Source: a virus (taxonomy: Duplodnaviria > Caudoviricetes). Taken from it: DNA of 64,000 bases. How positions within the stretch are numbered: the first letter of the stretch is position 1; every line of letters starts with the position of its first letter. Shown here in pieces: positions 1 through 64,000 of the stretch. The stretch lies in the IMG/VR virus record IMGVR_UViG_3300033498_000048, positions 64,001-128,000 of that record, one strand, 5' to 3'. Position numbers and translations under genes: made by a program. The notes beneath the pieces were generated by a model. The model had not been told where the DNA came from. It did no database searches and was given only the letters and a program-made list of their open reading frames with translations.

Positions 1-303
1 TTGCCATGCCAATCTTAAGCCTCGGTTAAAATAATCACTTACTTTACCAGTTCCAAATTGTTCACGCAACCCCCTAGCAATTTCCCAACCACGACTAAAT
101 GTTCCTTTAGCAATAACTTTCTTAGTCGGAACTATTCTGTGTGCTTCAATTTCAGCCTCACGATATATCCGATTTGCCTCAACAACCAACTTGCCTTGCA
201 ATTTGTGGGTGCGAATGATGTTTGCTAATTCAATAATATCACCACTAATTCCAGCAGCCTTTAATTTAGCAATTACACTAGGAAACAATGTTTGATTTTT
301 CAT
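1..303 (-). CDS. hypothetical phage protein (3' end runs off window)
   Basis: Hand translation: ATG at 303, open frame MKNQTLFPSVIAKLKAAG...RGWEIARGLREQFGTGKVSDYFNRGLRLAWQ to position 1. Confidence 0.65.
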   Translation of the reverse strand, partial: MKNQTLFPSVIAKLKAAGISGDIIELANIIRTHKLQGKLVVEANRIYREAEIEAHRIVPTKKVIAKGTFSRGWEIARGLREQFGTGKVSDYFNRGLRLAWQ

Positions 304-318
304 AATAATTCTCTTTAG

Positions 319-561
319 TTACTTAAATATGTTTTTAACAACGTGTGCTATTGTTATTTTTTTATTTAACCTTCCAGTCAAATAACACGCAATGCTATTG
401 CAATCATCCACTGATAGATAACATGGAAGTTGCATTTTTAAAGCATCATAATCGACCATTGATGACACGTCAACCATTCCCAAACATTCATCAGTTTCTC
501 TGGTTGAAATAATTTCAACGTCATCACCTTTAGATAAACTAGCTAAGAAATTCAGTTTCAT
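319..561 (-). CDS. hypothetical protein
   Basis: ORF track, co-oriented with neighbours. Confidence 0.55.
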   Translation of the reverse strand: MKLNFLASLSKGDDVEIISTRETDECLGMVDVSSMVDYDALKMQLPCYLSVDDCNSIACYLTGRLNKKITIAHVVKNIFK

Positions 562-636
562 TACAAGTTCTCTTTAATGTGGTTAATTTATGTTGCATAT
601 ATTAAATTAATTAAACATCAATGTCAACATATATTT

Positions 637-852
637 TTACCAGTGACGTGGATTTGGAACTTGTGCTAATGCGACTGCTAGGTATGCTTCTAATATTTTG
701 AATTTAGCTCCAGTTGTAATTAGTCTAGTTTCGCTGTACCAATTGTGGCTATCAACATCGGTCTTCTTATATGACATACTACCTACCACAAGCTCAATAC
801 TATTGTCAGTCCACCAATACGCACAAACATTTTTACTATTATTAAGTTTCAT
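637..852 (-). CDS. hypothetical protein
   Basis: ORF track, AAGG RBS upstream. Confidence 0.55.
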   Translation of the reverse strand: MKLNNSKNVCAYWWTDNSIELVVGSMSYKKTDVDSHNWYSETRLITTGAKFKILEAYLAVALAQVPNPRHW

Positions 853-920
853 AAAACATACACCTTAAGTCCAGTTAAATCAATAGGTTAGCATTTGGAA
901 TCCCTTTACTTTCTGACATT

Positions 921-1160
921 TTATTTTATCCCTAATTCTAAATCTGTTAAAAAATTTCTATTATCAAAATGTAATTCTGTTAGTGTAGAATTCTTACTTT
1001 CAGTAACAGGAATGCTATTATAACCTAACTCTTCTAATATCAAATATCCACCGACATATCTAATACCATAAATGATATTAGGTTTTAATATTTTTCCTGC
1101 ATCTATTCCGATAAATCCATTGTTACCCTCAAAAGGTAAAACAAATCTAGTTAATATCAT
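921..1160 (-). CDS. hypothetical protein
   Basis: ORF track, AGGT RBS upstream. Confidence 0.55.
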   Translation of the reverse strand: MILTRFVLPFEGNNGFIGIDAGKILKPNIIYGIRYVGGYLILEELGYNSIPVTESKNSTLTELHFDNRNFLTDLELGIK

Positions 1161-1176
1161 ATTAATCTACCCTATT

Positions 1177-1572
1177 TTATGTTGAATGACCATATGTTAA
1201 AATTCCAGCCACAATCGGGTCTTGTAACATTGAGGCTAAAGTTTCTTCTAAATCTGGTTTATCTTCACAATAATGCTGTTTATTGCCAATGGTAATTTTA
1301 CAAGGATAGCCTCCTCTAGCTTTTTCCCATTCAGCTAATTCATTATTACTAGCACAAATTGCATAATGTCCAATAGACATATCTGGTACACCATTGTAAC
1401 CTTGGAAAGCTTTATTTGGAATAAATTGGATATTGAGCTTAACCTCACCTCCAGTAACTGTAGCAAGTTCTTCATTTAATCTTTTAAAAACAGAATCTAT
1501 CTCTTGATTATTATTTTTGACTCGTTCAGACGCAGCTTGCCCTTGTTTAAATGCTTTAATAAAATCTACCAT
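1177..1572 (-). CDS. hypothetical protein
   Basis: 131-aa ORF in tightly packed operon. Confidence 0.65.
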   Translation of the reverse strand: MVDFIKAFKQGQAASERVKNNNQEIDSVFKRLNEELATVTGGEVKLNIQFIPNKAFQGYNGVPDMSIGHYAICASNNELAEWEKARGGYPCKITIGNKQHYCEDKPDLEETLASMLQDPIVAGILTYGHST

Positions 1573-1574
1573 GA

Positions 1575-1838
1575 TTACTTACCATTAAATCCGTTTGAAC
1601 TTAAAACTTCAACGACTTCAGTAACAGCCAAGTTCCAATCAGAATCCGAACATTGGAATGGGAAAGATTCTACTATATCAAGACGAACCCTATCAAAATT
1701 ATAATCAATTGAAATTAGGTATTGGTGGATTCGTTCATCACTTGGGTTTAACAAACCTGTACACCACATTAAATGAGTGCAAAGAACTTTTGTAACCCGA
1801 TTCCGTGTTTTATACTCGCGCAAATAACCAATGTTCAC
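1575..1838 (-). CDS. hypothetical protein
   Basis: ORF track, GGAG RBS, GTG start. Confidence 0.55.
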   Translation of the reverse strand: MNIGYLREYKTRNRVTKVLCTHLMWCTGLLNPSDERIHQYLISIDYNFDRVRLDIVESFPFQCSDSDWNLAVTEVVEVLSSNGFNGK

Positions 1839-1931
1839 AATAAACTCCTTATCTAAAATTATATAACATTTAATCCATAATTGTTATGGATTAATGAAAA
1901 AACACATTATAACTATTATGGTAGTATAATG

Positions 1932-2165
1932 TCAAGCAAGCTCAACAACATTTTCGGTTTCAATCCAAACCTTTGCACCACATGGAAGTGGGTTATCGGG
2001 ACTATAAACCACCTTAGCAACAACGTTTCCACTTGAATCAAGAATATTAGCAGTATGTGCGTAAGTATTTGATTTGTAAGTTTTTATGGTCAATACTGGT
2101 TCATTACTTCCAGTTTTTTGATTAGCTTTTATAACGTGCTGGTTGACATGGATGATTGTTTTCAT
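1932..2165 (-). CDS. conserved phage hypothetical protein
   Basis: IHVNQHVI...EPVLTIKTYKSNTYAH...VYSPDNPLPCGAKVWIET pattern recalled from phage proteins. Confidence 0.7.
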   Translation of the reverse strand: MKTIIHVNQHVIKANQKTGSNEPVLTIKTYKSNTYAHTANILDSSGNVVAKVVYSPDNPLPCGAKVWIETENVVELA

Positions 2166-2920
2166 AATGAATACCTTTCTTCTAATTTACCAATTATTAG
2201 TTGTAAATCGCTAGCATAAAAAGCTGAACAATTTATACAATTAATTTCAACTATTTTCCAATTGTATGGAGTCAATGCTAAATCAATAACAAATGCTGGA
2301 GCTAAATCACTCCAAACCCTTAACACCGAATTTGCAAAATCAATGGCACTTGAGTCGACATCACCAATCCACATTACATTATTACCAATTTTATAATGTG
2401 ATGATGTTACGATTTTACCATTAACCACCCATATCCTAACTTCTTTGTATATTGGTTTTACTTTGTTTATTTGGATGTTTATGTCGTGATTAAGTGTCGA
2501 TAATCTTGATATTAAATCATCCCATTTGATTTTTGAATATATACCTCCATTAAAAACCTTACTATCTTTAGTTGGTCGAATGAATTTAGATTCACCTGAA
2601 TACCACTTAATTGGATCCAATACATTCTGAATCAAACAACCATGATTGAGCATTAAGTTTCCATATACTGGACCATAAACTTCATAATCATGGTTGCCAC
2701 CGAAAAATGAACCTGGATTCCAATCTAATTTAGTTGCTAATCGAGCCAATTTACTTGAGCCAAAAGCAAACACATTATTAGTTTCTATTTCAGGGTTTAT
2801 TAAATTCCCATTTGAATCAAACTTAACGATTGTGTATGGTAGCCCCAATCTGATTAATTGAGTAATTAAATTATCATAGTTCCTTTCTCGGAACACATTT
2901 TCTTGAATACAATAGTGCAT
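2162..2920 (-). CDS. ATP-grasp domain protein (DUF4343/R2K-like)
   Basis: FIRPTKDSKVFNGG, KEVRIWVVNGKIVTSSHY, AFVIDLA...WKIVEINCINCSAFY motifs. Confidence 0.8.
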   Translation of the reverse strand: MHYCIQENVFRERNYDNLITQLIRLGLPYTIVKFDSNGNLINPEIETNNVFAFGSSKLARLATKLDWNPGSFFGGNHDYEVYGPVYGNLMLNHGCLIQNVLDPIKWYSGESKFIRPTKDSKVFNGGIYSKIKWDDLISRLSTLNHDINIQINKVKPIYKEVRIWVVNGKIVTSSHYKIGNNVMWIGDVDSSAIDFANSVLRVWSDLAPAFVIDLALTPYNWKIVEINCINCSAFYASDLQLIIGKLEERYSL

Positions 2921-2921
2921 A

Positions 2922-3803
2922 TTAACTCCTAGCTATTAACCAGTTAGAATAGTCAACCAATTCTTGTTCTAGTCTTAGTATTGTATTAGCGAATTTAGTA
3001 AGACATGAATCCAAGTGAGATTGTGGATAAACCAAAAAATGTAGTGGATTTTTAATTATAACAACATTTGATTTTATTAGTGTTGATAATTTAATAGCGT
3101 TACCTTCTACTGTGGAAACAGTTTTCGGTGTTGTTTTTGCTACATGGTAACTCAACCTATCAATATAAAACCTATCACCTGAATTAAAATGTGTTAAGTT
3201 ATTCAACTCGAACAATTCACATTTTAATGATTTGTGTTTTGTTAATGATGAGGTGTTTTCGATAAAATGTGCATATCTTACTCTTAATAAAGCATATTGA
3301 TACGCACCAATTGAAGTATTAAATTCCATATCAAATAGTTTACCTCCACGAATATTATACGTTACAGCAATGAACTTGTTATTTGGAAGTTGGACTGGTG
3401 TAACACTAACACGGTTTCCAGTTGTGTGGTGTAAATCACAAATCACATCTGCAAGGTCTAATAATGCTGGAGTATTAACACACTCAGCTTCCATATCTAA
3501 CTGTTTAAAATCATCATCTGGAACTACTGGTGCTAAATCCTCAACGCTAGGTACATATTCACCTTCAATTCCAATTAAATGGTCTCTGTCGGTTTCTTCT
3601 AACAGACTAATTACATTTGATAATAGATGGAACCCAAAACTCCTAGCACCTTCACCAACTTGGATAACTTTAAATTCATTCCGTACAGTGTCAAATGTGT
3701 ACTCCAACACTCTTTCAAATCTATCATCAATCAATTTAAATGATTTAATTCCACTTAAAATATCATTAGCATACTTTCCCAATAACGGTTTAATTTTGTT
3801 CAT
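2922..3803 (-). CDS. hypothetical protein
   Basis: Track ORF starts at 3863, but the sigma70 promoter at 3834-3863 and GAGG RBS favour the ATG at 3803 (MNKIKPLL). Confidence 0.65.
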   Translation of the reverse strand: MNKIKPLLGKYANDILSGIKSFKLIDDRFERVLEYTFDTVRNEFKVIQVGEGARSFGFHLLSNVISLLEETDRDHLIGIEGEYVPSVEDLAPVVPDDDFKQLDMEAECVNTPALLDLADVICDLHHTTGNRVSVTPVQLPNNKFIAVTYNIRGGKLFDMEFNTSIGAYQYALLRVRYAHFIENTSSLTKHKSLKCELFELNNLTHFNSGDRFYIDRLSYHVAKTTPKTVSTVEGNAIKLSTLIKSNVVIIKNPLHFLVYPQSHLDSCLTKFANTILRLEQELVDYSNWLIARS

Positions 3804-3833
3804 TATTATTACCTCTGATTGTCTATGTTGGAT

Positions 3834-3863
3834 ATTATAATGCGTTATATATTCCAATGTCAA
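3834..3863 (-). promoter_or_regulatory. sigma70-like early promoter
   Basis: TTGACA-N18-TATAAT on minus strand. Confidence 0.65.
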
Positions 3864-3871
3864 CTAATAAT

Positions 3872-4385
3872 TTCAATGAGTTAGCACTTATAGGTGTTGG
3901 GTAATTAGTAACCTGTTCCAAATGCTAACCTATTGATATTGTTAGTGTATATTATTATCAATTAAATCAATAAGTTAGCACTTATAGGTGTTGGGTAATT
4001 AGTAACCTGTTCCAAATGCTAACCTATTGATATTGTTAGTGTATATTATTATCAATTAAATCAATAAGTTAGCACTTACAGTTTGGTATTAGTTAGTTAA
4101 TGGTTGCAAGTGCTAACTCATTGATTTGTAGTAATTGACAATGATGACACATGGACACGATATATTGATAACCAAGAATCAATGAGTTAGCACTTGGAAC
4201 AGGTTACTAATTAACCAACACATACAAATGCTATGTCATTGATATTTAACACCTAACTAATTGGCTAACAGAATCAATGACATAGCATTTGCAGCTATTA
4301 TATAATTAACTAACACCTCTAAGTGCTAAGTCATTGATAGTTGGTGCTATTGATTGTTTAGTTGAAAATCAAAGGGTTAGCATTT
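3872..4385. repeat. 66-bp dyad element cluster A (5 complete units + 1 half site)
   Basis: Left arms end at 3889, 3983, 4077, 4195, 4290 (half site 4385); each complete unit has a 30-nt core with central TAATTA/TAGTTA followed by the inverse arm. Confidence 0.95.
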
Positions 4386-4706
4386 GGAGCATAAACCGAT
4401 TGCATTAATAATTTCGCCCCATGAAACAGCTCTGTTTATTCCCAAATCGTAACCATAATCTTCAGTTTCTTGATTATAGTCTGTAGATATAACGTAACGG
4501 GTTGAATCGTCATCGTGTAACATTCCAAGGTCAACTGTAACTGGAGTTAAACTACCATCATTATCAATGTAGTACGAATCGCAGTAAACTTCAAATGTTC
4601 CAAGTTTGGTGAAATTAAAAACCCTAGAAAATTTACAGTCTGCATAATAATTGGGTGCAAGTGGTATTTGATGCAATATTGTTGTTCCAACTTGTTTTGT
4701 TTTCAT
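4377..4706 (-). CDS. hypothetical protein between element clusters A and B
   Basis: 109-aa ORF with its own promoter; stop codon lies in a repeat arm. Confidence 0.65.
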   Translation of the reverse strand: MKTKQVGTTILHQIPLAPNYYADCKFSRVFNFTKLGTFEVYCDSYYIDNDGSLTPVTVDLGMLHDDDSTRYVISTDYNQETEDYGYDLGINRAVSWGEIINAIGLCSKC

Positions 4707-4737
4707 GTTAGAAACCCCTGTTAGTTAATGAAGACGC

Positions 4738-4767
4738 ATTATAATACAACCTACAGATTAACGTCAA
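4738..4767 (-). promoter_or_regulatory. sigma70-like early promoter
   Basis: TTGACG-N18-TATAAT. Confidence 0.6.
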
Positions 4768-4794
4768 TGCGTTAGGAATTTAATAATTCGTTCC

Positions 4795-5177
4795 GATTGC
4801 TAACCTATTGATTTAATTGAGAATTATATACTAATATTATCAATAGGTTAGCACTTGTAACCATCTTATAATTAACTAACTGCTGCAAGTGCTATCTTAT
4901 TGATAACTAAGCACAAACTTATGTGGCATAAGAATCAATGATGATATGTGGAACAATTTGTGTCCATCAAGTTAGCACTTCCCAGTTTGTGTTAATAATT
5001 GACATGAATACACTCAACCAACTATCAATGAGTTAGCACTTACAACTGGTTACTAATTACCTAACTGCTTAAAGTGCTAACGCATTGATTTGTATAGTGC
5101 ATATTTTTACATATAATTATCAACAAGATAGCACTTGGAACAGTGTTATTAATTACCTAATGGCTGCAAGTGCTAAC
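4795..5177. repeat. 66-bp dyad element cluster B (3 units + 2 half sites)
   Basis: Units 4839-4904, 5024-5089, 5119-5177 (31-nt core); half sites near 4795-4812 and 4965-4980. Confidence 0.93.
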
Positions 5178-5179
5178 GC

Positions 5180-5187
5180 TATAAATA
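5180..5187 (+). promoter_or_regulatory. T4-type late promoter
   Basis: TATAAATA 28 nt upstream of the structural gene ATG; the same octamer precedes the 12089 and 23165 genes. Confidence 0.7.
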
Positions 5188-5214
5188 TTATAAAAATTAA
5201 CAAGAGAAACTAAT

Positions 5215-7068
5215 ATGTCAGGATATAAAAGCCAAGTTCAATATGATGCACCAGTAAGTTTTTGGACGTTTGATGGTGATTTGTTTGATACTGGTGTTAG
5301 GGTTTTAATGCCAGCAAGTGGTGAACCGATGTATATAATGGATGAAATTGAAAATCAAAATCCAGCAATATTACAAGTTCAAAGTTTACAGGGACCACAT
5401 GGTTATCGTATGGGTATTTCTAGTTTAGTTCAACTTGAAACATCAGACCAAGCAGCGTGTTCATTTGGATTTTATGGAAGACAACCAACACATCCAGACG
5501 ATGGTTGGGCAAAAGCATATTTAACAATACCTCATAGTATTCAATATTCATTTCCAAATAATGGTTCATTCAGTATTGAGTTTATGTTCAATAAAACAAC
5601 TGAAAATGATTATGCAAATTGGTACTATGGAAAGTATAATAATTATTATCAAATACCAATATCACGTCCAATATTTTACAAAACAAATGTAATTGATATA
5701 CATTCGTTGTTTTATTATGGGAATTATTTAGTTATTAAGTTTCCAAGTAACGTAACAATTAATTTAGACATTAGTAAACATATTGGAAAGGATACTCACT
5801 TTGCTTTATCGTGGAACGTTATTGAAACTTCTTCTAATGTATATGAGGCAACCGAAACTGTTTATATTGAATCAAGAATTGTATATCAATTTAAACGAAC
5901 ATATTATGATGTTTACCCTAACACAAATGTGGCACAAGATTGGGAAATTGCTGGTATATCAAACAATTCAAGTCTATATCATTCAGATAGGAATACATCA
6001 TCACTAAAACTCGACCAAATAGCGATATATGATTATGCTTTAAGTGTTGATAATGTAGCAAATCATTATAAGAAGCTTAGGGAATATGATAAAATGATAG
6101 TTAATGATGGGGCTGAATATTTTTATCCAATGGATGAAGACGATAGCCTTACCGATTGGACTATAAGAGAACCATCGTATAAGAATCAACACAGTAATGT
6201 TGTTGCTAATTATATTGGTAATATATCAACACTATCAAGAGGGAACCCTGGACCAAGAACTATTCCATTAGCAGTAGCACCTACATTCACAAACGGAGCT
6301 AGTGCATTTATCAAAACCAATAATACTTATTCTCCAGTATTTCCAATCACAAATGAATATACAGTGGAGTTTTGGTTTAATTCAAGCCACGCACAACGTG
6401 GGATATTACTATCACAACAAGGTGAGGAATACCCATATTCAGGAATATTGGTAACATTGAATTGGAGAGACAATGCAATTAATAATGGTGCAATCCAATG
6501 GAATATTAACGATGAATATTACATTTGTTCATTAGAATATGATGAATTGTTTAATCCATATTACTTCAATGATGGTAATTGGCATCATATAGTGCTATTA
6601 AGAAGAAGTGGATTGTATATGGAATTATGGTTAGATGGAATATTACACAATTCAGTACAAATGCCTAATGTTTCAGTACAATCAACTGGAAGCATATATA
6701 TGATGGGAATAAAACCTGGACACTTTAGTATGAATGGACAAATATGTAAACTTGCCTATTATGGATTTGCATTACAACAACAACAAATTCAATGTAGGCA
6801 TTCATATTCGATAACATTTAAAATAAAGGGAATTGTTACATTGCGAGGTGTTCCAACAAAAGCAACTATTAGAGCATACGACCACGGAACTGGACACCTA
6901 ATACAAGAACAAGAAAGTGACATTAACAATGGTGAATATACAATTGTTTTGTCCAACAATAGAAAGATTGATTTGATGGTATTCGATAAGAATGATAGAA
7001 GTGTTCGGTATAGAGCTTATGGACCAATAACCCCAAGTGAATATGAAGACTTACCAATCTTAATATGA
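5215..7068 (+). CDS. virion protein with two LamG/concanavalin A-like domains and C-terminal Ig/carboxypeptidase-regulatory-like domain
   Basis: FSIEFMF, YTVEFWF, DGNWHHIVLLR, LWLDG, LDQIAIYDYALS motifs; late promoter. Confidence 0.75.
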   Translation: MSGYKSQVQYDAPVSFWTFDGDLFDTGVRVLMPASGEPMYIMDEIENQNPAILQVQSLQGPHGYRMGISSLVQLETSDQAACSFGFYGRQPTHPDDGWAKAYLTIPHSIQYSFPNNGSFSIEFMFNKTTENDYANWYYGKYNNYYQIPISRPIFYKTNVIDIHSLFYYGNYLVIKFPSNVTINLDISKHIGKDTHFALSWNVIETSSNVYEATETVYIESRIVYQFKRTYYDVYPNTNVAQDWEIAGISNNSSLYHSDRNTSSLKLDQIAIYDYALSVDNVANHYKKLREYDKMIVNDGAEYFYPMDEDDSLTDWTIREPSYKNQHSNVVANYIGNISTLSRGNPGPRTIPLAVAPTFTNGASAFIKTNNTYSPVFPITNEYTVEFWFNSSHAQRGILLSQQGEEYPYSGILVTLNWRDNAINNGAIQWNINDEYYICSLEYDELFNPYYFNDGNWHHIVLLRRSGLYMELWLDGILHNSVQMPNVSVQSTGSIYMMGIKPGHFSMNGQICKLAYYGFALQQQQIQCRHSYSITFKIKGIVTLRGVPTKATIRAYDHGTGHLIQEQESDINNGEYTIVLSNNRKIDLMVFDKNDRSVRYRAYGPITPSEYEDLPILI

Positions 7069-9743
7069 TAATAATAACCTCAAATAAAAAAGATTCGAGA
7101 TTCAATAACTTAATCGACCCTCCAAGCAACGATTCTAGTTTCATCATTAATGCTAGAAAGTTAAATAAAGAATTTTCAATCATATTGAATAACCCATTAG
7201 TTGTTTATCCTAATTTAATATTAACGATAAATGATATTAGAGGTAATTTAACTCCAATATTAACAAACACACCTAGTAAATTAGTTGGTGATATTAATGG
7301 AACTAATATCAATTGGTATTCTAGTGATGTTACTATGGTGTTGAATTATTGTGGAACAACATTATTACCATTCAATTTATATGAACATGGGATAATTATT
7401 ATTCCAGTAATGTTTGATGGTTTAGTGGCTAGCGTTGTATTAAACACAACTCCAGTTTCATACATATCAGCCGATGGACATTCAGGTTCAAACCTACACA
7501 ATACAATACAGACAAGTAAATTGGTTGATGTGGCTCAATTTGATGGTACACATTCAACAACATCATTTAACACATATTTAAGCTATGATGTTGGATATGT
7601 TAATATGTATTCTGGTAGCGTGTCAACTGTTACAATTAACACATATAAGTTACTCGGTTTTGGTTTATATGATTCCAGTAGCATATCAACAATATTAAAT
7701 ACATATTTGGGAATAAACTTCGGAATATTACAATCATATTCTGGAGAAAGCATTAGTGTAGACTTAATTACTTTTAAATTGTTAGAGTTTAATTATGTGT
7801 ATGGAGATAATTGTTTTATTGAATTAACTGAAAATTTACAATTCCAAATACAATCTAATATGTTTAGTGGTGATGTTTTACATTGTGGATTACAGATTGT
7901 TCCAGTAATAACACTCGATAACATTTACAATGGAAGTAATATTGATGTCACTATTAAAGACGCTAAATCAATACAGCTTAATTTAAGTGACATTTATACT
8001 GGAAGTACAATTAATGTTACTATGGTTACATCATTATTGATTGGTTTTAATTTCCATTGTGGCTCTATCGAATACTTCACTTTAACAGAAAACAAATCTA
8101 TTCCAACACAAATTTCACCAATTAACGATGGTGCTAATGGTAGTGTTCAGTTAATGTGTAATAGGCTATTCCAAAGTAGTTATTATGGTGGGTCAATTAA
8201 TTATGTCGATACATTGACTACTATAATTAATACTGGAATTGAATTTCCAATATGGTGTTCAGAACTTGTTTATGTAGACAAATTAATCACATATTCAAGG
8301 TTGTACCCAATAGCATCATCTGATAATATTGTTACAATTGGATTATCAACAACATATATTTTAGGCTTAAATGGAATTAATTGTGGTGATACATTAACAA
8401 TTGATTTAATAGCAAGTGGACCACCAACATTTAATTTTACTAATTACTATGGTGGATTAGTGAATTGTTCCATATATTCCATCTCTAAGTTAGGTGGGTT
8501 TCAATATAATGGTTCAACATTCAATTTAACTTTAAATACACACGAGTCTAATCATTTATCATTTTCTGCTCATTGTGGACAAGTATCTACAATAATACAA
8601 CCTGAAATCAAACTCAATTATAATTATTTAGGTGAAGTATTACAAATAGTAGCATTGGATAATGAACAATTGTGGAGGTTTAGGTGTGGTGACATTTTCA
8701 CGTTGTCTAGCTTTATAACATCTGCGACACTGGACTGTAGTATTGCAACTGGTTCAATGTGTACGTTAAGTGTACAAATCAACCCTAGTGAGGGGATAGG
8801 TACGTTTAATGGTTATGGTGGAGAGTTTACGGGAATTCCACTACGAACAATGATACATCAAACTATATCAGTAACATTTAAAAATGAGGTATTAACCACA
8901 TTAGATATTGACAGTGCAGTATATTTTGATTTAATTACTGATAGTTGTTGTAATAAGCGTCCACTTAATGGACAAAACTCTTACATAATTGAATTAGATA
9001 ATGCTGAATATCCAGATGAAGTGTTTTATGGAAACATTGTAAAATATTTGGTTGCATTAAGTGTTAGTCCAACAATTCAGCTACAGATGTATAATGGTTC
9101 CAATTTATCGTATATAGACAAAACAAAATACTTTAATATTGAATTTAGTGATGGAAACAATGTGAATATTAATTCATTTGAAGCTATTGTTAGGAATAGA
9201 TTATGTAATGGATATTTCATTCCAAGTGGTGGAAGTGTAGTTACTGAATTGACAGAGGTAATATCAGAAGAATGTAATTCAGATATGGGATATATGGGTG
9301 AAACATTAATATGTAAACTGACACCAATGGCTATATTCCAAATTGAAAGTCAGTTTGTAGTATCGAATAGGTTAGAGGTTGAATTTACTACATATAGGAA
9401 TATTCCATGGGACTTTATTGCTTATAGTGGAGAAACAATACTACGAATAACTGAGTTTGTTAGAATGTCGACATTTGAGCCAGCGATTACGTTTGAACAT
9501 GGTTCGGTCATTACAATGTCATTTCCAGAGCCACATTTATTAGGTTATTCAGGTGAATGTAATAGTTTCACATTAACAACATCTAAAATATCAATAGAAT
9601 TTATTGACACTGGATGTTTAGTAAATGAATATCAATTTGTGGATGAATTAGGTAATATAATTCCAGACCAATATGTGTCTGTAGCATTGGAATTATATCC
9701 ATTTGAACATCAATTAAAATTGAAACCAAGGTGTGTTTTTTAA
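7065..9743 (+). CDS. large putative virion structural protein (beta-rich)
   Basis: 892 aa, S/T/N/G/I-rich, recurring Y/H-x-G-S motifs, overlaps upstream gene by 4 nt. Confidence 0.6.
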   Translation: MIIITSNKKDSRFNNLIDPPSNDSSFIINARKLNKEFSIILNNPLVVYPNLILTINDIRGNLTPILTNTPSKLVGDINGTNINWYSSDVTMVLNYCGTTLLPFNLYEHGIIIIPVMFDGLVASVVLNTTPVSYISADGHSGSNLHNTIQTSKLVDVAQFDGTHSTTSFNTYLSYDVGYVNMYSGSVSTVTINTYKLLGFGLYDSSSISTILNTYLGINFGILQSYSGESISVDLITFKLLEFNYVYGDNCFIELTENLQFQIQSNMFSGDVLHCGLQIVPVITLDNIYNGSNIDVTIKDAKSIQLNLSDIYTGSTINVTMVTSLLIGFNFHCGSIEYFTLTENKSIPTQISPINDGANGSVQLMCNRLFQSSYYGGSINYVDTLTTIINTGIEFPIWCSELVYVDKLITYSRLYPIASSDNIVTIGLSTTYILGLNGINCGDTLTIDLIASGPPTFNFTNYYGGLVNCSIYSISKLGGFQYNGSTFNLTLNTHESNHLSFSAHCGQVSTIIQPEIKLNYNYLGEVLQIVALDNEQLWRFRCGDIFTLSSFITSATLDCSIATGSMCTLSVQINPSEGIGTFNGYGGEFTGIPLRTMIHQTISVTFKNEVLTTLDIDSAVYFDLITDSCCNKRPLNGQNSYIIELDNAEYPDEVFYGNIVKYLVALSVSPTIQLQMYNGSNLSYIDKTKYFNIEFSDGNNVNINSFEAIVRNRLCNGYFIPSGGSVVTELTEVISEECNSDMGYMGETLICKLTPMAIFQIESQFVVSNRLEVEFTTYRNIPWDFIAYSGETILRITEFVRMSTFEPAITFEHGSVITMSFPEPHLLGYSGECNSFTLTTSKISIEFIDTGCLVNEYQFVDELGNIIPDQYVSVALELYPFEHQLKLKPRCVF

Positions 9744-11073
9744 TATGGCAACGTGTTTACAATCAATTAATACAATTGTTACAAATAATCAAATCGGAAC
9801 TATCACAAATATTATTCCATCAATACCAACAACATTTCAAATTGCACCACTAGGTAAAAAGTTATTGTATATTCAATTAATAAAACGTGAAATTATTAGG
9901 TTCATATTTAACTTAAGCCCTATTGGAAGTATTGGGTCAGTTGAAATGACCATGACAATATACAAATATGATGAAATATTAAACAAAGTAACCGAAGTTG
10001 GAAACGCATTATTAACGGTATTGAATCAAGAACTCCAAAAAGACATGGATATTGGCACATACTTCATTTGTATATCAAATAAGTATTCAACATTTAATAC
10101 AACCATAACTGGAATATTTACCTCATTTACACAAGCTATTAGGTTAGATTTTAAATTTTACAATGGTTCAAACACATCAACACAAATACTAAAGGAGAAT
10201 CCATGTAATGCTCCAGTTTTTTATGAAATAATTAATGGTTCATTACCTACAGGATTAACACTATCTTTAACTGGAAAAATATCAGGCATTTTACCAAATC
10301 TTGATTGTTTATCTGAAAATACAGACCTTGGACCAAGTGCTAATTGGTTCGGTCAATTACCAACTGGTGAGTGGTTTCCATGGGGCAGACAATATAGATT
10401 TAAAGTTGTTATGTGGGTTTCTTCACATCCACATATAAAAGATGATAGGTGGTTTTGTATTCGAGTTTATAACAACTGGGACATTGAAAAAAATAACTTA
10501 TTGAATCAACTTCCATCAATAGTAACTGTGAAAACTACTCAACAATTAGTACAACCACAAAAAATGGAATACAATTTTGATTTGTGTAATCCAGGGATTG
10601 AATCTACTCAAATACAAAAGCCAATCCAAGCTGCGTTATGTGTTCATTGTATAGAGGATGTATTCACCGAAGTACAAACTGTGGAACTTCCAATTACATT
10701 GTGTGAAATACAACCAGACGATTTAATCAATTGGTGGCAATTGCATTATAATAATAGAAACAATTTAAGTCCTGACGAATTAGCACTATTAAAATCATTG
10801 ATGAATAATAAAGTTTTTAGAATACTATTAATTAAAAATGGCTTAATTGTTGGAGATGTATCAGAACGTAAATATGTAGATGGTAGTATATTAATTGCAA
10901 AGAATAACAATACCATTTCATTGAGGATTAATAAATTGGTAAATGGAAGAAATGTTGACGATGTTGATTATGAAATGTTGCGTGATATAAACACAATAAA
11001 CCAATCGTTACCATTTGAATTTATAACGTTTAATGGAGATAACTTAAATGAGTTTGAACTTACAATTGGATAA
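9733..11073 (+). CDS. putative virion protein with Ig-like (He_PIG-type) segment
   Basis: YEIINGSLPTGLTLSLTGKISG motif; same late operon. Confidence 0.6.
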   Translation: MFFNMATCLQSINTIVTNNQIGTITNIIPSIPTTFQIAPLGKKLLYIQLIKREIIRFIFNLSPIGSIGSVEMTMTIYKYDEILNKVTEVGNALLTVLNQELQKDMDIGTYFICISNKYSTFNTTITGIFTSFTQAIRLDFKFYNGSNTSTQILKENPCNAPVFYEIINGSLPTGLTLSLTGKISGILPNLDCLSENTDLGPSANWFGQLPTGEWFPWGRQYRFKVVMWVSSHPHIKDDRWFCIRVYNNWDIEKNNLLNQLPSIVTVKTTQQLVQPQKMEYNFDLCNPGIESTQIQKPIQAALCVHCIEDVFTEVQTVELPITLCEIQPDDLINWWQLHYNNRNNLSPDELALLKSLMNNKVFRILLIKNGLIVGDVSERKYVDGSILIAKNNNTISLRINKLVNGRNVDDVDYEMLRDINTINQSLPFEFITFNGDNLNEFELTIG

Positions 11074-11254
11074 CTTGTGTCCTGTAATTAATGTTCCAGT
11101 GATTCCAGTTGATATGCCTAATACGTTGTGCGTTAGTTGTGTTCCAATTTTAATTCCAGAAACACAACTAATTATCACAACAACTAATATTGAAGTTGGA
11201 CTTAAATCATTTATACACGGACAGGTTCATACTAAGTTTTGTACTGGTTCGTGA
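11048..11254 (+). CDS. small Cys/Pro-rich protein
   Basis: 68-aa ORF overlapping end of previous gene. Confidence 0.4.
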   Translation: MSLNLQLDNLCPVINVPVIPVDMPNTLCVSCVPILIPETQLIITTTNIEVGLKSFIHGQVHTKFCTGS

Positions 11255-11485
11255 TTAGTACACCCAAATATGGATTCTGTTCGATAGTTTTTATATATCC
11301 ACCATCCAAACCAGTTTGAAGGTCTATATATCAATATTAGCAATTAATAGTCCAACACATTCACCTGTGGATAGTATTTTTTGTGTCCAATATTTACAAG
11401 TTTTATACAGTGTTTCAGTTATACCTCCTGTGTGCTGGATATGTGGTGGAATCACTCCACAATTGCCATAGTTGAACGATATTGT

Positions 11486-12037
11486 TCATAATGTACTGTA
11501 GATTTTATTGATTTTATCGGCACAGAATGGGCAATATGTAAATTCCAGTATTAGCATATAATCTAACTCTATGGCTTCACCACAACTGGATTCAACTCCA
11601 TAAACCTCTTCAGCAAATGGTGTTAAATTCCATGTACACTCGTGGTGTGGGTGAAACACAGCCAACTCAACAACTTCAGCATAACCATCCTTATTGATAA
11701 TAATCTTAAAAACGTCTCCCAATTCATCACCTTGAGCAAACATTTCACCGATTAGTTTAAATCCAGGCTTCCTGCGTTGCATTAATATTGTAATAAGGTT
11801 TAGTGCTGAATCCATAGAATGTGATTTTTCACTACTATCCCATTGAACTCCATTTCTATCCACAGTAAGTTCTAAGTTTAGAAATGTTAGGTTCTTGCTC
11901 ACATAATCTTGGTTTAATGTTTCGTTGAATTTCCTATAATCACTTTTTTCCAACAGTTCTTCTAGGTATCTCATATCGTTGGAATCTAATTCCTTATTGA
12001 ATTGGAACGCACCTTTAAATTCTATATTGTAACCCAT
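11486..12037 (-). CDS. hypothetical phage protein with possible C-terminal Zn ribbon
   Basis: MGYNIEFKGAFQFNKEL N-terminus; HHEC...SCG...YCPFC. Confidence 0.65.
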   Translation of the reverse strand: MGYNIEFKGAFQFNKELDSNDMRYLEELLEKSDYRKFNETLNQDYVSKNLTFLNLELTVDRNGVQWDSSEKSHSMDSALNLITILMQRRKPGFKLIGEMFAQGDELGDVFKIIINKDGYAEVVELAVFHPHHECTWNLTPFAEEVYGVESSCGEAIELDYMLILEFTYCPFCADKINKIYSTL

Positions 12038-12055
12038 TTTTAATCCTATGTTGTT

Positions 12056-12063
12056 TATAAATA
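12056..12063 (+). promoter_or_regulatory. T4-type late promoter
   Basis: TATAAATA 26 nt upstream of PAAR ATG. Confidence 0.65.
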
Positions 12064-12088
12064 CTATTTTTAATCAATTGGAAACATT

Positions 12089-12382
12089 ATGGGTACACCT
12101 GCTGCACGATTAATGGACATGGCAACTGGACATCAAATGTTCCCTCCACATAATTGTATGAGTGGAAGTTCTACAGTTCTAATTAATGGTAGACCTGCCT
12201 GTAGAACTGGGGATATGTGGATGTTACATTGCGCTCCAACTGGAGGTTGTCATCCTGGAATTGCTGGTATGGGGAGTAGTACCGTTATAATTGAAGGTAA
12301 GAACCAGTCAAGAGTTGGTGACCAAGTGTCTTGTGGCTCTATTATTATGACTGGTTCAACTAATGTTTTAATTGGAGGTTAA
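12089..12382 (+). CDS. PAAR-repeat spike-tip protein
   Basis: PAARLMD, GSSTVLINGRPACRTGD, H...CH, GSSTVIIEGK..SRVGD..SCG, GSTNVLIGG. Confidence 0.95.
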   Translation: MGTPAARLMDMATGHQMFPPHNCMSGSSTVLINGRPACRTGDMWMLHCAPTGGCHPGIAGMGSSTVIIEGKNQSRVGDQVSCGSIIMTGSTNVLIGG

Positions 12383-12792
12383 TTCTCTATCATAAACCAT
12401 TTAACAGCATCTTTCCATGTACCACTGAATAATAAGACGCATTGATTATTTTCACGTCCGTATATTTCACTAATACCATTACAATTTTTTGGAACTACAG
12501 TGAAAATAACATCGTCAGTTTCTATTTCACTGATTCTAAAATCATCGTATAGTTTACCATCCCACGCACGACAATTATTTTTGAATAAAACACAACAGGT
12601 ATCAATATCAAATCGTTTGGAACCTTTAATTTGATTTAATTTACTAATTAATGTTTTTCCACGGTTTGCCAGTGCTTTATCGGAACAAAACCAGTCACAC
12701 CATAGTCCACAATCTGGAATAACTCCAATAACACTAGATATTGGCATTGATAAAATTTCTCTAATACTTTTACTAAACATATAATTCCCCAA
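12379..12792 (-). CDS. conserved phage hypothetical protein
   Basis: DWFCSDKAL..VLFKNNC...LYDDFRI pattern. Confidence 0.65.
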   Translation of the reverse strand: MGNYMFSKSIREILSMPISSVIGVIPDCGLWCDWFCSDKALANRGKTLISKLNQIKGSKRFDIDTCCVLFKNNCRAWDGKLYDDFRISEIETDDVIFTVVPKNCNGISEIYGRENNQCVLLFSGTWKDAVKWFMIEN

Positions 12793-12818
12793 CTTGAATG
12801 TATATTGATTAAAAACAC

Positions 12819-12848
12819 ATTATAACAAATATGACAGCCCAGTGTCAA
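12819..12848 (-). promoter_or_regulatory. sigma70-like early promoter
   Basis: TTGACA-N18-TATAAT with TG extended -10. Confidence 0.65.
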
Positions 12849-12989
12849 TCAAATATATGTGTTTTACTAACAACCAACCTCCACAAGTCGTTTCAATGTG
12901 AATGGAAATGCGCTGGTTGCTGTTATTGATTTTTAGCATGATGTTGTAGTAAATCAACTAATTATTTTTTAACATAGTATTTTCAGTTC

Positions 12990-13349
12990 CTACAAGTAGT
13001 CATATAAATCAAATGACTGTGGTGATTTATCAACAAAAACGTGTAAGTGTTTCACATCTTCATATACTGCAAAACCCATTCCCTCGCCTTTATGTGTACA
13101 TAAACAAACGAATATACAATCGTCAGGAACTGTGATAGAATCATAAATTCGGTCAACTTCGTTACAATATGAATCAAAGGCATAATCATCTTCATCAAAT
13201 GTAGGCTCTGGTCTAACAATACCACGTTTTAGTAATTCCACCTCAATCATGGATTGTTTTATTTTCGATTTAACACGATGTATAACTTTAGGGTCAATTG
13301 ATGATAACGACACTACGTTGTAACGTGTTATACATTTGGTCTGCTGCAT
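12990..13349 (-). CDS. hypothetical protein
   Basis: ORF track. Confidence 0.6.
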   Translation of the reverse strand: MQQTKCITRYNVVSLSSIDPKVIHRVKSKIKQSMIEVELLKRGIVRPEPTFDEDDYAFDSYCNEVDRIYDSITVPDDCIFVCLCTHKGEGMGFAVYEDVKHLHVFVDKSPQSFDLYDYL

Positions 13350-13434
13350 TAGTTGTCATGGTATATTCCAAGTTATTTAATATGTTGCATAGTATAAAAC
13401 ACCTTTATAAACAAAGTCAATAGGTAATTTAAAA

Positions 13435-13776
13435 ATGTCGATACACATTACAAAAAAAGATTTAAAGCAGGTTTTGAACGGACTAAGAGCAAGTGCAAAA
13501 AAACGTGGTATTCCATTTGAATTGACAATGGATGATTTGAATGAAATATCAATACCGTTGACTTGTCCCATTTTAGGTATGCCTGTATTTTTCAACACGG
13601 GACAAGTCAATGATAATTCGATTTCATTTGATAGGATTGATAATACTAAAGGATATGTTCCAGATAATATCATTGCTATTAGCTATAGAGCTAATAGACT
13701 TAAATCAGATGCAACCTTAAATGAATTAAAATTGTTATGTGATTTTTATAAACAGCATCAGATTGATGGAGTTTGA
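13435..13776 (+). CDS. HNH-like endonuclease
   Basis: CPILG...SISFDRIDNTKGYVPDNIIAISYRANRLKSD matches phage HNH-like motif; TATAAACA at 13406. Confidence 0.75.
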   Translation: MSIHITKKDLKQVLNGLRASAKKRGIPFELTMDDLNEISIPLTCPILGMPVFFNTGQVNDNSISFDRIDNTKGYVPDNIIAISYRANRLKSDATLNELKLLCDFYKQHQIDGV

Positions 13777-14606
13777 ATACTTAAATTTACCATTTTCTGT
13801 TTGATATATTGAGCGAATGGGATTCCATGTGGTAACGTTAAGTTGAAAGCATTTTCGCTATTGTCATTCAACCATTCCAACATAGTGGAATCCGAAATCG
13901 TTTCCCATGATTCCACTTCCATAAGTGATTCAAAATCAAATTCCCAATCCATATCATGTAAACACGAATCACCTAGGGTTTCTGCAAAATCCCATTTGAA
14001 GTTTCGTTCACCAATTTTACCACTAACTGATATGTCGTTATACCAGCGATGGTTGCGTGATGAATAAACTGTGGAATAATTAGAGAATATTTCAATACAC
14101 AAGTTACTAAAAAACATATCAGTTAATGTTGTTTTAGTTACTTCACAAATGTATTTCAAAGCTTCTTGAGCTTTAACTGGTAACTTTGTAAACATCTCGA
14201 TGGAACGTGTATCTTGACAGTCTCGTTCATCTTGTAATTTTTTTAAGTATGACTCAAACCAATCAAGAGAATAATCGGGTTTTATATCACGTTCTCGAAT
14301 ATTAAACTCAGATGTCAATATTGCGATGATTACTTGTTTCCTAGCGTATTGTTCGACTTCAACCTTTAAAAGGTCTATTGAACCGTTTTGTATGAAATGT
14401 TCTACGCAAGAATTACACACATGGATGTTATTATCGTATTCGTCTGTTAAATGAATTATTCCAATTCCAGTGTCATTGAGTGTTGAATATTCAACTCCAC
14501 AATTGGAACAACGTTGATATTTTGGTTTATTTCTAATTTTTAACCAAGCTGATAAATCAAACATATTAATTCGTGCTGATTTAACTTGTGTTGTTTTGTA
14601 TTTCAT
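13758..14606 (-). CDS. hypothetical protein, N-terminal CxxC...CxxC
   Basis: 282-aa ORF, GGAG RBS, promoter upstream. Confidence 0.65.
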   Translation of the reverse strand: MKYKTTQVKSARINMFDLSAWLKIRNKPKYQRCSNCGVEYSTLNDTGIGIIHLTDEYDNNIHVCNSCVEHFIQNGSIDLLKVEVEQYARKQVIIAILTSEFNIRERDIKPDYSLDWFESYLKKLQDERDCQDTRSIEMFTKLPVKAQEALKYICEVTKTTLTDMFFSNLCIEIFSNYSTVYSSRNHRWYNDISVSGKIGERNFKWDFAETLGDSCLHDMDWEFDFESLMEVESWETISDSTMLEWLNDNSENAFNLTLPHGIPFAQYIKQKMVNLSIQTPSI

Positions 14607-14646
14607 ACTAATTCACTCCACTAGAATGTTTATTGACTAAAAACAC

Positions 14647-14676
14647 ATTATAATATTTGTCGACACTCAATGTCAA
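14647..14676 (-). promoter_or_regulatory. sigma70-like early promoter
   Basis: TTGACA-N18-TATAAT. Confidence 0.65.
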
Positions 14677-15022
14677 CTACAGAATCAAAGTTTCATGGTA
14701 CCATTGAAGTTACTAATGCAGTTATATTCACAAAAGACACGATATACAGTACAGCCTGTAATAATACAATATGTTCTTTAGTAATTTTAGTTTGACCTGT
14801 TTTACTGGAACAATTATTTCACAATCCATTAACTATTCCAGTTATCATCCAATTCATTTTTGTTATTCATCACATACATAATCTTGTTTTATGTTGACTT
14901 TATTGCGATGTCGCAACACTCTATTTAAAAATGTTCGTGTTGTCTGGTTTTTCCAAATAAAAAGGCAACACGAACATTTAATTCCACCTGGACCCAAATG
15001 TTTGGTCTTTTGATGTGCGATT

Positions 15023-15514
15023 TTAATAGTCTAATTCCTCACAGAATCGTTTTGTTTTTGGTAATCCGTATAATGGATATGTCTTTACACGACCAAAACA
15101 ATTGGATATTACAAAGGTGTTTTTATCAAAATCTATAACATAACACCATTCACATTCTAATGTATCACTTGCAAACTCGATATTGTTTACCAATTCAATT
15201 TCACGTTCACTATTGTTTAAAATGTAATCTAAAACCTTTGAGCTATAGTTTCTAGCCAGTTGTGGACGTTGTTTATAATACCATTCTATTTCAAAGGGGT
15301 GGCAATTCCGTTGCATTGATTCAATCACACCTGTAACATCTACAATTAAATTTAGATGTGTTTTGAATTTTCCAACGATACCATGCTGATTAAGCCTTTT
15401 CAAAAAGTTTAAAATCTTGACTCCATGGTAGCTTGGGTACATATCATATTGACAATATTGCGCAACTGGAGTCACACCTTTGTGTTTAACGACAATCAGT
15501 CCTCTTGTTCCCAT
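15023..15514 (-). CDS. conserved phage hypothetical protein
   Basis: MGTRGLI...QYCQYDMYPSYHG motif. Confidence 0.7.
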   Translation of the reverse strand: MGTRGLIVVKHKGVTPVAQYCQYDMYPSYHGVKILNFLKRLNQHGIVGKFKTHLNLIVDVTGVIESMQRNCHPFEIEWYYKQRPQLARNYSSKVLDYILNNSEREIELVNNIEFASDTLECEWCYVIDFDKNTFVISNCFGRVKTYPLYGLPKTKRFCEELDY

Positions 15515-15523
15515 AACCTTTCC

Positions 15524-15778
15524 TCAATCAATTCTAATGGTTGCGCCCTTGAATATACCTGAGCATACTGTGCCACTAACTGGAAAACCATCTAACCCTG
15601 TAGCCGTGAATCCCGTGTGCCAACCATCATCTCTGCCACAACCAAACCAGTTATACCCATCAATTTTGATATTCTTATATCCAGCTGATGTTAATGCTTT
15701 GGTTGCCTCAACTGAACTCGTACAAGACACTGTTACGGTTAATAGTACGATTGTTAATATAACTCTAATTTTTAACAT
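15524..15778 (-). CDS. putative phage lipoprotein/membrane protein
   Basis: Signal peptide with TVSC lipobox-like; GYNWFGCGRDD..TGFTA...VSGTVCSGIFKGATIR. Confidence 0.7.
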   Translation of the reverse strand: MLKIRVILTIVLLTVTVSCTSSVEATKALTSAGYKNIKIDGYNWFGCGRDDGWHTGFTATGLDGFPVSGTVCSGIFKGATIRID

Positions 15779-15783
15779 TTAAT

Positions 15784-16347
15784 TTACTCCACCTTTAATT
15801 GGATTTTGTATAGTATTCCACCATATTTTAATTCACAGATTTTAGATATTGCTGTGTTTACGATGAAAAAGTCTTTATCTTCACTTACTAAACCCCGTCC
15901 AGCTGTTGGAAGTGATGTTGGATTGTAATACGATGGTCTCCACAAATCTAGGTTTATTGCATCTTCTTCAGTGATTTCAACTCCATCGTGATAATATGCT
16001 AACAAAGTTGATGCTTGTGTGTACAAAACTTTACCATCAATCAAATACTCAAGCGTTTTATCTGATTGTAATAACGTTCCACACACCCTAGTTTTACCTT
16101 TCAATCCTTGTGCTTGGAACGTTATGTCTCCAGTTAAATTTTGAACTTTTTGCTCATAGTCATGGTTTAAATATAAATGACTAATGTGAACTTTCTTTTG
16201 AACTGCTGCCTTTCCATGAGTTGTTTTACTTCTTGTGTCGTCTACAACATAAGTTAAACTCACCACCGTAGACCGTGTAATTAATTGTAACATATCAATC
16301 AATTCTTGCTGTGAAATTACTTGCACTGGAATATTTTTAGTTGCCAT
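15784..16347 (-). CDS. hypothetical protein
   Basis: 187-aa ORF. Confidence 0.65.
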   Translation of the reverse strand: MATKNIPVQVISQQELIDMLQLITRSTVVSLTYVVDDTRSKTTHGKAAVQKKVHISHLYLNHDYEQKVQNLTGDITFQAQGLKGKTRVCGTLLQSDKTLEYLIDGKVLYTQASTLLAYYHDGVEITEEDAINLDLWRPSYYNPTSLPTAGRGLVSEDKDFFIVNTAISKICELKYGGILYKIQLKVE

Positions 16348-16411
16348 GATATATGCTCACAAGTGTGTTTAAGAATTTATGCTGCGTATTATAAACACAT
16401 TAAAAACAAAG

Positions 16412-16720
16412 TCAACTATATTTTTTATTACTCCATTTATCAACTTTTTTGTCAATCGTTTTGTTGATTTCCATAGCAAGTTGGGTTGCTGATACCTCTG
16501 GATATGACAACTGAATAATGTCTAATAAACATACTATAACATCAACACATTCACCGATAACACCGTCCTCAGTTTCTGGTTTTATCGAATGCCCTATTCC
16601 CTTAAGAATCTCGTCCGATAACTCTCCCATTTCAGTCATCGCATAAATCAAACTGGTTTCTACAGTCCGTTTTAGCTCAACATTGCGAATGTTAAATATT
16701 GTACTTACTTTCACATACAA
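16412..16720 (-). CDS. MazG-like nucleotide pyrophosphohydrolase
   Basis: EMGELSDEI...GECVDVIV (ExxE...ExxD) motif. Confidence 0.75.
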   Translation of the reverse strand: MYVKVSTIFNIRNVELKRTVETSLIYAMTEMGELSDEILKGIGHSIKPETEDGVIGECVDVIVCLLDIIQLSYPEVSATQLAMEINKTIDKKVDKWSNKKYS

Positions 16721-16928
16721 CTCCTATATCACAATATGGTGTAATAATACTAACGCACTTATAACAATTACAGCAATGTAAACTATAGCCAAGCTATCGC
16801 CTATTTTATTAACTGTTTTCAAAATCACTACAATCTCCTATTTTTATTAATCGGTGTAAGGTTCACATATTTGGAGTACAAATATACCATCCCTATGGGT
16901 AATTGAGTAATATGGACTTAATCCATGT

Positions 16929-17666
16929 TTACCATGTGATGTGCCAGAAAAATCGGTATCTTGAAACACAACACCTTTTAATTTTGGAATACGTTTTTCT
17001 GGCAAGTTCTTCAAATTCTTCAACAGTAAGTGGTGAAGTAATGTGATACTCATAAACGCAATCCTTATATTTACCAACTTGTCCACTTCGTTTACACTCG
17101 ACTTTAAAGTTGTGCTGATTATAGGCATAACTATTAACCAAGTGTGACATTCTTCTTTTTTCTGCTTCGAAGTTATTTCTTGCAACAACATATTCGTTAT
17201 ATTTTGATTTATATTGATTAACTCCAATCCCAAACAATTCCAAATCTTTAATGTGTTTGTCGCGAGTTAGCGAACCACTCATAGCATAATCAAGCTTTTT
17301 GGCTAAGATTTGCCTATAATCTTGCATGATAATTCCATCAACTTCTTTAGTGGAGATGTCACTTCCAAATCTAATTTCAAATAATACACCATTAATCATA
17401 CATCCAGTTAAGTATTCTGAAGTAGCATACTCCTCAGTTTCGTACACGAAATGTTTATTTTTAACACCACAAACAGTTTTAAATATGTTTTTGACTATAT
17501 CGTGAATGTCATTGATTTCACCATTAAAAACAAAGTCAACATCGTGGGCTTTTCTATTTAAGTTTAATCCTTGATATAACAAGGCAAAACTACCAGTCAG
17601 AAATATTTGATGTTCTTGTAATGCAATTGCTATGTTTTTTACAGTATCATTTAATTTAAGTTTCAT
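16929..17666 (-). CDS. nucleotidyltransferase-fold protein
   Basis: LTGSFAL...HDVDF (GS + DxD). Confidence 0.65.
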   Translation of the reverse strand: MKLKLNDTVKNIAIALQEHQIFLTGSFALLYQGLNLNRKAHDVDFVFNGEINDIHDIVKNIFKTVCGVKNKHFVYETEEYATSEYLTGCMINGVLFEIRFGSDISTKEVDGIIMQDYRQILAKKLDYAMSGSLTRDKHIKDLELFGIGVNQYKSKYNEYVVARNNFEAEKRRMSHLVNSYAYNQHNFKVECKRSGQVGKYKDCVYEYHITSPLTVEEFEELARKTYSKIKRCCVSRYRFFWHITW

Positions 17667-18016
17667 CTAATTGTTTCCTTAGAACGTTTTACAATATCTT
17701 TGAATGTTGTATATTGGGATTCCACAATATCTGGAATAGTAATATCTTTTGCTTTACAATACTGAATTACTACCTTAGTTGGAATATACTTAACACATTC
17801 CGCTGAATGTAACATTGAATACGCAATCTTCATTAATCGCAATGTTTCCACTCTACTTGTGTATAACCTATTAAATTGTAACCACATTGGTTTACATTTT
17901 GTGTGGTCATTCTTATGTCCAACAATATTAACTAAAATTGCATACATATCATCGTCAATCTTTTTAACGTCTTTCTTTAATTTTTCAAACATATTCACTC
18001 CGTTTAAGTCGTTCAA
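17663..18016 (-). CDS. hypothetical protein
   Basis: ORF track, 4-nt overlaps. Confidence 0.55.
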   Translation of the reverse strand: MNDLNGVNMFEKLKKDVKKIDDDMYAILVNIVGHKNDHTKCKPMWLQFNRLYTSRVETLRLMKIAYSMLHSAECVKYIPTKVVIQYCKAKDITIPDIVESQYTTFKDIVKRSKETIR

Positions 18017-18264
18017 TCAAGTTTTTCTAAAAAGGCAATAAACTTATCAATTGATTTTCTAAGTTTTTTTAACTTAAATATAAAATCTACAAGTGATTCG
18101 TTCTTTGTTTTGTGTAATCTTATAATTTCGTGACACGAACCAATTTCCAAAAACATATCAATTAACTTTCTATTCCATGGATGTGTTCCATAATAACATA
18201 CCACTGAACCAGTTGATGCACTTTTTATGGAATTTAACCAAGTTCTTTTATTGTATTTTTTCAT
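18013..18264 (-). CDS. hypothetical protein
   Basis: ORF track. Confidence 0.6.
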   Translation of the reverse strand: MKKYNKRTWLNSIKSASTGSVVCYYGTHPWNRKLIDMFLEIGSCHEIIRLHKTKNESLVDFIFKLKKLRKSIDKFIAFLEKLD

Positions 18265-18267
18265 AAT

Positions 18268-18987
18268 TTATCCCTTAACACTAAACAAACATTCAGTTGG
18301 TCTTTTGACGGCATTGCGTGATGTCACATTAGTTACTATTTGTCTTTCCCACAATTTAGTAAATCTATCAGATGGCATATCATATTCGCTAATAAAAACT
18401 TTGTGTCCATTATTGTGTTGTAACTCACACCAATCATAAAACTCTGGATGGTTAAATTTGACCTTATATCCTGTTGTATTTAAATATGGAGGGTCACAAT
18501 ATACAACACTTCTAGGTGGTATATCAACATCATAATAATTACCAGACGTGAATGTTATTCCAGATAATAATGGAGCTTGTTTAAGTAGTGCCAGTTTTGA
18601 ACCATAACCATAGTTTCTAACTCGTTCTGCATTAGGTGTCCCAATCTTAACATTTCTAGCATATCCACCAAACCACTTACTAGCAAAACTACACCCAAAT
18701 CCAATAAAACCTTTTAACGGATTATCATCATCTAGGGTTTTTGCAGCCTGATATTCATCCTCACTGACAAAATCAGGTGGAACCCAACCATCTTTAATTG
18801 CAGTCAATAAACTTATTAATGGGACATTAATATCATTAGCAATTTTACCAATTCCAGTTGGAACAAGACTAATAAGGTTACAACCTCCACAAAATGGTTC
18901 AACGTACCATTGGTCTAAGCATCTATCTTTAAGAATTATTGGAATTATGTATTTTGCTATTCGCCGTTTACTTCCTAAATATATCAT
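18268..18987 (-). CDS. dam: DNA adenine methyltransferase (D12/Dam family)
   Basis: YLGSK, YVEPFCGG (motif I), IANDIN, VYCDPPY (motif IV), FISEY; recognition site unknown. Confidence 0.85.
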   Translation of the reverse strand: MIYLGSKRRIAKYIIPIILKDRCLDQWYVEPFCGGCNLISLVPTGIGKIANDINVPLISLLTAIKDGWVPPDFVSEDEYQAAKTLDDDNPLKGFIGFGCSFASKWFGGYARNVKIGTPNAERVRNYGYGSKLALLKQAPLLSGITFTSGNYYDVDIPPRSVVYCDPPYLNTTGYKVKFNHPEFYDWCELQHNNGHKVFISEYDMPSDRFTKLWERQIVTNVTSRNAVKRPTECLFSVKG

Positions 18988-19310
18988 TTTAGTTTATTGT
19001 ACCCAGAATTGTATGGATATACATCGTCTTCCACATGAATCATACTGTTTACCCAATCTTTATACTCAGAACTTGGAATTAATTCTACTCTATATTCACT
19101 CTCACCGTTATCCCAAGTGTGTAAGCTTAATACTACTTTTGAACCCTTTAATACCCTAGCAACATTGTCAATTACAGTTGCCTTATATCTTACATCATCT
19201 AATTGTCCATATAGTGTGATGAAATACATTGCCCAATCAATTTGACTATAATTTTCAAATGGAGTGTTAGTTAAATCTGTGATAATAGTACCACCTAAAT
19301 ATTCTGCCAC
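18984..19310 (-). CDS. conserved phage hypothetical protein
   Basis: DWAMYFITLYGQLD...IDNVARVLKG pattern. Confidence 0.6.
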   Translation of the reverse strand: MAEYLGGTIITDLTNTPFENYSQIDWAMYFITLYGQLDDVRYKATVIDNVARVLKGSKVVLSLHTWDNGESEYRVELIPSSEYKDWVNSMIHVEDDVYPYNSGYNKLK

Positions 19311-19311
19311 T

Positions 19312-19644
19312 TTAATCTCCGTTATTAACTTTCAAATAATGTGTTTTAATAGCGTCTTTAATATCTACATTAACCCTATTAAACTCATCCAAGTAGCTTT
19401 GGATATTGTCAGCAATTCGTTTTCTACTTTTGGTCCAACCATCTAAACTATCGTTTGAATAGAATAAACTTGTTGGAATTGAAACTCCATATAACTCAAC
19501 TGTAGTTGCATTTTTAATATTTGGAAGTGACATAATAGCGTCAGCAAAGTTATCGGCATCAACCCACCATCCAACATTAACAAACTGTTTTGCAACAACA
19601 TCCCCATTTGCATCAAAAAATAATGCGTATGTTGGTAAACTCAT
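19312..19644 (-). CDS. hypothetical protein
   Basis: ORF track. Confidence 0.55.
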   Translation of the reverse strand: MSLPTYALFFDANGDVVAKQFVNVGWWVDADNFADAIMSLPNIKNATTVELYGVSIPTSLFYSNDSLDGWTKSRKRIADNIQSYLDEFNRVNVDIKDAIKTHYLKVNNGD

Positions 19645-19653
19645 TTTAATCTC

Positions 19654-19947
19654 CTATAAACAATTAATTGAACTATATTCAATCATCAATATATCACTTC
19701 TAACATCTGATAACGATTCAACTAATATTCCAGCCAATTCAAAATTCAAATCGAATATATCACATATTGGCTTGTCTACGAATATTGTTACTAATACGCA
19801 ATCTAGTAGTATTTCACAAACATTAAGTGATTTCGAATTAGCTAAACTTAATGCTAATTCGCACAATGTTTTAAGTTCCGTATCAAATAAACCATTGCGT
19901 GTGAATATTTCAATGGCTTCATTATAAAAATGTATCTGTGGTATCAT
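19654..19947 (-). CDS. hypothetical protein
   Basis: ORF track. Confidence 0.55.
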   Translation of the reverse strand: MIPQIHFYNEAIEIFTRNGLFDTELKTLCELALSLANSKSLNVCEILLDCVLVTIFVDKPICDIFDLNFELAGILVESLSDVRSDILMIEYSSINCL

Positions 19948-20219
19948 ACCTGCTCAACCTCAAATTTAGTGTTAATTCCATCAATTCTATCCGATGCTAT
20001 ACAATTTCCAGTTATGTAGTTGAGTAATTTATTTCCACAATCATCTTGTTCAAAGAAGCACCCTTGACAAGTATAGCTTCTTTGAACAACACGCAATTTA
20101 ATTAAACCATATCTAAAAATGTTTCCAACTGGTCTATCCTTTAATGTAAAGTACAATTTATATGTTTCCCATTTTGTTGTTAGTGTTTTACTTTTCATAT
20201 ACGGAATCGTTGAGTCCAC
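19944..20219 (-). CDS. hypothetical protein
   Basis: ORF track; CQGCFF...CIASDR. Confidence 0.55.
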   Translation of the reverse strand: MDSTIPYMKSKTLTTKWETYKLYFTLKDRPVGNIFRYGLIKLRVVQRSYTCQGCFFEQDDCGNKLLNYITGNCIASDRIDGINTKFEVEQV

Positions 20220-20264
20220 CTAATTACCAACATCATAAACTTTCGATATTAATAGTTTCAATTA

Positions 20265-20621
20265 CTAAATGTTTTCTACTTCAATTCTAATATTTTGTAC
20301 ACAATCATCTATTAGTATATGATAGTTACTATTTTTATCAAATCTAAGAAAATTTAAGAAACTAATAAACTTACAATTAGTTTCTACGAAATCGCTAGTA
20401 TTAAACCATTTTATTCTTCTGTTAGTATATTCTTTCTTCATTAAATCTTCTAAAGAAGGAAATTCAATAATCTTAACATTTAATACATTTTCTAATGTAG
20501 GTTTAATATCTTCATTAAATACTTTTTTATCGTTGTCATCCCATATAGCTGCTGAAAAGATATTAACCTCTTTAATATTATTGTTATCTCTTAAGAACTT
20601 TCTTATCTTCTTTTCATTCAT
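20265..20621 (-). CDS. hypothetical protein
   Basis: ORF track. Confidence 0.5.
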   Translation of the reverse strand: MNEKKIRKFLRDNNNIKEVNIFSAAIWDDNDKKVFNEDIKPTLENVLNVKIIEFPSLEDLMKKEYTNRRIKWFNTSDFVETNCKFISFLNFLRFDKNSNYHILIDDCVQNIRIEVENI

Positions 20622-20705
20622 AATAGAATTAGGACTAAAACTAAGAAAATCACTCCAAGAACTGATAATAGTTCCTTCTAAATCTAACCAAATTGTTTTA
20701 TTCAG

Positions 20706-20984
20706 CTAAACCCCTCTTATCGGTGCTATCTTATCTTTCATAAATCGTTTTGTAAGCTTGTCAAAGTGTTTTTCTAATAGCACATATGTCGCGTCAATCA
20801 TTTCATTGTAGTCTACAATAGCATCATATTCAGTTAAATGGAATTTATACTTTGACTTTGACCAATGCTCAAAGCCAGCATTGCGAACAATTAATAACAA
20901 CCCAATTAATTTACCATTTAACTTGGTTGTTATCCTTGTCATTGTATCATCGTTATTTGTGGTAACGTCAATCACACCCTTCAC
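20706..20984 (-). CDS. hypothetical protein
   Basis: ORF track, GGAG RBS. Confidence 0.55.
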   Translation of the reverse strand: MKGVIDVTTNNDDTMTRITTKLNGKLIGLLLIVRNAGFEHWSKSKYKFHLTEYDAIVDYNEMIDATYVLLEKHFDKLTKRFMKDKIAPIRGV

Positions 20985-21084
20985 TGGAGGTATTTTTGAT
21001 ATTTTTTTCTTTTTCCAAAAGAGTTAAAGTCATTTTTGTTTCCTATTAAGTAGTTGGATGTTAAATAAATCAAACATTAGAGTT

Positions 21085-21609
21085 TCACCAATAGCAAATC
21101 ATGTTTTCACCTTGAATGAATTTTGATAAGATATTAGTACGAAACGAACGATTGAAGTAATTAAGATAATGTAATGCTGCTTCGTCTCCAGTTACTATAA
21201 ATCCACCAGTGTCCCATACCCCTTCTGAATAAAACCTTGCATTAGCTCCCTTACGCTGATAACCAACCTCTTTGTAGTATAATACTGGTTCTATTTCAGT
21301 ATAACACGGACTATTAATCCTAGTGTTAAATGTGATAAAATCAATATCTTCTAAATCACTGCCAATCTTGTTTTTTGGAATAAAGTCATACTTTCTCCCA
21401 CAACTTGAATACAACTCATAATCATTGTAATTTAATCCACGCCGTTTGAATAATTTAATCCAATCAATATATTCAATTGGTTCGTGTTCGATGTAACCTT
21501 TAAAATAAGTAGATACTCTGTTAAGGATGTTTCCACGTTTAAGTGTAATAGAACCTGTAGACATATCTTGTACACATGGTTCTATTAAATAAATATCAAG
21601 ACCCATCAC
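21085..21609 (-). CDS. conserved phage hypothetical protein
   Basis: MGLDIYL...EVGYQRKGAN motif. Confidence 0.65.
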   Translation of the reverse strand: MMGLDIYLIEPCVQDMSTGSITLKRGNILNRVSTYFKGYIEHEPIEYIDWIKLFKRRGLNYNDYELYSSCGRKYDFIPKNKIGSDLEDIDFITFNTRINSPCYTEIEPVLYYKEVGYQRKGANARFYSEGVWDTGGFIVTGDEAALHYLNYFNRSFRTNILSKFIQGENMICYW

Positions 21610-21615
21610 TATCCC

Positions 21616-21861
21616 CTAAATACAAACACATAATCTAAATAATTGCATTTCTGCAATAGTAAACAAACATTTCATAATGCGTATCCTTGACCAGTATATT
21701 CTGGATTCAATTGCTTTAAATGTTTTTAATGCTTCTAAGTTCCATTGGTTTAATGATGGTAGCCATGTGTCGTGAATCACGGCAGTTCTATCACAATTAA
21801 ATCTATATACGGTTGAGTACATTTTTTGTGGTTTTGTTAATGGTCTAATTTTCATTATCAT
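21616..21861 (-). CDS. hypothetical protein
   Basis: ORF track. Confidence 0.5.
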   Translation of the reverse strand: MIMKIRPLTKPQKMYSTVYRFNCDRTAVIHDTWLPSLNQWNLEALKTFKAIESRIYWSRIRIMKCLFTIAEMQLFRLCVCI

Positions 21862-22024
21862 TTGCTCTCTTAATTGTGTCCATATTAAAATACTCGGTTG
21901 GAATATAATAGCAACTTTTACCTGAAATTAAACATAATTCAGTAATTGTAATGCCACCATTATCAATCCAAGCATATTTAATATTGACATTCGATTGAAT
22001 GCTATTTCTGAATCTGATATTTGT

Positions 22025-22240
22025 TTATTCATCTTCATTATCCACCTCTACTAGATAAATTTGTTCTTCATAATTTGAAGGTGTTACTTTTAATGGAAAC
22101 TCTATCACATAATCATTCGCAACATCAAATGTATAAAATTGTCGTCCGTTGATTTTCACACCAGTCACAATTTGTTTAAATTTTAATCCACGACATTTTG
22201 ATTTGTGGTACAAGTTACTATATTGTTCTTTTGTTATCAC
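22025..22240 (-). CDS. hypothetical protein
   Basis: ORF track, promoter directly upstream. Confidence 0.55.
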   Translation of the reverse strand: MITKEQYSNLYHKSKCRGLKFKQIVTGVKINGRQFYTFDVANDYVIEFPLKVTPSNYEEQIYLVEVDNEDE

Positions 22241-22273
22241 TATATTAACTACCGTTTAAGTATTAGTTTTCAA

Positions 22274-22302
22274 ATTATAGTCAATTTAATATTCAATGTC
22301 AA
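22274..22302 (-). promoter_or_regulatory. sigma70-like early promoter
   Basis: Perfect TTGACA-N17-TATAAT. Confidence 0.75.
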
Positions 22303-22328
22303 TACATTTGTTACGCTAAAAGTAAATT

Positions 22329-23112
22329 GGAACAACTATTATAATTAACTAACACGTCCAAGTGCTAACTTATTGATTTAATTGAATTATGGTAAAATGC
22401 TTAATAAACAGTTAGTTAGCACTTAGACACATTAGGTAATTACTAACACGATGCAAGTGCTAACCCATTGATTGTTGGTATTCATGTCAATTATTAAGAA
22501 TCAATAAGTTAGCACTTGGACGTGTTAGTTAATTATAATACTGTCTAAGTGCTAACCCATTGATTTAACTGGCTTATGGTGAAAATGTTTAATAAACAAG
22601 TTAGTTAGCATTTAGAAGACCATCTGCAAGTGCTAACAGTCACTTAACAAGTAACTTTGTAAGATATTAACTCATCTACAAAAAATTCATCCAAGCCTCT
22701 TTGTGTAATGGTTCAGTAAGATATGTAAAGATACTATTAATTTCACTACTAACAAATTTAATACATTATCCATTTTATGCTCCACATTTACCATTAGTTG
22801 TAATTTATAAAAGTATAGTCATTTGACAGTCCGATGTCAACTATCAGTGTATATTCATGTCAATTATGAAGAATCAATGACTTAGCACTTGGAACGGTTA
22901 TATAACTAACTAACACCATCAAGTGCTAACTTATTGATTTGATTGAGTTATGATAAAGACTTAATAAGCAGTCAGTTAGCACTTAGAATCACTCAATAAG
23001 GTGCTAACGCTTAATAATTGACAACGAATAGATAACACAACCAACTATCAATGAGTTAGCACTTGCAACCATTATATAATTAATACACCCATGTAAGTGC
23101 TAACTTATTGAT
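22329..23112. repeat. 66-bp dyad element cluster C (5 units incl. one lacking left arm, plus 2 short-core variants)
   Basis: Cores 22329-22359, 22425-22454, 22518-22546, 22891-22920, 23065-23094; 14-nt-core variants 22614-22627 and 22985-22998. Confidence 0.93.
22812..22840 (-). promoter_or_regulatory. sigma70-like promoter inside cluster C
   Basis: TTGACA-N17-TATACT. Confidence 0.65.
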
Positions 23113-23121
23113 TCTCAGTGG

Positions 23122-23129
23122 TATAAATA
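23122..23129 (+). promoter_or_regulatory. T4-type late promoter
   Basis: TATAAATA upstream of GGAG RBS and ATG 23165. Confidence 0.7.
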
Positions 23130-23164
23130 ATTGACAATGTAGTGATATAGCTTAACGGAGTCAA

Positions 23165-24733
23165 ATGACAGATTTATACACAGAAAACATAACACTCAAT
23201 ATGCGATTTGAAGGAACAAACAATTCCACAACATTCGTAGATGATTGTGAACAAGTTTTTATTACAAATGGAAATGCCAAACTCAGTAATGCTAAACAGA
23301 AATATGGAACAACATCTGGGTTCTTTGATGGTAATGGAAGTTATTTGTATCTGGCTGGAAATAATATATTTAATTTATCATCCGATGATTTCACTATTGA
23401 AGCTTATGTGAATTTGATTGCAATGCCAACTTCAGATGCTTGGCCCAGCAACTATTCTAATCACATGGTTATATGTGAAACAGGTTCTCCAAATGCTAGT
23501 GATGGTTTTGCATTCTTTATGGGAACTACTAAGTTGTTTTTGATGTCCAATGACCCTGTTATTTTCAGTGCAACACACAATATGGTAATTAACACTTGGT
23601 ATCACGTTGCTGTTACTAGACAGGCTAATACGATGTATATGTTTGTTAATGGAACGTTAATTGGCACTGATACATGGGCTGGAACTTGTGGTACTGGGTC
23701 TGAAACATACATTGGTTGTGAAACAGGACAAGGTGCGTGGTTTAATGGTTATATAGATGAATTGAGGGTAACAAGAAAGATAGCAAGATATACTTCAAGT
23801 TTCACTCCAATACAAATTGATACATTATCAAGATTACAATTTAGTCCAGAATTATATAATTCAAATGTTGTATTAAACCTTAGAATGGATGGAAACAATG
23901 GCTCGAATGTGTTTTATGATGATACAAACCTTAATTCAATTTCTGTTAGTAATGCAATACTATCAAATGTCCAGTCTAAGTATGGAACAGTATCTGGATA
24001 TTTTAATGGTAGTTCATATTTACAATTGACTGCTAATAGTGGATTAGATTTAAGTACAAGCGATTTTACAATTGAATTTTGGTGTTATTGTAATGATAGT
24101 CCAAATTCATACCCATCATATATTACATCTGGAACTACTTGGGTATCTGGCTCATTTGTTATTAGATTTGATGATACTAGATACCCAAGTAAATTTGTTG
24201 TTGCGTGGAATCCACTTGGAGATACATTTTTACTAACCCCAACTACCTTTTCATACAATCAATGGAGACACGTTGCAGTAGCTAGAGATGGTAAACTTGT
24301 AAGGTTGTTTATTGATGGGGTTATACAAGCAACTAACACAGTTACAGTATCACAAACGTTAAATCTTGCATTTGGTGGATATATGCGAATTGGGTACAAT
24401 TACTTGGATGTTACTAATGGTTACATAACAGACTATATGGATGAAGTTAGAATCACAAAGGGAGTTTGCCGTTATAAACGGAATTTTATTCCAAATAGAA
24501 TTGGTGGATATAAAACCATATCAGGTGTTGTTAATTCATCTAGTGGAATGTCAGTTGCTAATGTGTTGGTTAGGTTATATTCAAATACGGATGGAAACTT
24601 AATCAAATCAACATATAGTAATTTTGATGGAACATTCACATTTACTGGTATGTGGACTGGAGATTATTATATAACTTGCCACTATGATGATTATCCTAAT
24701 ATTATTTTAAATAAAAAGGTTTCAATAGCATGA
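23165..24733 (+). CDS. virion protein, two LamG domains + C-terminal carboxypeptidase-regulatory-like domain
   Basis: MRFEGTNNSTTF..KYGTTSGFFDG..DFTIEAY..WYHVAVTR..GYIDELRVT repeated twice; ISGVV..VLVRLY..DGTFTF. Confidence 0.8.
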   Translation: MTDLYTENITLNMRFEGTNNSTTFVDDCEQVFITNGNAKLSNAKQKYGTTSGFFDGNGSYLYLAGNNIFNLSSDDFTIEAYVNLIAMPTSDAWPSNYSNHMVICETGSPNASDGFAFFMGTTKLFLMSNDPVIFSATHNMVINTWYHVAVTRQANTMYMFVNGTLIGTDTWAGTCGTGSETYIGCETGQGAWFNGYIDELRVTRKIARYTSSFTPIQIDTLSRLQFSPELYNSNVVLNLRMDGNNGSNVFYDDTNLNSISVSNAILSNVQSKYGTVSGYFNGSSYLQLTANSGLDLSTSDFTIEFWCYCNDSPNSYPSYITSGTTWVSGSFVIRFDDTRYPSKFVVAWNPLGDTFLLTPTTFSYNQWRHVAVARDGKLVRLFIDGVIQATNTVTVSQTLNLAFGGYMRIGYNYLDVTNGYITDYMDEVRITKGVCRYKRNFIPNRIGGYKTISGVVNSSSGMSVANVLVRLYSNTDGNLIKSTYSNFDGTFTFTGMWTGDYYITCHYDDYPNIILNKKVSIA

Positions 24734-27700
24734 CAGTAAATTATACTGATATTATTAATAATGATAATCCATTATGGTATTACCCATTACAAGATGTGTC
24801 TGGTCCAAACCTAATGGAATCTAATGGAAAAAGCTTTGCAACATCAACATCAATTGTATGTGAAACTAAAATGGATAACACAGCAATTTTTAATGGGATT
24901 AAATTTGATGGAACCAACTCAACTATTGTATTACCATTCACAACAAACTTTTTAGAGTTTTCTATTAGTTTTTGGTTGATTCCATTAACTGGCTCACAAT
25001 CTGGTGGAAGTGTAATCGGTCATCGAGATTTTATTGTGTTTCCATTTTCAATATCATTATCACAAGACGGAACACAATTAACATTTAGTTTAGATACGGG
25101 AAAAGATACATTAACTGATTTGAATTTAGTTGTTAATGTTATTCCAGATAAATTGTATCATATTGGATTCACACGCAATTCAATTAGTGGATTAAATTCA
25201 ATTTACTTAAACGGTATATTAGTTTCAACTGGAATATTAATTGGTACATTAGCATTCTATTCAGGGAATTGGATGATAGGAACATCGAATGAATATGGTG
25301 GAGGTGTTGGTACATCAAAAGGTAAGTTTATTATTAGCCATGTTTCATTTTTCGATTATGTTTTAACAAATGTACAATTCCAGAATCACTATTGGAATGG
25401 AATATCTAATGTGTATGTGAACGATTCATCTACAGTTAATGATGAACATTTTAATAAGGTTGAATTACTAACACATTGTGAACAATTGAATACAATAGCT
25501 GACCCATACCTAAAAAATGTGTGTTTGTTATTACATTTTAATGGACAAAACAACACTTCTGAATTTAAGGATGTTACAAACAAACAAATAGTTCCAATTG
25601 GTAATGCTTATATGAGTACAACTCAAAAAAAGTTTGGAACATCGTCTGGTTATTTTAATTCAGATTCTAAATTGCATATTACACATAAAGATTTTAATTT
25701 TGGATTAAATGATTTTACAATTGAGTTTTGTTTTTATTTACCAACTACAATTACCGTTGATAACTTTTCTTATATGTTTGATTTTAGAAACAATGTTACA
25801 CCTAATGGTGGATTATATTGTTATGTTGATTCCAATATGATATTGAAAGTTGTTGCAAATGGAATAACCATTAGCTGTAATACCACATTAACTATTAACA
25901 ATTGGTATTCAATTGTGGTTTGTAGAGATGGTGAAGCAGTAACAATATTTAATAATGGAATAATTGATATTGTGTCTCCAATGTCAGTTGTATTATCGAA
26001 TGATACATTAAATATTGGTGGTCCATATCAATATCAAGGAAACCCATCATTTCCAGTTTATATAGATGAATTTAGGGTTACAAGGTTATTATCAAGATAC
26101 AGATATGATTGTGACATTAGTGTTCCAATATCAGAATTTCAATATCAAATTGACTCAACCTACGATGGTTATAGTGGATATACAACATTAAGTATGGATT
26201 TCAATTACCCTAAAATTTGTGAGTTAGCTAGAAACGCAATTGTAATTCCAGTTAATTTTACATTAAGTAAAAATCAAATTAAATCTGGAACATCGAGTGG
26301 GTATTTTAATGGAGTGAACTCATATATTGAGTTAGCTAATATAGTAGATTATAACTTATCACATTTTGATTTTACAATTGAACTCGATATACATTTAATT
26401 GGTCATTCTAATACTGGTAATTCAATATTGGTTGCTAAAGGTAGTGAATTTACATTTTATATAACAGAAACAACTATCACAATTCAAGGATTCAATACAA
26501 ACTCAAATCAATCAATAGTTGGAGCATTCATATTCCAATTAAATACTTGGTACAATATTGCAATATCAAGAATAGGGAATGATTTGTTCATATATGTAGA
26601 TGGCAATATTGTGAATACGCAATCGTTTTTTGATATTGAACTTAATATAACAAATAGTCCACTACGAATTGGAGGTAATACTGAACACTTTTTTAATGGT
26701 TATATTGACAACTTTAGGATAACAAGAGGAATATCGAAGTACAATAAACGATATGTTCCAATGAAATTATTACCAATATTCCAACAGGGTATAACATCAA
26801 ATAAGTCACTCCAGTTTAATACAACCCAACGATACATATCTAGTTCAATAAAACGGTTTAAGAAAACTTCAATGTTGTTTAATAATTCAAATGGGTATTA
26901 TGATAAACAAATTGACTTCAGCAATAAAGACTTCACTATTGAACTATGGTACTATAAAATTGCAAATGGTGAAATTAATTCGAGATTGATACAAACTTCT
27001 AATGGTAGTACAATGTCTTCTATAGCACTAATTGATAATGTAAATGGAAGTCTATCATTTGCTTGTAGTATTGATGGTACAACATGGGCTAATGGTACAT
27101 ATCCACAAATATGTACATTAGTATTAGGTGTATGGAATCATATAGCAATCACTAGATGTGCTGGTGATGTATCAGTGTGGATAAATGGTATTTCAATGTA
27201 TTCATATAACATTGGAACATCAAGTTTATATTTCAATTCAAGCACGGATAAAATCTATATTGGAGGTGTTCCAGGAAATTCAATACACGGTTATATTGAT
27301 GATATTAGAATAACGTTAGGTGTTGCCAGATATAATAATAATTTTACTATTCCACAATTTGAATTTCCTGATTCAACAACATACACGCATTACTATAACA
27401 AGTATGATATGAATTTTAAACAGGTTGCGTTCCTATTGGGTGGAACTAATACAATAATTGATTGTAGTGTTAATAATATCGAATTAGTCTTATATGGTAA
27501 TTCCATCGCATTAACAACTGAAAAAACTGTGTTTGGAAAAAGTATTAAATCTACAAATCAATCTGATTACATCGTAACTAATGCACGTCAAGAGTTAAGG
27601 TTTAATAATTCAGATTTTACAATTGATTGCTGGATATTACCTATGACATCTTCCAATTCAATTTTATTAGATGGTCGACCAACAAATACTAATGGTGAAT

Positions 27701-28386
27701 ACCTTACAATCGGTATTAATGATAATAAACTTGAATTGATTAGTGGAGGTGTGATTATATTAACTAGCAATATTACAATTATTCCACTAACATGGAATCA
27801 CATATCAATTACTAGGTTGAATGATGTTATCACAATGTACATACAAGGAATAAAAGATACGTCCACTATATTCCATAACCAATTTAAACAAGATAGGTTT
27901 ATAATACTTGCATCAGCATACAACACTGGAGTATCAAATACATTTATAGGGTTTATTGAAGATTTAAGAATATCTCTTGGGATATGTAGATATATTGGTA
28001 ATTTTGAATTACCAACAAGTAGTTATTTAAAATCGAGTGATTTGGCATGGACACCATTTACTCCAATTGTAAATGACCCTAATGATATTGTGATTACGTT
28101 TCCAATGAATTGGGTTAATAATGAAGTATTGGATCCAGATAATATATTAATTAGTTTTGCTGGGTATAAGTTTACTGGTAAAGCATTGAAGGATGATTAT
28201 ACCCCAGCAAGTTTAGTTAGTATTCATAGTGAAGATGGAACTGAATATTATACACAAATTCCAGAACAAGTTACTGGTGCTTATTCTTTTTCCAATTTAC
28301 ATTATAAACTATATTACATAACAGTTGATTCGTCTGGAGATTACTTACCACATACTATCGGTCCAGTTTATCCAGATTTAATGTAG
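24730..28386 (+). CDS. large virion protein with about 5 LamG domains (fibre/adhesin-like)
   Basis: Repeated DFTIE(F/L)...W(Y/N)HIAI(S/T)R...GYIDDIRIT.G motifs over 1218 aa. Confidence 0.8.
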   Translation: MTVNYTDIINNDNPLWYYPLQDVSGPNLMESNGKSFATSTSIVCETKMDNTAIFNGIKFDGTNSTIVLPFTTNFLEFSISFWLIPLTGSQSGGSVIGHRDFIVFPFSISLSQDGTQLTFSLDTGKDTLTDLNLVVNVIPDKLYHIGFTRNSISGLNSIYLNGILVSTGILIGTLAFYSGNWMIGTSNEYGGGVGTSKGKFIISHVSFFDYVLTNVQFQNHYWNGISNVYVNDSSTVNDEHFNKVELLTHCEQLNTIADPYLKNVCLLLHFNGQNNTSEFKDVTNKQIVPIGNAYMSTTQKKFGTSSGYFNSDSKLHITHKDFNFGLNDFTIEFCFYLPTTITVDNFSYMFDFRNNVTPNGGLYCYVDSNMILKVVANGITISCNTTLTINNWYSIVVCRDGEAVTIFNNGIIDIVSPMSVVLSNDTLNIGGPYQYQGNPSFPVYIDEFRVTRLLSRYRYDCDISVPISEFQYQIDSTYDGYSGYTTLSMDFNYPKICELARNAIVIPVNFTLSKNQIKSGTSSGYFNGVNSYIELANIVDYNLSHFDFTIELDIHLIGHSNTGNSILVAKGSEFTFYITETTITIQGFNTNSNQSIVGAFIFQLNTWYNIAISRIGNDLFIYVDGNIVNTQSFFDIELNITNSPLRIGGNTEHFFNGYIDNFRITRGISKYNKRYVPMKLLPIFQQGITSNKSLQFNTTQRYISSSIKRFKKTSMLFNNSNGYYDKQIDFSNKDFTIELWYYKIANGEINSRLIQTSNGSTMSSIALIDNVNGSLSFACSIDGTTWANGTYPQICTLVLGVWNHIAITRCAGDVSVWINGISMYSYNIGTSSLYFNSSTDKIYIGGVPGNSIHGYIDDIRITLGVARYNNNFTIPQFEFPDSTTYTHYYNKYDMNFKQVAFLLGGTNTIIDCSVNNIELVLYGNSIALTTEKTVFGKSIKSTNQSDYIVTNARQELRFNNSDFTIDCWILPMTSSNSILLDGRPTNTNGEYLTIGINDNKLELISGGVIILTSNITIIPLTWNHISITRLNDVITMYIQGIKDTSTIFHNQFKQDRFIILASAYNTGVSNTFIGFIEDLRISLGICRYIGNFELPTSSYLKSSDLAWTPFTPIVNDPNDIVITFPMNWVNNEVLDPDNILISFAGYKFTGKALKDDYTPASLVSIHSEDGTEYYTQIPEQVTGAYSFSNLHYKLYYITVDSSGDYLPHTIGPVYPDLM

Positions 28387-28594
28387 TAATTTTATGTTTT
28401 TCAAGTGCTACTTTAATTTGTTAATCGGCTATTCCAAATTTGCCCCATAAATCGTGTATTGGAGACACGAAAGTTTTTCCTTTGATGTCCATATACTTTA
28501 AATGTGCATGGTATGAACATGGTAAAGAACATCAACTATGATAATAGATTCACCAACATTAAACTCCATTACTGGAGATGTTGATGTGTGCTTA

Positions 28595-28810
28595 TTAATT
28601 GAATGTTAGTTGTTTACCTTTATAAAGAGGATTTAAACGTTTTTTCGCATATTTAAACACCATACTCTTATTGAAATGTCCACGTTTAGATTTTATTGGA
28701 CAAAACAACTTGGCTTCAGTTGTATCATGTTCACTTTTAACTACTCCACAATTTTTACAAGACAAATCAGATGTTACAACTTTAGCCATTATATCAATTT
28801 GGTCATACAT
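28595..28810 (-). CDS. hypothetical protein (CxxC)
   Basis: ORF track. Confidence 0.5.
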   Translation of the reverse strand: MYDQIDIMAKVVTSDLSCKNCGVVKSEHDTTEAKLFCPIKSKRGHFNKSMVFKYAKKRLNPLYKGKQLTFN

Positions 28811-28856
28811 TTTGTTACTCCAATATCATTGAATTGTGGTTGTTAAGCAATACAAC

Positions 28857-29225
28857 TTACCATGGAACACTTTCCCATCTAATTGTTTTAACTTCTATTG
28901 GATGAACTTTTGTTGGGTCTTCCCACACCAATTTACCACCAGTAACACCCCAATTACCGATGTAATCAAGATATACCTTATCTTGAGGTGCATCAGCATA
29001 ATATAACAATATCGTTGCAGTTGATTCAAAGTCATCTTTACACAAATTAACCTCTTTGCAGCGTAAAATGGACTTTTTGTTATTTCTTTGTAAATATTCA
29101 ATAATATCTTCTGGATTGTGAATATCGAATGCTAGTGCATTAATTTGTCCAGACTCAGTTTTATCAACCTCTTGTTGAATAGTTGACATTAACTCAGCAT
29201 ACGATTGTTCGGATAATTTTTTCAT
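28857..29225 (-). CDS. hypothetical protein
   Basis: ORF track. Confidence 0.55.
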   Translation of the reverse strand: MKKLSEQSYAELMSTIQQEVDKTESGQINALAFDIHNPEDIIEYLQRNNKKSILRCKEVNLCKDDFESTATILLYYADAPQDKVYLDYIGNWGVTGGKLVWEDPTKVHPIEVKTIRWESVPW

Positions 29226-29239
29226 TTGTGTGTTCCGTA

Positions 29240-29845
29240 TTATATTAAAGTTATATTAAACTGTTCTTCAAACTCACTAACTGTCAAGTTTTTTCTAGCT
29301 TTAACGATAGCATCTCTACCAAACTTAGCTGTAAGTGTTTTTAAGTCTAACTGTTCGTACAATTCTTTCCACACCTTTTCGATTGGAGTGTTTTTCAACG
29401 ATTGCCGTTTTTTAGTATCAGCCTTTTGTTTTTTTGATATATCCAATTGCTCAATATGATTATGGATAATGTGCTGTGCTTCTTGTAACGACATATTCAC
29501 TGGTAAATCATATAAATCAGATGGAAAGTTGTCAAATTTACCACTGGCTGCAATAACGCTATCGACATTTACTGCATCAATTATAAACATTGCAGCCACA
29601 TATGCAGCTTCGCGTGAATCAGCATAATAACCACCTTTCCACACCTTTGAAGTGTTGTGCATCATATTTGATTTGTCTGTAACTTTAGCGTGTAAGAATG
29701 ACACTTCTGGAGAAAACGGAAAATCAACATTAGCACGATTTGATAGGTTTAATGTAACTCCATAATACCCACATCTGTTGTTTGTGCGTTGTCCACATTC
29801 AATTACAACATCAGTTGATAATTCGTATAACATAATATTTCTCAC
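29240..29845 (-). CDS. putative AP2-like DNA-binding protein
   Basis: NNRCGYYGVT...WKGGYYADSREAAYVA resembles AP2 domain signature. Confidence 0.4.
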   Translation of the reverse strand: MRNIMLYELSTDVVIECGQRTNNRCGYYGVTLNLSNRANVDFPFSPEVSFLHAKVTDKSNMMHNTSKVWKGGYYADSREAAYVAAMFIIDAVNVDSVIAASGKFDNFPSDLYDLPVNMSLQEAQHIIHNHIEQLDISKKQKADTKKRQSLKNTPIEKVWKELYEQLDLKTLTAKFGRDAIVKARKNLTVSEFEEQFNITLI

Positions 29846-29896
29846 TAAGTAATTTACGATGTTGAATATAACATACCCAACATCGAGTCAAGTCAA

Positions 29897-30085
29897 CTAC
29901 TCATTTAAAAGATATTTAACGTTTGGAGTATTGGATAGTTTTTGGCTTAACCAGTGTTCAAATGTAATTGACGCATTTAGGTTGAGTCCAGCATTAATAG
30001 CCATGTGGTGTTGATACTCATTGAGGTATTTTGTCATATCATCTTGTGATATGATTGGAACATCTTGTTTTACGATTGTTGTCAT
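29897..30085 (-). CDS. hypothetical protein
   Basis: ORF track. Confidence 0.45.
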   Translation of the reverse strand: MTTIVKQDVPIISQDDMTKYLNEYQHHMAINAGLNLNASITFEHWLSQKLSNTPNVKYLLNE

Positions 30086-30666
30086 TTTGACTTTCCTTTT
30101 TGGTAAATAATTTCTAAAATTTCATTCAAGTTCCATGGAGTTTGATTCAATCTAGTATCAATTCCAACATCAAACATTTTACCAGTTGGTTTTCGTGAGC
30201 CATGCAAATGTCCGTGTAGCCACAAATCATAAGGTTTACTGGTCAAATCCTCAATCTCGGCTTGTATAAAATCTGGAATCCTACCTGTTGGGTCGATAAT
30301 CGGGTAATGTGAACAAATGATAATTAGACCATTGATATTCAATTCCATACATCCAGTGGTATGTGAAACTAACCTTGATTTGAATGATGTACTTGTTTTT
30401 ATACCACTATCGTGGTTTCCAAAACACATATGAACATTTTTACAGTTAATCCTATCAATGAACTCTACACACTTGGTATTTGAACAAAATCCAAAGTCTC
30501 CCAAATGGTACAATACATCGTCAGTGTTTACCATGCTATTAATTCCATTAATAATAGCTGTATTCATTTCATCTAGTGATGTGAATCCATTTCTAGTATC
30601 TGGACAATACTTTTGGATATTTTTATGATTGAAATGCCAATCAGATGTGAAGTAAATTCCACTCAT
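30082..30666 (-). CDS. calcineurin-like metallophosphoesterase
   Basis: SDWHFNH, HLGDF, GNHD, HYP, HGHLH. Confidence 0.9.
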   Translation of the reverse strand: MSGIYFTSDWHFNHKNIQKYCPDTRNGFTSLDEMNTAIINGINSMVNTDDVLYHLGDFGFCSNTKCVEFIDRINCKNVHMCFGNHDSGIKTSTSFKSRLVSHTTGCMELNINGLIIICSHYPIIDPTGRIPDFIQAEIEDLTSKPYDLWLHGHLHGSRKPTGKMFDVGIDTRLNQTPWNLNEILEIIYQKGKSK

Positions 30667-30684
30667 GTTTAATATTCCTATTAG

Positions 30685-31188
30685 TTAATACATATATAAA
30701 TTAGTGTCAATCATGTTGGTACGGCTATCTATAACCTTTCCAGTTTCCATATAAACAGTATAATAAAAACCATCAATAACGCTAATCACAACTGTTAATC
30801 CTTTATTAGACTCGCGAGTTTTGACACATTTAACTTTATAATTGATTACACTACAAACTTTGTTTTCTAATCTAGCCAATATAACATCTAGTATATCAAT
30901 TTCAAACTCTGTTAAAAATAGGATTGTACCACAAACCTTATATTGAACTAAATTCAATTTTAAAATTTCTTCCTTAGCCTCATTTAACGAATCACATGAT
31001 TTGATATATTGACTATACATTCCATAACCAATTGAATTGGAAGTATGTCGATAAACATCATAACTAGGTGAACGTTTATTCTTGACTATTTCTGCTATAG
31101 TCATTCCAGATTCTGATTGATATAACTGATAAGTTGAATAACTATGTCTATACCACCGTGGAATTGTTTGTTTAACAAATTTTTTCAT
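30685..31188 (-). CDS. hypothetical protein
   Basis: ORF track. Confidence 0.55.
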   Translation of the reverse strand: MKKFVKQTIPRWYRHSYSTYQLYQSESGMTIAEIVKNKRSPSYDVYRHTSNSIGYGMYSQYIKSCDSLNEAKEEILKLNLVQYKVCGTILFLTEFEIDILDVILARLENKVCSVINYKVKCVKTRESNKGLTVVISVIDGFYYTVYMETGKVIDSRTNMIDTNLYMY

Positions 31189-31243
31189 AATTTATACCTA
31201 AATTGTGTTGAAAGTTAGTTGGATTAGACACAAATTATTTCCA

Positions 31244-31726
31244 CTATCGTGCGATTATGTTGGTTATGTTATATATTAACGTGGTATCATATCTCACACA
31301 ATCAATGATACACATTTTAACTTCGGAATCTTCAATTCGATTTTTGTGTTTCTGACTCAATTCACTAAACAATTTACCATCTAATTCTGGGTATACAGAT
31401 TTAACCTTGAAACCATCGTTCAAATATTCTAAAACTACCGATAAAATGTCACTGACAAAGGTGTATTTCCCTGTTGAATCTTCAGTAACCATTACTGTTG
31501 GTAAATCTACTCGTGACATAATCAATTCAATCACACCATCGCGTATTTTTTTAATTGCAGTGGTTTTACTCGTTTTTATTAACATTTGTCCAGACATGAC
31601 ACTTTTGTTTATGTCAAATATGGTTCTGATTTCACGTCTAACTAATAATTCGTCTATTGAGTTCATTTTGTGTTTTGTATGTTGTTGAATAAATTTATGT
31701 TGCACATGATACAATCTATTTTCCAC
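31244..31726 (-). CDS. degenerate DUF262/ParB-like domain protein
   Basis: VIELIMSRVDLPTVMV.ED..GKY...EYLNDGFKV..YPELDGKLFSEL...RIED resembles DUF262 but lacks DGQQR. Confidence 0.45.
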   Translation of the reverse strand: MENRLYHVQHKFIQQHTKHKMNSIDELLVRREIRTIFDINKSVMSGQMLIKTSKTTAIKKIRDGVIELIMSRVDLPTVMVTEDSTGKYTFVSDILSVVLEYLNDGFKVKSVYPELDGKLFSELSQKHKNRIEDSEVKMCIIDCVRYDTTLIYNITNIIAR

Positions 31727-31750
31727 ATTGTCAATAAAATATTCAGTGTG

Positions 31751-32470
31751 CTATAATTTAATCATTTTTGGAGTAAAACCACCTTGATAAGTGCCTGGAA
31801 TTGGACATAGGTTGTCACCACGCACATCACAATTAGGTAGCTGAGTTATTGTGTTGTACCAGCTTTTAGCATACTTTTTGTCCACTTTACTAGATTCAAC
31901 CAGTAAATGGAATCCACTCCTAGTTTCGATACACGTTAAACAATCGTTGTTTATTTCACCAATTAATAATGGTTTAATTTCAGATATTGAAATATTATCA
32001 AAATCGAAATCGGTGTATATTTTACGAGACCAAGCAACCTGAATATTACTCATTACTTCTTGGTGTGGATTATATCCATTATATGGTTTAGTTACCAAGT
32101 CCACTAGTTTTTTTATAGATTCTTTAGTAGCTTTTTCATAACTGCGTGGGTTGATTGTGATGTAGGCAGCTAACGTTTCTTGTGGAATAGGATAATGTTT
32201 TTGGTAATACGAACCGACCACAACTTCAAGCTGCTTAAGCTTTTCAAATAAAAATTCTTTACTTGATGTGCCACGCTTGAGTTGTTGTTTATCAGATTTT
32301 AATGTTTGGTTAGAATCGTATTTGCGTCTACTAAAAAGACAGTAATAGTATGTTTCACCATTATCCAAGTCTGGAAGCCATGTGATAAACTCTTTGAGTG
32401 CTATTTCATCCGTAATTACTTTATAATTCGATTTCACGCCAATAATCCGCAAGTACCGTCCATACACCAC
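31751..32470 (-). CDS. phage protein, possible primase-polymerase (AEP)-like fold
   Basis: YITINPRS, DFDFD, ETRSGFHLL (DxD + GxH). Confidence 0.4.
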   Translation of the reverse strand: MVYGRYLRIIGVKSNYKVITDEIALKEFITWLPDLDNGETYYYCLFSRRKYDSNQTLKSDKQQLKRGTSSKEFLFEKLKQLEVVVGSYYQKHYPIPQETLAAYITINPRSYEKATKESIKKLVDLVTKPYNGYNPHQEVMSNIQVAWSRKIYTDFDFDNISISEIKPLLIGEINNDCLTCIETRSGFHLLVESSKVDKKYAKSWYNTITQLPNCDVRGDNLCPIPGTYQGGFTPKMIKL

Positions 32471-32636
32471 CTATCCCGTCTGGAATTGATGCTCCACATT
32501 CATTTAACAACTGAGGATAACCATCACCATATTTTGAACTAATCAACACTGTAACTGGTATTCCACCCTCTTTTTTAGTTTGTATAATTACATCTTTCGG
32601 TGCTGTTTCAATCGGTTTCCAATTATTTACTGACAT
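32421..32636 (-). CDS. hypothetical protein (DUF551-like WxPIETAPKD)
   Basis: WKPIETAPKD N-terminal motif. Confidence 0.55.
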   Translation of the reverse strand: MSVNNWKPIETAPKDVIIQTKKEGGIPVTVLISSKYGDGYPQLLNECGASIPDGIGGVWTVLADYWREIEL

Positions 32637-32917
32637 TCATGTTCCTCTAAAATTATGTGTTTAGTTATAACTTTCTATTTTTATCGTTGTATGTTATTGT
32701 GATTAGTTTCTGGTCTAACAATTGTTCAGATGTTTATTTACTCTTTTATATTGTTTTTTCTTATCAACCTCAATAGAACTTCTATTAAAGGTTAAACAAT
32801 GTTTTGCAACATAGTTACGAATTGTTTTTCGTTTCATATTATTCCCCAATTTAAGGTGTTGTTGATGTGTAAAAGTGTCAAGAATGTTTTACATCCATTG
32901 ACACTAATTTACGATGA

Positions 32918-33328
32918 TTAAATATACTTAGTAGTAACTACATCGCGATTAAACATGGACGGTATGGACTGTAGCTCGCAATCTAACTCCAAACTTCCAC
33001 AAAAGAAGTGAAATTTTAACCATTCAGGTGTAGTCAATTTTTCAAGACAAACAGCAGCATCTTTTAAGCTCATTCTAACACGCCAAATTGTTTGAACTGG
33101 AAGTGTATTACAAATTGTATTCTCCAATCCAATTGTATCAATTGGAAAATCAATGATTACATCTCCTTGTGTTTTTTCGTGTGCGACTATACCAATTGCA
33201 CCTATCGGAATCACAATATCAGGATTACCAGCATAATTCCAATAAAACGGGTAAAGCACTTTGTTAGTTTTTACAGCTTGACCACGCTCTGATTTAAAAA
33301 CCTTTACTGTATTTGATTTTGATTCCAC
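32918..33328 (-). CDS. hypothetical protein
   Basis: ORF track. Confidence 0.55.
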   Translation of the reverse strand: MESKSNTVKVFKSERGQAVKTNKVLYPFYWNYAGNPDIVIPIGAIGIVAHEKTQGDVIIDFPIDTIGLENTICNTLPVQTIWRVRMSLKDAAVCLEKLTTPEWLKFHFFCGSLELDCELQSIPSMFNRDVVTTKYI

Positions 33329-33633
33329 AACACACCTACCTTTTTTAGTATTATTGTAACATATTGCTAGTCATTATTGATTGCAATCCAGGGAACCTTT
33401 TTTTAAACAAAGATGTGTTAAAGCATCTTAGTTATTTGTTATTCTTGATATAAAACAATTCCATTTAGTCTAATGTAACTGTGTCAGCCAATTTATCAGA
33501 TATTTCACCAGTAATACGCAACCAGTCAACATAACCTGAAATGGTATCTGTTTTATACATCTTTCCAGTTCCACTAAAATCTGGATATTCTAACTTGTGT
33601 AGTAAACATAATGTTTCCAAATAGTGTTTAAAT

Positions 33634-33975
33634 CTATTTTAACCTAATGTCAAACATATTTTCATTTAACTCGAATGATTCAGTAACATACTTTTGGTCA
33701 ACATAACCAATACCAGTCAAGCTTATTGAATGTATGTGGACAATTCCAACATCAATTCCACAATCGCTAATAGTATAAGTAACGTACACTCGTTTTGGTA
33801 ATGTTTTTGTGTCTAAATCAAACTGTTTGTATTTCAAATTTTGTGGTATAGCTCCATCAATTTGATTGGTTGTTACTGACAGTACCTTGCTTAGATACCG
33901 ATAAACATCATCACTGGGACGTTGTTCGATTGCCAGTAAAGCTTGTAGATAATACACAAAGAATTTCATTATCAC
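33634..33975 (-). CDS. hypothetical protein
   Basis: ORF track, GAGG RBS. Confidence 0.55.
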   Translation of the reverse strand: MIMKFFVYYLQALLAIEQRPSDDVYRYLSKVLSVTTNQIDGAIPQNLKYKQFDLDTKTLPKRVYVTYTISDCGIDVGIVHIHSISLTGIGYVDQKYVTESFELNENMFDIRLK

Positions 33976-33980
33976 CTCTC

Positions 33981-34574
33981 TTAATAGGATTTAAACACTA
34001 AATTACTGAATTTAATAAACCCCTCATAAGATTGAAATTCCAACATAAGTTCTATTTTCTTATCTTTTTTAGTCAATGCTGACAAGTCTTTATTTGGAAT
34101 AACATCCTTATATACGATAAATTCATAATAGGTGTCCATAAAAGGTAGGAAGTCTCCTAATGTAATCCAAGAGTGAAACTTACGATTTAGTAAAAATGGT
34201 AAGGTATTTCGTTCCCACCCTTGTTGAATCTCATACAGTAGTTTTTCACATTGTTTAACGTCAAACATAGCTATGTGGCATTTACTTTTTGAAATTCCCA
34301 TGACAGTTGACATCCACTCATATGCCATTGAACGACTTGTTCCATATTGTTTCCAAATTTGGTCAAAGTTTGTATGGCATTTTTTTCTCCAATCACGCAA
34401 TTCTGAGTTGGCTAATGTGCCTAGTGGATTGTTAGTCCCCTTGTGACATCCACAATAGGAGTTACAACGCACACATCTCCAGAATGCTAACTGGAACAAA
34501 TCACTTCTATGTGGGTAAACCTCTTTACCACTAACAAGTTCTGCTGGCTTTCCACAAGTGCATAATACATTCAT
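33981..34574 (-). CDS. DUF3268-family zinc-finger protein
   Basis: CTCG..EVYPHR...WRCVRCNSYCGCHKGT..PLGTLAN.ELR. Confidence 0.8.
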   Translation of the reverse strand: MNVLCTCGKPAELVSGKEVYPHRSDLFQLAFWRCVRCNSYCGCHKGTNNPLGTLANSELRDWRKKCHTNFDQIWKQYGTSRSMAYEWMSTVMGISKSKCHIAMFDVKQCEKLLYEIQQGWERNTLPFLLNRKFHSWITLGDFLPFMDTYYEFIVYKDVIPNKDLSALTKKDKKIELMLEFQSYEGFIKFSNLVFKSY

Positions 34575-34631
34575 ATTTATTCCAACGTTTAATTAAAGCA
34601 ACATAGTAACTTATAAAAAAACTAAAGTCAA

Positions 34632-35357
34632 CTAGCTTTTATCACAACTTTTTGGAATAGTCCATGAAATCTTTTCTTTATGTTTTAAATTATAACCAGT
34701 GTATTGCATTCCAGTGATTTTATTAATGTCTGCGATTGAAACAAGATACCTATCAATCTCATTACTTACGGTGTCATCGTTTGGAAACACCCAAGCTATA
34801 TTCCGTTTTAATGTATCATTAACAATAATCTTGTAGAATGCTACAGGAACTTCAACTCCATGTGATTCCATAAATTGTGTTGAAATTTTAGTTTTAGTTT
34901 TACCATATATTGCACCACCATATACAGTTAAAACATTTTCGTTTCTCAAACATTCAGTAACCATCTCGGTCTTTAACCAAGCCGTGCGATTTAACTTAAC
35001 TGTTTGTGGTAATATATTAGTCATATAGTTTGATTCTTCCATGGCAAAAAAGGAATCATCAAATTGATTAATTGGAGCTAAATGACCTCTATCATATTTT
35101 GACCCGTATGACCTTGCACTTTTTTGTTGACATCTACTGGGTATAGATTGGTCGATAGCAAAATTATTTACACGAGTTAGGTTTCCAATGTCCTTAGTAG
35201 GTGAATATTGAAATCTAATAGCTCCACGTTTAGAACAATCGAGCCATATTGTAAACCTAGAATATTGTTTTTCAACTATAGTCGAATCATCTGCACCACA
35301 ATTATTGGTTAATAAAATCACAACTGCTGCTAATGCTGCGATATGGCTAATTTTCAT
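34632..35357 (-). CDS. DNA/RNA non-specific endonuclease (NucA/EndoG family) with signal peptide
   Basis: YDRGHLAP, MTNILPQ, LNRTAW..E, VPVAFYKI; hydrophobic N-terminus. Confidence 0.9.
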   Translation of the reverse strand: MKISHIAALAAVVILLTNNCGADDSTIVEKQYSRFTIWLDCSKRGAIRFQYSPTKDIGNLTRVNNFAIDQSIPSRCQQKSARSYGSKYDRGHLAPINQFDDSFFAMEESNYMTNILPQTVKLNRTAWLKTEMVTECLRNENVLTVYGGAIYGKTKTKISTQFMESHGVEVPVAFYKIIVNDTLKRNIAWVFPNDDTVSNEIDRYLVSIADINKITGMQYTGYNLKHKEKISWTIPKSCDKS

Positions 35358-35763
35358 GTTGTATTACCTCTGTTTTTGATTTTGGAACTTCTACAAAATC
35401 AATATATGTTCCAACTTTATCTGATTTTGTTCCATCAAATCTACGGATTGATGTTTTTACTTTTCTATAAACTTGTTCCACTTGTCCACCTAATGTTAAT
35501 ATTGCTGTGTTAATTCCAACACGACTTTTAAATTCTGAAAAGGTCTCTGTTGCAGATATTAGTTCACTTAAAAATCCTTCTAAAAACTCATCACTAATTC
35601 TTGTGATGTATTGTGGAATATCAATGTGTACCTGTTGATATTGTTGGAAAAATTCTTTATTTAACTTTCCCAATTTGCAATACAGAATACCGTTTGACTT
35701 ACCCTTTAAATATGTTGATTTAATATTATATGGGAGCATATTGTGTAATAATATCTGCATCAT
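35347..35763 (-). CDS. hypothetical protein
   Basis: ORF track. Confidence 0.55.
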   Translation of the reverse strand: MMQILLHNMLPYNIKSTYLKGKSNGILYCKLGKLNKEFFQQYQQVHIDIPQYITRISDEFLEGFLSELISATETFSEFKSRVGINTAILTLGGQVEQVYRKVKTSIRRFDGTKSDKVGTYIDFVEVPKSKTEVIQHEN

Positions 35764-35768
35764 TTGAA

Positions 35769-36164
35769 TTATTCTCCAATCAAAATGAAAGTGCGTTCAA
35801 TACCATCGCGTGTGAAAAAAACATATAACTCATCAAGATTTGATATGAAAGATGGTTCTTCAATGTACACATATTTAACAAGTTTCCTATCAATTGATTT
35901 ATATGATGTACAAGAAAATGTATTAGCTCTGTCTTTTGAATTAAATTTAGATGGAACTATGATTACTCCAGATTCATCACAGCTCATATCACAATACCAC
36001 GATTTACCAGTTTGCCTACCTGGATTAACACTTACCGTACAGAACTGTTTTGCCCATATTGGTGGAGTAAATAACTCTCGGTTTTTAGCATTTAATGTGC
36101 GATGTTGTAGATTAATTTTCTTCAATATTTCGATTGCGTTTGGAAGGTCATAACTATACATCAT
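35769..36164 (-). CDS. small P-loop-like protein
   Basis: PGRQTGKS and YIEEP motifs. Confidence 0.5.
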   Translation of the reverse strand: MMYSYDLPNAIEILKKINLQHRTLNAKNRELFTPPIWAKQFCTVSVNPGRQTGKSWYCDMSCDESGVIIVPSKFNSKDRANTFSCTSYKSIDRKLVKYVYIEEPSFISNLDELYVFFTRDGIERTFILIGE

Positions 36165-37008
36165 TGAAAACCTTTGTTAGTTTGTTCCACATAAATTCTA
36201 CCATATCTGTAATTAAATAATATGATGAATCATCGACACCAAAATCAATATTAGATTTACAATTTGTAATGATAAATTTATCTGAAATGGTGAATTGGTA
36301 ATCTCCAATGGTGGCTGATAGTGTTGTGATATTAAATGTTGATAAAAACTCGGCAATTGGTGGAATTGCTGGGTCATTCGTATTATTAACTTTTAATGTG
36401 ATTGATTCAGTAGACTCATCGTCATTGATTCGCACTAACTTAAATGGAGACATTAATGTAATATCTGATGGTTTACTAATTGGACTTAATACCCAATTAG
36501 TAAACTCATTATTATATGTTAATACATTTTCCAATGGAACAACATCTAATGTTCTAAATATTGAACGTAAATATGATAATACTTCTTCAGCCTTTTTAGA
36601 GGATGAAGTATTGACAGCAACAAACTCATCGGTAATATACACATGGATTAATTCGTCCACTGGTAAAGTTGTTAATAGTACATTGTGATAAACCTCATTA
36701 ACAATTGTATCACGTTCAGCTTTTTTGACTTTACGATTCTCGGTTTCTTGAATCGTTTTTACTTTTTTTGTGGCTTCTTGATTAACTGCCTTTTTATTAA
36801 TCGGCTTGAACTCTGTTTGTATAGCAAATAAAATACCTTTACCTTTTTTAAAAGTAACCATATCATTGGAAATCGGTATAAATCCATACGTTTTTTCCTC
36901 AATTGCACTCAGTTCTTTAAATGGATTTAATTCCAATATAGCCTCAATTTCAATTACCGATAAACCTAATTCTTGATTAAACTGATATAACGATATACTT
37001 TTAAACAT
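36154..37008 (-). CDS. rdgC: recombination-associated protein RdgC
   Basis: MFKSISLYQF, GFIP, VKKAERDTIVNEV..LL, VNTSSSKKAEEVLSYLR...L.V.PL. Confidence 0.85.
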   Translation of the reverse strand: MFKSISLYQFNQELGLSVIEIEAILELNPFKELSAIEEKTYGFIPISNDMVTFKKGKGILFAIQTEFKPINKKAVNQEATKKVKTIQETENRKVKKAERDTIVNEVYHNVLLTTLPVDELIHVYITDEFVAVNTSSSKKAEEVLSYLRSIFRTLDVVPLENVLTYNNEFTNWVLSPISKPSDITLMSPFKLVRINDDESTESITLKVNNTNDPAIPPIAEFLSTFNITTLSATIGDYQFTISDKFIITNCKSNIDFGVDDSSYYLITDMVEFMWNKLTKVFNDV

Positions 37009-37018
37009 ATTATTTCCT

Positions 37019-37219
37019 CTATTTTAATGATTGTGGAATATCTAAAGATAAATCTCCACACGATGTTGATGGAATATCACCTTCTCCACAAATTGGACAC
37101 ATAAAATTATCCCAGCAGCCGTTCCATGATACATTACAATTGTAGCAAATCATATACCTAGTATGGACTGGTTCAACTGCTGAAAAATTACCAAGATACT
37201 TAATTTTAGTATTTACCAT
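37019..37219 (-). CDS. small Zn-ribbon protein
   Basis: CYNC...CPICG. Confidence 0.5.
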   Translation of the reverse strand: MVNTKIKYLGNFSAVEPVHTRYMICYNCNVSWNGCWDNFMCPICGEGDIPSTSCGDLSLDIPQSLK

Positions 37220-38304
37220 TTTGAATTATACACGCTACTGATTGAATACGTTTTTAAGTAGTGTCTTCTCCAATATTCAATTAATTCCACTCTTTTACCG
37301 TGATACTTATTCATAATAAGTCCCCGTAATTTATGTTTTTTAACTAAAGCTGCTGCGTGTGATGGACTTAATCCAACCAATTGTGCTGCAACTAAATCAA
37401 TTTCATATTGTAATGCTGATAACTCACGAGCTACCTTAGTTTCAATGTTTTCGATTTGGGTTAAGTCATAGCCTTCGCTAGATAACCTTGATTTTGCATC
37501 GTCAATTGTTTCCATAGCTACCATCAATGCAACATCACGAACTCTTAACTCAGTTTGAATCCTGTGATTGATTCTATACCAACTAAACTTCTGTTTTACC
37601 CTGATTCCACTTTTTAATAGAATCACATAACCTTCTCGATTCTTTTCAGTTTGGAATTGTTCCAAAGCTATGTCGATAGTCATGTCTTGGTGTTTTTGAA
37701 CAATATCGACTCCAAAATCATCACACATTGTTTTTAATTTGTCATAATCCATATAACTTAAGTCGTGTAATGACCTTGCAGCAAGAACTGTAAATTTTGC
37801 TGTTTTACCATAATTCAATACAACTTTCCAATCTGGATGATAATATTCCATAATTAGTGAATATCCCATCTTATAAACTGATAATGCAAGTTTATTGATA
37901 TTATCAGTTACACACGTCATTGCAGATTGTGCTACTTCACTATAAAACGACTTCTTTGTTTTTAAGAAGATTTTACCATTAATCACGGCAACATTGAGCA
38001 TAGAAGCATCAACTTTCTCAAAAAACATTGCTTCTTTAAAATCTAACAAATTCAATTGGGTCCATTGATTTTCTCCAATATTAAAGAACTTTTCAAAGGC
38101 AACTGAAATTATATCACCAGTTTCAGCATCAAATGTGTGACCCCGCAATTCCAGTGCCATCGGTAATGTCCATAAATGACTATCAGAAACCATATAAGTC
38201 AATATGATTACAGCTTTACCGTCCACTGTTTCTGGTTTAAAAACCACCATTTTATTAGATTTAAAATGTTCAAAGTCACGAATGTTTAACTTTTTAATTG
38301 GCAT
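37213..38304 (-). CDS. rnlA: RNA ligase, T4 Rnl1-like
   Basis: LRGHTF, FEKFFNIGE, EKVDASM (motif I Lys), IMEYY, REGYVI, KQKFSWY. Confidence 0.85.
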   Translation of the reverse strand: MPIKKLNIRDFEHFKSNKMVVFKPETVDGKAVIILTYMVSDSHLWTLPMALELRGHTFDAETGDIISVAFEKFFNIGENQWTQLNLLDFKEAMFFEKVDASMLNVAVINGKIFLKTKKSFYSEVAQSAMTCVTDNINKLALSVYKMGYSLIMEYYHPDWKVVLNYGKTAKFTVLAARSLHDLSYMDYDKLKTMCDDFGVDIVQKHQDMTIDIALEQFQTEKNREGYVILLKSGIRVKQKFSWYRINHRIQTELRVRDVALMVAMETIDDAKSRLSSEGYDLTQIENIETKVARELSALQYEIDLVAAQLVGLSPSHAAALVKKHKLRGLIMNKYHGKRVELIEYWRRHYLKTYSISSVYNSKW

Positions 38305-38400
38305 ATTTACTTTCCATACAGTAGTATTAATAACAATACGATAGCAAATGCTACAGTCATAGTCAAGCTTTTTAATGATGTGGGTTCTATTTTTAACATA

Positions 38401-39000
38401 TTATTTTCCAGCTAATAATCTAAATTCAGTGAGTAGCTTGTTCCTATATTCTTGGAACTCGTTTTTTAATTCTTGTTCATTCCACGTTTTTGAATTGAGT
38501 CTATCAAAAATATCATTGGCAACACTCCAATCAACAATTTTATGATATTTTGCTAATTGGATTCCAAATAAAATTATTCTTAATGAATGAAACATTGATT
38601 TTATACCAATATCATAATCACCCTGTCTAATTTTTTTAAAACACTTTGCCCATGAATTGGACACAGTTTTAGATATAGATTGTCTTAATAATTGATGATT
38701 TAAATCAAATTTGAATAAATCTGTGGTATTGTACTGTATTGGAGACATAAATTGTTCAATTGCTCCGATATTATGTTCATTTAACAACCTTTGAAATGTT
38801 GTTTTGTGTGTAATGTGTACATTAAACTTATTTAAAGTTAATTCAACTTCAGGAACATTACTATCGCAAATTACTACAAAATCAAAATCAGAAGTTTTGG
38901 TGTGAGTACCATATATTAAACTCCCGAATGAATACATATCATAAACTGGATATAGTTTTTCATTTTCTAATTCTTGTAATAACTCGCGATATAATGTCAT
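38401..39000 (-). CDS. nucleotidyltransferase
   Basis: FGSLIYGT.TKTSDFDFV. Confidence 0.8.
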   Translation of the reverse strand: MTLYRELLQELENEKLYPVYDMYSFGSLIYGTHTKTSDFDFVVICDSNVPEVELTLNKFNVHITHKTTFQRLLNEHNIGAIEQFMSPIQYNTTDLFKFDLNHQLLRQSISKTVSNSWAKCFKKIRQGDYDIGIKSMFHSLRIILFGIQLAKYHKIVDWSVANDIFDRLNSKTWNEQELKNEFQEYRNKLLTEFRLLAGK

Positions 39001-39005
39001 TTCTG

Positions 39006-39851
39006 TTATTCCTTATGTGTAATCAAAATTTCTACCCACGCATTTGTAATACAACCACTATAAAATACACAAAATTCGCTATGTTGTTGTTTGATGTGTG
39101 ATAGTGTCCAACCATTTAATGCTTTAATGATATGGTTTCTTGGAATCCAGCTACCAATGCCAACATAATACACATCATTTGAATCTGGAATTACTTGTGT
39201 ATATCCACCAAGATGTTTCACATACAAGTTACCTAGTCTATCAACATAGATGGACTGTTGAGCTTTCATTGGAAGTGTCATATAGTGACTTAACCGAATT
39301 AACTTAAATCTAAGTTTGCGTGTATCGTTTAATTCAAACTCAAGTTTAGTTTGTTTAACAATATTGTCTGGAACTACAACTTGTTTTGTAACAAGTTCAA
39401 TTGTCGGAACAATTGTATCAACATTAATTTTCAAATACTCCTGCCAAAAGTTTAAATCGCTATCCACATATACAATTTTATCGTCCATTCGATATTCAAT
39501 TGGAATAACCTCAGCACCATTAGAGAGTTTAATTGAATCAAATTCATCATCAACTACATATCTAATGCTGATTGGAATATCATCTGTCCCAATACTTTCT
39601 CGAATTGTGTTATCTGCCAACATAAATTGTCCAACCTTATGGTATTTTTCACCATTAGGGTAATATTGGATCACTTCACATTTTGTAATGATTCCCTTAT
39701 CATACTTGAAAACATGGTTTATAGTAATATCAACATAATAATTTGATAGTAACGCTTTACCACATACACTAACATATTCCGATAATGGAATACCATATAA
39801 TCCTTGTGCCAATTTGACTAAATAATCTGGTTTAATAATGGTAGGTTTCAT
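39006..39851 (-). CDS. hypothetical protein
   Basis: 281-aa ORF. Confidence 0.6.
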   Translation of the reverse strand: MKPTIIKPDYLVKLAQGLYGIPLSEYVSVCGKALLSNYYVDITINHVFKYDKGIITKCEVIQYYPNGEKYHKVGQFMLADNTIRESIGTDDIPISIRYVVDDEFDSIKLSNGAEVIPIEYRMDDKIVYVDSDLNFWQEYLKINVDTIVPTIELVTKQVVVPDNIVKQTKLEFELNDTRKLRFKLIRLSHYMTLPMKAQQSIYVDRLGNLYVKHLGGYTQVIPDSNDVYYVGIGSWIPRNHIIKALNGWTLSHIKQQHSEFCVFYSGCITNAWVEILITHKE

Positions 39852-39862
39852 TTAATTTCCTG

Positions 39863-40051
39863 TTAAGTTAAGATGTTATTTCTGAGTGAATCAAGTTCCA
39901 CTCGTGATATGTAATGGTTCTCACCATTAATATTTAGTTCTGCATATACAACTTTTGTTTTCTTACGGATTAAATCATTAATTGATTGTTTGTGTGATTT
40001 AAATCCGTTTTTAGTCCGTTCAACAATTACTAAGTCTTTATCGTGTTGCAT
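39863..40051 (-). CDS. hypothetical protein
   Basis: ORF track. Confidence 0.5.
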   Translation of the reverse strand: MQHDKDLVIVERTKNGFKSHKQSINDLIRKKTKVVYAELNINGENHYISRVELDSLRNNILT

Positions 40052-40079
40052 ATTGTAACCTCTAAATAAATGAATATTG

Positions 40080-40775
40080 TTATAAAAATTGTACTATTGC
40101 TTCTTTTATCGAATCATATGTTGGTAAAATGTTATCGTGTATATGGAAAGCACCATCACAACCTTTAATGATGAATCTACCGTTCTTTTCTCTATCTGTC
40201 AAATCTGTTGTCCAATTTAATCCAATATCAAACAACATATTGTGCATATCTTCAGTTTTTTTGTCACGAAGTTGTTTGTGTGAAAAATGACTTCTACAAT
40301 ACATTTGAAGACTGTTTCTTTTCCAATCTTTTGCTCTCCATAGAAAGTTATTGATTACATCTTCTTTTGGAACATTAAATGCTCTCGAATCAAACACTGC
40401 TCCTAGGTCATTTAGGTATATACCGTTAAACTCAACTGACATCGTTGCTGCTGATATTGATACCAACTTTTCAACAATATAATCAAACCAAGCTTCTGTA
40501 TTAATGTTTTCATAATCGGTAAGCAAAAATGTAACCTCATCAGATTGTATATAAGCCACTTTTGCTCCTTGTAACGCATTTAACGTTACCATAGCGGATT
40601 CACTCATTGCGTCCATTATAGCACAATCAAATGGTTTTGTTGCATATCTTTTTGTTAAGGTGTGGAACGCTTTACCATCCAACCTTATAATAACTGGCAT
40701 CTTTTTAACTAAATATTGCCTAGAAACTTGCTCATAACGTTTCATTCTATCACCTAGACTATCTTGTTTTTTCAT
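40080..40775 (-). CDS. thg1: tRNA(His) guanylyltransferase Thg1 / Thg1-like 3'-5' polymerase
   Basis: LGDRMKRYE, IIRLDGKAFH, YIQSDEVTFL, KLVSISA, FDSRAF, WRAKDWKRNSL. Confidence 0.92.
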   Translation of the reverse strand: MKKQDSLGDRMKRYEQVSRQYLVKKMPVIIRLDGKAFHTLTKRYATKPFDCAIMDAMSESAMVTLNALQGAKVAYIQSDEVTFLLTDYENINTEAWFDYIVEKLVSISAATMSVEFNGIYLNDLGAVFDSRAFNVPKEDVINNFLWRAKDWKRNSLQMYCRSHFSHKQLRDKKTEDMHNMLFDIGLNWTTDLTDREKNGRFIIKGCDGAFHIHDNILPTYDSIKEAIVQFL

Positions 40776-41064
40776 AATGTAACTCCCCTACAAATTGCGA
40801 ATCGGTTATTTGTTTTATTTCACATTGTAATGCAATGTTAGTGTTGATGTCAACTAATTTAGATTTTGGGTATTGTAATATCATAACACCATTTAAACAA
40901 CTAAACAAGCTATAGTGATATGTTGTACTATTATACACCACATAATCTTTGTTAGTGTGGTGATAATCTTTAACTTTATTTAATATTATAGAATATAGTA
41001 CAAGTCCCAACAATATGGACGCACAACAAATTGACATATAGCCTAATGTTTGAATTATACGCAT
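40759..41064 (-). CDS. hypothetical membrane protein
   Basis: N-terminal hydrophobic helix. Confidence 0.5.
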   Translation of the reverse strand: MRIIQTLGYMSICCASILLGLVLYSIILNKVKDYHHTNKDYVVYNSTTYHYSLFSCLNGVMILQYPKSKLVDINTNIALQCEIKQITDSQFVGELHYEKTR

Positions 41065-41519
41065 ATCATATCTGAAGTATTAAACTCGATTTGTTCAATT
41101 ATTCCACGATTTGCTAACTCATCTGCTTTAGAATTATTGACATCATCGCTATGACCTTTAACCTTAATCCAATCTATTTTATGGAACTTATTTAATTCAT
41201 CTAATTGTTCCCACAGCTCTTTGTTTGCAACATCTGATTTGGTTGATGTTTTCCAACCTTTGTTTTTCCAACCAGTCATCCATTCAGTCATACCTTTAAC
41301 TAAATATTGTGAATCTGAATATACTTGTACGATACAAGACCCTTTTAACAACTTCAATGCTTGAATTGCAGCTATTAATTCCATTCGCTGATTAGTCGTA
41401 TATTTCTCATAACCCCAAATCTCTTTTCTGTAACCTTTATAGATAAAAAACGCACCCCAGCCACCAATCCCTGGATTACCTTTACACGCTCCATCACAAT
41501 ATATTTTTAAATTTAGCAT
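41055..41519 (-). CDS. rnhA: ribonuclease HI
   Basis: IYCDGACKGNPGIGGWG, TTNQRMELIA, YSDSQY, NKELW, VKGHS, ADELA. Confidence 0.95.
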   Translation of the reverse strand: MLNLKIYCDGACKGNPGIGGWGAFFIYKGYRKEIWGYEKYTTNQRMELIAAIQALKLLKGSCIVQVYSDSQYLVKGMTEWMTGWKNKGWKTSTKSDVANKELWEQLDELNKFHKIDWIKVKGHSDDVNNSKADELANRGIIEQIEFNTSDMICV

Positions 41520-41522
41520 TAA

Positions 41523-41867
41523 TCACTCCGAATATTTGGGGTTAGTGTACATAATTAACGAGTGTTGTGTAACATCAATTGTTTTTTGCGGGTGGTTAAT
41601 AGGGTTAGTATAATCCCCAACAAATAATTCTGGATTTCTTAGGTCAATTAAATTATCTTTAATCCAATTAAATAGTGCTGTGTAATATTCAACAGTAATA
41701 TTTTTTATCCAATGTTTTTCAAAAAGTCTTTCCAAACGACTACGTTCTACAACTATTTTATCATACAGTCTATCATCATAGATTTTTGGTAACGTATAAT
41801 ACCCTAGTCTGATACACGCAATACTATATAATGCAATATCAGTTCGTTCCACCATATCAAGCTCCAT
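41523..41867 (-). CDS. hypothetical protein
   Basis: ORF track. Confidence 0.55.
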   Translation of the reverse strand: MELDMVERTDIALYSIACIRLGYYTLPKIYDDRLYDKIVVERSRLERLFEKHWIKNITVEYYTALFNWIKDNLIDLRNPELFVGDYTNPINHPQKTIDVTQHSLIMYTNPKYSE

Positions 41868-42302
41868 TCACATCTCCTCATATATTACCGAATTATTTTT
41901 TGTTGTTACCTTCAATTCAATTGTTTCGTTGGAATACCAACCAGCTTCATCTTCATCCCTATCAAATACGGTCTTAACTATTATAGCTCGATGTTTAGTT
42001 ACATAATGGTTGTCTGATATAGTCACACCTACTCTAAGATTTCTTAACTTTAATGTGTAGTTTTTATTGCTTTGTGTTGTGCCATAAAAAACATTTTGAA
42101 TGAAATAACTAAGTAAATTTGCAATATACCCAACATCATTGTTAAGTCGCCGTTCGGAAATCCTTTCTAAAAAGTGTTTTGAAATGTATAAATCCATAAC
42201 ATCTTTTAAATGTCCACACCTAACTAAATTACCTTTATATTCACCAAAATACATCTTAGCCTTCTTAGTATCAGAAGCTAAATTGAGTCTTAACTTGTCC
42301 AT
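41868..42302 (-). CDS. hypothetical protein
   Basis: ORF track; SKHFLERISER. Confidence 0.55.
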   Translation of the reverse strand: MDKLRLNLASDTKKAKMYFGEYKGNLVRCGHLKDVMDLYISKHFLERISERRLNNDVGYIANLLSYFIQNVFYGTTQSNKNYTLKLRNLRVGVTISDNHYVTKHRAIIVKTVFDRDEDEAGWYSNETIELKVTTKNNSVIYEEM

Positions 42303-42358
42303 ATAAACTCCATAGGTTAATGGAGTTCAGATTTGTATAGTCTAAACTCCATAATTTG

Positions 42359-43123
42359 TTATGCTTTTATTGAATTGAAAATCCTGTTAGACATATCCGT
42401 TTTTAGTTTTAGCAGTGCTTCACTATGTTCAATCACAAGAGTTCTAACAGCGTTGGAATGCTCGGCTAAAACATTTTTATAGTTCACATTCGATAAAACA
42501 CATTCCATTTCAGATACAGCAACGGTTGTATTAAAACATTTAAGGTTTTTATCAATAAGGTGTTTCAATACAAGTAAACTTCCACCATCATTTTGCTGTG
42601 ATAAGATGTCAACAACTTTATATAAATTGCTTTTGTGTAAGACTGTATCACCAAGTTCAAATTCAAACTGTTTTGACTTATCTATAACACGAGTCAATTT
42701 GTGATATAGTTCACTTCTAATAACCACATCATCCTTAATACTGATAACCTCATTATCCATAAAAACTTTAGACAATTTTTTATGTTGCACTTCACTGTCA
42801 ATTACACTTCCGATTTTTAACATTAGTATCAATATTGAATCTGGTAAAAATCTATGTCTATTCTGTAATACTGGATCCAATATTCGTACAACCTGTTGCT
42901 GCCTACGTTGTCTTAATTTATTAACCTTATTCCACGCATTTGCAATATTAAATGCTTTGATTTCTGGAAAGTAATTTTCACCAACATAACAACTTAATTG
43001 TACTGGATTGAGATGTTTTGTCAATTGTTGCAATATTCTATCATACAATTCACACAATTGAGTATCAATAAAAGTAATTTGTTGCGTTATTATGTCATCA
43101 TTTTTCATAGTATATATTCCCAT
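42359..43123 (-). CDS. hypothetical protein
   Basis: 254-aa ORF. Confidence 0.6.
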   Translation of the reverse strand: MGIYTMKNDDIITQQITFIDTQLCELYDRILQQLTKHLNPVQLSCYVGENYFPEIKAFNIANAWNKVNKLRQRRQQQVVRILDPVLQNRHRFLPDSILILMLKIGSVIDSEVQHKKLSKVFMDNEVISIKDDVVIRSELYHKLTRVIDKSKQFEFELGDTVLHKSNLYKVVDILSQQNDGGSLLVLKHLIDKNLKCFNTTVAVSEMECVLSNVNYKNVLAEHSNAVRTLVIEHSEALLKLKTDMSNRIFNSIKA

Positions 43124-43163
43124 GTGGTTAATGTGCGAATATTATAGCATCCACACAATAATG

Positions 43164-43415
43164 TCAACAACTTTCACTAGATGAAATCCACGGACAATTA
43201 ACTTCAGATTCATCTTCACTATAACCAGTTTCATTCCAATTGTGGTCTTGTGGAAATGGTGATGGAATAACAATATCGGAAAACCTATTCATATTTGGGT
43301 GCATAACTACAAATGATACATGATTTTCGGCTGAAATAACTTCACATTCCTGTAATAGTTGTTGAATCAACCTAAGTTTTTCCCCAATTAAAATTCTTGC
43401 GTGTTCTTGTGTCAT
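43164..43415 (-). CDS. hypothetical protein
   Basis: ORF track; WISSSESC C-terminus. Confidence 0.55.
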   Translation of the reverse strand: MTQEHARILIGEKLRLIQQLLQECEVISAENHVSFVVMHPNMNRFSDIVIPSPFPQDHNWNETGYSEDESEVNCPWISSSESC

Positions 43416-43429
43416 ATATTTTACCTACC

Positions 43430-43687
43430 TTAATATCCAATAATATTGAGTAATGCCGATTTAGCGTCCCATTGTTCTTTAAATGTATCAACAACCACCG
43501 TATATGTAGGACCACAATTCAATAAAACTTCCCGTTCGGAATTTGTAAAATGAGTTACAACATTACCCCTAACTCGATAGTGTAAGCCCCTTAGAGAATA
43601 AACACCATCTTTTTTAGTTTTTGCCTTTTCAACTATCAAGTTTCTATTGTTGACATTTAAAATACCATATTCTATCTTGTTTTTCAT
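43430..43687 (-). CDS. hypothetical protein
   Basis: ORF track. Confidence 0.55.
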   Translation of the reverse strand: MKNKIEYGILNVNNRNLIVEKAKTKKDGVYSLRGLHYRVRGNVVTHFTNSEREVLLNCGPTYTVVVDTFKEQWDAKSALLNIIGY

Positions 43688-43725
43688 TTCATTAGTTCTC
43701 CACTCAATGAATGGTAAATGATGAT

Positions 43726-44676
43726 TTACCCAAATGGTTTAATTAAATTGTTTTTTAAACTTGATTTAAACTTATCAACATAATTATCGCTGTATAACTC
43801 TACAACTTCATCATAGTGTTCCCATGCAAATTCACGAAACCACCCACTTGTTATGGACGTACACACCTTTGATATGGCAATCTCAAAAGAGCGTTTACGT
43901 TTAGGTGTATAGTTGTTTGGGATTTGGTGTCGTTCTAATGCTAATACATAAGACTCTTCCAGTACACCTAGGAGCTTCGTTTTGTGTGGCAACACATCAA
44001 ACAATGCCTTATCGCACATAACCTGCTCTCCAGTCTTTAAATAATACAAGTATGCAGGTTTATCTAAATGTTTTACGGACTCGTGGATGTCATCGTGGTC
44101 ATAGATGTATGGAACTTCAGATAGTTTGAAAAAATCATTCTTTCCAACTTTCAAATTAGGGTGATTATACCAATAGGTATCTAATTCCCTTTGTTTGTAC
44201 CAATCTAAATACTTTGAATCAAATTTAGCTCCAAGAGAGCGTAAATATTTAATGTCCCGAATAGTCTTAAGAAATGCAGGAGAGTTTCTCAAATAGCGAT
44301 GACTCATTTTCAACATATACAACACATCTAACGATGGATATATTAGTGAAATATTACCATCATTAACAATGATTGAATTGGAATCATTTATGACCAAATT
44401 AAACAACTCGGTTTGATTTGATTGTGGTAGTATTGGTTCACACTCGATAATCAACCCATCACATAATTTTGTAACCAATTTATCATTGTATTGTTTTTGT
44501 TCCAATACTTCCGAACTTAGTGAATCTACAAACAATTGCAAATCCTTTGTAGCACAAATGACATCTAAATCTTTTGGATGTCTATACATCGAATTGGTCT
44601 GCATATTCAACGCAGCACTTCCAATTATAATCACTTTAATCATATCAAGACCTCCACAATTTATTGGAACACACAA
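43726..44676 (-). CDS. phage nucleotidyltransferase-like protein (paralog of 49769-50518)
   Basis: IIGSAAL..KDLDVI, LYMLKMSH, YDHDDIH, EESYVLALER. Confidence 0.7.
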   Translation of the reverse strand: MCVPINCGGLDMIKVIIIGSAALNMQTNSMYRHPKDLDVICATKDLQLFVDSLSSEVLEQKQYNDKLVTKLCDGLIIECEPILPQSNQTELFNLVINDSNSIIVNDGNISLIYPSLDVLYMLKMSHRYLRNSPAFLKTIRDIKYLRSLGAKFDSKYLDWYKQRELDTYWYNHPNLKVGKNDFFKLSEVPYIYDHDDIHESVKHLDKPAYLYYLKTGEQVMCDKALFDVLPHKTKLLGVLEESYVLALERHQIPNNYTPKRKRSFEIAISKVCTSITSGWFREFAWEHYDEVVELYSDNYVDKFKSSLKNNLIKPFG

Positions 44677-44706
44677 AAGTATATTCCAACAAATTCAAGT
44701 TACATT

Positions 44707-45138
44707 CTAATTTGTTGGATATGCAAATGTCAACCTTTGATTATTAAGATATTCATTAGCACCATGTTCTGTTTTAAACACACGATTAGCATTGTAACAA
44801 TTTCTATAACCAAACATATTAAAATCACTTGAATGTATTGTTTGGTTATACTTTCCACTCAAATATCTAATAACATAATGATTGTTAATATCACCATATT
44901 TCGGTGATTCAAATTGCAATTGTCCAGCTTTATCGTGTTTATTGTACTGGATAATAATACCATGTTCAACAAATGCCATTGAATCTTTAGTGTTACTTCC
45001 ATTAGGTAAGTGAACTACCCACAGTTCAGCATCAAGTACCAAGTCTGACTCTGCAAACTCGTATGCACTGTGTTCCAATTCAAACTGTGGTAATTGTTTA
45101 AATCTACTAGAATAAACGGCTTGTGGAATAATTGCCAT
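44707..45138 (-). CDS. hypothetical protein
   Basis: ORF track. Confidence 0.55.
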   Translation of the reverse strand: MAIIPQAVYSSRFKQLPQFELEHSAYEFAESDLVLDAELWVVHLPNGSNTKDSMAFVEHGIIIQYNKHDKAGQLQFESPKYGDINNHYVIRYLSGKYNQTIHSSDFNMFGYRNCYNANRVFKTEHGANEYLNNQRLTFAYPTN

Positions 45139-45368
45139 TACTCGACCTTTTCAGGTGTAATGCCAGCAACTTTTAGAATCTTGCGTATAATTTTACGCAT
45201 TGAGCCAACCATTTTAACTTCCCATTCAATACCGTTAAATTCTAAAAATCGCCATTCCCCATCGTTTTTGTTATCTGGATTATCAATACCATAATCTTGA
45301 TATTTTACTAAAAGCTTACTCATGTTATTCCTTAAATGTTTAAAAATTAAAAAACGTATTATATACAA
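45138..45368 (-). CDS. hypothetical protein (start probably internal MSKLL)
   Basis: ORF track; promoter overlaps the annotated start. Confidence 0.45.
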   Translation of the reverse strand: MYIIRFLIFKHLRNNMSKLLVKYQDYGIDNPDNKNDGEWRFLEFNGIEWEVKMVGSMRKIIRKILKVAGITPEKVE

Positions 45369-45386
45369 CTAAAATTGTATAGTCAA
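45358..45386 (-). promoter_or_regulatory. sigma70-like early promoter
   Basis: TTGACT-N17-TATAAT. Confidence 0.65.
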
Positions 45387-45389
45387 CTC

Positions 45390-45602
45390 TTACAGCTCAA
45401 TATCCACAACTTCTGACTTTGGATAAAAACCTATTTCTGGACAATTACCTTCCCTTGGAAAAATCACAGCTATGAGTTTATTTTTACTCCCAACACTATG
45501 AAAATATCCCAATCGTTCAATTCCATATCGTTTCACAATAACCTGCTTCATTGTATTAAAGTCGTCTTTATGTGAACCAACCATTTTAACTCCACAACTC
45601 AT
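45390..45602 (-). CDS. hypothetical protein
   Basis: ORF track. Confidence 0.5.
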   Translation of the reverse strand: MSCGVKMVGSHKDDFNTMKQVIVKRYGIERLGYFHSVGSKNKLIAVIFPREGNCPEIGFYPKSEVVDIEL

Positions 45603-45635
45603 AATATTTGATTGAATATGTACTCGATTTCCACT

Positions 45636-46079
45636 TTAAATATGTTGTTTTACGAATTTAGATACAATTGACATATCTGCCTTTCCAGCAAATGTAGTTT
45701 TTAACTCAGACATCAATTTACCCATTTCTTGTTTGGAATTAATACCCAATTCAGCAATTTTCTGAATGACTATAGTTTCAACTTCAGCATCAGTTAATTG
45801 GACTGGCAAAAAATCACGAATCATAGTTATTTCATATTCTTCAATATCAGCTAAATCCATTCGATTTGCGTCCGTGTAAATTCGCAAGCTTTCTTGACGT
45901 TGTTTAACCATCTTAGATAAAATTGCCAACACTGCTGTATCATCTAAATCTGTTCTGGTATCAACCTCGACTTGCTTGATTGCAGCAGAAATTAAACGCA
46001 ATACCCCCAATAAACTCTTGTTTTTTGACTTCATTGCTGATTTAATTTCACCCAACAATTTATTTTTAATTGTACTCAT
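45636..46079 (-). CDS. yqeY: GatB/YqeY domain protein
   Basis: IKSAMKSK..LRLISAAIKQVEVD..KMVKQRQES..Y..ANR.DLA..E.YE..FLP.QL..MGKLM..GKAD. Confidence 0.92.
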   Translation of the reverse strand: MSTIKNKLLGEIKSAMKSKNKSLLGVLRLISAAIKQVEVDTRTDLDDTAVLAILSKMVKQRQESLRIYTDANRMDLADIEEYEITMIRDFLPVQLTDAEVETIVIQKIAELGINSKQEMGKLMSELKTTFAGKADMSIVSKFVKQHI

Positions 46080-46315
46080 TTCTGTTCCCTAATTAATTTT
46101 AATAAATTCACAATCTCATTGGTAACATCAAACCCTCCTATGTTTGTTGAGTTTGATGTTGTACTTTGAATAGGTTTTACAATTGATACGATTGGTTCGT
46201 TGTTTTGTGGATTAATATGTGAACTGATTATGAATCCAGCATCCATAATCACACAAACTTCATCTGGGAGTAACCCAAGGTTAGTTGCAATAGATGTTAA
46301 TTGTACATCGTTCAC
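46076..46315 (-). CDS. hypothetical protein
   Basis: ORF track. Confidence 0.5.
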   Translation of the reverse strand: MNDVQLTSIATNLGLLPDEVCVIMDAGFIISSHINPQNNEPIVSIVKPIQSTTSNSTNIGGFDVTNEIVNLLKLIREQK

Positions 46316-46779
46316 AATCTCATTCCAAAGACTAAAAAAGTTTGTTTTAGGTGTCCCATCAACCGTTTAGTGATAAAAATTTTATCGAAAGAGAAAAATG
46401 TGTCATGTTCAATATCCCACCACAAATCACAATCATTCCATTTAAAATTATCTGATTCAATGTCAAATTTAATCCACCCTTTAGTAGTCAATATACCACT
46501 ACGCAAATCCACAAGGTGTTTTAGATATTCTTCTAATTTACCATATGGTAAGGTTGATAATATCCACAAACTTTTATCATTCTTAGTTATGGTTGAATGC
46601 TTAACAATAGCCACATCATTAAAATGACAATACATAGAAATTAGAGCTTTACGTCTAGCTCCAAACTCAAACTCGGCTGCTCCCATATCCGTATAAGATA
46701 CAGCCTCGAATATTGATTTACCAACATTATCATTTAATGGACGCTTAATCAGTGCCGATTGGACTAAATATGGTTTCAT
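46312..46779 (-). CDS. conserved phage hypothetical protein
   Basis: DMGAAEFEFGA...LWWDIE motif. Confidence 0.65.
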   Translation of the reverse strand: MKPYLVQSALIKRPLNDNVGKSIFEAVSYTDMGAAEFEFGARRKALISMYCHFNDVAIVKHSTITKNDKSLWILSTLPYGKLEEYLKHLVDLRSGILTTKGWIKFDIESDNFKWNDCDLWWDIEHDTFFSFDKIFITKRLMGHLKQTFLVFGMRL

Positions 46780-46796
46780 AATATGTTACACTTTGA

Positions 46797-47015
46797 TTAA
46801 TTATTGTTTCTATCATTCCGATTTGACAAATCAGAATAGCGATTTTTTTGAACCTTAACTGATTGTGTTTTTTTTGACTTTAAGAGATGTTCCCATTTTT
46901 TTATATACTGGGTTGACTTAAAATTGTCTTCATATACATCAAACTCTGGAATGGGCGCACCGACTTCAACTAAGGAGTCGATTATTTTGCTTTTATTGTT
47001 TTTACTCATATTCAC
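46797..47015 (-). CDS. hypothetical protein
   Basis: ORF track. Confidence 0.5.
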   Translation of the reverse strand: MNMSKNNKSKIIDSLVEVGAPIPEFDVYEDNFKSTQYIKKWEHLLKSKKTQSVKVQKNRYSDLSNRNDRNNN

Positions 47016-47066
47016 ATTGTATTACTGGTTTCGATTTACACATATTACATTATTGAAATTTAGATG

Positions 47067-47597
47067 TCAATAAGAAACTTTACCACCTTTGGATTTTGTC
47101 TTTGATATTGATTGCCCATCAAAAAATAAGCCATCACCTTCCCATTGGTCGTGTTTCCACCCACCTGAATACCATGTACCATCAGCATAATCTAACCGAC
47201 CATTTCCAGACTTCTCCCCTGTTTTCCACTCACCAATATATACGGAATTATCCGTGTGTACCATTTGCCCTGTTCCATCTGGAAGTAAATCTTTAAACCT
47301 GCCAACATACAATTCACCAGTTGGGTAATTTAAAGTTCCCTCACTTATCAGCCAATTCTTAAACTGACCAGTAAGTGTATGTCCACTCGAAAGCACAACA
47401 GAATTTTTATTTCCATTGAATGAACCGTTTACAAACTTACCTTTAAAAATATCACCATCTTCTGAAAAATATGTACCAGTTCCATTATAGCAATTTCCAG
47501 CAGTACATTTCCCAACAACCCCATTCGCAGCAGCATTAGTTGACATTGCCATTAACCCCATAATAATTATTGCTTTATACATTATTCGATTCTCCAA
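47067..47597 (-). CDS. MORN-repeat secreted/periplasmic protein
   Basis: Signal peptide; GxGTY...YxGxFKxxxxxG and YxGEWKxGxxxG repeats. Confidence 0.9.
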   Translation of the reverse strand: MENRIMYKAIIIMGLMAMSTNAAANGVVGKCTAGNCYNGTGTYFSEDGDIFKGKFVNGSFNGNKNSVVLSSGHTLTGQFKNWLISEGTLNYPTGELYVGRFKDLLPDGTGQMVHTDNSVYIGEWKTGEKSGNGRLDYADGTWYSGGWKHDQWEGDGLFFDGQSISKTKSKGGKVSY

Positions 47598-47769
47598 TTA
47601 TTTGATTTGAATTTAAAAATTCACTAGCATCGAAAGCAAACCTTCTATCAATTTGACTTCCGATTATGTATTGTGCCACTGTACATCCAACTGCATTTTT
47701 TAATTGTTCATTGGACAAATCAATACCCAATTTGGCGAGTTCAATTAAAAATTCTTCTATTACATTCAT
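47575..47769 (-). CDS. hypothetical protein
   Basis: ORF track. Confidence 0.45.
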   Translation of the reverse strand: MNVIEEFLIELAKLGIDLSNEQLKNAVGCTVAQYIIGSQIDRRFAFDASEFLNSNQIIGESNNV

Positions 47770-47778
47770 TCATTATCC

Positions 47779-48480
47779 CTATAGTTTAATTATGTTTAAT
47801 GGTTTACCTGAAATTGCTCCAGAATCTATGAAAACGCAATTTCCATAAACTATTGGAGTACCGTGTGGAGTTATACTGTGTCCAAAGTAGACCTTGTGTA
47901 TATTGTCAATTATTACTGGAACAGGATTATAATATGACCGTTCAAACAAATATCTACCCCATAAACAATTTTGTTGAAAATCATAGTCAATAAAACCATC
48001 TTGATAAAGTGTGTTCCAATCTATTAAATCTTTTAAATCTCCGTGTACAATACCAATTAATCCACTTTGAGTCTCAACCTCAATTATTAATGGCATCTTA
48101 TTGTGTATTAAATTTACGATGTATTGTTTCACTGTACCATCTAATAATGCGAACCAATATGCACCATTCGCAATATGGATATTATATAAAGTAGCATCAG
48201 TTGGAGCAAAGGAAAGCATAAACTCGTGATTCCCCACTACCGAATGAAACCAGTCCTGTTCTAACAATTTGATTACATCAATTGAATCTGGACCCCTATC
48301 AACTAAATCTCCCGTACAAAACAACCTATCTACATCTTGATTAAACTTCAATTCATGTAATTGTTTATTCAATTGGTCTAAACATCCATGTATATCACCA
48401 ACAACATAATCTGACCCAATAGTGTTTAATTGGAATCGTTGTATTGATAAATTAGTAACTAAACCGTTTGATTGTTCCAT
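47779..48480 (-). CDS. serine/threonine protein phosphatase (lambda NinI/PphA-like)
   Basis: VGDIHG, GDLVDRGPDS, GNHE, IVHG, FGHS, IDSGA. Confidence 0.92.
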   Translation of the reverse strand: MEQSNGLVTNLSIQRFQLNTIGSDYVVGDIHGCLDQLNKQLHELKFNQDVDRLFCTGDLVDRGPDSIDVIKLLEQDWFHSVVGNHEFMLSFAPTDATLYNIHIANGAYWFALLDGTVKQYIVNLIHNKMPLIIEVETQSGLIGIVHGDLKDLIDWNTLYQDGFIDYDFQQNCLWGRYLFERSYYNPVPVIIDNIHKVYFGHSITPHGTPIVYGNCVFIDSGAISGKPLNIIKL

Positions 48481-49285
48481 TTGATAATCCCTTACTAAGT
48501 GATATTGATTTGATATGTCCCATTGCTAATGTTGAACCCCATTTAGCACAAATCCAGTCAAGTATATTATCAGAATCAATGGAAACTATGTTATACATAG
48601 CTTTGCTAATAGACAATTCAAAATTTTTAAATGTCAATTTAATAACACCATCAGAATCACTTTTAATATCATTTCCATTAATAAATATTACATCTTGTAA
48701 ATATTTACCAATACTATTAAATGATTCTATTCCACGTTGACAATCAAAGCAATCTGATTTAAATAGTGTATCATGTTCAACTTCAATCCAACCATAATAC
48801 CCATTAATGTTAGATTCACTTACAGTAATATGCCTAAACTTGTGGAAATAATTACTACCATTTACCAACATATTTTCAGTAAGTTTGACTTCTATTGATA
48901 GTCCATATTGTTGGACATTATTCCAGACAAATTGTTGGATTGCACGTTGCATGGTTTCAATTACCGAACCAATATAATTACATTCAACTATATTAATATA
49001 TCCCTTAAGTGCTTCCAATTCAAAACTATCTGCCCTCAATGCACGTTTATCTGGTGTATTAAGAACAATCATACACTTGCTATACGATGGAATAATCAAA
49101 AGTTTATTGGCAAACTCACGGTCAATCAATTCTGTGATGGTTGATTTAATGTGATTAAAGTCTTCTAAATTCCCTGTTATTACAACCGATAGTTTATAAC
49201 TACCTCCAACCAATGTTCCAGAATCATTGACAATCGTGTGGTCAATATCACATAGGTTGTTGAAAAATCCTGTTTTTTTATCCAT
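48452..49285 (-). CDS. degenerate tandem-domain QueD/6-pyruvoyl-tetrahydropterin synthase-like protein
   Basis: FNNLCDID...G.LVGGSY...DFNHIK..I..LID...KLLIIP resembles the long gammaproteobacterial PTPS form; His motifs not evident. Confidence 0.45.
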   Translation of the reverse strand: MDKKTGFFNNLCDIDHTIVNDSGTLVGGSYKLSVVITGNLEDFNHIKSTITELIDREFANKLLIIPSYSKCMIVLNTPDKRALRADSFELEALKGYINIVECNYIGSVIETMQRAIQQFVWNNVQQYGLSIEVKLTENMLVNGSNYFHKFRHITVSESNINGYYGWIEVEHDTLFKSDCFDCQRGIESFNSIGKYLQDVIFINGNDIKSDSDGVIKLTFKNFELSISKAMYNIVSIDSDNILDWICAKWGSTLAMGHIKSISLSKGLSNGTIKRFSY

Positions 49286-49649
49286 TATTCACACTTTCAT
49301 ACCATGTTACAACTCGTGTTTCAGATTTTTCAATAACCATCTCAGGTTCTTGATTCCATTCAACACCATTCCAAGAATCATAATCTCCAGTCCATCGAAT
49401 AATAACACTATCTGTCGGACTATCAAATCTTGATATTTTTACAGTGTAATACCAATATTCATCTTCTCTATCATCTTCCAATACGTCAATACACAATTTG
49501 TATTTTGAGTCTTCAAATATTGCCTGTTCAAAATGTTCTGGCTTTTCCCTTGGTACTTCATAATCACACAAGCTATTAATCCAATCCCAAAACTCAGCCA
49601 TTGTCAATTCGTTTAATTTCTTCATTTTATTACTCCTCCGCACTTTCAT
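49278..49649 (-). CDS. acidic hypothetical protein
   Basis: ORF track. Confidence 0.55.
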   Translation of the reverse strand: MKVRRSNKMKKLNELTMAEFWDWINSLCDYEVPREKPEHFEQAIFEDSKYKLCIDVLEDDREDEYWYYTVKISRFDSPTDSVIIRWTGDYDSWNGVEWNQEPEMVIEKSETRVVTWYESVNNG

Positions 49650-49768
49650 ACGATGTTATATTAATTGTTTTTGTTACAAGCTTTTCATTAACTATATGTG
49701 ATTCTGGACACTGATTGGTGTCTAAAACATTGACATTCCCAATCCATTAAAAGTATTTCAACATCTTA

Positions 49769-50518
49769 TTACTCCACAAATTTGCGAGTGTTAATTACAC
49801 ACTCTATAAAATGTGTATTATCGTACTTTATTAAAGTTTCAAAATTGATGATTAAAAATCTATTAAACCAACCCCATGTGGACGATGTAATTAAAGTCTT
49901 TAGTGCTAGATATTTCGCGCGATTTATCCCAACAACTTTCTTTGGAATTAGAAATCGCTCTAACATAAACACAAATACTTCTTCCATTGCACATTTAATC
50001 CTATCATCAAAGGACATTGAATTGAATAATTGCTCACTGCATAATGGACTATTTAAGTCTTTCCTGATTTTATGGTTTAAAGGTTGGTTATAGAATTTAA
50101 CCATTTCATGTAAATAATCATGGTCATAAATCCTATCTACATTAGTAGTAAAAAAGCTTGAATTTTGTACATTCAACTTTATGTGTGATTTTGTTCCATG
50201 TATTTGCTGCCAATCAAGGATTAATAGATTGTACAAATCAATATCAATAACACATTCTTTAGATTTCAAAAACACAATATCTTTTAATGTTTTGTCCCAA
50301 TTAATATCCCACGCTGCATGGGATATTTTTATTGTATATAACAAATCTGGATCCACATAAACATCGTCTGAATTGTGTTCAAATATATACGAAAATGCTG
50401 GAGTATAATGACAATCACATCCAATAACCTTATCTGCTGATATTAAATCAACATCATTAGGTATTCGTTTATAGTCTGGAAAATGGTGTTTGATTGCACA
50501 TGAGCCATATATTAACAT
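49769..50518 (-). CDS. phage nucleotidyltransferase-like protein (paralog of 43726-44676)
   Basis: IYGSCAI..PNDVDLI, LYTIKISH, YDHDYLH, EEVFVFMLER. Confidence 0.7.
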   Translation of the reverse strand: MLIYGSCAIKHHFPDYKRIPNDVDLISADKVIGCDCHYTPAFSYIFEHNSDDVYVDPDLLYTIKISHAAWDINWDKTLKDIVFLKSKECVIDIDLYNLLILDWQQIHGTKSHIKLNVQNSSFFTTNVDRIYDHDYLHEMVKFYNQPLNHKIRKDLNSPLCSEQLFNSMSFDDRIKCAMEEVFVFMLERFLIPKKVVGINRAKYLALKTLITSSTWGWFNRFLIINFETLIKYDNTHFIECVINTRKFVE

Positions 50519-50522
50519 GATT

Positions 50523-51524
50523 TTAAAAATGTATTTTAGATAGTGGAGTTCCCTTGTTATATCTATTAGTTACTGGTTTAATATTACACAATTTAGTAAC
50601 ACATGGATATAATGTAATATCGTTTTCTATTAGATATGATTGTGTAATATCAATTGCGTCCAACATAAACTTACTTCTTGTTGTTATTAGCAATTGACTT
50701 CCAGAAGTATTAGCATATTGTAAATATTCAAATGCCAATTCAAATAGAAAGTCCGAATTAATGTTTGCTTCTGGTGTATCAATAACAATCATTGATTTGT
50801 TTTTTAAATCAAGGACTAGCATATTGAAAAATAGGTTTAATTCCCCAATTGACATATATTTTAAAATCCTATCAAAATGATAATCAATAGGATACATCAA
50901 CATATAATCAAACTTATCACTAAGCTGTGTGCATAATTGTTTAAAGTTTTTTTCTGTGATTAAACTAGAATCAAATTTTGATGTGTCTATGATTTGTATT
51001 CCAAGTAAAAATTGTCTAATAGACCCAATAGTATCTAATGAATCGTTAATATTAAACTTCAATGCCAAATCATCAAATGGATATGGATTGGTGTTAAACA
51101 CTGGAGCGTATGAATAGTTAATCATATCAAATTCATTTACAATAAACTCGATTCCACTAAATGAGTGATATAGAATATAATACGATTTTCCATTGATATT
51201 ACAACCAATAGATTCTTCACGAATAAATACTCCATTTTTAGTGTCAAACCCTATATCTAATTGATAAGATATTAAGTTATCAAATACCAAGTCAAATCTA
51301 ATGAATTGATTATTTCCAAACACATCTTCAATACCACCTCGTTTTGAAATTGCTGTTTTTAAATCTGTAACCAAACAGTCTTGGATAAACGCAATTGTAT
51401 CAATCAATCTCGTTTTGCCTGTTCCGTGTATTCCATACACAAAACTAAGATTATGTGGAATGTCCTTAAGTATCAGTTCACCTAATCCTTTATAGTTTTG
51501 AATTTTTATGTGTTTTAGTTTCAT
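50523..51524 (-). CDS. ABC/AAA_21-family ATPase, catalytically degenerate
   Basis: IKIQNYKG, GIHGTGKT (Walker A), MSIGE, IVIDTPE (Walker B E>T), ITTRS (H-loop H>R). Confidence 0.75.
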   Translation of the reverse strand: MKLKHIKIQNYKGLGELILKDIPHNLSFVYGIHGTGKTRLIDTIAFIQDCLVTDLKTAISKRGGIEDVFGNNQFIRFDLVFDNLISYQLDIGFDTKNGVFIREESIGCNINGKSYYILYHSFSGIEFIVNEFDMINYSYAPVFNTNPYPFDDLALKFNINDSLDTIGSIRQFLLGIQIIDTSKFDSSLITEKNFKQLCTQLSDKFDYMLMYPIDYHFDRILKYMSIGELNLFFNMLVLDLKNKSMIVIDTPEANINSDFLFELAFEYLQYANTSGSQLLITTRSKFMLDAIDITQSYLIENDITLYPCVTKLCNIKPVTNRYNKGTPLSKIHF

Positions 51525-51745
51525 TTTTTGGAACTGTCCAATTTATTTTTTTCATTCGTTAAATCGTTTCAATGATATACCTCATTAAAACCTTTACCCA
51601 TAAGAATAGCACTTTGCTGCAAATTTAATTGCAAAAGACAAAGCTTCTTCATTTTCTTTAAAAGCTTTGTAAAGAGGTGACTCTAATTTTTTTAACTTTA
51701 TTATCAATAGTTAGTCGATTAAGGACAATTGGTCTTTTTCGTTCT

Positions 51746-51928
51746 TCATAATATATCATTCCTATATTTATTTGTAAACTCAACCAAAGCTTCACTTGGA
51801 TTAAAATAATTCGTCACAAACTTTAAACTATCAACGGATGCTCTTCCATCTACAACACCTTGCCAATAAAAGGATTCCATATCTGATTTAGTGTATAGTC
51901 CAAAATACCTTAGTATTCTTTTCAGCAT
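51746..51928 (-). CDS. hypothetical protein
   Basis: ORF track. Confidence 0.45.
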   Translation of the reverse strand: MLKRILRYFGLYTKSDMESFYWQGVVDGRASVDSLKFVTNYFNPSEALVEFTNKYRNDIL

Positions 51929-52167
51929 TAATTTTTAATCCTAATTGATATAGTTGATATAGTACCAAAATAAGTGATTTCACATTCAGCGATAACCATT
52001 CCAGCTAACGTGTCTTTAATGTCATTAACAATAGCAGCTATATTAGCCTGTATGCAGTGAATTAACAATACTTCATTAATTGTACGGTCAAGTGAAACTG
52101 TTGTTCCAGGGTATTTAACAGTTAATTCCAACAACTTACTTTTTATTAACATTGATTCAATATTCAT
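51928..52167 (-). CDS. hypothetical protein
   Basis: ORF track. Confidence 0.5.
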   Translation of the reverse strand: MNIESMLIKSKLLELTVKYPGTTVSLDRTINEVLLIHCIQANIAAIVNDIKDTLAGMVIAECEITYFGTISTISIRIKN

Positions 52168-52563
52168 TTAAATATGGACTCCATTAACATGGTCAACTTC
52201 GTGTTGTGCTATAAATGATGCTAGTCCAGATAACTTATACATTACTGGTTCAAAGTCGGTATTAACTCCTTGTAATGTGACTCGATAGTGCCGTTGCTTT
52301 TTAACTGCTTTGTTTGGAAATGATAAACAACCTTCTTTGCTAGTCTTTTTTTCAAGACTCTTAGCTGTAATTACTGGATTAACTATCGTTACAAACTCAC
52401 CATTAATTTTAACGATAATGATACTTTTAGTTATTCCAATTTGAACTGCTGCAATTCCAACACCATTACCTATATTGTTCAATAATTCCAACTCAATTTG
52501 TTTAACATCGTCATATTCAGTCAACATTTCAGATGGAACGTTAATATAATCATTTGTAAACAT
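52168..52563 (-). CDS. def: peptide deformylase
   Basis: GVGIAAVQIG, EGCLSFP, QHEVDH motifs. Confidence 0.95.
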   Translation of the reverse strand: MFTNDYINVPSEMLTEYDDVKQIELELLNNIGNGVGIAAVQIGITKSIIIVKINGEFVTIVNPVITAKSLEKKTSKEGCLSFPNKAVKKQRHYRVTLQGVNTDFEPVMYKLSGLASFIAQHEVDHVNGVHI

Positions 52564-52592
52564 TTTAACTCCCCGTATTAGTTTATAGTCGT

Positions 52593-52621
52593 ATTATATA
52601 GGCTTAATGATTCAATGTCAA
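52593..52621 (-). promoter_or_regulatory. sigma70-like early promoter
   Basis: Perfect TTGACA-N17-TATAAT abutting element cluster D. Confidence 0.75.
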
Positions 52622-52883
52622 ACAACAAGTTAGCACTTGCAACAATTAGGTAATTAACACTGTCCAAGTGCTAACTCGTTGGTTTAATTGATGATAGTTG
52701 GCTCATAATTAAATCAATAGGTTAGCACTTACATGGGAGTGCTAATTATATAACCGTTCTAAGTGCTAACCTATTGATTTAATTGAGAATGATTGAGAAT
52801 GATTATAGCCTAACAATATCAATGAGTTAGCACTTACAGGTTAGTATTAGTTATATAACTGTTCCAAGTGCTAACCTATTGAT
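52621..52883. repeat. 66-bp dyad element cluster D (3 units)
   Basis: Cores 52639-52665 (27 nt), 52731-52760, 52836-52865; middle unit has perfect 20-bp arms. Confidence 0.95.
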
Positions 52884-52982
52884 GTATAATAATTGACAAG
52901 AATGATAGTAGTGGAACAGTTGTTTTTGTGTGTTAGTCTTCTATTTGTTCCATTTTTAGTTTATTCAACCCATTAGTTTATT

Positions 52983-53372
52983 TTAACTGGAAGTCAACTT
53001 GACAAAAACAGAATCATATTCTTCTTTAAACATCGCAATTTTGTTTTTGATTAGAGTTATATCGTATTCCAATGATGTTATGTGCCTTGCCCTTAACTCT
53101 AGGTAATATAGCTTACATTCTTTTTCATCTGTAAACAAATTTAACTCAGCTCCACTTGTATTACCAAATAACTTTATTTCTTTTTTCGTTACATCTCCCT
53201 TTGAATTGATTACACGAAAACGACCATTATCTCCAACTTGCACGTTTGTTGGAATAACATTTCGTTGTGGATTCTCATTTCCAGTATATGTAAAGTAATA
53301 TGCACATACCCACAAACTCATACCACAAAATTCTTTACCAGTATAAGCATATTCATTAAACTCTAATTTCAT
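52983..53372 (-). CDS. hypothetical protein
   Basis: ORF between clusters D and E. Confidence 0.6.
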   Translation of the reverse strand: MKLEFNEYAYTGKEFCGMSLWVCAYYFTYTGNENPQRNVIPTNVQVGDNGRFRVINSKGDVTKKEIKLFGNTSGAELNLFTDEKECKLYYLELRARHITSLEYDITLIKNKIAMFKEEYDSVFVKLTSS

Positions 53373-53776
53373 TTAATATTCCCTGTGTATCCTAGTAATC
53401 CAAAGTCTAGGATTGTACTTAATAACAAATCACATTCACTATTGGACAACTTAATATAATGTGTTTTAAACTTTCTTGCAATTGCAACAACTTCTTTGTA
53501 TCGGGTTATCATATTTCTTTCAAGTTTTTTAAATTCGATTATATCGGAATATAAACCTGGATTAGGTTTATTATCCTTGTGTACCATGCAATATTTCATT
53601 ATCAATTTATTAACTGAAAATTTGGTAATTTCCATAGCTTTAGTTATATGCTTTGAATTAACCAACTTTACATCTAAGCAATTAGTGTAATTAGTCGATA
53701 AGCGATGTTTTAACTGTTGATACAACTTTAACCTATCAGCTAATGGCATATCAAGTAATTCATATTTTTTGTTCAT
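53369..53776 (-). CDS. hypothetical protein
   Basis: ORF with GGAG RBS and promoter. Confidence 0.6.
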   Translation of the reverse strand: MNKKYELLDMPLADRLKLYQQLKHRLSTNYTNCLDVKLVNSKHITKAMEITKFSVNKLIMKYCMVHKDNKPNPGLYSDIIEFKKLERNMITRYKEVVAIARKFKTHYIKLSNSECDLLLSTILDFGLLGYTGNIK

Positions 53777-53804
53777 TATTTAACTCCAATGTTTTTGTTG
53801 GCGA

Positions 53805-53833
53805 ATTATATTCAGTATTCCAAACAATGTCAA
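53805..53833 (-). promoter_or_regulatory. sigma70-like early promoter
   Basis: Perfect TTGACA-N17-TATAAT. Confidence 0.75.
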
Positions 53834-53855
53834 CGCAATATCGTTCAAACTATAA

Positions 53856-54141
53856 ATCAATGACTTAGCACTTGGAACAGTTATATAATTAAGACCAATC
53901 TGCAAATGCTAACTTGTTGATTCTAATAACATTCATCTAAACTCAATTAAATCAACAAGTTAGCATTTGGAACGGTTATATAATTAAGACCACGCTGTAA
54001 GTGCTAAGTCATTGATTCTTTATAATTGACAATGATTGATAGTGTATAGAATACATATTAACAGGTAAATACAAAATCAATAACTTAGCACTTGGAACTA
54101 TTAGGTAATTATAAGACCTGTCTAAGTGCTAAGTCATTGAT
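53856..54141. repeat. 66-bp dyad element cluster E (3 units)
   Basis: Cores 53874-53903, 53969-53998, 54094-54123, all 12+TAATTA+12. Confidence 0.95.
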
Positions 54142-54155
54142 TTTTGAATAGTGAT

Positions 54156-54485
54156 TCATCTAATATTTTCGTACCAGAATTTAACTCTAGGAGGTTCATC
54201 GAAACACCAAACAGATATTATTTCAGGCATATAGCAATATTCAGACTCAGCTTTACGCATAGTTTTTCCAGACTTTCTTGCTGTGTCAATTATCAATATT
54301 GGACTCAATTCTTTTGGTATTTGTGTTCCATACGGAATAAATGGAACACCTAATAAATATGATGAATATACAGCAGCTATAGCACCACTACGACCTGGAC
54401 CAGTAACACTATTAACTTTCTTTATATTAGACAACTTAGCCTTTAAAACCGTTTGAAATTCAACCTCTGTCACAATTCTACTCAT
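54156..54485 (-). CDS. phosphoribosyltransferase-fold protein
   Basis: GPGRSGAI...LGVP; ILIIDTARKSGKTM (PRPP-loop like). Confidence 0.6.
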   Translation of the reverse strand: MSRIVTEVEFQTVLKAKLSNIKKVNSVTGPGRSGAIAAVYSSYLLGVPFIPYGTQIPKELSPILIIDTARKSGKTMRKAESEYCYMPEIISVWCFDEPPRVKFWYENIR

Positions 54486-54501
54486 ATTTTAGCTTATCCT
54501 T

Positions 54502-54646
54502 AAAATCAATAGGTTAGCACTTGCAACGGTTATATAATTACTAACACGATGCAAGTGCTAACCTATTGATTTTTGTGTGTTAATAATTGACAACGATAAT
54601 AGATGGAACATCCATCTTAACTGGTACATAATTATTAACACATTGG
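54502..54646. repeat. dyad element F (perfect 21-bp arms) plus armless core
   Basis: AAAATCAATAGGTTAGCACTT-N30-AAGTGCTAACCTATTGATTTT (54502-54573); core remnant AACTGGTACATAATTATTAACAC centred 94 bp downstream. Confidence 0.92.
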
Positions 54647-54654
54647 GTTATAGT

Positions 54655-54942
54655 TCATAAGATAATTTGGTATTTCTTTATTTCCTCTCGATAATATTTA
54701 CACATTATCATACCAACATTTGGGTAATGTTCACTTTCAATGATACTCGTATCTAATGCTTGTTGGCAAAATACTATTTCACGTTTAGCTAACTCCAAAG
54801 CATATTCTAAATTTATGTCAGCTAATTTTAGTATAAGTTCGTCCGTGTTTTTAATGTTCCCAAGCTCTGGGTCTACAACTTTAAATGAACATTGTCCATT
54901 AGATGCTTGTTGGAAGTGGAAGTTCCAATCATTTGCGTTCAT
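54655..54942 (-). CDS. hypothetical protein, paralog A (MNANDWN...)
   Basis: Start reassigned to 54942 by homology with 55202-55513 and promoter position. Confidence 0.7.
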   Translation of the reverse strand: MNANDWNFHFQQASNGQCSFKVVDPELGNIKNTDELILKLADINLEYALELAKREIVFCQQALDTSIIESEHYPNVGMIMCKYYREEIKKYQIIL

Positions 54943-54970
54943 ACATACCTCGGTGATAATTAAAAGTGGT

Positions 54971-54999
54971 AATATACATAATATTTCAGCTATTGTCAA
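54971..54999 (-). promoter_or_regulatory. sigma70-like promoter (duplicated at 55544-55572)
   Basis: TTGACA-N17-TATATT. Confidence 0.6.
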
Positions 55000-55006
55000 A
55001 TATACA

Positions 55007-55176
55007 AATCAATGAGTTAGCATTTGCAGTGTGTTAATAATTATATAACTTCTGTAAATGCTAACTCATTGATTGTTAGTAGTTGACAATGGTAGTTCCA
55101 TGTACATCCACTTTAACGGGTTACACATGGAACTATTAGGTAATTAATAACACTATGCAAGTGCTAACCTGTTGTT
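55007..55176. repeat. dyad element cluster G (1 full + 1 lacking left arm)
   Basis: 55007-55074 perfect 19-bp arms; core 55129-55158 + right arm. Confidence 0.92.
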
Positions 55177-55201
55177 TTGCTTATAATTGTATATTGACTG
55201 A

Positions 55202-55513
55202 TTATAGTCTAACTCGCACAATAAACACCCTTTTGAATTTTTGTATTTCACTAGAATAATATTCACACATTATTCTACTAATATATGGGAAGGGGTCTGT
55301 TTTCATTTCTTCCTCATAATAAGATAACCATTTTTCACAAAATACTATTTCACGTTTAGCTAACTCCAAAGCATATTTTAAATTTATTTCAGCCATCTTT
55401 AGTATAAGTTCATCTGTATTTTTAATATTACCGATTTCTGGTTGAATAACTTTAAATGTACATTGTCCATTAGATGCTTTTTGAAAATTATAGTTCCAAT
55501 CATTTGCGTTCAT
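55202..55513 (-). CDS. hypothetical protein, paralog B (MNANDWN...)
   Basis: 49/59 N-terminal residues identical to paralog A (hand count). Confidence 0.7.
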   Translation of the reverse strand: MNANDWNYNFQKASNGQCTFKVIQPEIGNIKNTDELILKMAEINLKYALELAKREIVFCEKWLSYYEEEMKTDPFPYISRIMCEYYSSEIQKFKRVFIVRVRL

Positions 55514-55543
55514 ATTATAAATCCGTTAGTGATTAAAAGTGAC

Positions 55544-55572
55544 AATATACATAATATTGCATCTATTGTCAA
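55544..55572 (-). promoter_or_regulatory. sigma70-like promoter
   Basis: TTGACA-N17-TATATT. Confidence 0.6.
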
Positions 55573-55581
55573 CTACTATAA

Positions 55582-55840
55582 ATCAATACCTTAGCACTTG
55601 TACTGGTCTTATAATTACCTAATACACCCAAGTGCCAACTTATTGATTCTTAACAATCGGATACATGGAACGTTCAAATGCTAACCTAATGGTTCTTAAT
55701 GTTTATGTTATACAAATCAACAGGTTGGCATTTACAACTGGTACATAATTATAAGACCAGTACAAGTGCTAAGGTGTTGATAACTGACAATGGTAGTTTC
55801 CATGTTCCATTCAAAATATAACTCAATAACTTAGCACATG
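55582..55840. repeat. dyad element cluster H (2 units + 2 half sites)
   Basis: Cores 55600-55629 and 55734-55763; half sites near 55676 and 55823-55839. Confidence 0.92.
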
Positions 55841-55910
55841 GAACAGATACACAATTAACTACATTATGCTGTTGATTTATGGTTGGACTGTAATTTAGCC
55901 ATTCCCAAAT

Positions 55911-55918
55911 ACTAAATA
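55911..55918 (+). promoter_or_regulatory. variant T4-type late promoter
   Basis: ACTAAATA 34 nt upstream of ATG 55952. Confidence 0.45.
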
Positions 55919-55951
55919 TCATATACTTTAATTAACGTGGAGATAACACAA

Positions 55952-56767
55952 ATGTTGACATTTAATGATTTTAAAAATTCAACTCAAAGTCAAGATATAA
56001 TTTATAACGAAAACTACTGTGATTACTTAGATGCAATATCATTAATAGAATCATATTATTCAAATCAATTATCTGAAAATATTATCACGGAATTGCCTGA
56101 TAAATTGAAAGATAAATTTGATTTCATTAAATCTATTGCTGATGTGGCAAAGATGGACATTTCAGAACTAATATCTATAATTAAGTTTCCTAGTGTATTT
56201 GAGTTTTTTGATTCGATTAAATTTAACTTAGCTAAGTTTTATAATATATTAAAACAAGGCTATAAATCGTATATTGAATTGGAACATGAAGTTTCTAAGT
56301 TTGCAGCTAATCAAAAAATAATGAAGTGGACCACTGCAAACTTAGAACTATTAGATGATTATTTGATGAATAACAAAGCACTCCACAGAATTACTGGAGT
56401 GGCAGCATCTGGAATCTTATTGTTTATGTGGATGCACCAATCACACACTGGTAACATAGACCACGACTTTAATGCTGATGATATTGTCAATGCTATGAAG
56501 GGGGAATATGAATTAGCAGATTTATTTGGAGGACATGAGGGTGCGAAACGATTGATGTTATTTGCTGTTGGTATCACCGTCCATGTTACATTCCCTTGGC
56601 CCACACCTAGCGATGTAAGCCTTATCATTGGACTAATACGAAATTTGAGAAAAACTATGAAGGTTAGAATCGAAAATGAAAAGGCTAACGAACCACCTAA
56701 ATTAATACCACGACCACATAAGGGAACTACCAGTAAAAAAAGAACTACCGAATCTTTTATGTGGTGA
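55952..56767 (+). CDS. putative late/virion or membrane protein
   Basis: GGAG RBS before MLTFNDFK start (track uses GTG 55937); two short hydrophobic segments. Confidence 0.6.
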   Translation: MLTFNDFKNSTQSQDIIYNENYCDYLDAISLIESYYSNQLSENIITELPDKLKDKFDFIKSIADVAKMDISELISIIKFPSVFEFFDSIKFNLAKFYNILKQGYKSYIELEHEVSKFAANQKIMKWTTANLELLDDYLMNNKALHRITGVAASGILLFMWMHQSHTGNIDHDFNADDIVNAMKGEYELADLFGGHEGAKRLMLFAVGITVHVTFPWPTPSDVSLIIGLIRNLRKTMKVRIENEKANEPPKLIPRPHKGTTSKKRTTESFMW

Positions 56768-56775
56768 TTCCAAAA

Positions 56776-56839
56776 ATCAATAAGTTAGCACTTGCTGGTT
56801 TGTATTAATTATAACACTGTCCAAGTGCTAACCTGTTGA
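56776..56839. repeat. single dyad element I between convergent genes
   Basis: ATCAATAAGTTAGCACTT-N29-AAGTGCTAACCTGTTGA. Confidence 0.9.
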
Positions 56840-56847
56840 ATTACTGA

Positions 56848-57201
56848 TTAGTTTAGTCCAGACGCATACAGTTCAGCAGCTTCTATAAATCCAAGCTCAA
56901 ATTGTATTAATTTTTTAGCCCACAATGGTGCATTCCATGCTGATAAGATGAAGTTTAATATAATGCTATCTATGTGTTTATGGGTAGGTTTTTCTCCAAA
57001 TTGTGTTGGTAAATAATAATCACCCATCATATCCATTGCTAACGCTTTACCAATTTCCTTACTGTACCTATCTTTTTTATTTGAAAAACTATAACCAAAT
57101 CTAATCACATATCTACCTTTTTTATTGGACGTTAATTCAGACGCTATTGTAATAACATTAGTGTGGATTAATCCAGTATTGCCGATGTATTTAAATCTCA
57201 T
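56848..57201 (-). CDS. conserved phage hypothetical protein
   Basis: GYSFSNKKDRYSKEIGKALA motif. Confidence 0.6.
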   Translation of the reverse strand: MRFKYIGNTGLIHTNVITIASELTSNKKGRYVIRFGYSFSNKKDRYSKEIGKALAMDMMGDYYLPTQFGEKPTHKHIDSIILNFILSAWNAPLWAKKLIQFELGFIEAAELYASGLN

Positions 57202-57288
57202 GCTGTTTACTCAATTATTAAAAACTATATTGTACACAAGGACAGTTCAATAAGATGTTGACTGTAGAACTGTCCTTAAACAACCAAT

Positions 57289-57648
57289 TTACGATTTCAC
57301 TCGAACATTCATACAAGTTATACTTCCAGACTCGGAAAATATATTTTTACCAACATCACCTTTAACCTCAACTGAACCTGTAACAGTTGCAACATCACCT
57401 CCAACCGAACCAGTAACGACAACATTACCTGATTGAGTTCTAATAGTTTCAAGTGTTGGACTTGTGACATTGATTGTAATTGATGTGTTAGGTTTAAAGG
57501 CAGTGTGGATTTTACCATCAACTAAAACCTCATTATCTGTTACAAACACACGATTACCGTTAGTGACATTTACAATAGTGCTATTGTCTCCAAAATTAAT
57601 ACTTCCACCTGTTACATTACCTATAAAAGTTTGTTTCCGTTCTGACAT
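57289..57648 (-). CDS. beta-helix/DUF4097-like small protein
   Basis: SGNVVVTGSVGGDVATVTGSVEVKGDVG repeats. Confidence 0.6.
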   Translation of the reverse strand: MSERKQTFIGNVTGGSINFGDNSTIVNVTNGNRVFVTDNEVLVDGKIHTAFKPNTSITINVTSPTLETIRTQSGNVVVTGSVGGDVATVTGSVEVKGDVGKNIFSESGSITCMNVRVKS

Positions 57649-57677
57649 ATATTACCTACATTAAATTAATTAAATTA

Positions 57678-57729
57678 ATAAGTTAGCACTTGAACGATTT
57701 GATAAAAATAATCTGTCACAAGTGCTAAT
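57678..57729. repeat. degenerate dyad element J
   Basis: ATAAGTTAGCACTT-N28-AAGTGCTAAT; core diverged. Confidence 0.75.
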
Positions 57730-57732
57730 AAA

Positions 57733-59016
57733 TCACCTCTTAGCATCATATTCTGGATTAATGAACTTACATGATAAGTTATTTGTTTCCATCGTTCTAA
57801 CCACAATTCCTTCGATTATTTCACCATTTTTCTTGTGTTCATCAAACATCAACTGGACAGTATTACACAAGTCTTCATAACTATGTGGGGTAATTACCGT
57901 TGTTGGAACAACTGGTAGATTTAAGTCTTTAGCAACATTCCACAAATCGTAACCATTCAAACGAATAGCATTGGGACCAGATACATCATCCAAACCAAAC
58001 AATATCAATCCTTGTTCTTTTTTAGAATGTGGATTGTGTTTGTTTCCAGAACCTTTCAATCCCTTACCATAAATCTCAGCTCTAAATGCCAATTCCAAAT
58101 CATTATCTAAACAGTATTGATACCCCTTATCTAATAACCCAGATGATTTTGAAATATCAACCCATGAGTCCTTATAAGCTATTTCAATTGGAGTTAAATC
58201 ACTAACATTATCATTGGTTCTAAAATCTCCAGTTTCTTCGCACAACCATCCCCTAGTATTGTCAGCAAAATGCTTTCTATAGGGTTTAAACTCATTATCA
58301 ACATAATGGGAAACAACTGTGGGGTTTAATTTTTTCAAAAACATTCTGGAACACACAAAAGGCTTCAATTCACCGTTGATTTTTTTGAATGCAACTGTTA
58401 AAGATGAACCATCCACTTTCAAAGACAACCCCAATGGCTCTCCACGCTCAATAACCATTTTTATGTGATTGACGATGTTTTGATACATAATTTCATCTGT
58501 TTTGTACATCCAATATGGAAAATCACCTTGAATTAATCCATTAGATTGTGTTGAAGGTTCAGGCTCTTCATACTTCACAATTTCCAAGGCTTCAGTCAAG
58601 TTACAATCACCAATATTAATTCCCTTATTAATTAAATATGATTCAACTAATTGGAAAGATAATAAGATTCCAAAAGACCAAATCGGTTGAATATCATCCT
58701 CAAATGAAAATGTAAATTTAGACGATTTAATCCTATTGTTCGTTCCTAATCTAGTTCGTTTTGGTTCACCACCTGGAGCTATAAATTCACTAAATAACTC
58801 TGTGTTAGGAACACAATAATCTGGTTGAATGAAAATTGCCTTATCTCCAATTTCATATAATCCGATTTGTGCAATTAGATTAAATCCACAAGTTTCACCT
58901 GTTCGGTCAAATGTGAATCTAACAACTTCAATGTTAGTAGCTGCTTCGCCGTTTTTTTGAATTTTTAAATTTTGATTAATTGTAACCAGTTCTACTGGAT
59001 TAACTTCATTTGTCAT
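57733..59016 (-). CDS. RNA ligase (Rnl2/DRB0094-like) with N-terminal OB-like domain
   Basis: FIQPD, SLKVDGSS (motif I), RAEIYGKG, IEGIVVR, KFINPEY. Confidence 0.85.
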   Translation of the reverse strand: MTNEVNPVELVTINQNLKIQKNGEAATNIEVVRFTFDRTGETCGFNLIAQIGLYEIGDKAIFIQPDYCVPNTELFSEFIAPGGEPKRTRLGTNNRIKSSKFTFSFEDDIQPIWSFGILLSFQLVESYLINKGINIGDCNLTEALEIVKYEEPEPSTQSNGLIQGDFPYWMYKTDEIMYQNIVNHIKMVIERGEPLGLSLKVDGSSLTVAFKKINGELKPFVCSRMFLKKLNPTVVSHYVDNEFKPYRKHFADNTRGWLCEETGDFRTNDNVSDLTPIEIAYKDSWVDISKSSGLLDKGYQYCLDNDLELAFRAEIYGKGLKGSGNKHNPHSKKEQGLILFGLDDVSGPNAIRLNGYDLWNVAKDLNLPVVPTTVITPHSYEDLCNTVQLMFDEHKKNGEIIEGIVVRTMETNNLSCKFINPEYDAKR

Positions 59017-59019
59017 ATT

Positions 59020-59349
59020 TTATTCCTTAATGTGGTTTTGATACCAATCTTTATATTTTGTATATTGTGCTGTTGCATCTGAAAAATTGTAAATGTTACC
59101 TCCAATTTTAATATACTCAGCAAACTGGTAAATATTCATTTTTTCAACTGTTGGAAAAAATAATACTACTAATTTATTATCACGAATAAATACTCCAGAA
59201 ATATAATCTTTATTCACATTCAACAAGTCTTGTAATATACTTTCTTTTGAATCATATCTTCCAGTTCCTACATATGTCGTGAAATATTCATAACTACAGG
59301 GGGTTAGCATTGTGATTGTTCCTTTTAAATTTAGTGTTTTTATGTCCAA
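59020..59349 (-). CDS. hypothetical protein
   Basis: ORF track. Confidence 0.55.
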   Translation of the reverse strand: MDIKTLNLKGTITMLTPCSYEYFTTYVGTGRYDSKESILQDLLNVNKDYISGVFIRDNKLVVLFFPTVEKMNIYQFAEYIKIGGNIYNFSDATAQYTKYKDWYQNHIKE

Positions 59350-59639
59350 CTAATCTCAAATGAGTTAATATCAAGCTCTTGTCCATAGGTTGGGGTATAT
59401 GATATTTTAAAATTTGAGCATATTAAAAATCTAGCGATATGCGTTTGCTGTTCACTAGAAATTTGAGCATCGAAGCGTAATGTCATACAAATTTCACCAC
59501 GCGAAGCACTTTCCGTAAATAACAATATAAGATATTCGATATATTTTTTGCTCTCATCTGTTAATAAGTTTAATAAAGCTTCCATTGATATTTTTTTAAT
59601 ATCGTTGGCATTTAATGTACTAAATTGTTGTACTACCAT
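59340..59639 (-). CDS. hypothetical protein
   Basis: ORF track. Confidence 0.55.
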   Translation of the reverse strand: MVVQQFSTLNANDIKKISMEALLNLLTDESKKYIEYLILLFTESASRGEICMTLRFDAQISSEQQTHIARFLICSNFKISYTPTYGQELDINSFEISWT

Positions 59640-59869
59640 ATTATTTTATTCCTTAATTTATATTGGGTAGAATTTAACGCATTAATAAACCCACCATCTT
59701 TAAATTTGAGTTTAGTGTTTATAAACCTTTCCAAGTCTTTTTTTGTCCAGTATTTACAATACACAAACCAGCCTAAATTGATTTTTTGATAAATGATTTT
59801 GTTAGTTTGGTCGACTTTATATTCTCCACTATCATTAATCTCGTTAATTAATTCTTTAATGTTACTCAT
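59633..59869 (-). CDS. hypothetical protein
   Basis: ORF track. Confidence 0.5.
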   Translation of the reverse strand: MSNIKELINEINDSGEYKVDQTNKIIYQKINLGWFVYCKYWTKKDLERFINTKLKFKDGGFINALNSTQYKLRNKIIW

Positions 59870-60185
59870 TGTTTTTCATCCAATAGTTTAACAAATCATC
59901 ACATACAACCCAAACTTCATCTCCATACATATTCACAATGAAAGACTCAACAGTATCACCATCTTCTTTCAAACCTAACTTAATGAGATTGTTGTGGAGC
60001 TTTACCACACAATATTCACCAAGACCCATAGCCTTTAGTAAACCATGTTGTTTACTTCTTTCAAATGCTTCTTGTAATTCCCTAGGTAGTGTATAAAGTG
60101 GACCCAATACAGACTCGCACTTATTAATAACGGTTTTGTTTGTTGGTTTAAACTCAACTCCAACTAACTCAGTTTGTTCTGTCAT
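59862..60185 (-). CDS. hypothetical protein
   Basis: ORF track. Confidence 0.55.
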   Translation of the reverse strand: MTEQTELVGVEFKPTNKTVINKCESVLGPLYTLPRELQEAFERSKQHGLLKAMGLGEYCVVKLHNNLIKLGLKEDGDTVESFIVNMYGDEVWVVCDDLLNYWMKNNE

Positions 60186-60304
60186 ATCTTAATTCCCCCT
60201 AACTACTCTTTGGATACCACACTTGGAACATCGTTCATAGTGGAAATTATCGGTGTATGGTCCATCGTACACCCATGAGTGTAATCCAATTCTACACATA
60301 ATCC

Positions 60305-60616
60305 TTACTCCGATATTGAAGCTGATAAGTTCCCAAAAACATCTTGGTCTATTACCAACCAAAACGATTCATCATCATCGTGACAAAAACGTATATACCA
60401 TGCACTTGTTCCATCTGCATCATTCTCATAGCCAACATAGTTCCAATGTGAATGCTCTATGCCGTTGATTGCAGATGTTATCGACTCTATTAAGAACTTC
60501 TTATCATCGACATAATCACCTTTATTAAAAGTCACTTCTGCATTTACATCATATGATAATGCTACGTTCAATATACTATCAATGATTTCGGTTATATTAT
60601 ACATTATTGTACCCAC
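60305..60616 (-). CDS. acidic hypothetical protein
   Basis: ORF track. Confidence 0.55.
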   Translation of the reverse strand: MGTIMYNITEIIDSILNVALSYDVNAEVTFNKGDYVDDKKFLIESITSAINGIEHSHWNYVGYENDADGTSAWYIRFCHDDDESFWLVIDQDVFGNLSASISE

Positions 60617-60885
60617 ACATATTCAATTGCACTATGAACCATATAAACACATGGTTTACCATCATATTTACTGGAATAAAACCTAACATGATAATCGTTT
60701 TTTACTGTTGGACAAGTACCAAACTCAACTAAGTCTGATGTGTCGATATGACGAATAAATGTATTATATTTGATTTCCCGACCACGTCCTGTCATTTCAG
60801 TGATTAATCTACCTGAAAGATTGACACAACTTCCAATAAGACTTTTTTTCATTTTTAATGCCTTGTGGTTAAAATAAAAACACAT
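60604..60885 (-). CDS. conserved phage hypothetical protein
   Basis: DYHVRFYSSKYDGKPCVYMVHSAIEYVW motif. Confidence 0.65.
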   Translation of the reverse strand: MCFYFNHKALKMKKSLIGSCVNLSGRLITEMTGRGREIKYNTFIRHIDTSDLVEFGTCPTVKNDYHVRFYSSKYDGKPCVYMVHSAIEYVWVQ

Positions 60886-60963
60886 AATAATCCTATTCTA
60901 ATCCAATGTCAATTTATTTTTGTAACAATGGAGTCTATGTGTCTAGTGGGATTTCAGACAACT

Positions 60964-61809
60964 TTATCCAACAAATGTTGTTTTAGCATTGACTTGTTTT
61001 TTATCTGTTATTGTTACAATAACATCATCGGTGATAGTAAATTTAACTTCAGAATATGAAATGTATTTTCCAGTGTCCATCATAATATGGGAACATTTAT
61101 CAGTATGTCCTATTAGATGAGTTCCATCCCAAGTATATGGATTACCATGTAAATCATTAAATGTACCAATATTTGGTTCTAATGTTTTAAGGTATGCTTT
61201 TTTACCAACTACATTCAAGTTATTGTACATATCAGAAAAACCTTTGTTTTCCACCATTTGAGTGAATAGTGTTGGGAATTTATGACTAATTTGTAATATT
61301 AAAATTGGCAATAACTCTGAGTATTCCCGATACGACCACGGGCTTGAAAAGTCTGATTGGGTTAAGGTACAAATAAGGAGTAGATTAATTGATGTGAAAT
61401 CATTAACACCAATCATATTAGATTTAAAACAAGTCGGGATTTTAGAACCAACTTCGTCAAGGTTTAGTTTTCTGTTATATGGGAAATAAACATAATCTCC
61501 AATTCGATACAATTGAGTATCAGCTTTAGTTAAAGCGTTTAATACTGGTTTGTACATATCGGACATTTTGTTTATCCATGTATAGAAACCTTTTGCTTTT
61601 GATGTAAATCCTAGTTCTGTGTTTGTTTGTCCGTATGGACATACTGAATCATTTAATTGAATACATTGCCCTAACGCATAAACCTCGCAGTTTGAACAAT
61701 TTGAACACTTTGCTATATAACACGTTGATTTTGCTGTTTTTGATACTCCAAACGACATTTTCATTAAGTTTTTTGTTGGATTATCAACATATGCGTGTAT
61801 TAATTTCAT
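60964..61809 (-). CDS. hypothetical protein with Cys cluster
   Basis: CSNCSNCEVY..GQC...CPYG. Confidence 0.65.
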   Translation of the reverse strand: MKLIHAYVDNPTKNLMKMSFGVSKTAKSTCYIAKCSNCSNCEVYALGQCIQLNDSVCPYGQTNTELGFTSKAKGFYTWINKMSDMYKPVLNALTKADTQLYRIGDYVYFPYNRKLNLDEVGSKIPTCFKSNMIGVNDFTSINLLLICTLTQSDFSSPWSYREYSELLPILILQISHKFPTLFTQMVENKGFSDMYNNLNVVGKKAYLKTLEPNIGTFNDLHGNPYTWDGTHLIGHTDKCSHIMMDTGKYISYSEVKFTITDDVIVTITDKKQVNAKTTFVG

Positions 61810-61891
61810 TTTTAAGTATTTCCTACTGGCTATTTAAGTTCTACAACTTCGTGTTTATTTCCACAGTGTGGACACCATAAGTGCGATGGTA

Positions 61892-62161
61892 TCAATTTAG
61901 GGTCGCCAATTGAAAACCATAACTTACAATCATCACACACAAAATGATATAGTGGTTCAAATGAATACCTTGGGTTGTATTGTTTTCGTTGTTCCACACT
62001 TTACGCTCGCGCTCTCTAAAAGTGTTGCAAATACTATCTGCTTTTGAATAATGAACTAATAGGGCTTTACCCAATTTATAAGATATAACATTAACAAAGC
62101 CAGTTTCTGGTGTTTTTGAATCTGGTAATATGTGAGCTGCATTTTCAAGATTATCTATCAT
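61892..62161 (-). CDS. hypothetical protein
   Basis: ORF track. Confidence 0.45.
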   Translation of the reverse strand: MIDNLENAAHILPDSKTPETGFVNVISYKLGKALLVHYSKADSICNTFRERERKVWNNENNTTQGIHLNHYIILCVMIVSYGFQLATLN

Positions 62162-62164
62162 ATT

Positions 62165-62434
62165 TTAATTCCCTTGTATCCGAGATGCTTTGTGTGCAAT
62201 ATCAACAGAAACCACTAATGCCATATATGCTGAATCACTTTTATTATTCAAATAACTTCTCAATGAATCAGATACATGGTTATCAATTAAAGCAAACATT
62301 TCAGCTTGTTCTAATAACAACAACCGTTTGTGATTAACTTTTTTTAAATGCTCTTTCACATCAGCATTAACACTAAGAGTTTCGATAAAAACGTCTGGAA
62401 TAACAATTCCTTCATACTTGTTGTGTGTTGTCAT
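62165..62434 (-). CDS. hypothetical protein
   Basis: ORF track. Confidence 0.55.
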   Translation of the reverse strand: MTTHNKYEGIVIPDVFIETLSVNADVKEHLKKVNHKRLLLLEQAEMFALIDNHVSDSLRSYLNNKSDSAYMALVVSVDIAHKASRIQGN

Positions 62435-62505
62435 ATTAGCCTACTTTGATGTGATTATTTAATATTTGCAATTATACTCAATTGATTATTTAAGTCAACA
62501 CTTGA

Positions 62506-62862
62506 TTAGATGAAGATTTGTAATGACATGGGAGTTGAAGTATCTCGTTTAGATGATATAAATGCGAGAGCTTCACCCTTTGAATAAAACTCAATACCTT
62601 CTCCAGACTTACAACCAACATATGACACTCCCCACTCAGGACAGCCAGATTTCACCCACCCTATCCTAGGGACAACACTCCACATTTTAGTTGGAATTGT
62701 AGCGTGAATGTCTCCATTCTTGAGAATGAAGTGTGTAACCCCTTTGATTGATACGAAGCCTAGAACACTCCAAGCTAAGTCTTGGAACTCAACTGCTGAT
62801 ATGGTTGGAAGCTGATTAAATATCTTAAGAGTCAGTTTAATTGTTTTGATAGTTACTTGCAT
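62506..62862 (-). CDS. hypothetical protein
   Basis: ORF with GGAG RBS and promoter. Confidence 0.6.
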   Translation of the reverse strand: MQVTIKTIKLTLKIFNQLPTISAVEFQDLAWSVLGFVSIKGVTHFILKNGDIHATIPTKMWSVVPRIGWVKSGCPEWGVSYVGCKSGEGIEFYSKGEALAFISSKRDTSTPMSLQIFI

Positions 62863-62895
62863 AGTATGTTATTACTCCATTCTGATAATTTGAGT

Positions 62896-62924
62896 ATCAT
62901 ACACACTAATAGTATTGGAGTCAA
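62896..62924 (-). promoter_or_regulatory. sigma70-like early promoter
   Basis: TTGACT-N17-TATGAT. Confidence 0.6.
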
Positions 62925-62953
62925 TATTTATCTTTCACTGTCAATTATGAAGA

Positions 62954-63112
62954 ATCAATGAGTTAGCACTTGCATCGTGTTAGTAATTATATAACCGTTC
63001 CAAGTGCTATCTTATTGATTTAATTGAGTATAAATGTATTAGTAATATCAATGAGTTAGCATTTATAACGGTTATATAATTACTAACACGATGCAAGTGC
63101 TAACTCATTGAT
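62954..63112. repeat. dyad element cluster K (2 units in inverted orientation)
   Basis: Cores 62972-63001 and 63065-63094; 46-bp perfect inverted repeat 62954-62999/63067-63112. Confidence 0.95.
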
Positions 63113-63127
63113 ATTATTGGAGGCAAC

Positions 63128-63155
63128 AAAAAGCCCATTAAAGGGCTTTTTTTTT
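63128..63155. terminator. intrinsic terminator, likely bidirectional
   Basis: AAAAAGCCC-ATTAAA-GGGCTTTTTTTTT immediately after the stop of 63154-63351. Confidence 0.8.
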
Positions 63156-63351
63156 AGTTTGATATGATATTCAAAATGGTTGTGCTATATATTCCGACCA
63201 AGGTGTAGAATACAACATTTAACGTTTTCAATATTTTAAGGTCTAATTTGATTGGAATAGTTTGTTGAATTTTTAGTATTAGGTATAAGAATATTGTAAT
63301 ATATATAATACTCTTAATTGAAATGATTGCTATCATTGTTGATATTAGCAT
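63154..63351 (-). CDS. small membrane protein
   Basis: Two hydrophobic segments. Confidence 0.5.
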   Translation of the reverse strand: MLISTMIAIISIKSIIYITIFLYLILKIQQTIPIKLDLKILKTLNVVFYTLVGIYSTTILNIISN

Positions 63352-63428
63352 AATTTAATTACCTCATTTGTAACGAGTTGGTTCATAGTTACAACATACT
63401 AACTATAAACCAACTGTAAGTCAAATCA

Positions 63429-64000
63429 CTATTTTACAGGACATACACCTCCAGCACACGTTTCCTGTGATGAAATTTCATTATCATTAGAATCAATACT
63501 AGGCATAATGAATTGACGTAAAGTAGCAACATATTCATCATACACTTCTTGACTTACTACTTCTTGTGGTAAATATAAGTAACCTAAATCTTTAGCTGTT
63601 TTTGTTGGGTCAGCACGATATAAGAAACTAACACCGACATAAATGTCCCAATTAGCTAACAGCCATTCTATTATATCTGGAACTTCATTAGGTGAATAGC
63701 TAATCGTATTGCTCATGTTTTGTTGACTCCAATTAACTTGATACTTTTTATATCGGTTTAATTGTTGTATAGCAGATTCGGTATTAACTTCTAATGTTCC
63801 ATGGTCTGTCTTAACTTTAGTGAATGGAACGTGTTCCCAACATATTGGAAATGTTACCAACACACCTTCTGGGTCAGCTGGATTATCCCAAACCCTATAA
63901 TTAGCTTCTATTAAAGCTGGAAGTAACGGGTCATGTTTACCAAAATTAACATTGTTAAAAATGTATTTACCTAATGGAATATGTATTCCCTCTGGACACA
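63429..64000 (-). CDS. nrdJ: class II (B12-dependent) ribonucleotide reductase, 3' part; start outside window
   Basis: Frame open to window end (CPEGIHIPLGKYIFNNVNF...); QQNMSNTI, VGVSFL, YLPQE, C-terminal ETCAGGVCPVK like RTPR redox tail. Confidence 0.8.
   Translation of the reverse strand, partial: CPEGIHIPLGKYIFNNVNFGKHDPLLPALIEANYRVWDNPADPEGVLVTFPICWEHVPFTKVKTDHGTLEVNTESAIQQLNRYKKYQVNWSQQNMSNTISYSPNEVPDIIEWLLANWDIYVGVSFLYRADPTKTAKDLGYLYLPQEVVSQEVYDEYVATLRQFIMPSIDSNDNEISSQETCAGGVCPVK

Follow-up and report, generated by a model that had tools for sequence, protein, structure and literature searches.

About 100 copies of a symmetric 66-bp site, in which two inverted 18-bp arms flank a core of almost constant length, are dispersed in the genome of an uncultured T4-like jumbo phage. 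Our preferred reading, held at roughly even confidence, is that these units are double-stranded DNA recognition modules, candidate operators or boundaries, that also serve as recombination joints in the manner of PeSLs and BIMEs. A sequence-specific, two-fold symmetric protein or complex would recognise the units, their essential part being the inverted 9-mers TTAGCACTT and AAGTGCTAA, 30 bp apart around an AT-rich, AATTA-centred and probably bent core. In the hyperplastic regions the units stand at the edges of small cassettes of early genes, where their most likely role would be that of operators or boundary elements of early transcription units, and homologous recombination between copies would invert, duplicate and reshuffle the cassettes.

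The window analysed comprises 64,000 nucleotides (positions 64,001 to 128,000 of IMG/VR record IMGVR_UViG_3300033498_000048), in which a first-pass annotation had described a dispersed family of symmetric elements. Arms were called as matches to ATCAATRRGTTAGCACTT with up to three mismatches tolerated, and a + arm joined to the next - arm was taken as a unit. The family is real: 58 arms were found in the window, whereas shuffling predicts 0.30 (maximum in any shuffle 3), and they form 24 intact units and about ten partial ones. The arm scan reproduced the loci described earlier and added one orphan arm (Table 1). The family is not confined to the window, as the profile scan of the complete 305.8-kb genome that had been proposed returned 215 arms, which group into 41 clusters and pair into 92 units. 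The elements had been called essentially all intergenic, and indeed 207 of the 215 arms lie outside called ORFs, in a genome of which 13% is intergenic.

The genome encodes the T4-like markers T4-type DNA polymerase, topoisomerase II, gp6-like wedge, sheath and a gp46-like protein. Units stand between small genes in its ORFan-rich early (hyperplastic) regions, and array-internal genes are themselves ORFans. The intergenic regions concerned are tandem, convergent and divergent alike, with units placed after stop codons, beside sigma70-type early promoters or 15-40 nt before start codons, and two arrays abut late promoters. Searches of Rfam, INPHARED and IMG/VR gave no described family matching the unit, in line with the earlier view that no described phage element has this anatomy.

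Table 1 Units, arms and neighbouring promoters in the window.
Feature	Position	Strand	Remarks
Orphan arm	879..896	+	outside the range first described
Early promoter, sigma70-type TTGACA-N18-TATAAT	3834..3864	-	8 nt past outermost arm; drives minus-strand gene 2922-3863
Array, 5 intact 66-bp units	3872..4385	.	units 3872, 3966, 4060, 4178, 4273; half arm 4368; period 94-95 bp
Units 4839, 5024 and half arm 4795	4795..5171	.	
Unit 5119	in 4795..5171	.	outer right arm replaced by late promoter
Late promoter, T4-type TATAAATA	5180..5187	+	right after truncated arm; 27 nt before Laminin_G_3 gene 5215-7068
Cluster	22360..23112	.	units 22407, 22500 (29-nt core), 22873, 23047; partial arms 22360, 22967
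Late promoter TATAAATA	23122..23129	+	10 nt past last arm; upstream of Laminin_G_3 gene 23165-24733
Units 52621 (27-nt core), 52713, 52818	52621..52883	.	
Early promoter of gene 52168-52563	52621-52593	-	overlaps outermost arm of 52621..52883
Units 53856, 53951, 54076	53856..54141	.	between stop of gene 54156-54485 and early promoter
Early promoter near 53856..54141	53833-53805	-	
Single unit	54505..54570	.	19 nt upstream of start of ORFan 54156-54485; separate promoter would not fit
Unit 55008 and half arm 55159	55008..55176	.	
Early promoter	54999-54971	-	8 nt past arm of 55008..55176
Units 55582, 55716 and degenerate arms 55676, 55822	55582..55839	.	
Early promoter	55572-55544	-	9 nt past arm of 55582..55839
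Single unit, 29-nt core	56776..56840	.	
Atypical unit, 9-mers 28 nt apart, without TAATTA	57674..57728	.	4 nt downstream of stop of RNA ligase gene 57733-59016
Two units, 62954 and 63047	62954..63112	.	

The anatomy of the unit is strict. A 30-nt core with a central TAATTA had been proposed from the window, and among the 92 units the core measures 30 nt in 84, 29 nt in 3 and another length in 5, even though the bases at core positions 6, 26 and 27 are fully random. TAATTA occupies core positions 13-18 in 80-83 of these 84 units, position 16 being C in 19 of them. Genome-wide, the inverted 9-mers are 30 bp apart in 81 pairs, which corresponds to 39 bp from centre to centre. Within the arm, which contains an invariant GCACTT, positions 1-5 and 10-18 are near invariant and positions 6-9 are free. 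The outer arm ends can also be read as FNR-type TTGAT/ATCAA half-sites. As claimed earlier, the core is asymmetric and both polarities are present (40 + and 44 - among 84 units); the source of the polarity is, however, an inner dyad, GTTA-N9-TAAC, found in 65 of the 84 units. Since this inner dyad is centred on a base, it lies half a base pair off the arm dyad. In arrays, + and - arms alternate with spacers of 27-30 nt that fall into recurring types, and 28 of 41 unit-to-unit steps measure 93-96 bp. When arrays from separate loci are aligned, they stay in register for 300-500 bp although their identity is only 66-73%.

Selection acts on the DNA half-sites and not on a hairpin, and the geometry of the unit is itself under selection. 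Covariation between the two arms of a unit is absent: at the variable arm positions, left/right agreement was at chance level (0.45, 0.55, 0.72 and 0.74 observed against 0.46, 0.54, 0.66 and 0.76 expected). The sense strand likewise shows no preference for G·U over A·C (56 versus 48, p=0.49), and invariant positions stand next to fully randomised ones. These three observations together place selection at the level of DNA. A cruciform, considered at first, or a hairpin is not supported as the selected feature, given the missing covariation and about 2.3 mismatches per stem; transversion mismatches alone number 45 in 64 units. Since transcribed units can fold as RNA hairpins at -17 to -22 kcal/mol (z -3 to -8), they may have a side effect at the RNA level.

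The only relative found to carry the element is a metagenome contig of 5.5 kb, L181, whose proteins are 64-74% identical to those of the phage and which holds at least 7 paired units (8 left 9-mers). It keeps TTAGCACTT-N29/30-AAGTGCTAA to the letter, together with the AATTA centre, whereas it departs from the phage in the outer arm, the sequence of the core and the period of its arrays. In its arms CAAT directly precedes the 9-mer, and further out nothing is conserved. Conservation in relatives, the test suggested at the outset, thus holds for the 9-mers, their spacing of 29-30 nt and the central AATTA and fails for the outer arm. One L181 unit stands at the place orthologous to 57674..57728, with an unrelated core. 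The contig joins homologues of phage genes from 122, 38.7, 118.7 and 36-37.6 kb, with units at four junctions, so that genes flanked by elements at four distant phage loci are neighbours in L181. The coincidence of copies with synteny breakpoints that had been suggested for examination is therefore seen in this one relative, and the evidence for shuffling comes from its single 5.5-kb contig.

Of the functions first suggested, a site for a dimeric or multimeric protein would fit best, judging from the independent half-sites, the strict 30-bp spacing and the position-specific conservation. The geometry-specific protein site and the analogy to PeSLs are retained from that first reading, while the cruciform and a dedicated recombinase are dropped: the phage genome gave no match to tyrosine recombinase (PF00589) and contained no TnpB, serine recombinase, integrase or resolvase gene, and the complete genome had no match to the RAYT Y1 transposase (PF01797). 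That units serve as recombination joints is suggested because about 100 near-identical copies stand in both orientations. In this role they would be functional analogues of the PeSLs of other T4-like phages and of bacterial BIMEs.

PeSL and PmSL cassettes have been described in T4-like phages (Arbiol 2010; Comeau 2014, PMC4122927), a PeSL consisting of a short terminator-like stem-loop and a complete promoter (PMC4122927). The comparison made earlier is apt: like PeSLs, the units are conserved motifs dispersed between the genes of a T4-like genome, within its hyperplastic early regions rich in ORFans, and gene order differs between relatives at the elements, here in one relative at four junctions. 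The units may also resemble PeSLs in often standing just upstream of sigma70-type early promoters. Unlike PeSLs, the unit forms a dyad of 66 bp whose core is fixed at 30 bp and whose half-sites are conserved to the letter, and pairing is not under selection; most copies seem to lack a functional promoter, and units form phased arrays. The BIMEs of enterobacteria, namely IHF-binding BIME-1 (RIB/RIP) and gyrase-binding BIME-2 (PMC3333891), share with the units the alternating orientation, linkers of a few conserved types and tandem intergenic arrays. BIMEs bind IHF or gyrase and act as boundaries or insulators, whereas for the units both are proposals. REP itself is an imperfect palindrome of 20-40 nt that has a 5' GTAG and an associated RAYT transposase; the arm consensus here is not self-complementary and has no GTAG, and the phage lacks RAYT. 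Moreover, the IHF box lies in the arm here and in the linker there, and the setting here is a phage genome.

CIRCE is the near-universal heat-shock operator of bacteria. The inner 9-mer of the unit, overlooked in the first description of the anatomy, is a CIRCE half-site: it is identical at 8 of 9 positions to the consensus of this HrcA operator, TTAGCACTC-N9-GAGTGCTAA (PMC3806222, PMC1676014). The identity is 9 of 9 to the half-site of a natural variant, TTAGCACTT-N9-AAGTGCTAA, which is functional in Mycoplasma feriruminatoris (PMC12597100), is present in 5 of 101 Campylobacterota genomes and precedes clpB and hsp20 at the two Campylobacterota loci examined. CIRCE and units have their 9-mers inverted in the same sense, and both often lie in leaders, a few tens of nucleotides before the start codon. 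The spacers (9 in CIRCE, 30 in units) differ by 21 bp, or two helical turns, and the 9-mers with their spacing are, the AATTA centre aside, what L181 retains. No HrcA gene was found in the phage genome, and therefore a host factor would be used, with host HrcA as the most concrete candidate for the binder.

That host HrcA is the ligand and the units are re-spaced CIRCE operators is nevertheless doubtful. The phage genome holds not a single N9 pair of 9-mers beside its 81 pairs at 30 bp, and an N9-type dimer could not span 39 bp on straight DNA. CIRCE occurs in 1-5 copies at promoters of chaperone or protease genes and is bound by HrcA, whereas the about 100 units lie beside phage ORFans with no adjacent chaperone genes, and HrcA is a candidate binder only. 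The exact T/A variant is also rare (1 of 301 cyanobacterial and 0 of 301 Bacillota genomes), and a post hoc likeness to some operator is not very improbable, as exemplified by the FNR-type arm ends. It is with little confidence that we suggest a phage lineage that re-spaced CIRCE half-sites from N9 to N30 and multiplied them about 100-fold in early regions to capture host HrcA. If so, the units would either act as decoys that titrate the repressor, so that host chaperones are de-repressed for the assembly of capsids, or bring early cassettes under the control of HrcA and wire them to the protein-folding state of the host.

Less probable still, the units could be PeSL-type RNA hairpins that terminate, attenuate or stabilise early mRNA, an adjacent sigma70 promoter restarting transcription. 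Such hairpins are known from T4-like phages (PMC4122927) and the genome is T4-like, the folding energies are favourable, flanks are A-rich on the 5' and T-rich on the 3' side, and TTGAC or TTGAT follows 35 arms at a fixed +8 to +10. However, only about 5 of these 35 boxes have a -10 element at 17±1, and their orientation is random relative to genes. Terminator-type hairpins as in PeSLs are not what was found: the loop is 30 nt, atypical of a terminator, and the mismatched stems show neither covariation nor G·U bias. At other places the genome does have canonical GC-rich terminators. Eleven genes begin 10-45 nt past a unit with no promoter between, and transcription must therefore read through the unit. 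Pairing alone would also leave the letter-perfect 9-mers across phages unexplained. For the operators or boundary elements that we prefer, one simple regulatory logic is not evident because most of the 112 (about 100) promoter-like sigma70 early sites have no arm or unit nearby and units occupy all intergenic orientations.

The outer arm matches the IHF consensus WATCAANNNNTTR perfectly in 164 of 215 arms, and the four N positions of this consensus coincide exactly with the arm positions of lowest conservation; the first-pass annotation had missed this, as well as the fact that L181 keeps only 9-mers and spacing. Outside arms, matches occur at the shuffle expectation (57 versus 54.6 ± 7.4), and IHF sites in BIME-1 linkers provide a precedent (PMC3333891). 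Units might then be architectural sites for host IHF, with arrays that fold the DNA of early regions into nucleoprotein structures with sharp bends, by which promoters are insulated or activated. We regard this as very unlikely, given that L181 maintains the element with arms lacking the IHF consensus and that the invariant GCACTT and the 30-bp spacing would be left unexplained. Two footprints of ~35 bp would also clash across 28-30 bp spacers, and a protein bound in the +9 register would cover the -35 hexamer. Genes for HU/IHF, MotA or AsiA were not found in the phage genome.

Although 18-bp terminal inverted repeats, uniform size, many intergenic copies in both orientations around small ORFan cassettes and an attC-like arm layout (box, unpaired spacer, box) recall a selfish mobile element, MITE-like or a cassette site of the attC kind, that owes its spread to a transposase or recombinase, this is highly improbable: there is no target-site duplication (direct-repeat flanks at chance level, k = 2-8), the phage has none of the RAYT, TnpB, serine or cognate tyrosine recombinase genes, polarity relative to cassettes and downstream genes is not fixed as it would be for integron attC (6 toward, 5 away), arrays are regular at 93-96 bp with conserved linker types, and position-specific conservation beside saturated positions together with strict length points to in-place selection. 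Correia elements of Neisseria are MITEs of 100-155 bp with TA duplication, promoter-like inverted-repeat ends and an IHF site, and they influence neighbouring transcripts; the phage units resemble them as short dispersed elements with inverted-repeat ends and differ in lacking the duplication. Paralogous genes were weakly enriched beside units (odds ratio 1.9, p=0.06).

The 66-bp units, each made up of an 18-nt arm, a core of about 30 nt centred on TAATTA and the inverted arm, form a real, strongly selected and lineage-specific family of putative protein-recognition modules. The window holds 58 copies of the arm compared to 0.3 expected, confirming the repeat family proposed by the first-pass annotation. 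The whole-genome scan suggested there returned 215 arms in 41 clusters, and pairing plus with minus arms gave 92 units, with a core of exactly 30 nt in 84 of them. The oriented consensus reads A-ATCAATRRGTTAGCACTT-GGAACnGTTAtaTAATTAatAaCacnnTGy-AAGTGCTAACYYATTGAT-T. The intergenic location also holds genome-wide, as 207/215 arms lie outside genes while intergenic DNA makes up only 13% of the genome. Inside arrays, 28 of 41 unit-to-unit steps measure 93-96 bp, and the spacers between units (27-30 nt) are of a few recurring types. Over window positions 50000-64000 the assembly of reads and contigs breaks at the repeats, and one 53-nt match of ~90% to this stretch was found in another freshwater metagenome.

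The source record is complete (305,782 bp, 31% GC, direct terminal repeats). A microbial-mat metagenome is the single public run that fully contains the window, which was found in none of the public RNA runs. The phage is a deep-branching T4-like myovirus, with a T4-type DNA polymerase, topoisomerase II large subunit, gp6-like baseplate wedge, tail sheath, gp46-like nuclease and primase-helicase; the polymerase shares only ~36% identity with its counterparts in cultured T4-like phages. The genome has abundant sigma70-type early promoters (TTGACA-N17-TATAAT), and T4-type late promoters are in use. The late promoter TATAAATA has a co-directional start within 60 nt in 22/23 intergenic copies, whereas for a putative core-internal promoter (TATAAT at positions 11-16 of the core, TATAATTA) this applies to only 5/47; core polarity is moreover unrelated to gene direction, and a core promoter was rejected. 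A MotA-type middle promoter was discarded for a phage without MotA and AsiA genes, as was the idea that early promoters generally use the arms as an upstream element, since most of these promoters have no arms.

Unit positions that are invariant in 84/84 cases adjoin core positions carrying near-zero information (6, 26 and 27), and still the core length is fixed. Alignments between arrays from separate loci stay in register for 300-500 bp with an identity of only 66-73%. Invariant positions beside free ones, fixed length and in-register arrays together indicate that each copy is under long-term purifying selection as a sequence- and geometry-specific putative binding site.

The units are polar because of a second, inner symmetry. 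In 65/84 units RTTA occupies positions 7-10 in one half-core and 8-11 in the other, and this offset gives an inner dyad, GTTA-N9-TAAC, whose centre falls on a base and is displaced by half a base pair from the dyad of the arms. Polarity shows no relation to the side bearing the TTGACA box either, and no consistent direction relative to genes starting 10-45 nt downstream (6 toward, 5 away). If the inverted arms on either side recombined, cores and spacers would be turned around, which could randomize polarity.

The closest homologue of the unit-adjoining RNA ligase (69% identity) is encoded on a 5.5-kb metagenome contig, L181, which carries at least seven paired units (eight left 9-mers, the inner part of the arm) of the form CAAT-TTAGCACTT-N29/30-AAGTGCTAA-ATTG. 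The conservation expected of relatives was found in part: the 9-mers are retained to the letter, together with the 29/30 spacing and the AATTA centre, but outer arm and core sequence are not. Cores in L181 are AT-rich and centred on AATTA(T), and the array period of 77-78 bp differs from that of the phage. Both have a unit in the same position immediately 3' of the RNA ligase gene, with unrelated cores. The proposed coincidence of copies with breaks in gene order was likewise observed, as L181 juxtaposes homologues of genes located at 122, 38.7, 118.7 and 36-37.6 kb, all element-flanked in the phage, and has units at four junctions. No further relatives with units were found, the more distant L182, L193, L195 and L194 (the last in a tRNA cluster) being without them. 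The element had no more than chance-level or unrelated single matches in IMG/VR, JGI metagenome contigs and GTDB genomes and none in INPHARED, and an Rfam search for a known RNA family was negative, in line with the claim that no described family matches. A different, single-copy conserved hairpin beginning with the 9-mer of the phage (16-bp stem TTAGCACTTCAAAGTT, 17-nt loop) is present at one locus, not arrayed, in several unrelated IMG/VR viral contigs of 33-37% GC (L184, L185, L187, L189-L192).

The inner 9-mer matches the half-site of CIRCE, the HrcA operator, at 8/9 positions and equals that of a functional CIRCE variant, TTAGCACTT-N9-AAGTGCTAA, of Mycoplasma feriruminatoris (PMC12597100). 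This variant is present in 5/101 Campylobacterota genomes, where the two loci examined lie upstream of clpB and hsp20, and in only 1/301 cyanobacterial and 0/301 Bacillota genomes. In contrast to CIRCE, the 9-mers of the phage are spaced by 30 nt in 81 pairs and never by 9, so that the element lacks the defining spacing of CIRCE. The anatomy of the unit is new and its invariant half-site is that of a heat-shock operator. From this likeness we hypothesize that HrcA might bind the units. If so, a lytic phage would take over a host stress regulator at the DNA level, and the invariant 9-mer may hint at a host from a low-GC lineage using the T/A variant of CIRCE.

The outer arm, with its 5' A, matches the IHF consensus WATCAANNNNTTR in 164/215 arms, its free positions coinciding with the Ns; elsewhere the consensus is no commoner than expected by chance. 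L181 has no IHF box, which is therefore not essential to the family. The phage carries neither HrcA nor HU/IHF genes.

A hairpin, or the cruciform considered in the first-pass annotation, would draw on the folding of the units if transcribed (-17 to -22 kcal/mol). The two arms, however, agree only at chance level at the variable positions 6-9 and 16. Among 64 units between co-directional genes, sense-strand stems hold 56 G·U versus 48 A·C mismatches (p=0.49) and 45 transversion mismatches, ~2.3 per stem. Despite the folding potential, pairing is not what selection preserves. As for a mobile element, units show no target-site duplication, and the dedicated recombinase looked for was not found, genes for RAYT, TnpB and a tyrosine or serine recombinase being absent from the complete genome.

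The units usually follow a stop codon in groups of 1-4 and precede an early promoter and a small gene; the intergenic regions are tandem, convergent and divergent alike. TTGAC/TTGAT lies 8-10 nt beyond 35 arms, with a proper -10 in only ~5. For about 11 genes that have a good ribosome-binding site, the start lies 10-45 nt beyond an arm, which leaves no room for a promoter, so transcription reads through these units. Array-embedded genes are ORFans, and no DNA-binding domains were detected in their products with Pfam and PHROGs. Location and association with gene-order differences make the units functional analogues of PeSLs (promoter and stem-loop cassettes of T4-like phages) and BIMEs (enterobacterial REP mosaics). 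They would extend the idea of dispersed regulatory repeats also serving as recombination joints to a protein-specific module that is far more elaborate and belongs to a deep-branching T4-like jumbo phage, offering a handle on the movement and control of ORFan cassettes in phage hyperplastic regions.

Coordinates of genes and other features of the phage
Feature	Window	Genome	Remarks
Laminin_G_3 (concanavalin-like) paralogue	5215-7068
Laminin_G_3 paralogue	23165-24733
Laminin_G_3 paralogue	24730-28386
Laminin_G_3 paralogue		49458-51329
Laminin_G_3 paralogue		289309-291477
Peptide deformylase gene	52168-52563		PF01327, E = 5e-28; directly downstream of element cluster and early promoter
cREC_REC (cyclic-phosphate processing receiver) gene		39390-39704	E = 7e-19; small gene in largest array
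Small paralogue pair		68377-68706, 51462-51980	at least one member adjoins a unit
Small paralogue pair		118655-118999, 119202-119513	at least one member adjoins a unit; within local duplication, 80% identical over 315 bp
Small paralogue pair		119937-120767, 184897-185601	at least one member adjoins a unit
DNA methyltransferase gene	18268-18987		phrog_56, E = 2.5e-37
RNA-repair gene set	37213-38304, 40080-40775, 57733-59016		RnlA-like RNA ligase, Thg1-like tRNA-His guanylyltransferase, second RNA ligase (PF09414-like)
Exonuclease and nuclease	34632-37008		near RNA-repair gene set
Segment of at least 100 bp, two identical copies		305548, 305707	159 bp apart; near right end of record, close to direct terminal repeat

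Paralogue enrichment beside units is weak. The five Laminin_G_3 paralogues, probably fibre or adhesin genes, have arm clusters within a few hundred bases. Late promoters adjoin the ends of two arrays ahead of such genes, and in the two examined in the window the late promoter directly follows the last arm.

Follow-up and report, generated by a model that had tools for sequence, protein, structure and literature searches.

Rows of a 68-bp palindromic module in the genome of a T4-like jumbo phage are spaced by a fixed length: neighbouring modules lie about 95 bp apart because the linker between them is held at 27 +/- 1 nt, and what this spacing preserves is a constant module length, not a helical ladder. 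The stretch analysed here (the window, 64,000 nucleotides) corresponds to positions 64001-128000 of the 305,782-bp (306-kb) phage genome, which carries T4-type markers such as RNA ligases and a baseplate wedge. We give about even weight to the reading that the rows are arrays of a geometry-constrained docking module in double-stranded DNA, likely with an architectural role at early promoters.

The palindromic module and its distribution

The module consists of two inverted 19-nt arms (wATCAATnnGTTAGCACTT) flanking a 30-nt core, so that in the rows left and right arms alternate, separated in turn by 30 nt of core and 27 nt of linker. Genome-wide, a PWM of the 19-nt arm found 223 arms and none in a shuffled genome, and core length was exactly 30 nt in 83 of the 91 elements of the whole genome. 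Over some 120 copies the arms are much more conserved than the cores and linkers. The core is polar, its halves being anti-symmetric (0.08 versus 0.47 expected), and it occurs in both orientations regardless of gene strand. About 40 natural arrays are present in the phage genome, lying between small minus-strand ORFs and forming gene-free rows of up to nine units; only 7 of the 223 arms fall inside crude gene calls. A freshwater relative is known solely as contigs shorter than 600 nt.

In the window (features are given without strand), all positions listed in the first-pass annotation turned out to be equivalent points of this one element, including 4290, a degenerate palindrome copy, and the pair 54535/54629, which involves a core remnant. 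The array at 3871..4385 contains five 68-bp palindromes (3871-3938, 3965-4032, 4059-4126, 4177-4244 and 4272-4339) and a half element (4367-4385), with linkers of 26, 26, 50, 27 and 27 nt; its units 1 and 2, and partly unit 3, form a 94-bp tandem duplication with 99% identity. The array at 4795..5136 comprises an eroded right arm, palindromes at 4838-4905 and 5023-5090, and a left arm. The largest in the window, at 22360..23113, has four full palindromes, three half elements and two variants with a short, 14-nt core (22604-22637 and 22975-23008). These last two arrays sit between divergent early and late promoters: a leftward early promoter flanks each of them (-35 at 4767 and at 22302, respectively), as does a rightward late promoter, TATAAATA (5180-5187 and 23122-23129).

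Three palindromes at 52620..52884 are separated by linkers of 27 and 37 nt, and the -35 of a perfect early promoter on the minus strand (52621-52593) runs into the left arm of the first palindrome. Another three, at 53855..54142, have linkers of 27 nt (class 2, see below) and 57 nt (class 1, with a -35 stub) and are followed on the minus strand by a promoter of the form TTGACA-17-TATAAT (53833-53805). A single palindrome (54504..54571) precedes the start codon of the minus-strand gene 54156-54485 by 19 nt, with an arm-less core remnant, AACTGGTACATAATTATTAACAC, about 94 bp away (approximately 54617-54641). The locus at 55007..55177, a palindrome plus an eroded copy, is found 7 nt upstream of an early promoter (54999-54971, minus strand), and its paralogue at 55581..55839, with two palindromes and two half elements, 8 nt upstream of another (55572-55544, minus strand). 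The remaining copies are a single palindrome with a 29-nt core between convergent genes (56775..56841), a degenerate one with a 28-nt core whose right arm lacks ATTGAT (57673..57729), a pair of palindromes (62953..63113) whose cores are almost the same but oppositely oriented, with a class-2 linker of 25 nt between them, and an isolated left arm (878..896).

Linker length, and not helical phase, is conserved

Linkers measured 24-29 nt in 13 of the 19 arm-to-arm cases in the window, giving a period of 92-97 bp. Over the whole genome, 51 of 73 neighbour gaps had linkers of 24-30 nt (mean 26.7 +/- 1.1, mode 27), which corresponds to a period of 94.7 bp, or about 95 bp centre to centre; compared with an even spread over 6-117 nt, this clustering has a binomial p of 2e-44. 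The modal length was identical in all four relative orientations of the cores. The secondary spacings (103-106 and 124-125 bp) and the exceptions (61, 80, 118 and 134 bp) recorded previously are also real.

The first-pass annotation had interpreted these spacings as strict helical phasing, in which distances of whole turns (9, 10 and 12) are chosen to keep bound proteins on the same face of wrapped or looped DNA. At 10.5 bp per turn, the mode of 94.7 bp does equal 9.0 turns, and a secondary cluster of linkers exists at 34-38 nt (+7 to +11), with none at 31-33 or 39-42 nt. A nominal periodicity of 10.0 bp was also obtained (linkers, p=0.03; R-to-R, p=0.006), in two of the three data sets and with uncorrected p values. 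With the mode included, the Rayleigh R was high at all trial periods from 7 to 16 bp, and is therefore uninformative about 10.5 bp. Against the proposal, when the genome-wide 10.5-bp periodicity that it calls for was sought in the non-modal spacings, nothing significant emerged (Rayleigh: linkers, p=0.13; L-to-L, p=0.28; R-to-R, p=0.60), and a V-test against the phase of 95 bp gave p of about 0.5. The top period in a 5-20 bp scan was 7.6 bp, above the 95th but below the 99th percentile of the null maximum. Non-modal linkers fell within 2 bp of 27 + k*10.5 in 13 of 22 cases, with 10.5 expected, and spacings of 79-81 bp miss by about 1.4 turns, which puts them roughly half a turn out of phase. 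Moreover, four of the eight linkers of 34-38 nt are homologous long forms, and one, the class-2 linker of 37 nt in 52620..52884, contains an internal tandem duplication of 10 bp. Nor is a shorter core offset by a longer linker, as seen at 52620 (core 27, linker 27) and likewise at 22499 (core 29, linkers 25 and 29). The series of 9, 10 and 12 turns thus gave way to a single dominant length with no significant 10.5-bp ladder among the other spacings, and we consider strict phasing unlikely. Presentation of the modules on the same helical face (95 bp being 9.05 turns) would be compatible with the data, but any one spacing has a 20% chance of coming within 0.1 of a whole number of turns. A sharp mode equal to whole turns is not to be taken as helical phasing unless the other spacings share the ladder.

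Linker classes and the origin of the period

The linkers fall into two classes plus others, and the 51 modal ones comprise two related clusters, one pair and 16 singletons. As had been proposed, their sequences differ while the spacing holds: about eight (singletons and the pair) align to nothing and still measure 25-29 nt, and 11 of the 16 singletons are exactly 27 nt long. On the other hand, two of every three modal linkers are members of one TAATTGAS family, and a TAATTGAG-like box still opens roughly half of the singletons; in these, descent could partly account for the constant length. The period itself was not inherited from one duplicated 95-bp unit, since adjacent cores are no more similar than random pairs (0.604 versus 0.619) and palindromes 93-97% identical to each other occur at distant loci with unrelated flanks. 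A single recent 94-bp duplication, the explanation that would have undone the earlier claim, is found solely at 3871-4126.

Could the elements be a selfish mosaic repeat of the BIME, REPIN or MITE kind, devoid of phage function, whose arms are joints for copying, conversion and inversion? In that case the spacing would come from the way new copies arise, for instance by landing at a defined distance from an older one, or from inheritance of a small number of linker modules. Near-identical palindromes in unrelated flanks, with homology stopping sharply at the arm ends, fit this idea, as do cores and linkers that occur in both orientations and assort independently, the one recent tandem duplication, and arrays of alternating orientation with few linker types, which match the description of BIMEs (PMC3333891). 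So do the numerous eroded half copies at array edges, which resemble decaying selfish DNA and count against a docking module. However, the conservation of arms over cores and linkers in about 120 copies needs selection or very active gene conversion, and no match to the exact element pattern was found in 185,579 species genomes or in IMG/VR. No Y1/RAYT transposase, tyrosine recombinase integrase or TnpB was detected in the phage in a search covering these three families (for the Y1 transposase, PF01797, the controls were detected), and the flank profile contained no consistent direct duplication at the element ends as evidence of target-site duplication. Despite the terminal inverted repeats, a MITE is not supported, on these last two grounds. 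Overall, we regard a purely selfish origin as somewhat unlikely.

Together with the PeSL cassettes of T4-type phages, enterobacterial BIMEs are the nearest described systems. BIME-1 carries an IHF site in its L linker, and BIME-2 units are in tandem with linkers that vary in length (PMC3333891, PMC2817692). Like BIMEs, the phage elements are alternating tandem units in intergenic rows with few, defined linker types (PMC3333891, PMC2817692) and an IHF consensus within the mosaic, for which an insulator or architectural role has been proposed. BIMEs, in contrast, are chromosomal, and the phage arms are not GC-rich GTAG hairpins; the IHF box is in the arm and not in the linker; the phage lacks both a RAYT transposase and the compensatory changes of REP-type hairpins, variable positions pairing at chance level; and its linkers are held to +/-1 nt where those of BIME-2 are variable (PMC3333891).

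The class-1 linkers, about 15 of 73 (a fifth), point in another direction. They have the geometry arm, 8 nt, TTGACA, with the extended -35 TTGACAWTG that is found in the promoters following the terminal palindromes, and as this TTGACA lies just 14 nt from the next arm, they are -35-only stubs of phage early promoters. This raised the possibility that the rows are degraded PeSL cassettes, i.e., a stem-loop and the 5' part of a promoter left by cassette recombination, with the 95-bp period being the cassette architecture. Like PeSLs (Arbiol 2010, PMC2839356; Comeau 2014, PMC4122927), the elements are found in a T4-type phage in intergenic DNA between small early genes, and in about 13-15 arrays the inverted repeat of the terminal unit stands just 5' of a near-consensus sigma-70 promoter with an AT-rich stretch upstream; half PeSLs keeping solely the -35, with boxes misplaced by recombinational slippage, have already been described (Comeau 2014, PMC4122927). 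However, the commoner class-2 box, which is not part of a promoter, is confined to array interiors (13/103 versus 0/64 arm flanks, p=0.002). Furthermore, the stem-loops of PeSLs are short, GC-rich, tested terminators, while the phage palindrome is 68 bp long with a fixed 19-30-19 layout, AT-rich, and without a T-run or selection for pairing, and a consensus scan called no terminators at the palindromes. Gene-free rows of up to nine units with a fixed period, and arms that are IHF consensus boxes, are not among the described features of PeSLs. Thus, the cassette interpretation appears decidedly unlikely.

The elements probably act, if at all, at the DNA level

Single copies can form long hairpins (-20 to -43 kcal/mol, z -3.4 to -12.5) and several lie in a 5' leader, 10-25 nt ahead of a start codon, as would be expected if they were hairpins in early transcripts serving as processing sites, stabilisers or small RNAs. 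Yet the variable arm positions showed no base-pair covariation (pairing 0.43 versus 0.47, and 0.55 versus 0.54, by chance), the loop (core) is found in both orientations relative to transcription (20 versus 16, unrelated to gene strand), two arrays are upstream of both flanking promoters, the palindromes had no Rfam match, and hairpin stability varies twofold among copies. An RNA-level role is therefore highly improbable. The preference for a DNA-level function expressed in the first-pass annotation was borne out by the lack of covariation, the free orientation of the cores and the placement at divergent promoters, and is further favoured by the presence of the exact IHF consensus in 165 of the 223 arms.

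Promoter context and the IHF consensus

Terminal units of about 13-15 arrays have their own early promoter; internal units have a -35-only stub or none, and other arrays abut an RBS. The TTGAC lies 7-9 nt from the arm in 31 of the 43 arms with one nearby. An arm is present within 60 nt upstream of 13 of the 57 strong intergenic promoters; the majority, 44, have none there, which counts against a general role at early promoters.

The IHF consensus WATCAANNNNTTR (wATCAA-N4-TTA) has 221 matches in the genome. The 56 outside the arms equal the shuffle expectation (54 +/- 9), so the whole excess is in the arms, whose variable positions 8-10 coincide with N's of the consensus. To our knowledge, some 165 exact IHF sites in one phage genome far exceed any known regulatory use.

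In the docking-module reading, each arm is an exact IHF-type box followed by GCACTT, and two inverted arms enclose the 30-nt polar core; the rows run between early genes and in many cases come just 7-8 bp ahead of the -35 of a sigma-70-type early promoter. That the lengths (arm 19, core 30, linker 27) are constant although cores and linkers are free to vary in much of their sequence suggests a geometric constraint imposed by one or more arm-reading proteins. No HU/IHF homologue was found encoded in the phage; judged by sequence, host IHF is the sole candidate reader with a matching consensus, and the conserved GCACTT and core imply a second, further reader. Such binding would probably have an architectural role, bending or insulating the DNA on the 5' side of early promoters. 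The layout, the constant lengths, the absence of RNA-type covariation, the free orientation and the adjacency to promoters are observed; that a protein binds, which one it is and what it does are inferences.

We also entertain, tentatively, a molecular ruler that would fix the linker at 27 nt, either a periodic nucleoprotein lattice or a copying process with a fixed offset. The lattice would consist of host IHF and a further factor reading GCACTT and the core upstream of early promoters, where it would either have an insulating role or act as a sink for a host nucleoid protein. In the copying process, every newly made 68-bp palindrome would land a defined number of base pairs from one already present, which would leave linkers of unrelated sequence and equal length. 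We know of neither form having been described for a phage. If the geometry is functional, some 40 arrays of a rigid host-factor docking module occur naturally in this phage and could serve as a test system for how nucleoid proteins are employed by phages with very large genomes in shaping or insulating their early transcription units.

An IHF site is 35 bp, with the consensus in one half (bioRxiv 10.1101/382655), and sites of this size in arms facing each other across 27 bp would overlap, making full occupancy by IHF sterically doubtful. The phage arms resemble the lambda 35-bp H' site (bioRxiv 10.1101/382655 for its geometry) and IHF-dependent promoters in the exact WATCAANNNNTTR, the AT-rich 5' side and the position upstream of early promoters; they differ in that two facing sites share a linker shorter than two full sites would need, and in keeping six extra bases (GCACTT) outside the IHF consensus.

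Structure and distribution of the palindrome

The virus record, which comes from a microbial-mat run, comprises 305,782 bp with direct terminal repeats and a G+C content of 31%; the window covers its positions 64001-128000. Judged by its proteins, the phage is a distant T4-type myovirus: it encodes a pair of RNA ligases, of which one belongs to the tail-fibre-attachment type, together with laminin-G-rich proteins resembling those of the baseplate wedge, with only about 36% protein identity to the best cultured relatives. The RNA-ligase-family genes lie on the minus strand of the window, that at 37213-38304 being clearly of the T4 Rnl1/tail-fibre-attachment type and that at 57733-59016 a weak match, while large laminin-G-rich structural genes begin at 5215 and 23165. 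The phage also encodes a peptide deformylase (window 52168-52563, minus strand; Pfam PF01327, E 5e-28). No tRNAs or Rfam families were found in the window.

The repeated motif GTTAGCACTT and its complement, whose 60 occurrences in the window compare with an expected 3.7, are part of a 68-bp imperfect palindrome, wATCAATnnGTTAGCACTT - 30 nt - AAGTGCTAACnnATTGATw, in which a 19-nt left arm (L) and its inverted right arm (R) enclose a core. A profile search located 136 palindrome loci genome-wide, 94 of them strong, and a weight matrix for the 19-nt arms gave 223 matches in the genome and 0 in the shuffled genome. The arms group into 43 clusters, nearly all intergenic, with 7 of the 223 falling within crude gene calls. 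Of 91 elements in the genome, 83 have a core of exactly 30 nt. Short variants at window 22604-22637 and 22975-23008 have a core of 14 nt instead of 30 nt and no left ATCAAT box.

Spacing of the arrays and helical phase

The first-pass annotation had described neighbouring elements as regularly spaced, at distances of 9, 10 and 12 helical turns. All the coordinate pairs on which it relied match equivalent positions of neighbouring elements; the least obvious, 54535/54629, joins the centre of the palindrome at 54504-54571 to an arm-less core remnant. The regularity itself was confirmed far beyond chance and genome-wide: 51 of 73 linkers, the stretches between the arms of adjacent palindromes, measure 24-30 nt (27 nt in 23, 26 nt in 12 and 28 nt in 8), as do 13 of the 19 in the window. 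These modal linkers average 26.7 nt genome-wide (sd 1.1), giving a period of 94.7 bp, and the spacing reflects fixed module lengths of 19-30-19-27.

Since a single sharp mode cannot reveal phasing (when the modal spacings were kept in, the Rayleigh statistic was high at all trial periods of 7-16 bp; R 0.43-0.67), the test for phasing rests on the non-modal spacings. Here the proposed phasing found no support, as none of the three genome-wide sets had significant 10.5-bp periodicity. The non-modal linkers (n=22) gave R=0.31 and p=0.13 at 10.5 bp, with p=0.03 at 10.0 bp and p=0.011 at 7.5 bp. L-to-L distances, the equivalent positions used in the annotation (n=31), gave p=0.28 at 10.5 bp and p=0.52 in a V-test for the phase of 95 bp; when periods of 5-20 bp were scanned, the best was 7.6 bp, slightly above the 95th and below the 99th percentile of the null maximum. 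R-to-R distances (n=28) gave p=0.60 at 10.5 bp; for a period of exactly 10.0 bp the nominal p was 0.006.

The sole real hint of a one-turn step is a class of eight linkers of 34-38 nt, there being none of 31-33 nt or 39-42 nt. Of these, four are homologous long forms that share the ending AACTTAACCAAC, and one, at window 52780-52816, is a class-2 linker (a box directly at the arm) that has grown from 27 to 37 nt through an internal tandem duplication of 10 bp, with GAGAATGATT present twice. A further class of spacings, 79-81 bp, lies about 1.4 turns below the mode and consists of copies lacking one arm or having a 14-nt core, the linker being normal; the linkers beside shorter cores are not lengthened. 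The conserved property is thus the length of each module, not phase. Because 95 bp corresponds to 9.05 turns, presentation on the same face of the helix is possible and compatible with the modal value, while the rest of the distribution does not support phasing.

Linker length and descent

A constant period could simply have been inherited from one recent duplication. This does not account for the spacing: tandem duplication is ruled out as the origin of the arrays except at 3871-4126, the only recent tandem duplication (99% identity). Adjacent cores resemble each other no more than cores paired at random (0.604 versus 0.619), and the nearest relative of a core is often more than 100 kb distant. 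In 15 distant pairs with cores 93-97% identical, the flanks were no more similar than random sequence (0.2-0.5), homology ending at the ends of the arms, which argues that the unit of copying or conversion is the 68-bp palindrome and not a 95-bp unit. A co-travelling 95-bp unit is likewise ruled out, both by these differing flanks and by the lack of a tie between linker class and the polarity of the core beside it (p=0.25).

The linkers fall into two classes, each found in either orientation: class 2 (about 23) has TAATTGAG at its start, directly at the arm, and class 1 (about 15) has 5 nt followed by TAATTGAC. When the modal linkers (n=51) were grouped at 68% identity, 33 fell in two related clusters and 16 were singletons, of which 11 are exactly 27 nt long. 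About half of the singletons still begin with a class-2-like box. In members of the TAATTGAS family, descent may contribute to linker length. Some eight linkers (singletons and the one pair) can be aligned to nothing, yet measure 25-29 nt, and the modal length is identical across all four relative core orientations. Taken together, these results show that linker length is held more tightly than linker sequence. Gene cassettes split between a left and a right arm were also considered and rejected, the two 409-nt cases being unrelated sequences adjoining eroded full copies.

A putative DNA-level role beside promoters

The annotation also favoured a function in DNA over one in RNA, a preference that our analysis supports. 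At the variable arm positions, pairing matched that of independent columns (8/61, 0.43 versus 0.47; 9/60, 0.55 versus 0.54; 17/52, 0.76 versus 0.77), and at core positions 29/40 it was below chance (0.08 versus 0.47). Predicted hairpin energies vary over a twofold range between copies. The two core halves differ, giving the core a polarity; this polarity shows no relation to the way the neighbouring genes point (20 versus 16 among cores flanked by two minus-strand genes). Moreover, the arrays at 4795-5136 and 22360-23113 have a leftward sigma-70 promoter on one side and a rightward T4-type late promoter on the other, and therefore lie upstream of both flanking promoters. The arrays are read as DNA-level and probably protein-docking structures. 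The late promoter boxes (TATAAATA; window 5180-5187 and 23122-23129) stand right after the last arm of two arrays, upstream of the two large laminin-G-rich genes named above.

In many arrays the final palindrome is followed by a perfect or near-perfect TTGACA-17-TATAAT promoter (in the window, at 52621, 53833, 54999 and 55572), and other arrays end 10-25 nt ahead of a start codon. Of 57 strong promoters between genes, 13 are preceded by an arm no more than 60 nt away, and of 43 arms with a TTGAC nearby, 31 show an offset of 7-9 nt between the two. The same arrangement recurs in class-1 linkers, which also carry the real promoters' extended -35 (TTGACAWTG). The linkers are not complete promoters: with only 14 nt from TTGACA to the next arm, those of class 1 are -35-only stubs, and those of class 2 have no usable -35/-10 pair. 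The class-2 box is confined to array interiors (13/103 versus 0/64 arm flanks, p=0.002). In an alternative geometry, seen at window 52620 and at genome positions ~184675, 254248 and 281131, the arm shares its final two bases with the -35 TTGACA, an offset of -2 rather than +8, 10 bp apart.

Two small early genes on the minus strand (54655-54999 and 55202-55513) are paralogues, their proteins both beginning MNANDWN..., and have near-identical promoters (TTGACAATAG..TATATT), each with its own palindrome array upstream; aligned for filled and empty sites, their upstream regions proved strongly diverged. A search for the MotA/AsiA genes of middle promoters gave no match, control genes being equally silent.

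IHF as a candidate arm reader

For IHF, a candidate reader of the arms, the consensus WATCAANNNNTTR has 221 matches in the genome. Arms account for 165 of them (out of 223 arms in all), and the other 56 equal the shuffle expectation (54 +/- 9). The variable arm positions 8-10 fall on the N's of the consensus. IHF leaves the conserved six bases GCACTT and the core unexplained. The consensus occupies one half of a full IHF site, which spans about 35 bp (bioRxiv 10.1101/382655), and full sites at facing arms 27 bp apart would overlap. As the phage lacks an HU/IHF gene, the predicted reader would have to come from the host. None of the proteins adjoining the arrays yielded a DNA-binding domain.

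Relation to known repeats and to other phages

Two known kinds of repeat resemble the arrays in part. PeSL cassettes of T4-type phages occupy regions of small variable genes, where a stem-loop directly precedes a strong early promoter, and their degraded copies retain only the -35 (PMC2839356, PMC4122927). The position of our palindromes and the class-1 -35 stubs are alike; however, the phage palindrome is large, AT-rich and free of terminator features, and class-2 linkers and long gene-free rows set it apart. BIMEs of enterobacteria are rows of palindromic units whose orientation alternates and whose linkers are of a few types; one class carries an IHF site (PMC3333891). The phage arrays share this build, but show no hairpin compensation and hold their linkers to +/-1 nt. 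No RAYT transposase, integrase or TnpB was found in the phage. We file the element as akin to both kinds, yet a member of neither.

Searches for related arrays in GenBank phages (megablast, blastn, tblastn), exact-pattern scans of IMG/VR, metagenome and species-genome contigs, and a scan of all fetched loci with the element model returned only chance hairpins and single arm-like words; loci found by protein guidance belong to unrelated phages. Among sequencing runs, none of RNA was listed as carrying the phage. Two freshwater metagenome runs contained a ~90% relative, only as very short contigs, which indicates that a related phage exists outside the microbial-mat source sample. These contigs are ~90% identical to several genes of window 50000-64000 and include palindrome copies. 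Split-mapping joints in them, considered as deletions, are instead contigs from other arrays of the palindrome family that map in two pieces, and one of the strings between the pieces is the linker at genome position 179,763.

Follow-up and report, generated by a model that had tools for sequence, protein, structure and literature searches.

Palindromic 66-bp elements separate small gene modules in an uncultured T4-like jumbo phage and may act as docking sites in a PeSL-style early-gene region

Introduction

Small early genes serve large phages in adapting to their hosts. To our knowledge, a mechanism for the gain and loss of these genes has been described only in the PeSL studies, which covered a few coliphages and vibriophages. 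Further systems for comparison are the REP/BIME elements, extragenic imperfect palindromes of enterobacteria that include the IHF-binding BIME-1 (RIP/RIB), the RNase III sites in T7 early mRNA, and the Correia (CREE/NEMIS) elements, which are intergenic inverted repeats found in Neisseria. PeSL and PmSL cassettes were described for T4-type phages (Arbiol 2010, PMC2839356; Comeau 2014, PMC4122927), with eight PeSLs in about 5 kb in RB49 and mini-circles formed between them. The CIRCE operator of HrcA is composed of TTAGCACTC-N9-GAGTGCTAA (PMC7464140).

Here we analyzed a window of 64,000 nt (positions 64,001 to 128,000 of IMG/VR record IMGVR_UViG_3300033498_000048), for which an initial annotation had proposed an integron-like or PeSL-like platform. 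The PeSL-like half of this interpretation fits our results, while the integron-like half fails. We give nearly an even chance to the view that a 5-kb part of the window constitutes a hyperplastic region of early genes in a T4-like jumbo phage, organized in PeSL style with palindromic docking or boundary elements and occasional UvsX crossover; this grading applies to the explanation as a whole.

Results

A 66-bp Palindrome Is Dispersed in the Phage Genome

The source genome has 305,782 bp and belongs to an uncultured, T4-like jumbo phage. T4-like markers are RnlA (phrog_562), a baseplate wedge protein, UvsX and the clamp loader, and 23 intergenic late-promoter boxes (TATAAATA) are present. The element has the 66-bp consensus ATCAAT-N3-TTAGCACTTR-N28-YAAGTGCTAA-N3-ATTGAT, in which symmetric arms enclose an obligately asymmetric 28-bp core. 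Its half-site TTAGCACTTG occurs, with at most one mismatch, 61 times in the window versus 4.1 ± 2.0 times in shuffles. Genome-wide, 100 paired half-sites were found and none in shuffled sequences, and the spacer is exactly 28 nt in 85 of these pairs. The copies are mostly intergenic (95/100) and fall into 40 of the 473 intergenic gaps of the whole genome. Tandem copies follow each other with a period of 93–96 nt, and with 10.5 bp to a helical turn, a ~95 bp repeat corresponds by calculation to about nine turns. Neighbouring copies are mostly arranged head-to-tail (19 versus 8).

Copies differ from their best-matching partner at a median of 7 positions, and for 63 of 85 copies this partner is more than 20 kb distant. 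A single tandem pair (3881/3975) is near-identical, and no other near-identical copies exist in the genome. GTDB genomes, JGI metagenome contigs and other IMG/VR contigs contained no copy. Internal modules of at most two genes number 16, whereas 5000 permutations gave 6.3 on average and never more than 14; the arrangement thus goes beyond chance. Six of the 16 are consecutive in the region 52621–57728.

Seven Element Loci Delimit One- and Two-Gene Modules

The region 52621–57728 contains 11 full and at least four decayed copies, which bracket seven modules of one or two genes. They lie at seven loci (D to J), as the initial annotation had stated. The listed loci are all present, with corrections to the structure of single copies: the centre measures 25 nt in D1, 27 nt in I and 26 nt in J, and J lacks the central TAATTA and the right-side outer box. 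The order of modules was also described correctly, except that the start codon of ORF A is the ATG at 54942 and not the TTG at 54999.

The array is anchored on the left by the peptide deformylase gene (52168–52563, minus strand), the promoter of this unit (52593–52621, minus strand; TTGACA-17-TATAAT, 12/12) lying 9 nt from D1. Locus D (52621–52883) comprises three copies with cores at 52621–52683, 52713–52778 and 52818–52883 (listed starts 52630, 52722 and 52827). It is followed by module 1 (52983–53776, minus strand), two overlapping ORFs for proteins of 135 aa (53369–53776) and 129 aa (52983–53372), neither of which matched a family, and by the module 1 promoter (53805–53833, minus strand; TTGACA-17-TATAAT, 12/12), 32 nt from E1. 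Locus E (53856–54141) also has three copies (cores 53856–53921, 53951–54016 and 54076–54141; listed starts 53865, 53960 and 54085), spaced by 95 and 125 nt. Module 2 (54156–54485, minus strand) encodes a 109-aa protein with a PRTase-like fold and has no promoter; the single element of locus F (54505–54570, listed start 54514) ends 17 nt from its ATG.

Module 3 (ORF A, 54655–54942, minus strand, 95 aa) and module 4 (ORF B, 55202–55513, minus strand, 103 aa) are paralogues with 61% aa identity. Their promoters (54971–54999 and 55544–55572, both minus strand; TTGACA-17-TATATT, 11/12) are located 18 nt from G and 19 nt from H, respectively. Locus G (55008–55185) consists of a full element at 55008–55073 (listed start 55017) and a decayed copy at about 55110–55185. 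In locus H (55582–55880), the full element at 55582–55647 (listed start 55591) is followed by a half copy and two decayed copies (about 55660–55700, 55716–55781 and 55822–55880); a 57-aa ORF on the decayed elements (55749–55922) is probably not a gene.

Module 5 (55952–56767) is a 271-aa gene on the plus strand, with ACTAAATA at 55911–55918. Its paralogue at genome position 184897–185601 has a TATAAATA late promoter box, and the late genes of the phage are on the plus strand; module 5 is therefore probably a late gene. The inversion at flanking elements that had been suggested for its orientation is not needed, since the plus strand is usual for late genes. The single element of locus I (56776–56840, listed start 56785) is flanked by two convergent stop codons, 8 nt on each side. 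Module 6 (56848–57648, minus strand) comprises ORFs of 117 aa (56848–57201) and 119 aa (57289–57648) and has no sigma-70 promoter; no homologue of the 119-aa protein was found in a database of 5.8 billion proteins. The atypical element J (57671–57728, listed start 57683) lies 5 nt past the stop codon of the RNA ligase gene (57733–59016, minus strand), the right anchor. When the source run was assembled independently with k=31, the result showed 0 differences from the record over 52854–53884, 53869–54554, 54777–55377 and 55348–62968, so that the gene order across G, H, I and J is not an assembly artefact.

Similar bracketing, as had been noted before, is seen at 3872–5185, where a 109-aa ORF (4377–4706) with an 11/12 promoter at 4738–4767 has five copies on its left (3881–4329) and several on its right (4848–5176).

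Element Loci and Promoters

One to three full copies, accompanied by decayed ones, close each unit at its 3′ end and usually also open it at its 5′ end. The distance from stop codon to element or decayed copy is 5–15 nt for the 109-, 117- and 271-aa ORFs, ORF B and the RNA ligase gene, and 82–109 nt to the nearest full copy for the 129-aa ORF and ORF A. For four of seven modules a host-type (sigma-70) consensus promoter (11–12/12) lies 9–32 nt downstream of an element, and these four units show the PeSL layout of stem-loop, early promoter, Shine-Dalgarno sequence and gene; two modules are promoterless. Of the roughly 50 strong sigma-70-type promoters in the genome, only about 14 have an element within 115 nt, and only about a third of the element loci have a promoter. 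Since most strong promoters are away from elements and most element flanks are promoterless, the element is not simply part of an early promoter. Seven of the eight module proteins had no Pfam or PHROG family match, and the module genes have the same GC content as the remaining genome.

Sequence Conservation Points to a DNA-Level Protein Site

Variable positions of the arms showed no positive left-right association (Fisher p > 0.1) and no covariation, and G-T and A-C combinations are equally frequent on either transcribed strand. Between the two halves of the core the correlation is negative (p down to 2e-13), and hence they do not pair. TTAGCACTT and ATCAA are invariant beyond what pairing requires. 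The IHF consensus WATCAANNNNTTR, as used in PMC8942017, fits 144 of 200 arms (72%); this consensus matches 221 times genome-wide versus 54 times in shuffles. Taken together, the lack of arm covariation, the 72% fit to IHF and the obligately asymmetric core point to a DNA-level protein site and not to a folded RNA. Among the phage proteins, there was no match to HU/IHF, HrcA, MotA or AsiA.

If transcribed, the elements are predicted to form stems of 20–24 bp with −15 to −43 kcal/mol and z-scores of −4.4 to −10.4; for element F, a 24-bp stem with −42.6 kcal/mol is predicted. The element contains no U-tract, terminator-like sites occur at chance rate, and no Rfam family matched.

Duplication, Recombination Enzymes and a Relative

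ORFs A and B result from a tandem duplication whose unit comprises element, promoter, leader and 5′ coding region, with ~88% identity. This pair is the only place at which the shuffling of units, and the duplication through elements that the initial annotation had proposed, is directly visible. Paralogues are commoner among small-module genes (7/22 versus 54/452, p = 0.015), and those other than A/B are old (27–43% aa identity). Decayed half-elements were found in the genome.

Among the phage genes is one for a UvsX-like recombinase (phrog_97, E = 2.8e-80). The complete genome had 0 matches to the tyrosine recombinase family PF00589, for which 14 of 14 control genomes matched, none to the serine recombinase family PF00239 and none to Y1_Tnp (RAYT/IS200 transposase). 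Direct repeats flanking the copies, as expected for target-site duplications, were at chance rate. Element pairs in the region share 12–24 nt of exact identity and are ~76% identical overall, which makes them a poor substrate for homologous recombination.

In an ENA contig of the one informative relative, which is distant (64–69% aa), the RNA ligase gene (69% aa), five small genes and a DUF7788 gene (64% aa) follow one another within 2.3 kb. The same two anchors, RNA ligase and DUF7788, are 84 kb apart in our phage, and each adjoins an element array.

Discussion

The PeSL-like part of the earlier interpretation is in agreement with the promoter linkage of four of seven modules, the A/B duplication, the half-elements, the T4-like phage, the seven of eight proteins without family and the synteny breaks beside two element arrays in the one informative relative. 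In the explanation to which we give nearly an even chance, the element would mainly be a DNA-level docking site, each arm offering a putative IHF box WATCAANNNNTTR beside the invariant TTAGCACTT, and the docking sites would delimit or insulate early transcription units. A transcribed element may in addition fold into a highly stable hairpin in which the preceding message has its 3′ end. Recombination of the UvsX type would occasionally cross over between copies, by which whole units could be duplicated, deleted or exchanged; such crossover is conceivable as the same sequence stands at every unit boundary and, owing to the palindrome, in both orientations. It is possible, though in our view rather unlikely, that we are dealing with a new boundary element that recruits a host protein, either IHF-like or, at the CIRCE-like half-sites, HrcA-like, or else a novel phage protein. 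The phased arrays of DNA and protein would then insulate early units and serve as preferred crossover points for excised circles, duplication and exchange between co-infecting phages, and on this reading we would have a protein-guided version of PeSL shuffling.

The elements could also be regulatory punctuation without any gene flux, either operator or roadblock arrays for early shut-off or upstream architectural sites, the cassette-like look arising from short early genes, many of which have their own promoter. Blockwise conservation of the arms without covariation, the phasing at ~95 nt, the divergence of the copies (median of 7 differences, 63/85 best partners more than 20 kb off), their short exact identity, the mostly old paralogues and the lack of a foreign GC signal are all consistent with this. 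However, the A/B duplication unit takes in the element, decayed half-elements exist, small modules are enriched in paralogues, the synteny of the relative breaks at two arrays, and the 119-aa module gene has no orthologue in the database; we consider punctuation by itself rather doubtful. Quite unlikely, in our view, is a function as long RNA hairpins that terminate, attenuate or stabilize polycistronic early transcripts or direct their cleavage by RNase III, in the manner of REP elements and of the RNase III sites of T7. The stable predicted stems would suit such a role, as would the position of several elements 5–15 nt past stop codons, of F and J immediately ahead of the ribosome-binding site in genes without a promoter and of I between two convergent genes. 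The arms, however, show neither covariation nor a strand-specific G-U preference, the anti-correlated core halves are unpaired, and TTAGCACTT and ATCAA are more conserved than pairing demands. U-tract and Rfam match are missing, terminator-like sites stay at chance rate, and RNA processing does not require three to five copies arrayed with a constant 95-nt period.

An imperfect palindrome in ~100 dispersed intergenic copies, with the closest copy usually far away and one near-identical tandem pair (3881/3975), also resembles a MITE- or REP-like mobile repeat that invades intergenic DNA and leaves the genes in between as bystanders. We regard this as very unlikely: target-site duplications do not exceed chance, the genome encodes no Y1 transposase and no tyrosine or serine recombinase, no copies occur in GTDB, JGI metagenome contigs or other IMG/VR contigs, and other than the one tandem pair no copies are near-identical. 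An assignment to the MITE or REP-RAYT class was rejected on the chance-level direct repeats and the lack of Y1_Tnp. An integron-like platform, in which promoterless cassettes are swapped at attC-like palindromes by site-specific recombination, could draw on the attC-like size of the palindrome (66 bp) and on the two promoterless modules with an element adjoining their ribosome-binding site. It is extremely unlikely given a complete genome without any integrase, own promoters at four of seven modules, and tandem arrays at ~40 genome loci in place of one array beside an integrase. The integron class is refuted, with no IntI-type PF00589 recombinase and with modules that are not uniformly promoterless or co-oriented, one being on the opposite strand.

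At this stage the array serves well as a descriptive example, and its mechanism is still a proposal. If binding and recombination at the elements hold true, a single element would connect the insulation of transcription units with gene shuffling and would also help to locate hyperplastic regions in jumbo phages that have not been cultured.

Comparison with Known Systems

The integron attC sites are similar-sized imperfect palindromes between single genes and also bracket some promoterless cassettes, but here no integrase is present, most units bear promoters, the elements are dispersed and in tandem, and an R/L box pattern is not evident by eye in the consensus. Correia elements and T7 RNase III sites share with our element the intergenic inverted repeats with an IHF site, the outward-facing promoter boxes and the transcript hairpins. 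They differ in that neither TA target duplications nor covariation is seen here, and the conservation of the element is far above what RNase III requires.

REP/BIME sequences are similar in their location at gene 3′ ends, in arrays with conserved linkers, in the IHF consensus and in the ability to stabilize upstream mRNA. Our elements are in a phage genome instead of a chromosome, two inverted IHF-type boxes flank a core whereas two REPs flank one IHF site, copies are head-to-tail (19 versus 8) and not alternating, and no RAYT transposase is encoded. The inner arms TTAGCACTT and AAGTGCTAA match the CIRCE operator at 8/9 positions per half-site in the same inverted orientation, but 81 of 98 pairs are spaced by 30 nt and none by 9 nt. 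Neither a canonical CIRCE (N9 copy of TTAGCACTC) nor HrcA was found in the phage genome, and we take the likeness as a lead only. By sequence, the element carries textbook IHF boxes and CIRCE-like half-sites.

Closest are the PeSLs. In both cases a T4-like phage has elements dense among small genes without known relatives, there are decayed “half” copies, and recombination between copies is proposed. The PeSL order of stem-loop, TTGACA-N17-TATAAT promoter, Shine-Dalgarno sequence and start codon is seen at four boundaries of our region. In contrast to the short GC stem of a PeSL, our element is a palindrome of 66 bp, rigid and fixed in sequence, whose core is asymmetric; it lacks a U-tract, is not a short terminator-type hairpin and often stands in 95-nt phased tandem arrays. 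Only about one third of the element loci are linked to a promoter, and most strong promoters are element-free. The same cassette architecture is built here on a very different element, which is rigid and much more strongly conserved, is probably bound by protein and has ~100 copies.

A conserved palindrome divides the region into small modules

That the repeat between the deformylase and RNA ligase genes is real is clear from counts: the window holds 61 half-sites, where 4.1 would be expected, and the genome holds 100 paired half-sites, where shuffled sequences gave none. The 66-bp unit reads ATCAAT-N3-TTAGCACTTR-N28-YAAGTGCTAA-N3-ATTGAT with a central TAATTA, and the spacer is exactly 28 nt in 85 of the 100 pairs. 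Eleven full copies occur in 52621-57728, at seven loci (D, E, F, G, H, I and J), together with four or more decayed copies or halves. In arrays the units recur with a period of 93-96 nt, neighbours being mostly head-to-tail. The copies are divergent, with a median of 7 differences to the best partner, which usually lies >20 kb away. The adjacent units 3881-4022 and 3975-4116 differ at 2 positions, the 28-nt linker included; they are the one clearly recent tandem unit duplication in the genome and illustrate array growth.

The modules between the loci are as the initial annotation had listed them, with some corrections: ORF A starts at 54942, the centres of elements D1, I and J are shortened, and the 57-aa ORF at locus H can probably be discounted as spurious. 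The module at 4377-4706 is likewise bracketed by elements. Across G, H, I and J, the source run assembled independently with k=31 matched the record with 0 differences. Genome-wide, 95 of 100 copies are intergenic and 40 of 473 intergenic gaps hold an element. These gaps are clustered and thereby create 16 internal modules of at most two genes; in 5000 permutations such modules averaged 6.3 and never exceeded 14. The cassette look is thus more than chance. Six of the 16 small modules are consecutive in the 52-58 kb stretch, and nowhere else in the genome is such a run as dense; comparable ones are found at about 10-15, 35-41 and 281-284 kb of the genome.

The element marks gene boundaries

Four units, namely the deformylase unit, the module of the 135- and 129-aa ORFs, ORF A and ORF B, are each headed by a near-perfect sigma-70 promoter, which is on the gene strand and 9-32 nt downstream of an element. 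The 109-aa gene (54156-54485) and the module of the 119- and 117-aa ORFs have no such promoter; there the element ends 17-35 nt before the start codon. At the other end of the genes, an element or decayed copy follows within 5-15 nt of the stop codon for five genes in the region; from the 129-aa ORF and from ORF A it is 82-109 nt to the closest full copy. Since most strong promoters genome-wide (all but about 14 of roughly 50) have no element nearby, and most element flanks have no promoter, the element is a boundary mark and not itself part of the promoter. The core centre was also considered as a −10 box and rejected, as the TATAAT at F points away from the gene and core orientation is independent of gene direction.

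The 271-aa gene (55952-56767, plus strand) has a paralogue with 35% amino acid identity at G000:C1:184897-185601 of the whole genome (L146). Both proteins begin with MLTF, and a palindrome copy lies 5-8 nt after each stop codon. The paralogue is preceded by a late promoter, TATAAATA, 24 nt before its ATG; 23 such boxes are intergenic in the genome, and two of them head plus-strand structural blocks. The strand flip, earlier ascribed to inversion through the elements, therefore has its simplest explanation in a late gene placed among early genes, rather than in an inversion.

The palindrome as a putative protein docking site

In the variable arm positions the left arm has a purine and the right arm a pyrimidine, and these vary independently without left-right association (Fisher p > 0.1). 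Whichever strand is transcribed, G-T and A-C combinations are equally common. In the absence of covariation, pairing is not kept by compensatory change; a first impression of covariation in the N3 triplets was wrong, as association testing showed none. Within the 28-nt core the two halves show strong anti-correlation (p down to 2e-13), every unit uniting one GAACnGTTATA-type half with one half that is different; the core is thus polar, and its halves do not pair. The conserved blocks ATCAA, TTAGCACTT and TAATTA have centres approximately 10.5 and 19.5 bp apart (our own arithmetic). The IHF consensus WATCAANNNNTTR is fitted by 144 of 200 arms, and the inner arms match 8 of 9 positions of the CIRCE half-site, although the CIRCE operator has a spacing of 9 nt and the phage element has 30 nt between half-sites (PMC7464140 consensus). 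Taken together, the lack of covariation, the polar core, the conserved blocks, the phased arrays and the matches to the IHF and CIRCE consensus sequences indicate a candidate docking site for protein at the DNA level.

Homologues of HU/IHF, HrcA and MotA are not encoded by the phage. An interpretation of the arm as a MotA box was dropped for want of a MotA homologue; an AsiA profile matched neither the phage nor its control. If transcribed, each copy is predicted to form an RNA stem of 20-24 bp (−15 to −43 kcal/mol), and it is likely that RNA ends are affected, be it as a by-product or as a second function. No U-tract was found at the element, terminator-like sites were not above chance, and no Rfam family matched.

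A MITE or a REP-RAYT repeat was rejected, since target-site duplications and a Y1 transposase are both absent and the databases scanned held no copies beyond the phage lineage. Scanning IMG/VR with the element pattern gave no copy, and the matches in JGI metagenome contigs (15) and GTDB genomes (8) were all single unrelated hairpins without ATCAAT and TAATTA. In IMG/VR, the half-site combined with the IHF box gave only isolated chance matches. An unrelated inverted repeat with TTAGCACTT / TTGGCAT-type words around a spacer of about 28 nt was seen in GC-rich contigs from soil metagenome and Acidobacteria (L006, L008, L010, L012-L020, L023 and L026), and seems to be a separate family in Acidobacteriota-type genomes.

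Module proteins

The 109-aa protein encoded at 54156-54485 (minus strand) has a minimal phosphoribosyltransferase-like fold (Atlas model, pTM 0.82) and resembles a viral cluster at TM 0.81, in which 56% of the members carry PF00156. A Pfam search of the protein itself did not detect the PRTase family. It seems to be a member of a family of PRTase-like phage proteins that are very small. Comparison with the 109-aa ORF at 4377-4706 showed that the two are not paralogues. The 135-aa protein had no match in Pfam, PHROGs or Atlas, and an HTH-like stretch read by eye in it was unsupported. For the 119-aa protein (57289-57648, minus strand) the sole match was phrog_3163 (function unknown), and a word search of 5.8 billion proteins found no homologue. 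It contains short glycine/asparagine/valine-rich repeats and looks beta-helix-like by eye.

Evidence for and against gene flux

Several observations favour gene flux. ORF A and ORF B arose by tandem duplication: similarity of ~88% continues through the element, the promoter and the leader into the first ~190 coding bases and then decays. Half and decayed elements sit at the 3′ flanks of modules, resembling the degraded PeSLs (promoter/stem-loop cassettes of T4-type phages) described near indels (PMC4122927). Genes of small modules have paralogues three times as often as other genes (7 of 22 versus 54 of 452; p = 0.015), the phage has a UvsX recombinase, and the 119-aa gene lacks a database homologue. 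Against flux count the age of the other paralogues (27-43% amino acid identity), a GC content without a signal of foreign origin, and the divergence of the copies, element pairs within the region sharing exact identity over only 12-24 nt. The 'joints' in the contig-level read data (Logan contigs) are no sign of rearrangement: all arose by cross-mapping from other arrays, as with the linker of the 179.7-kb array found between one joint.

Over its last 97 nt, the ORF at 4377-4706 (minus strand) matches the 3′ portion of a 172-aa ORF at G000:C1:51462-51980 with 88% identity. The remainder differs, and in the bracketed ORF the homology runs just as far as the stop codon, next to the array of elements; this is a mosaic junction.

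The phage and its relatives

The IMG/VR virus record (305,782 bp, 31% GC, 87% coding), of which the window covers bases 64001-128000, has direct terminal repeats and was judged complete. It encodes T4-type functions: an RnlA-type RNA ligase, baseplate-wedge-like proteins, a UvsX-like recombinase and a clamp loader. In the UvsX-like recombinase (493 aa, G000:C1:164627-166108, L147) and the clamp loader (464 aa, 172712-174106, L148), both encoded outside the window, the PHROG family match falls in two stretches with an insert between. BLASTP connects the two proteins, and both match phrog_18112; they may share a related insert, possibly an intein or endonuclease.

No close relative was found among GenBank phages or in IMG/VR. 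Megablast of the region against GenBank phages gave no match, as did protein-seeded IMG/VR scans with the RNA ligase and its 333-aa neighbour, and tblastn found distant phages only, all below 41% identity. The only relative carrying both anchors, an ENA contig compared by gene order and proteins, has, in this order, the RNA ligase (69% amino acid identity), five small genes with gaps of 43-199 nt and the DUF7788 gene (64%) within 5.4 kb. In the phage these anchors are 84 kb apart, each facing an element array, which also counts in favour of gene flux. Contigs L005, L144 and L145 (RNA ligase 47-49% identity) are not syntenic and have no elements, and L143, with a 65% DUF7788 relative, has none in 5.6 kb. 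Several tRNA-like T-arm motifs (GGTTCGATTCC) occur in large intergenic gaps of L143 (3850-4660), parallel to a tRNA cluster near the orthologous DUF7788 gene in the phage. A relative of ~90-97% nucleotide identity is present in the freshwater runs X2/X3, which are a single data set under two entries, in contigs <600 nt that cover some modules and not others.

Comparison with known systems

The initial annotation had proposed an integron-like or PeSL-like platform. The integron-like part fails, as neither a tyrosine nor a serine recombinase is encoded in the complete genome and most modules carry promoters of their own; the promoter layout and the ORF A/ORF B duplication agree with the PeSL-like part. 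Among the gain, duplication and inversion of genes attributed to the elements, duplication is borne out once, by the ORF A/ORF B pair, and inversion is not, the 271-aa gene reading as a late gene. Recombination between elements is plausible, and that duplication would be the one instance of it seen. The array itself is real. The description that suits it best is a hyperplastic early region of the PeSL-like kind, with an unusual and probably protein-bound palindrome as its repeat. The nearest analogues of the element family are PeSLs or BIMEs, the phage element carrying IHF-type boxes.
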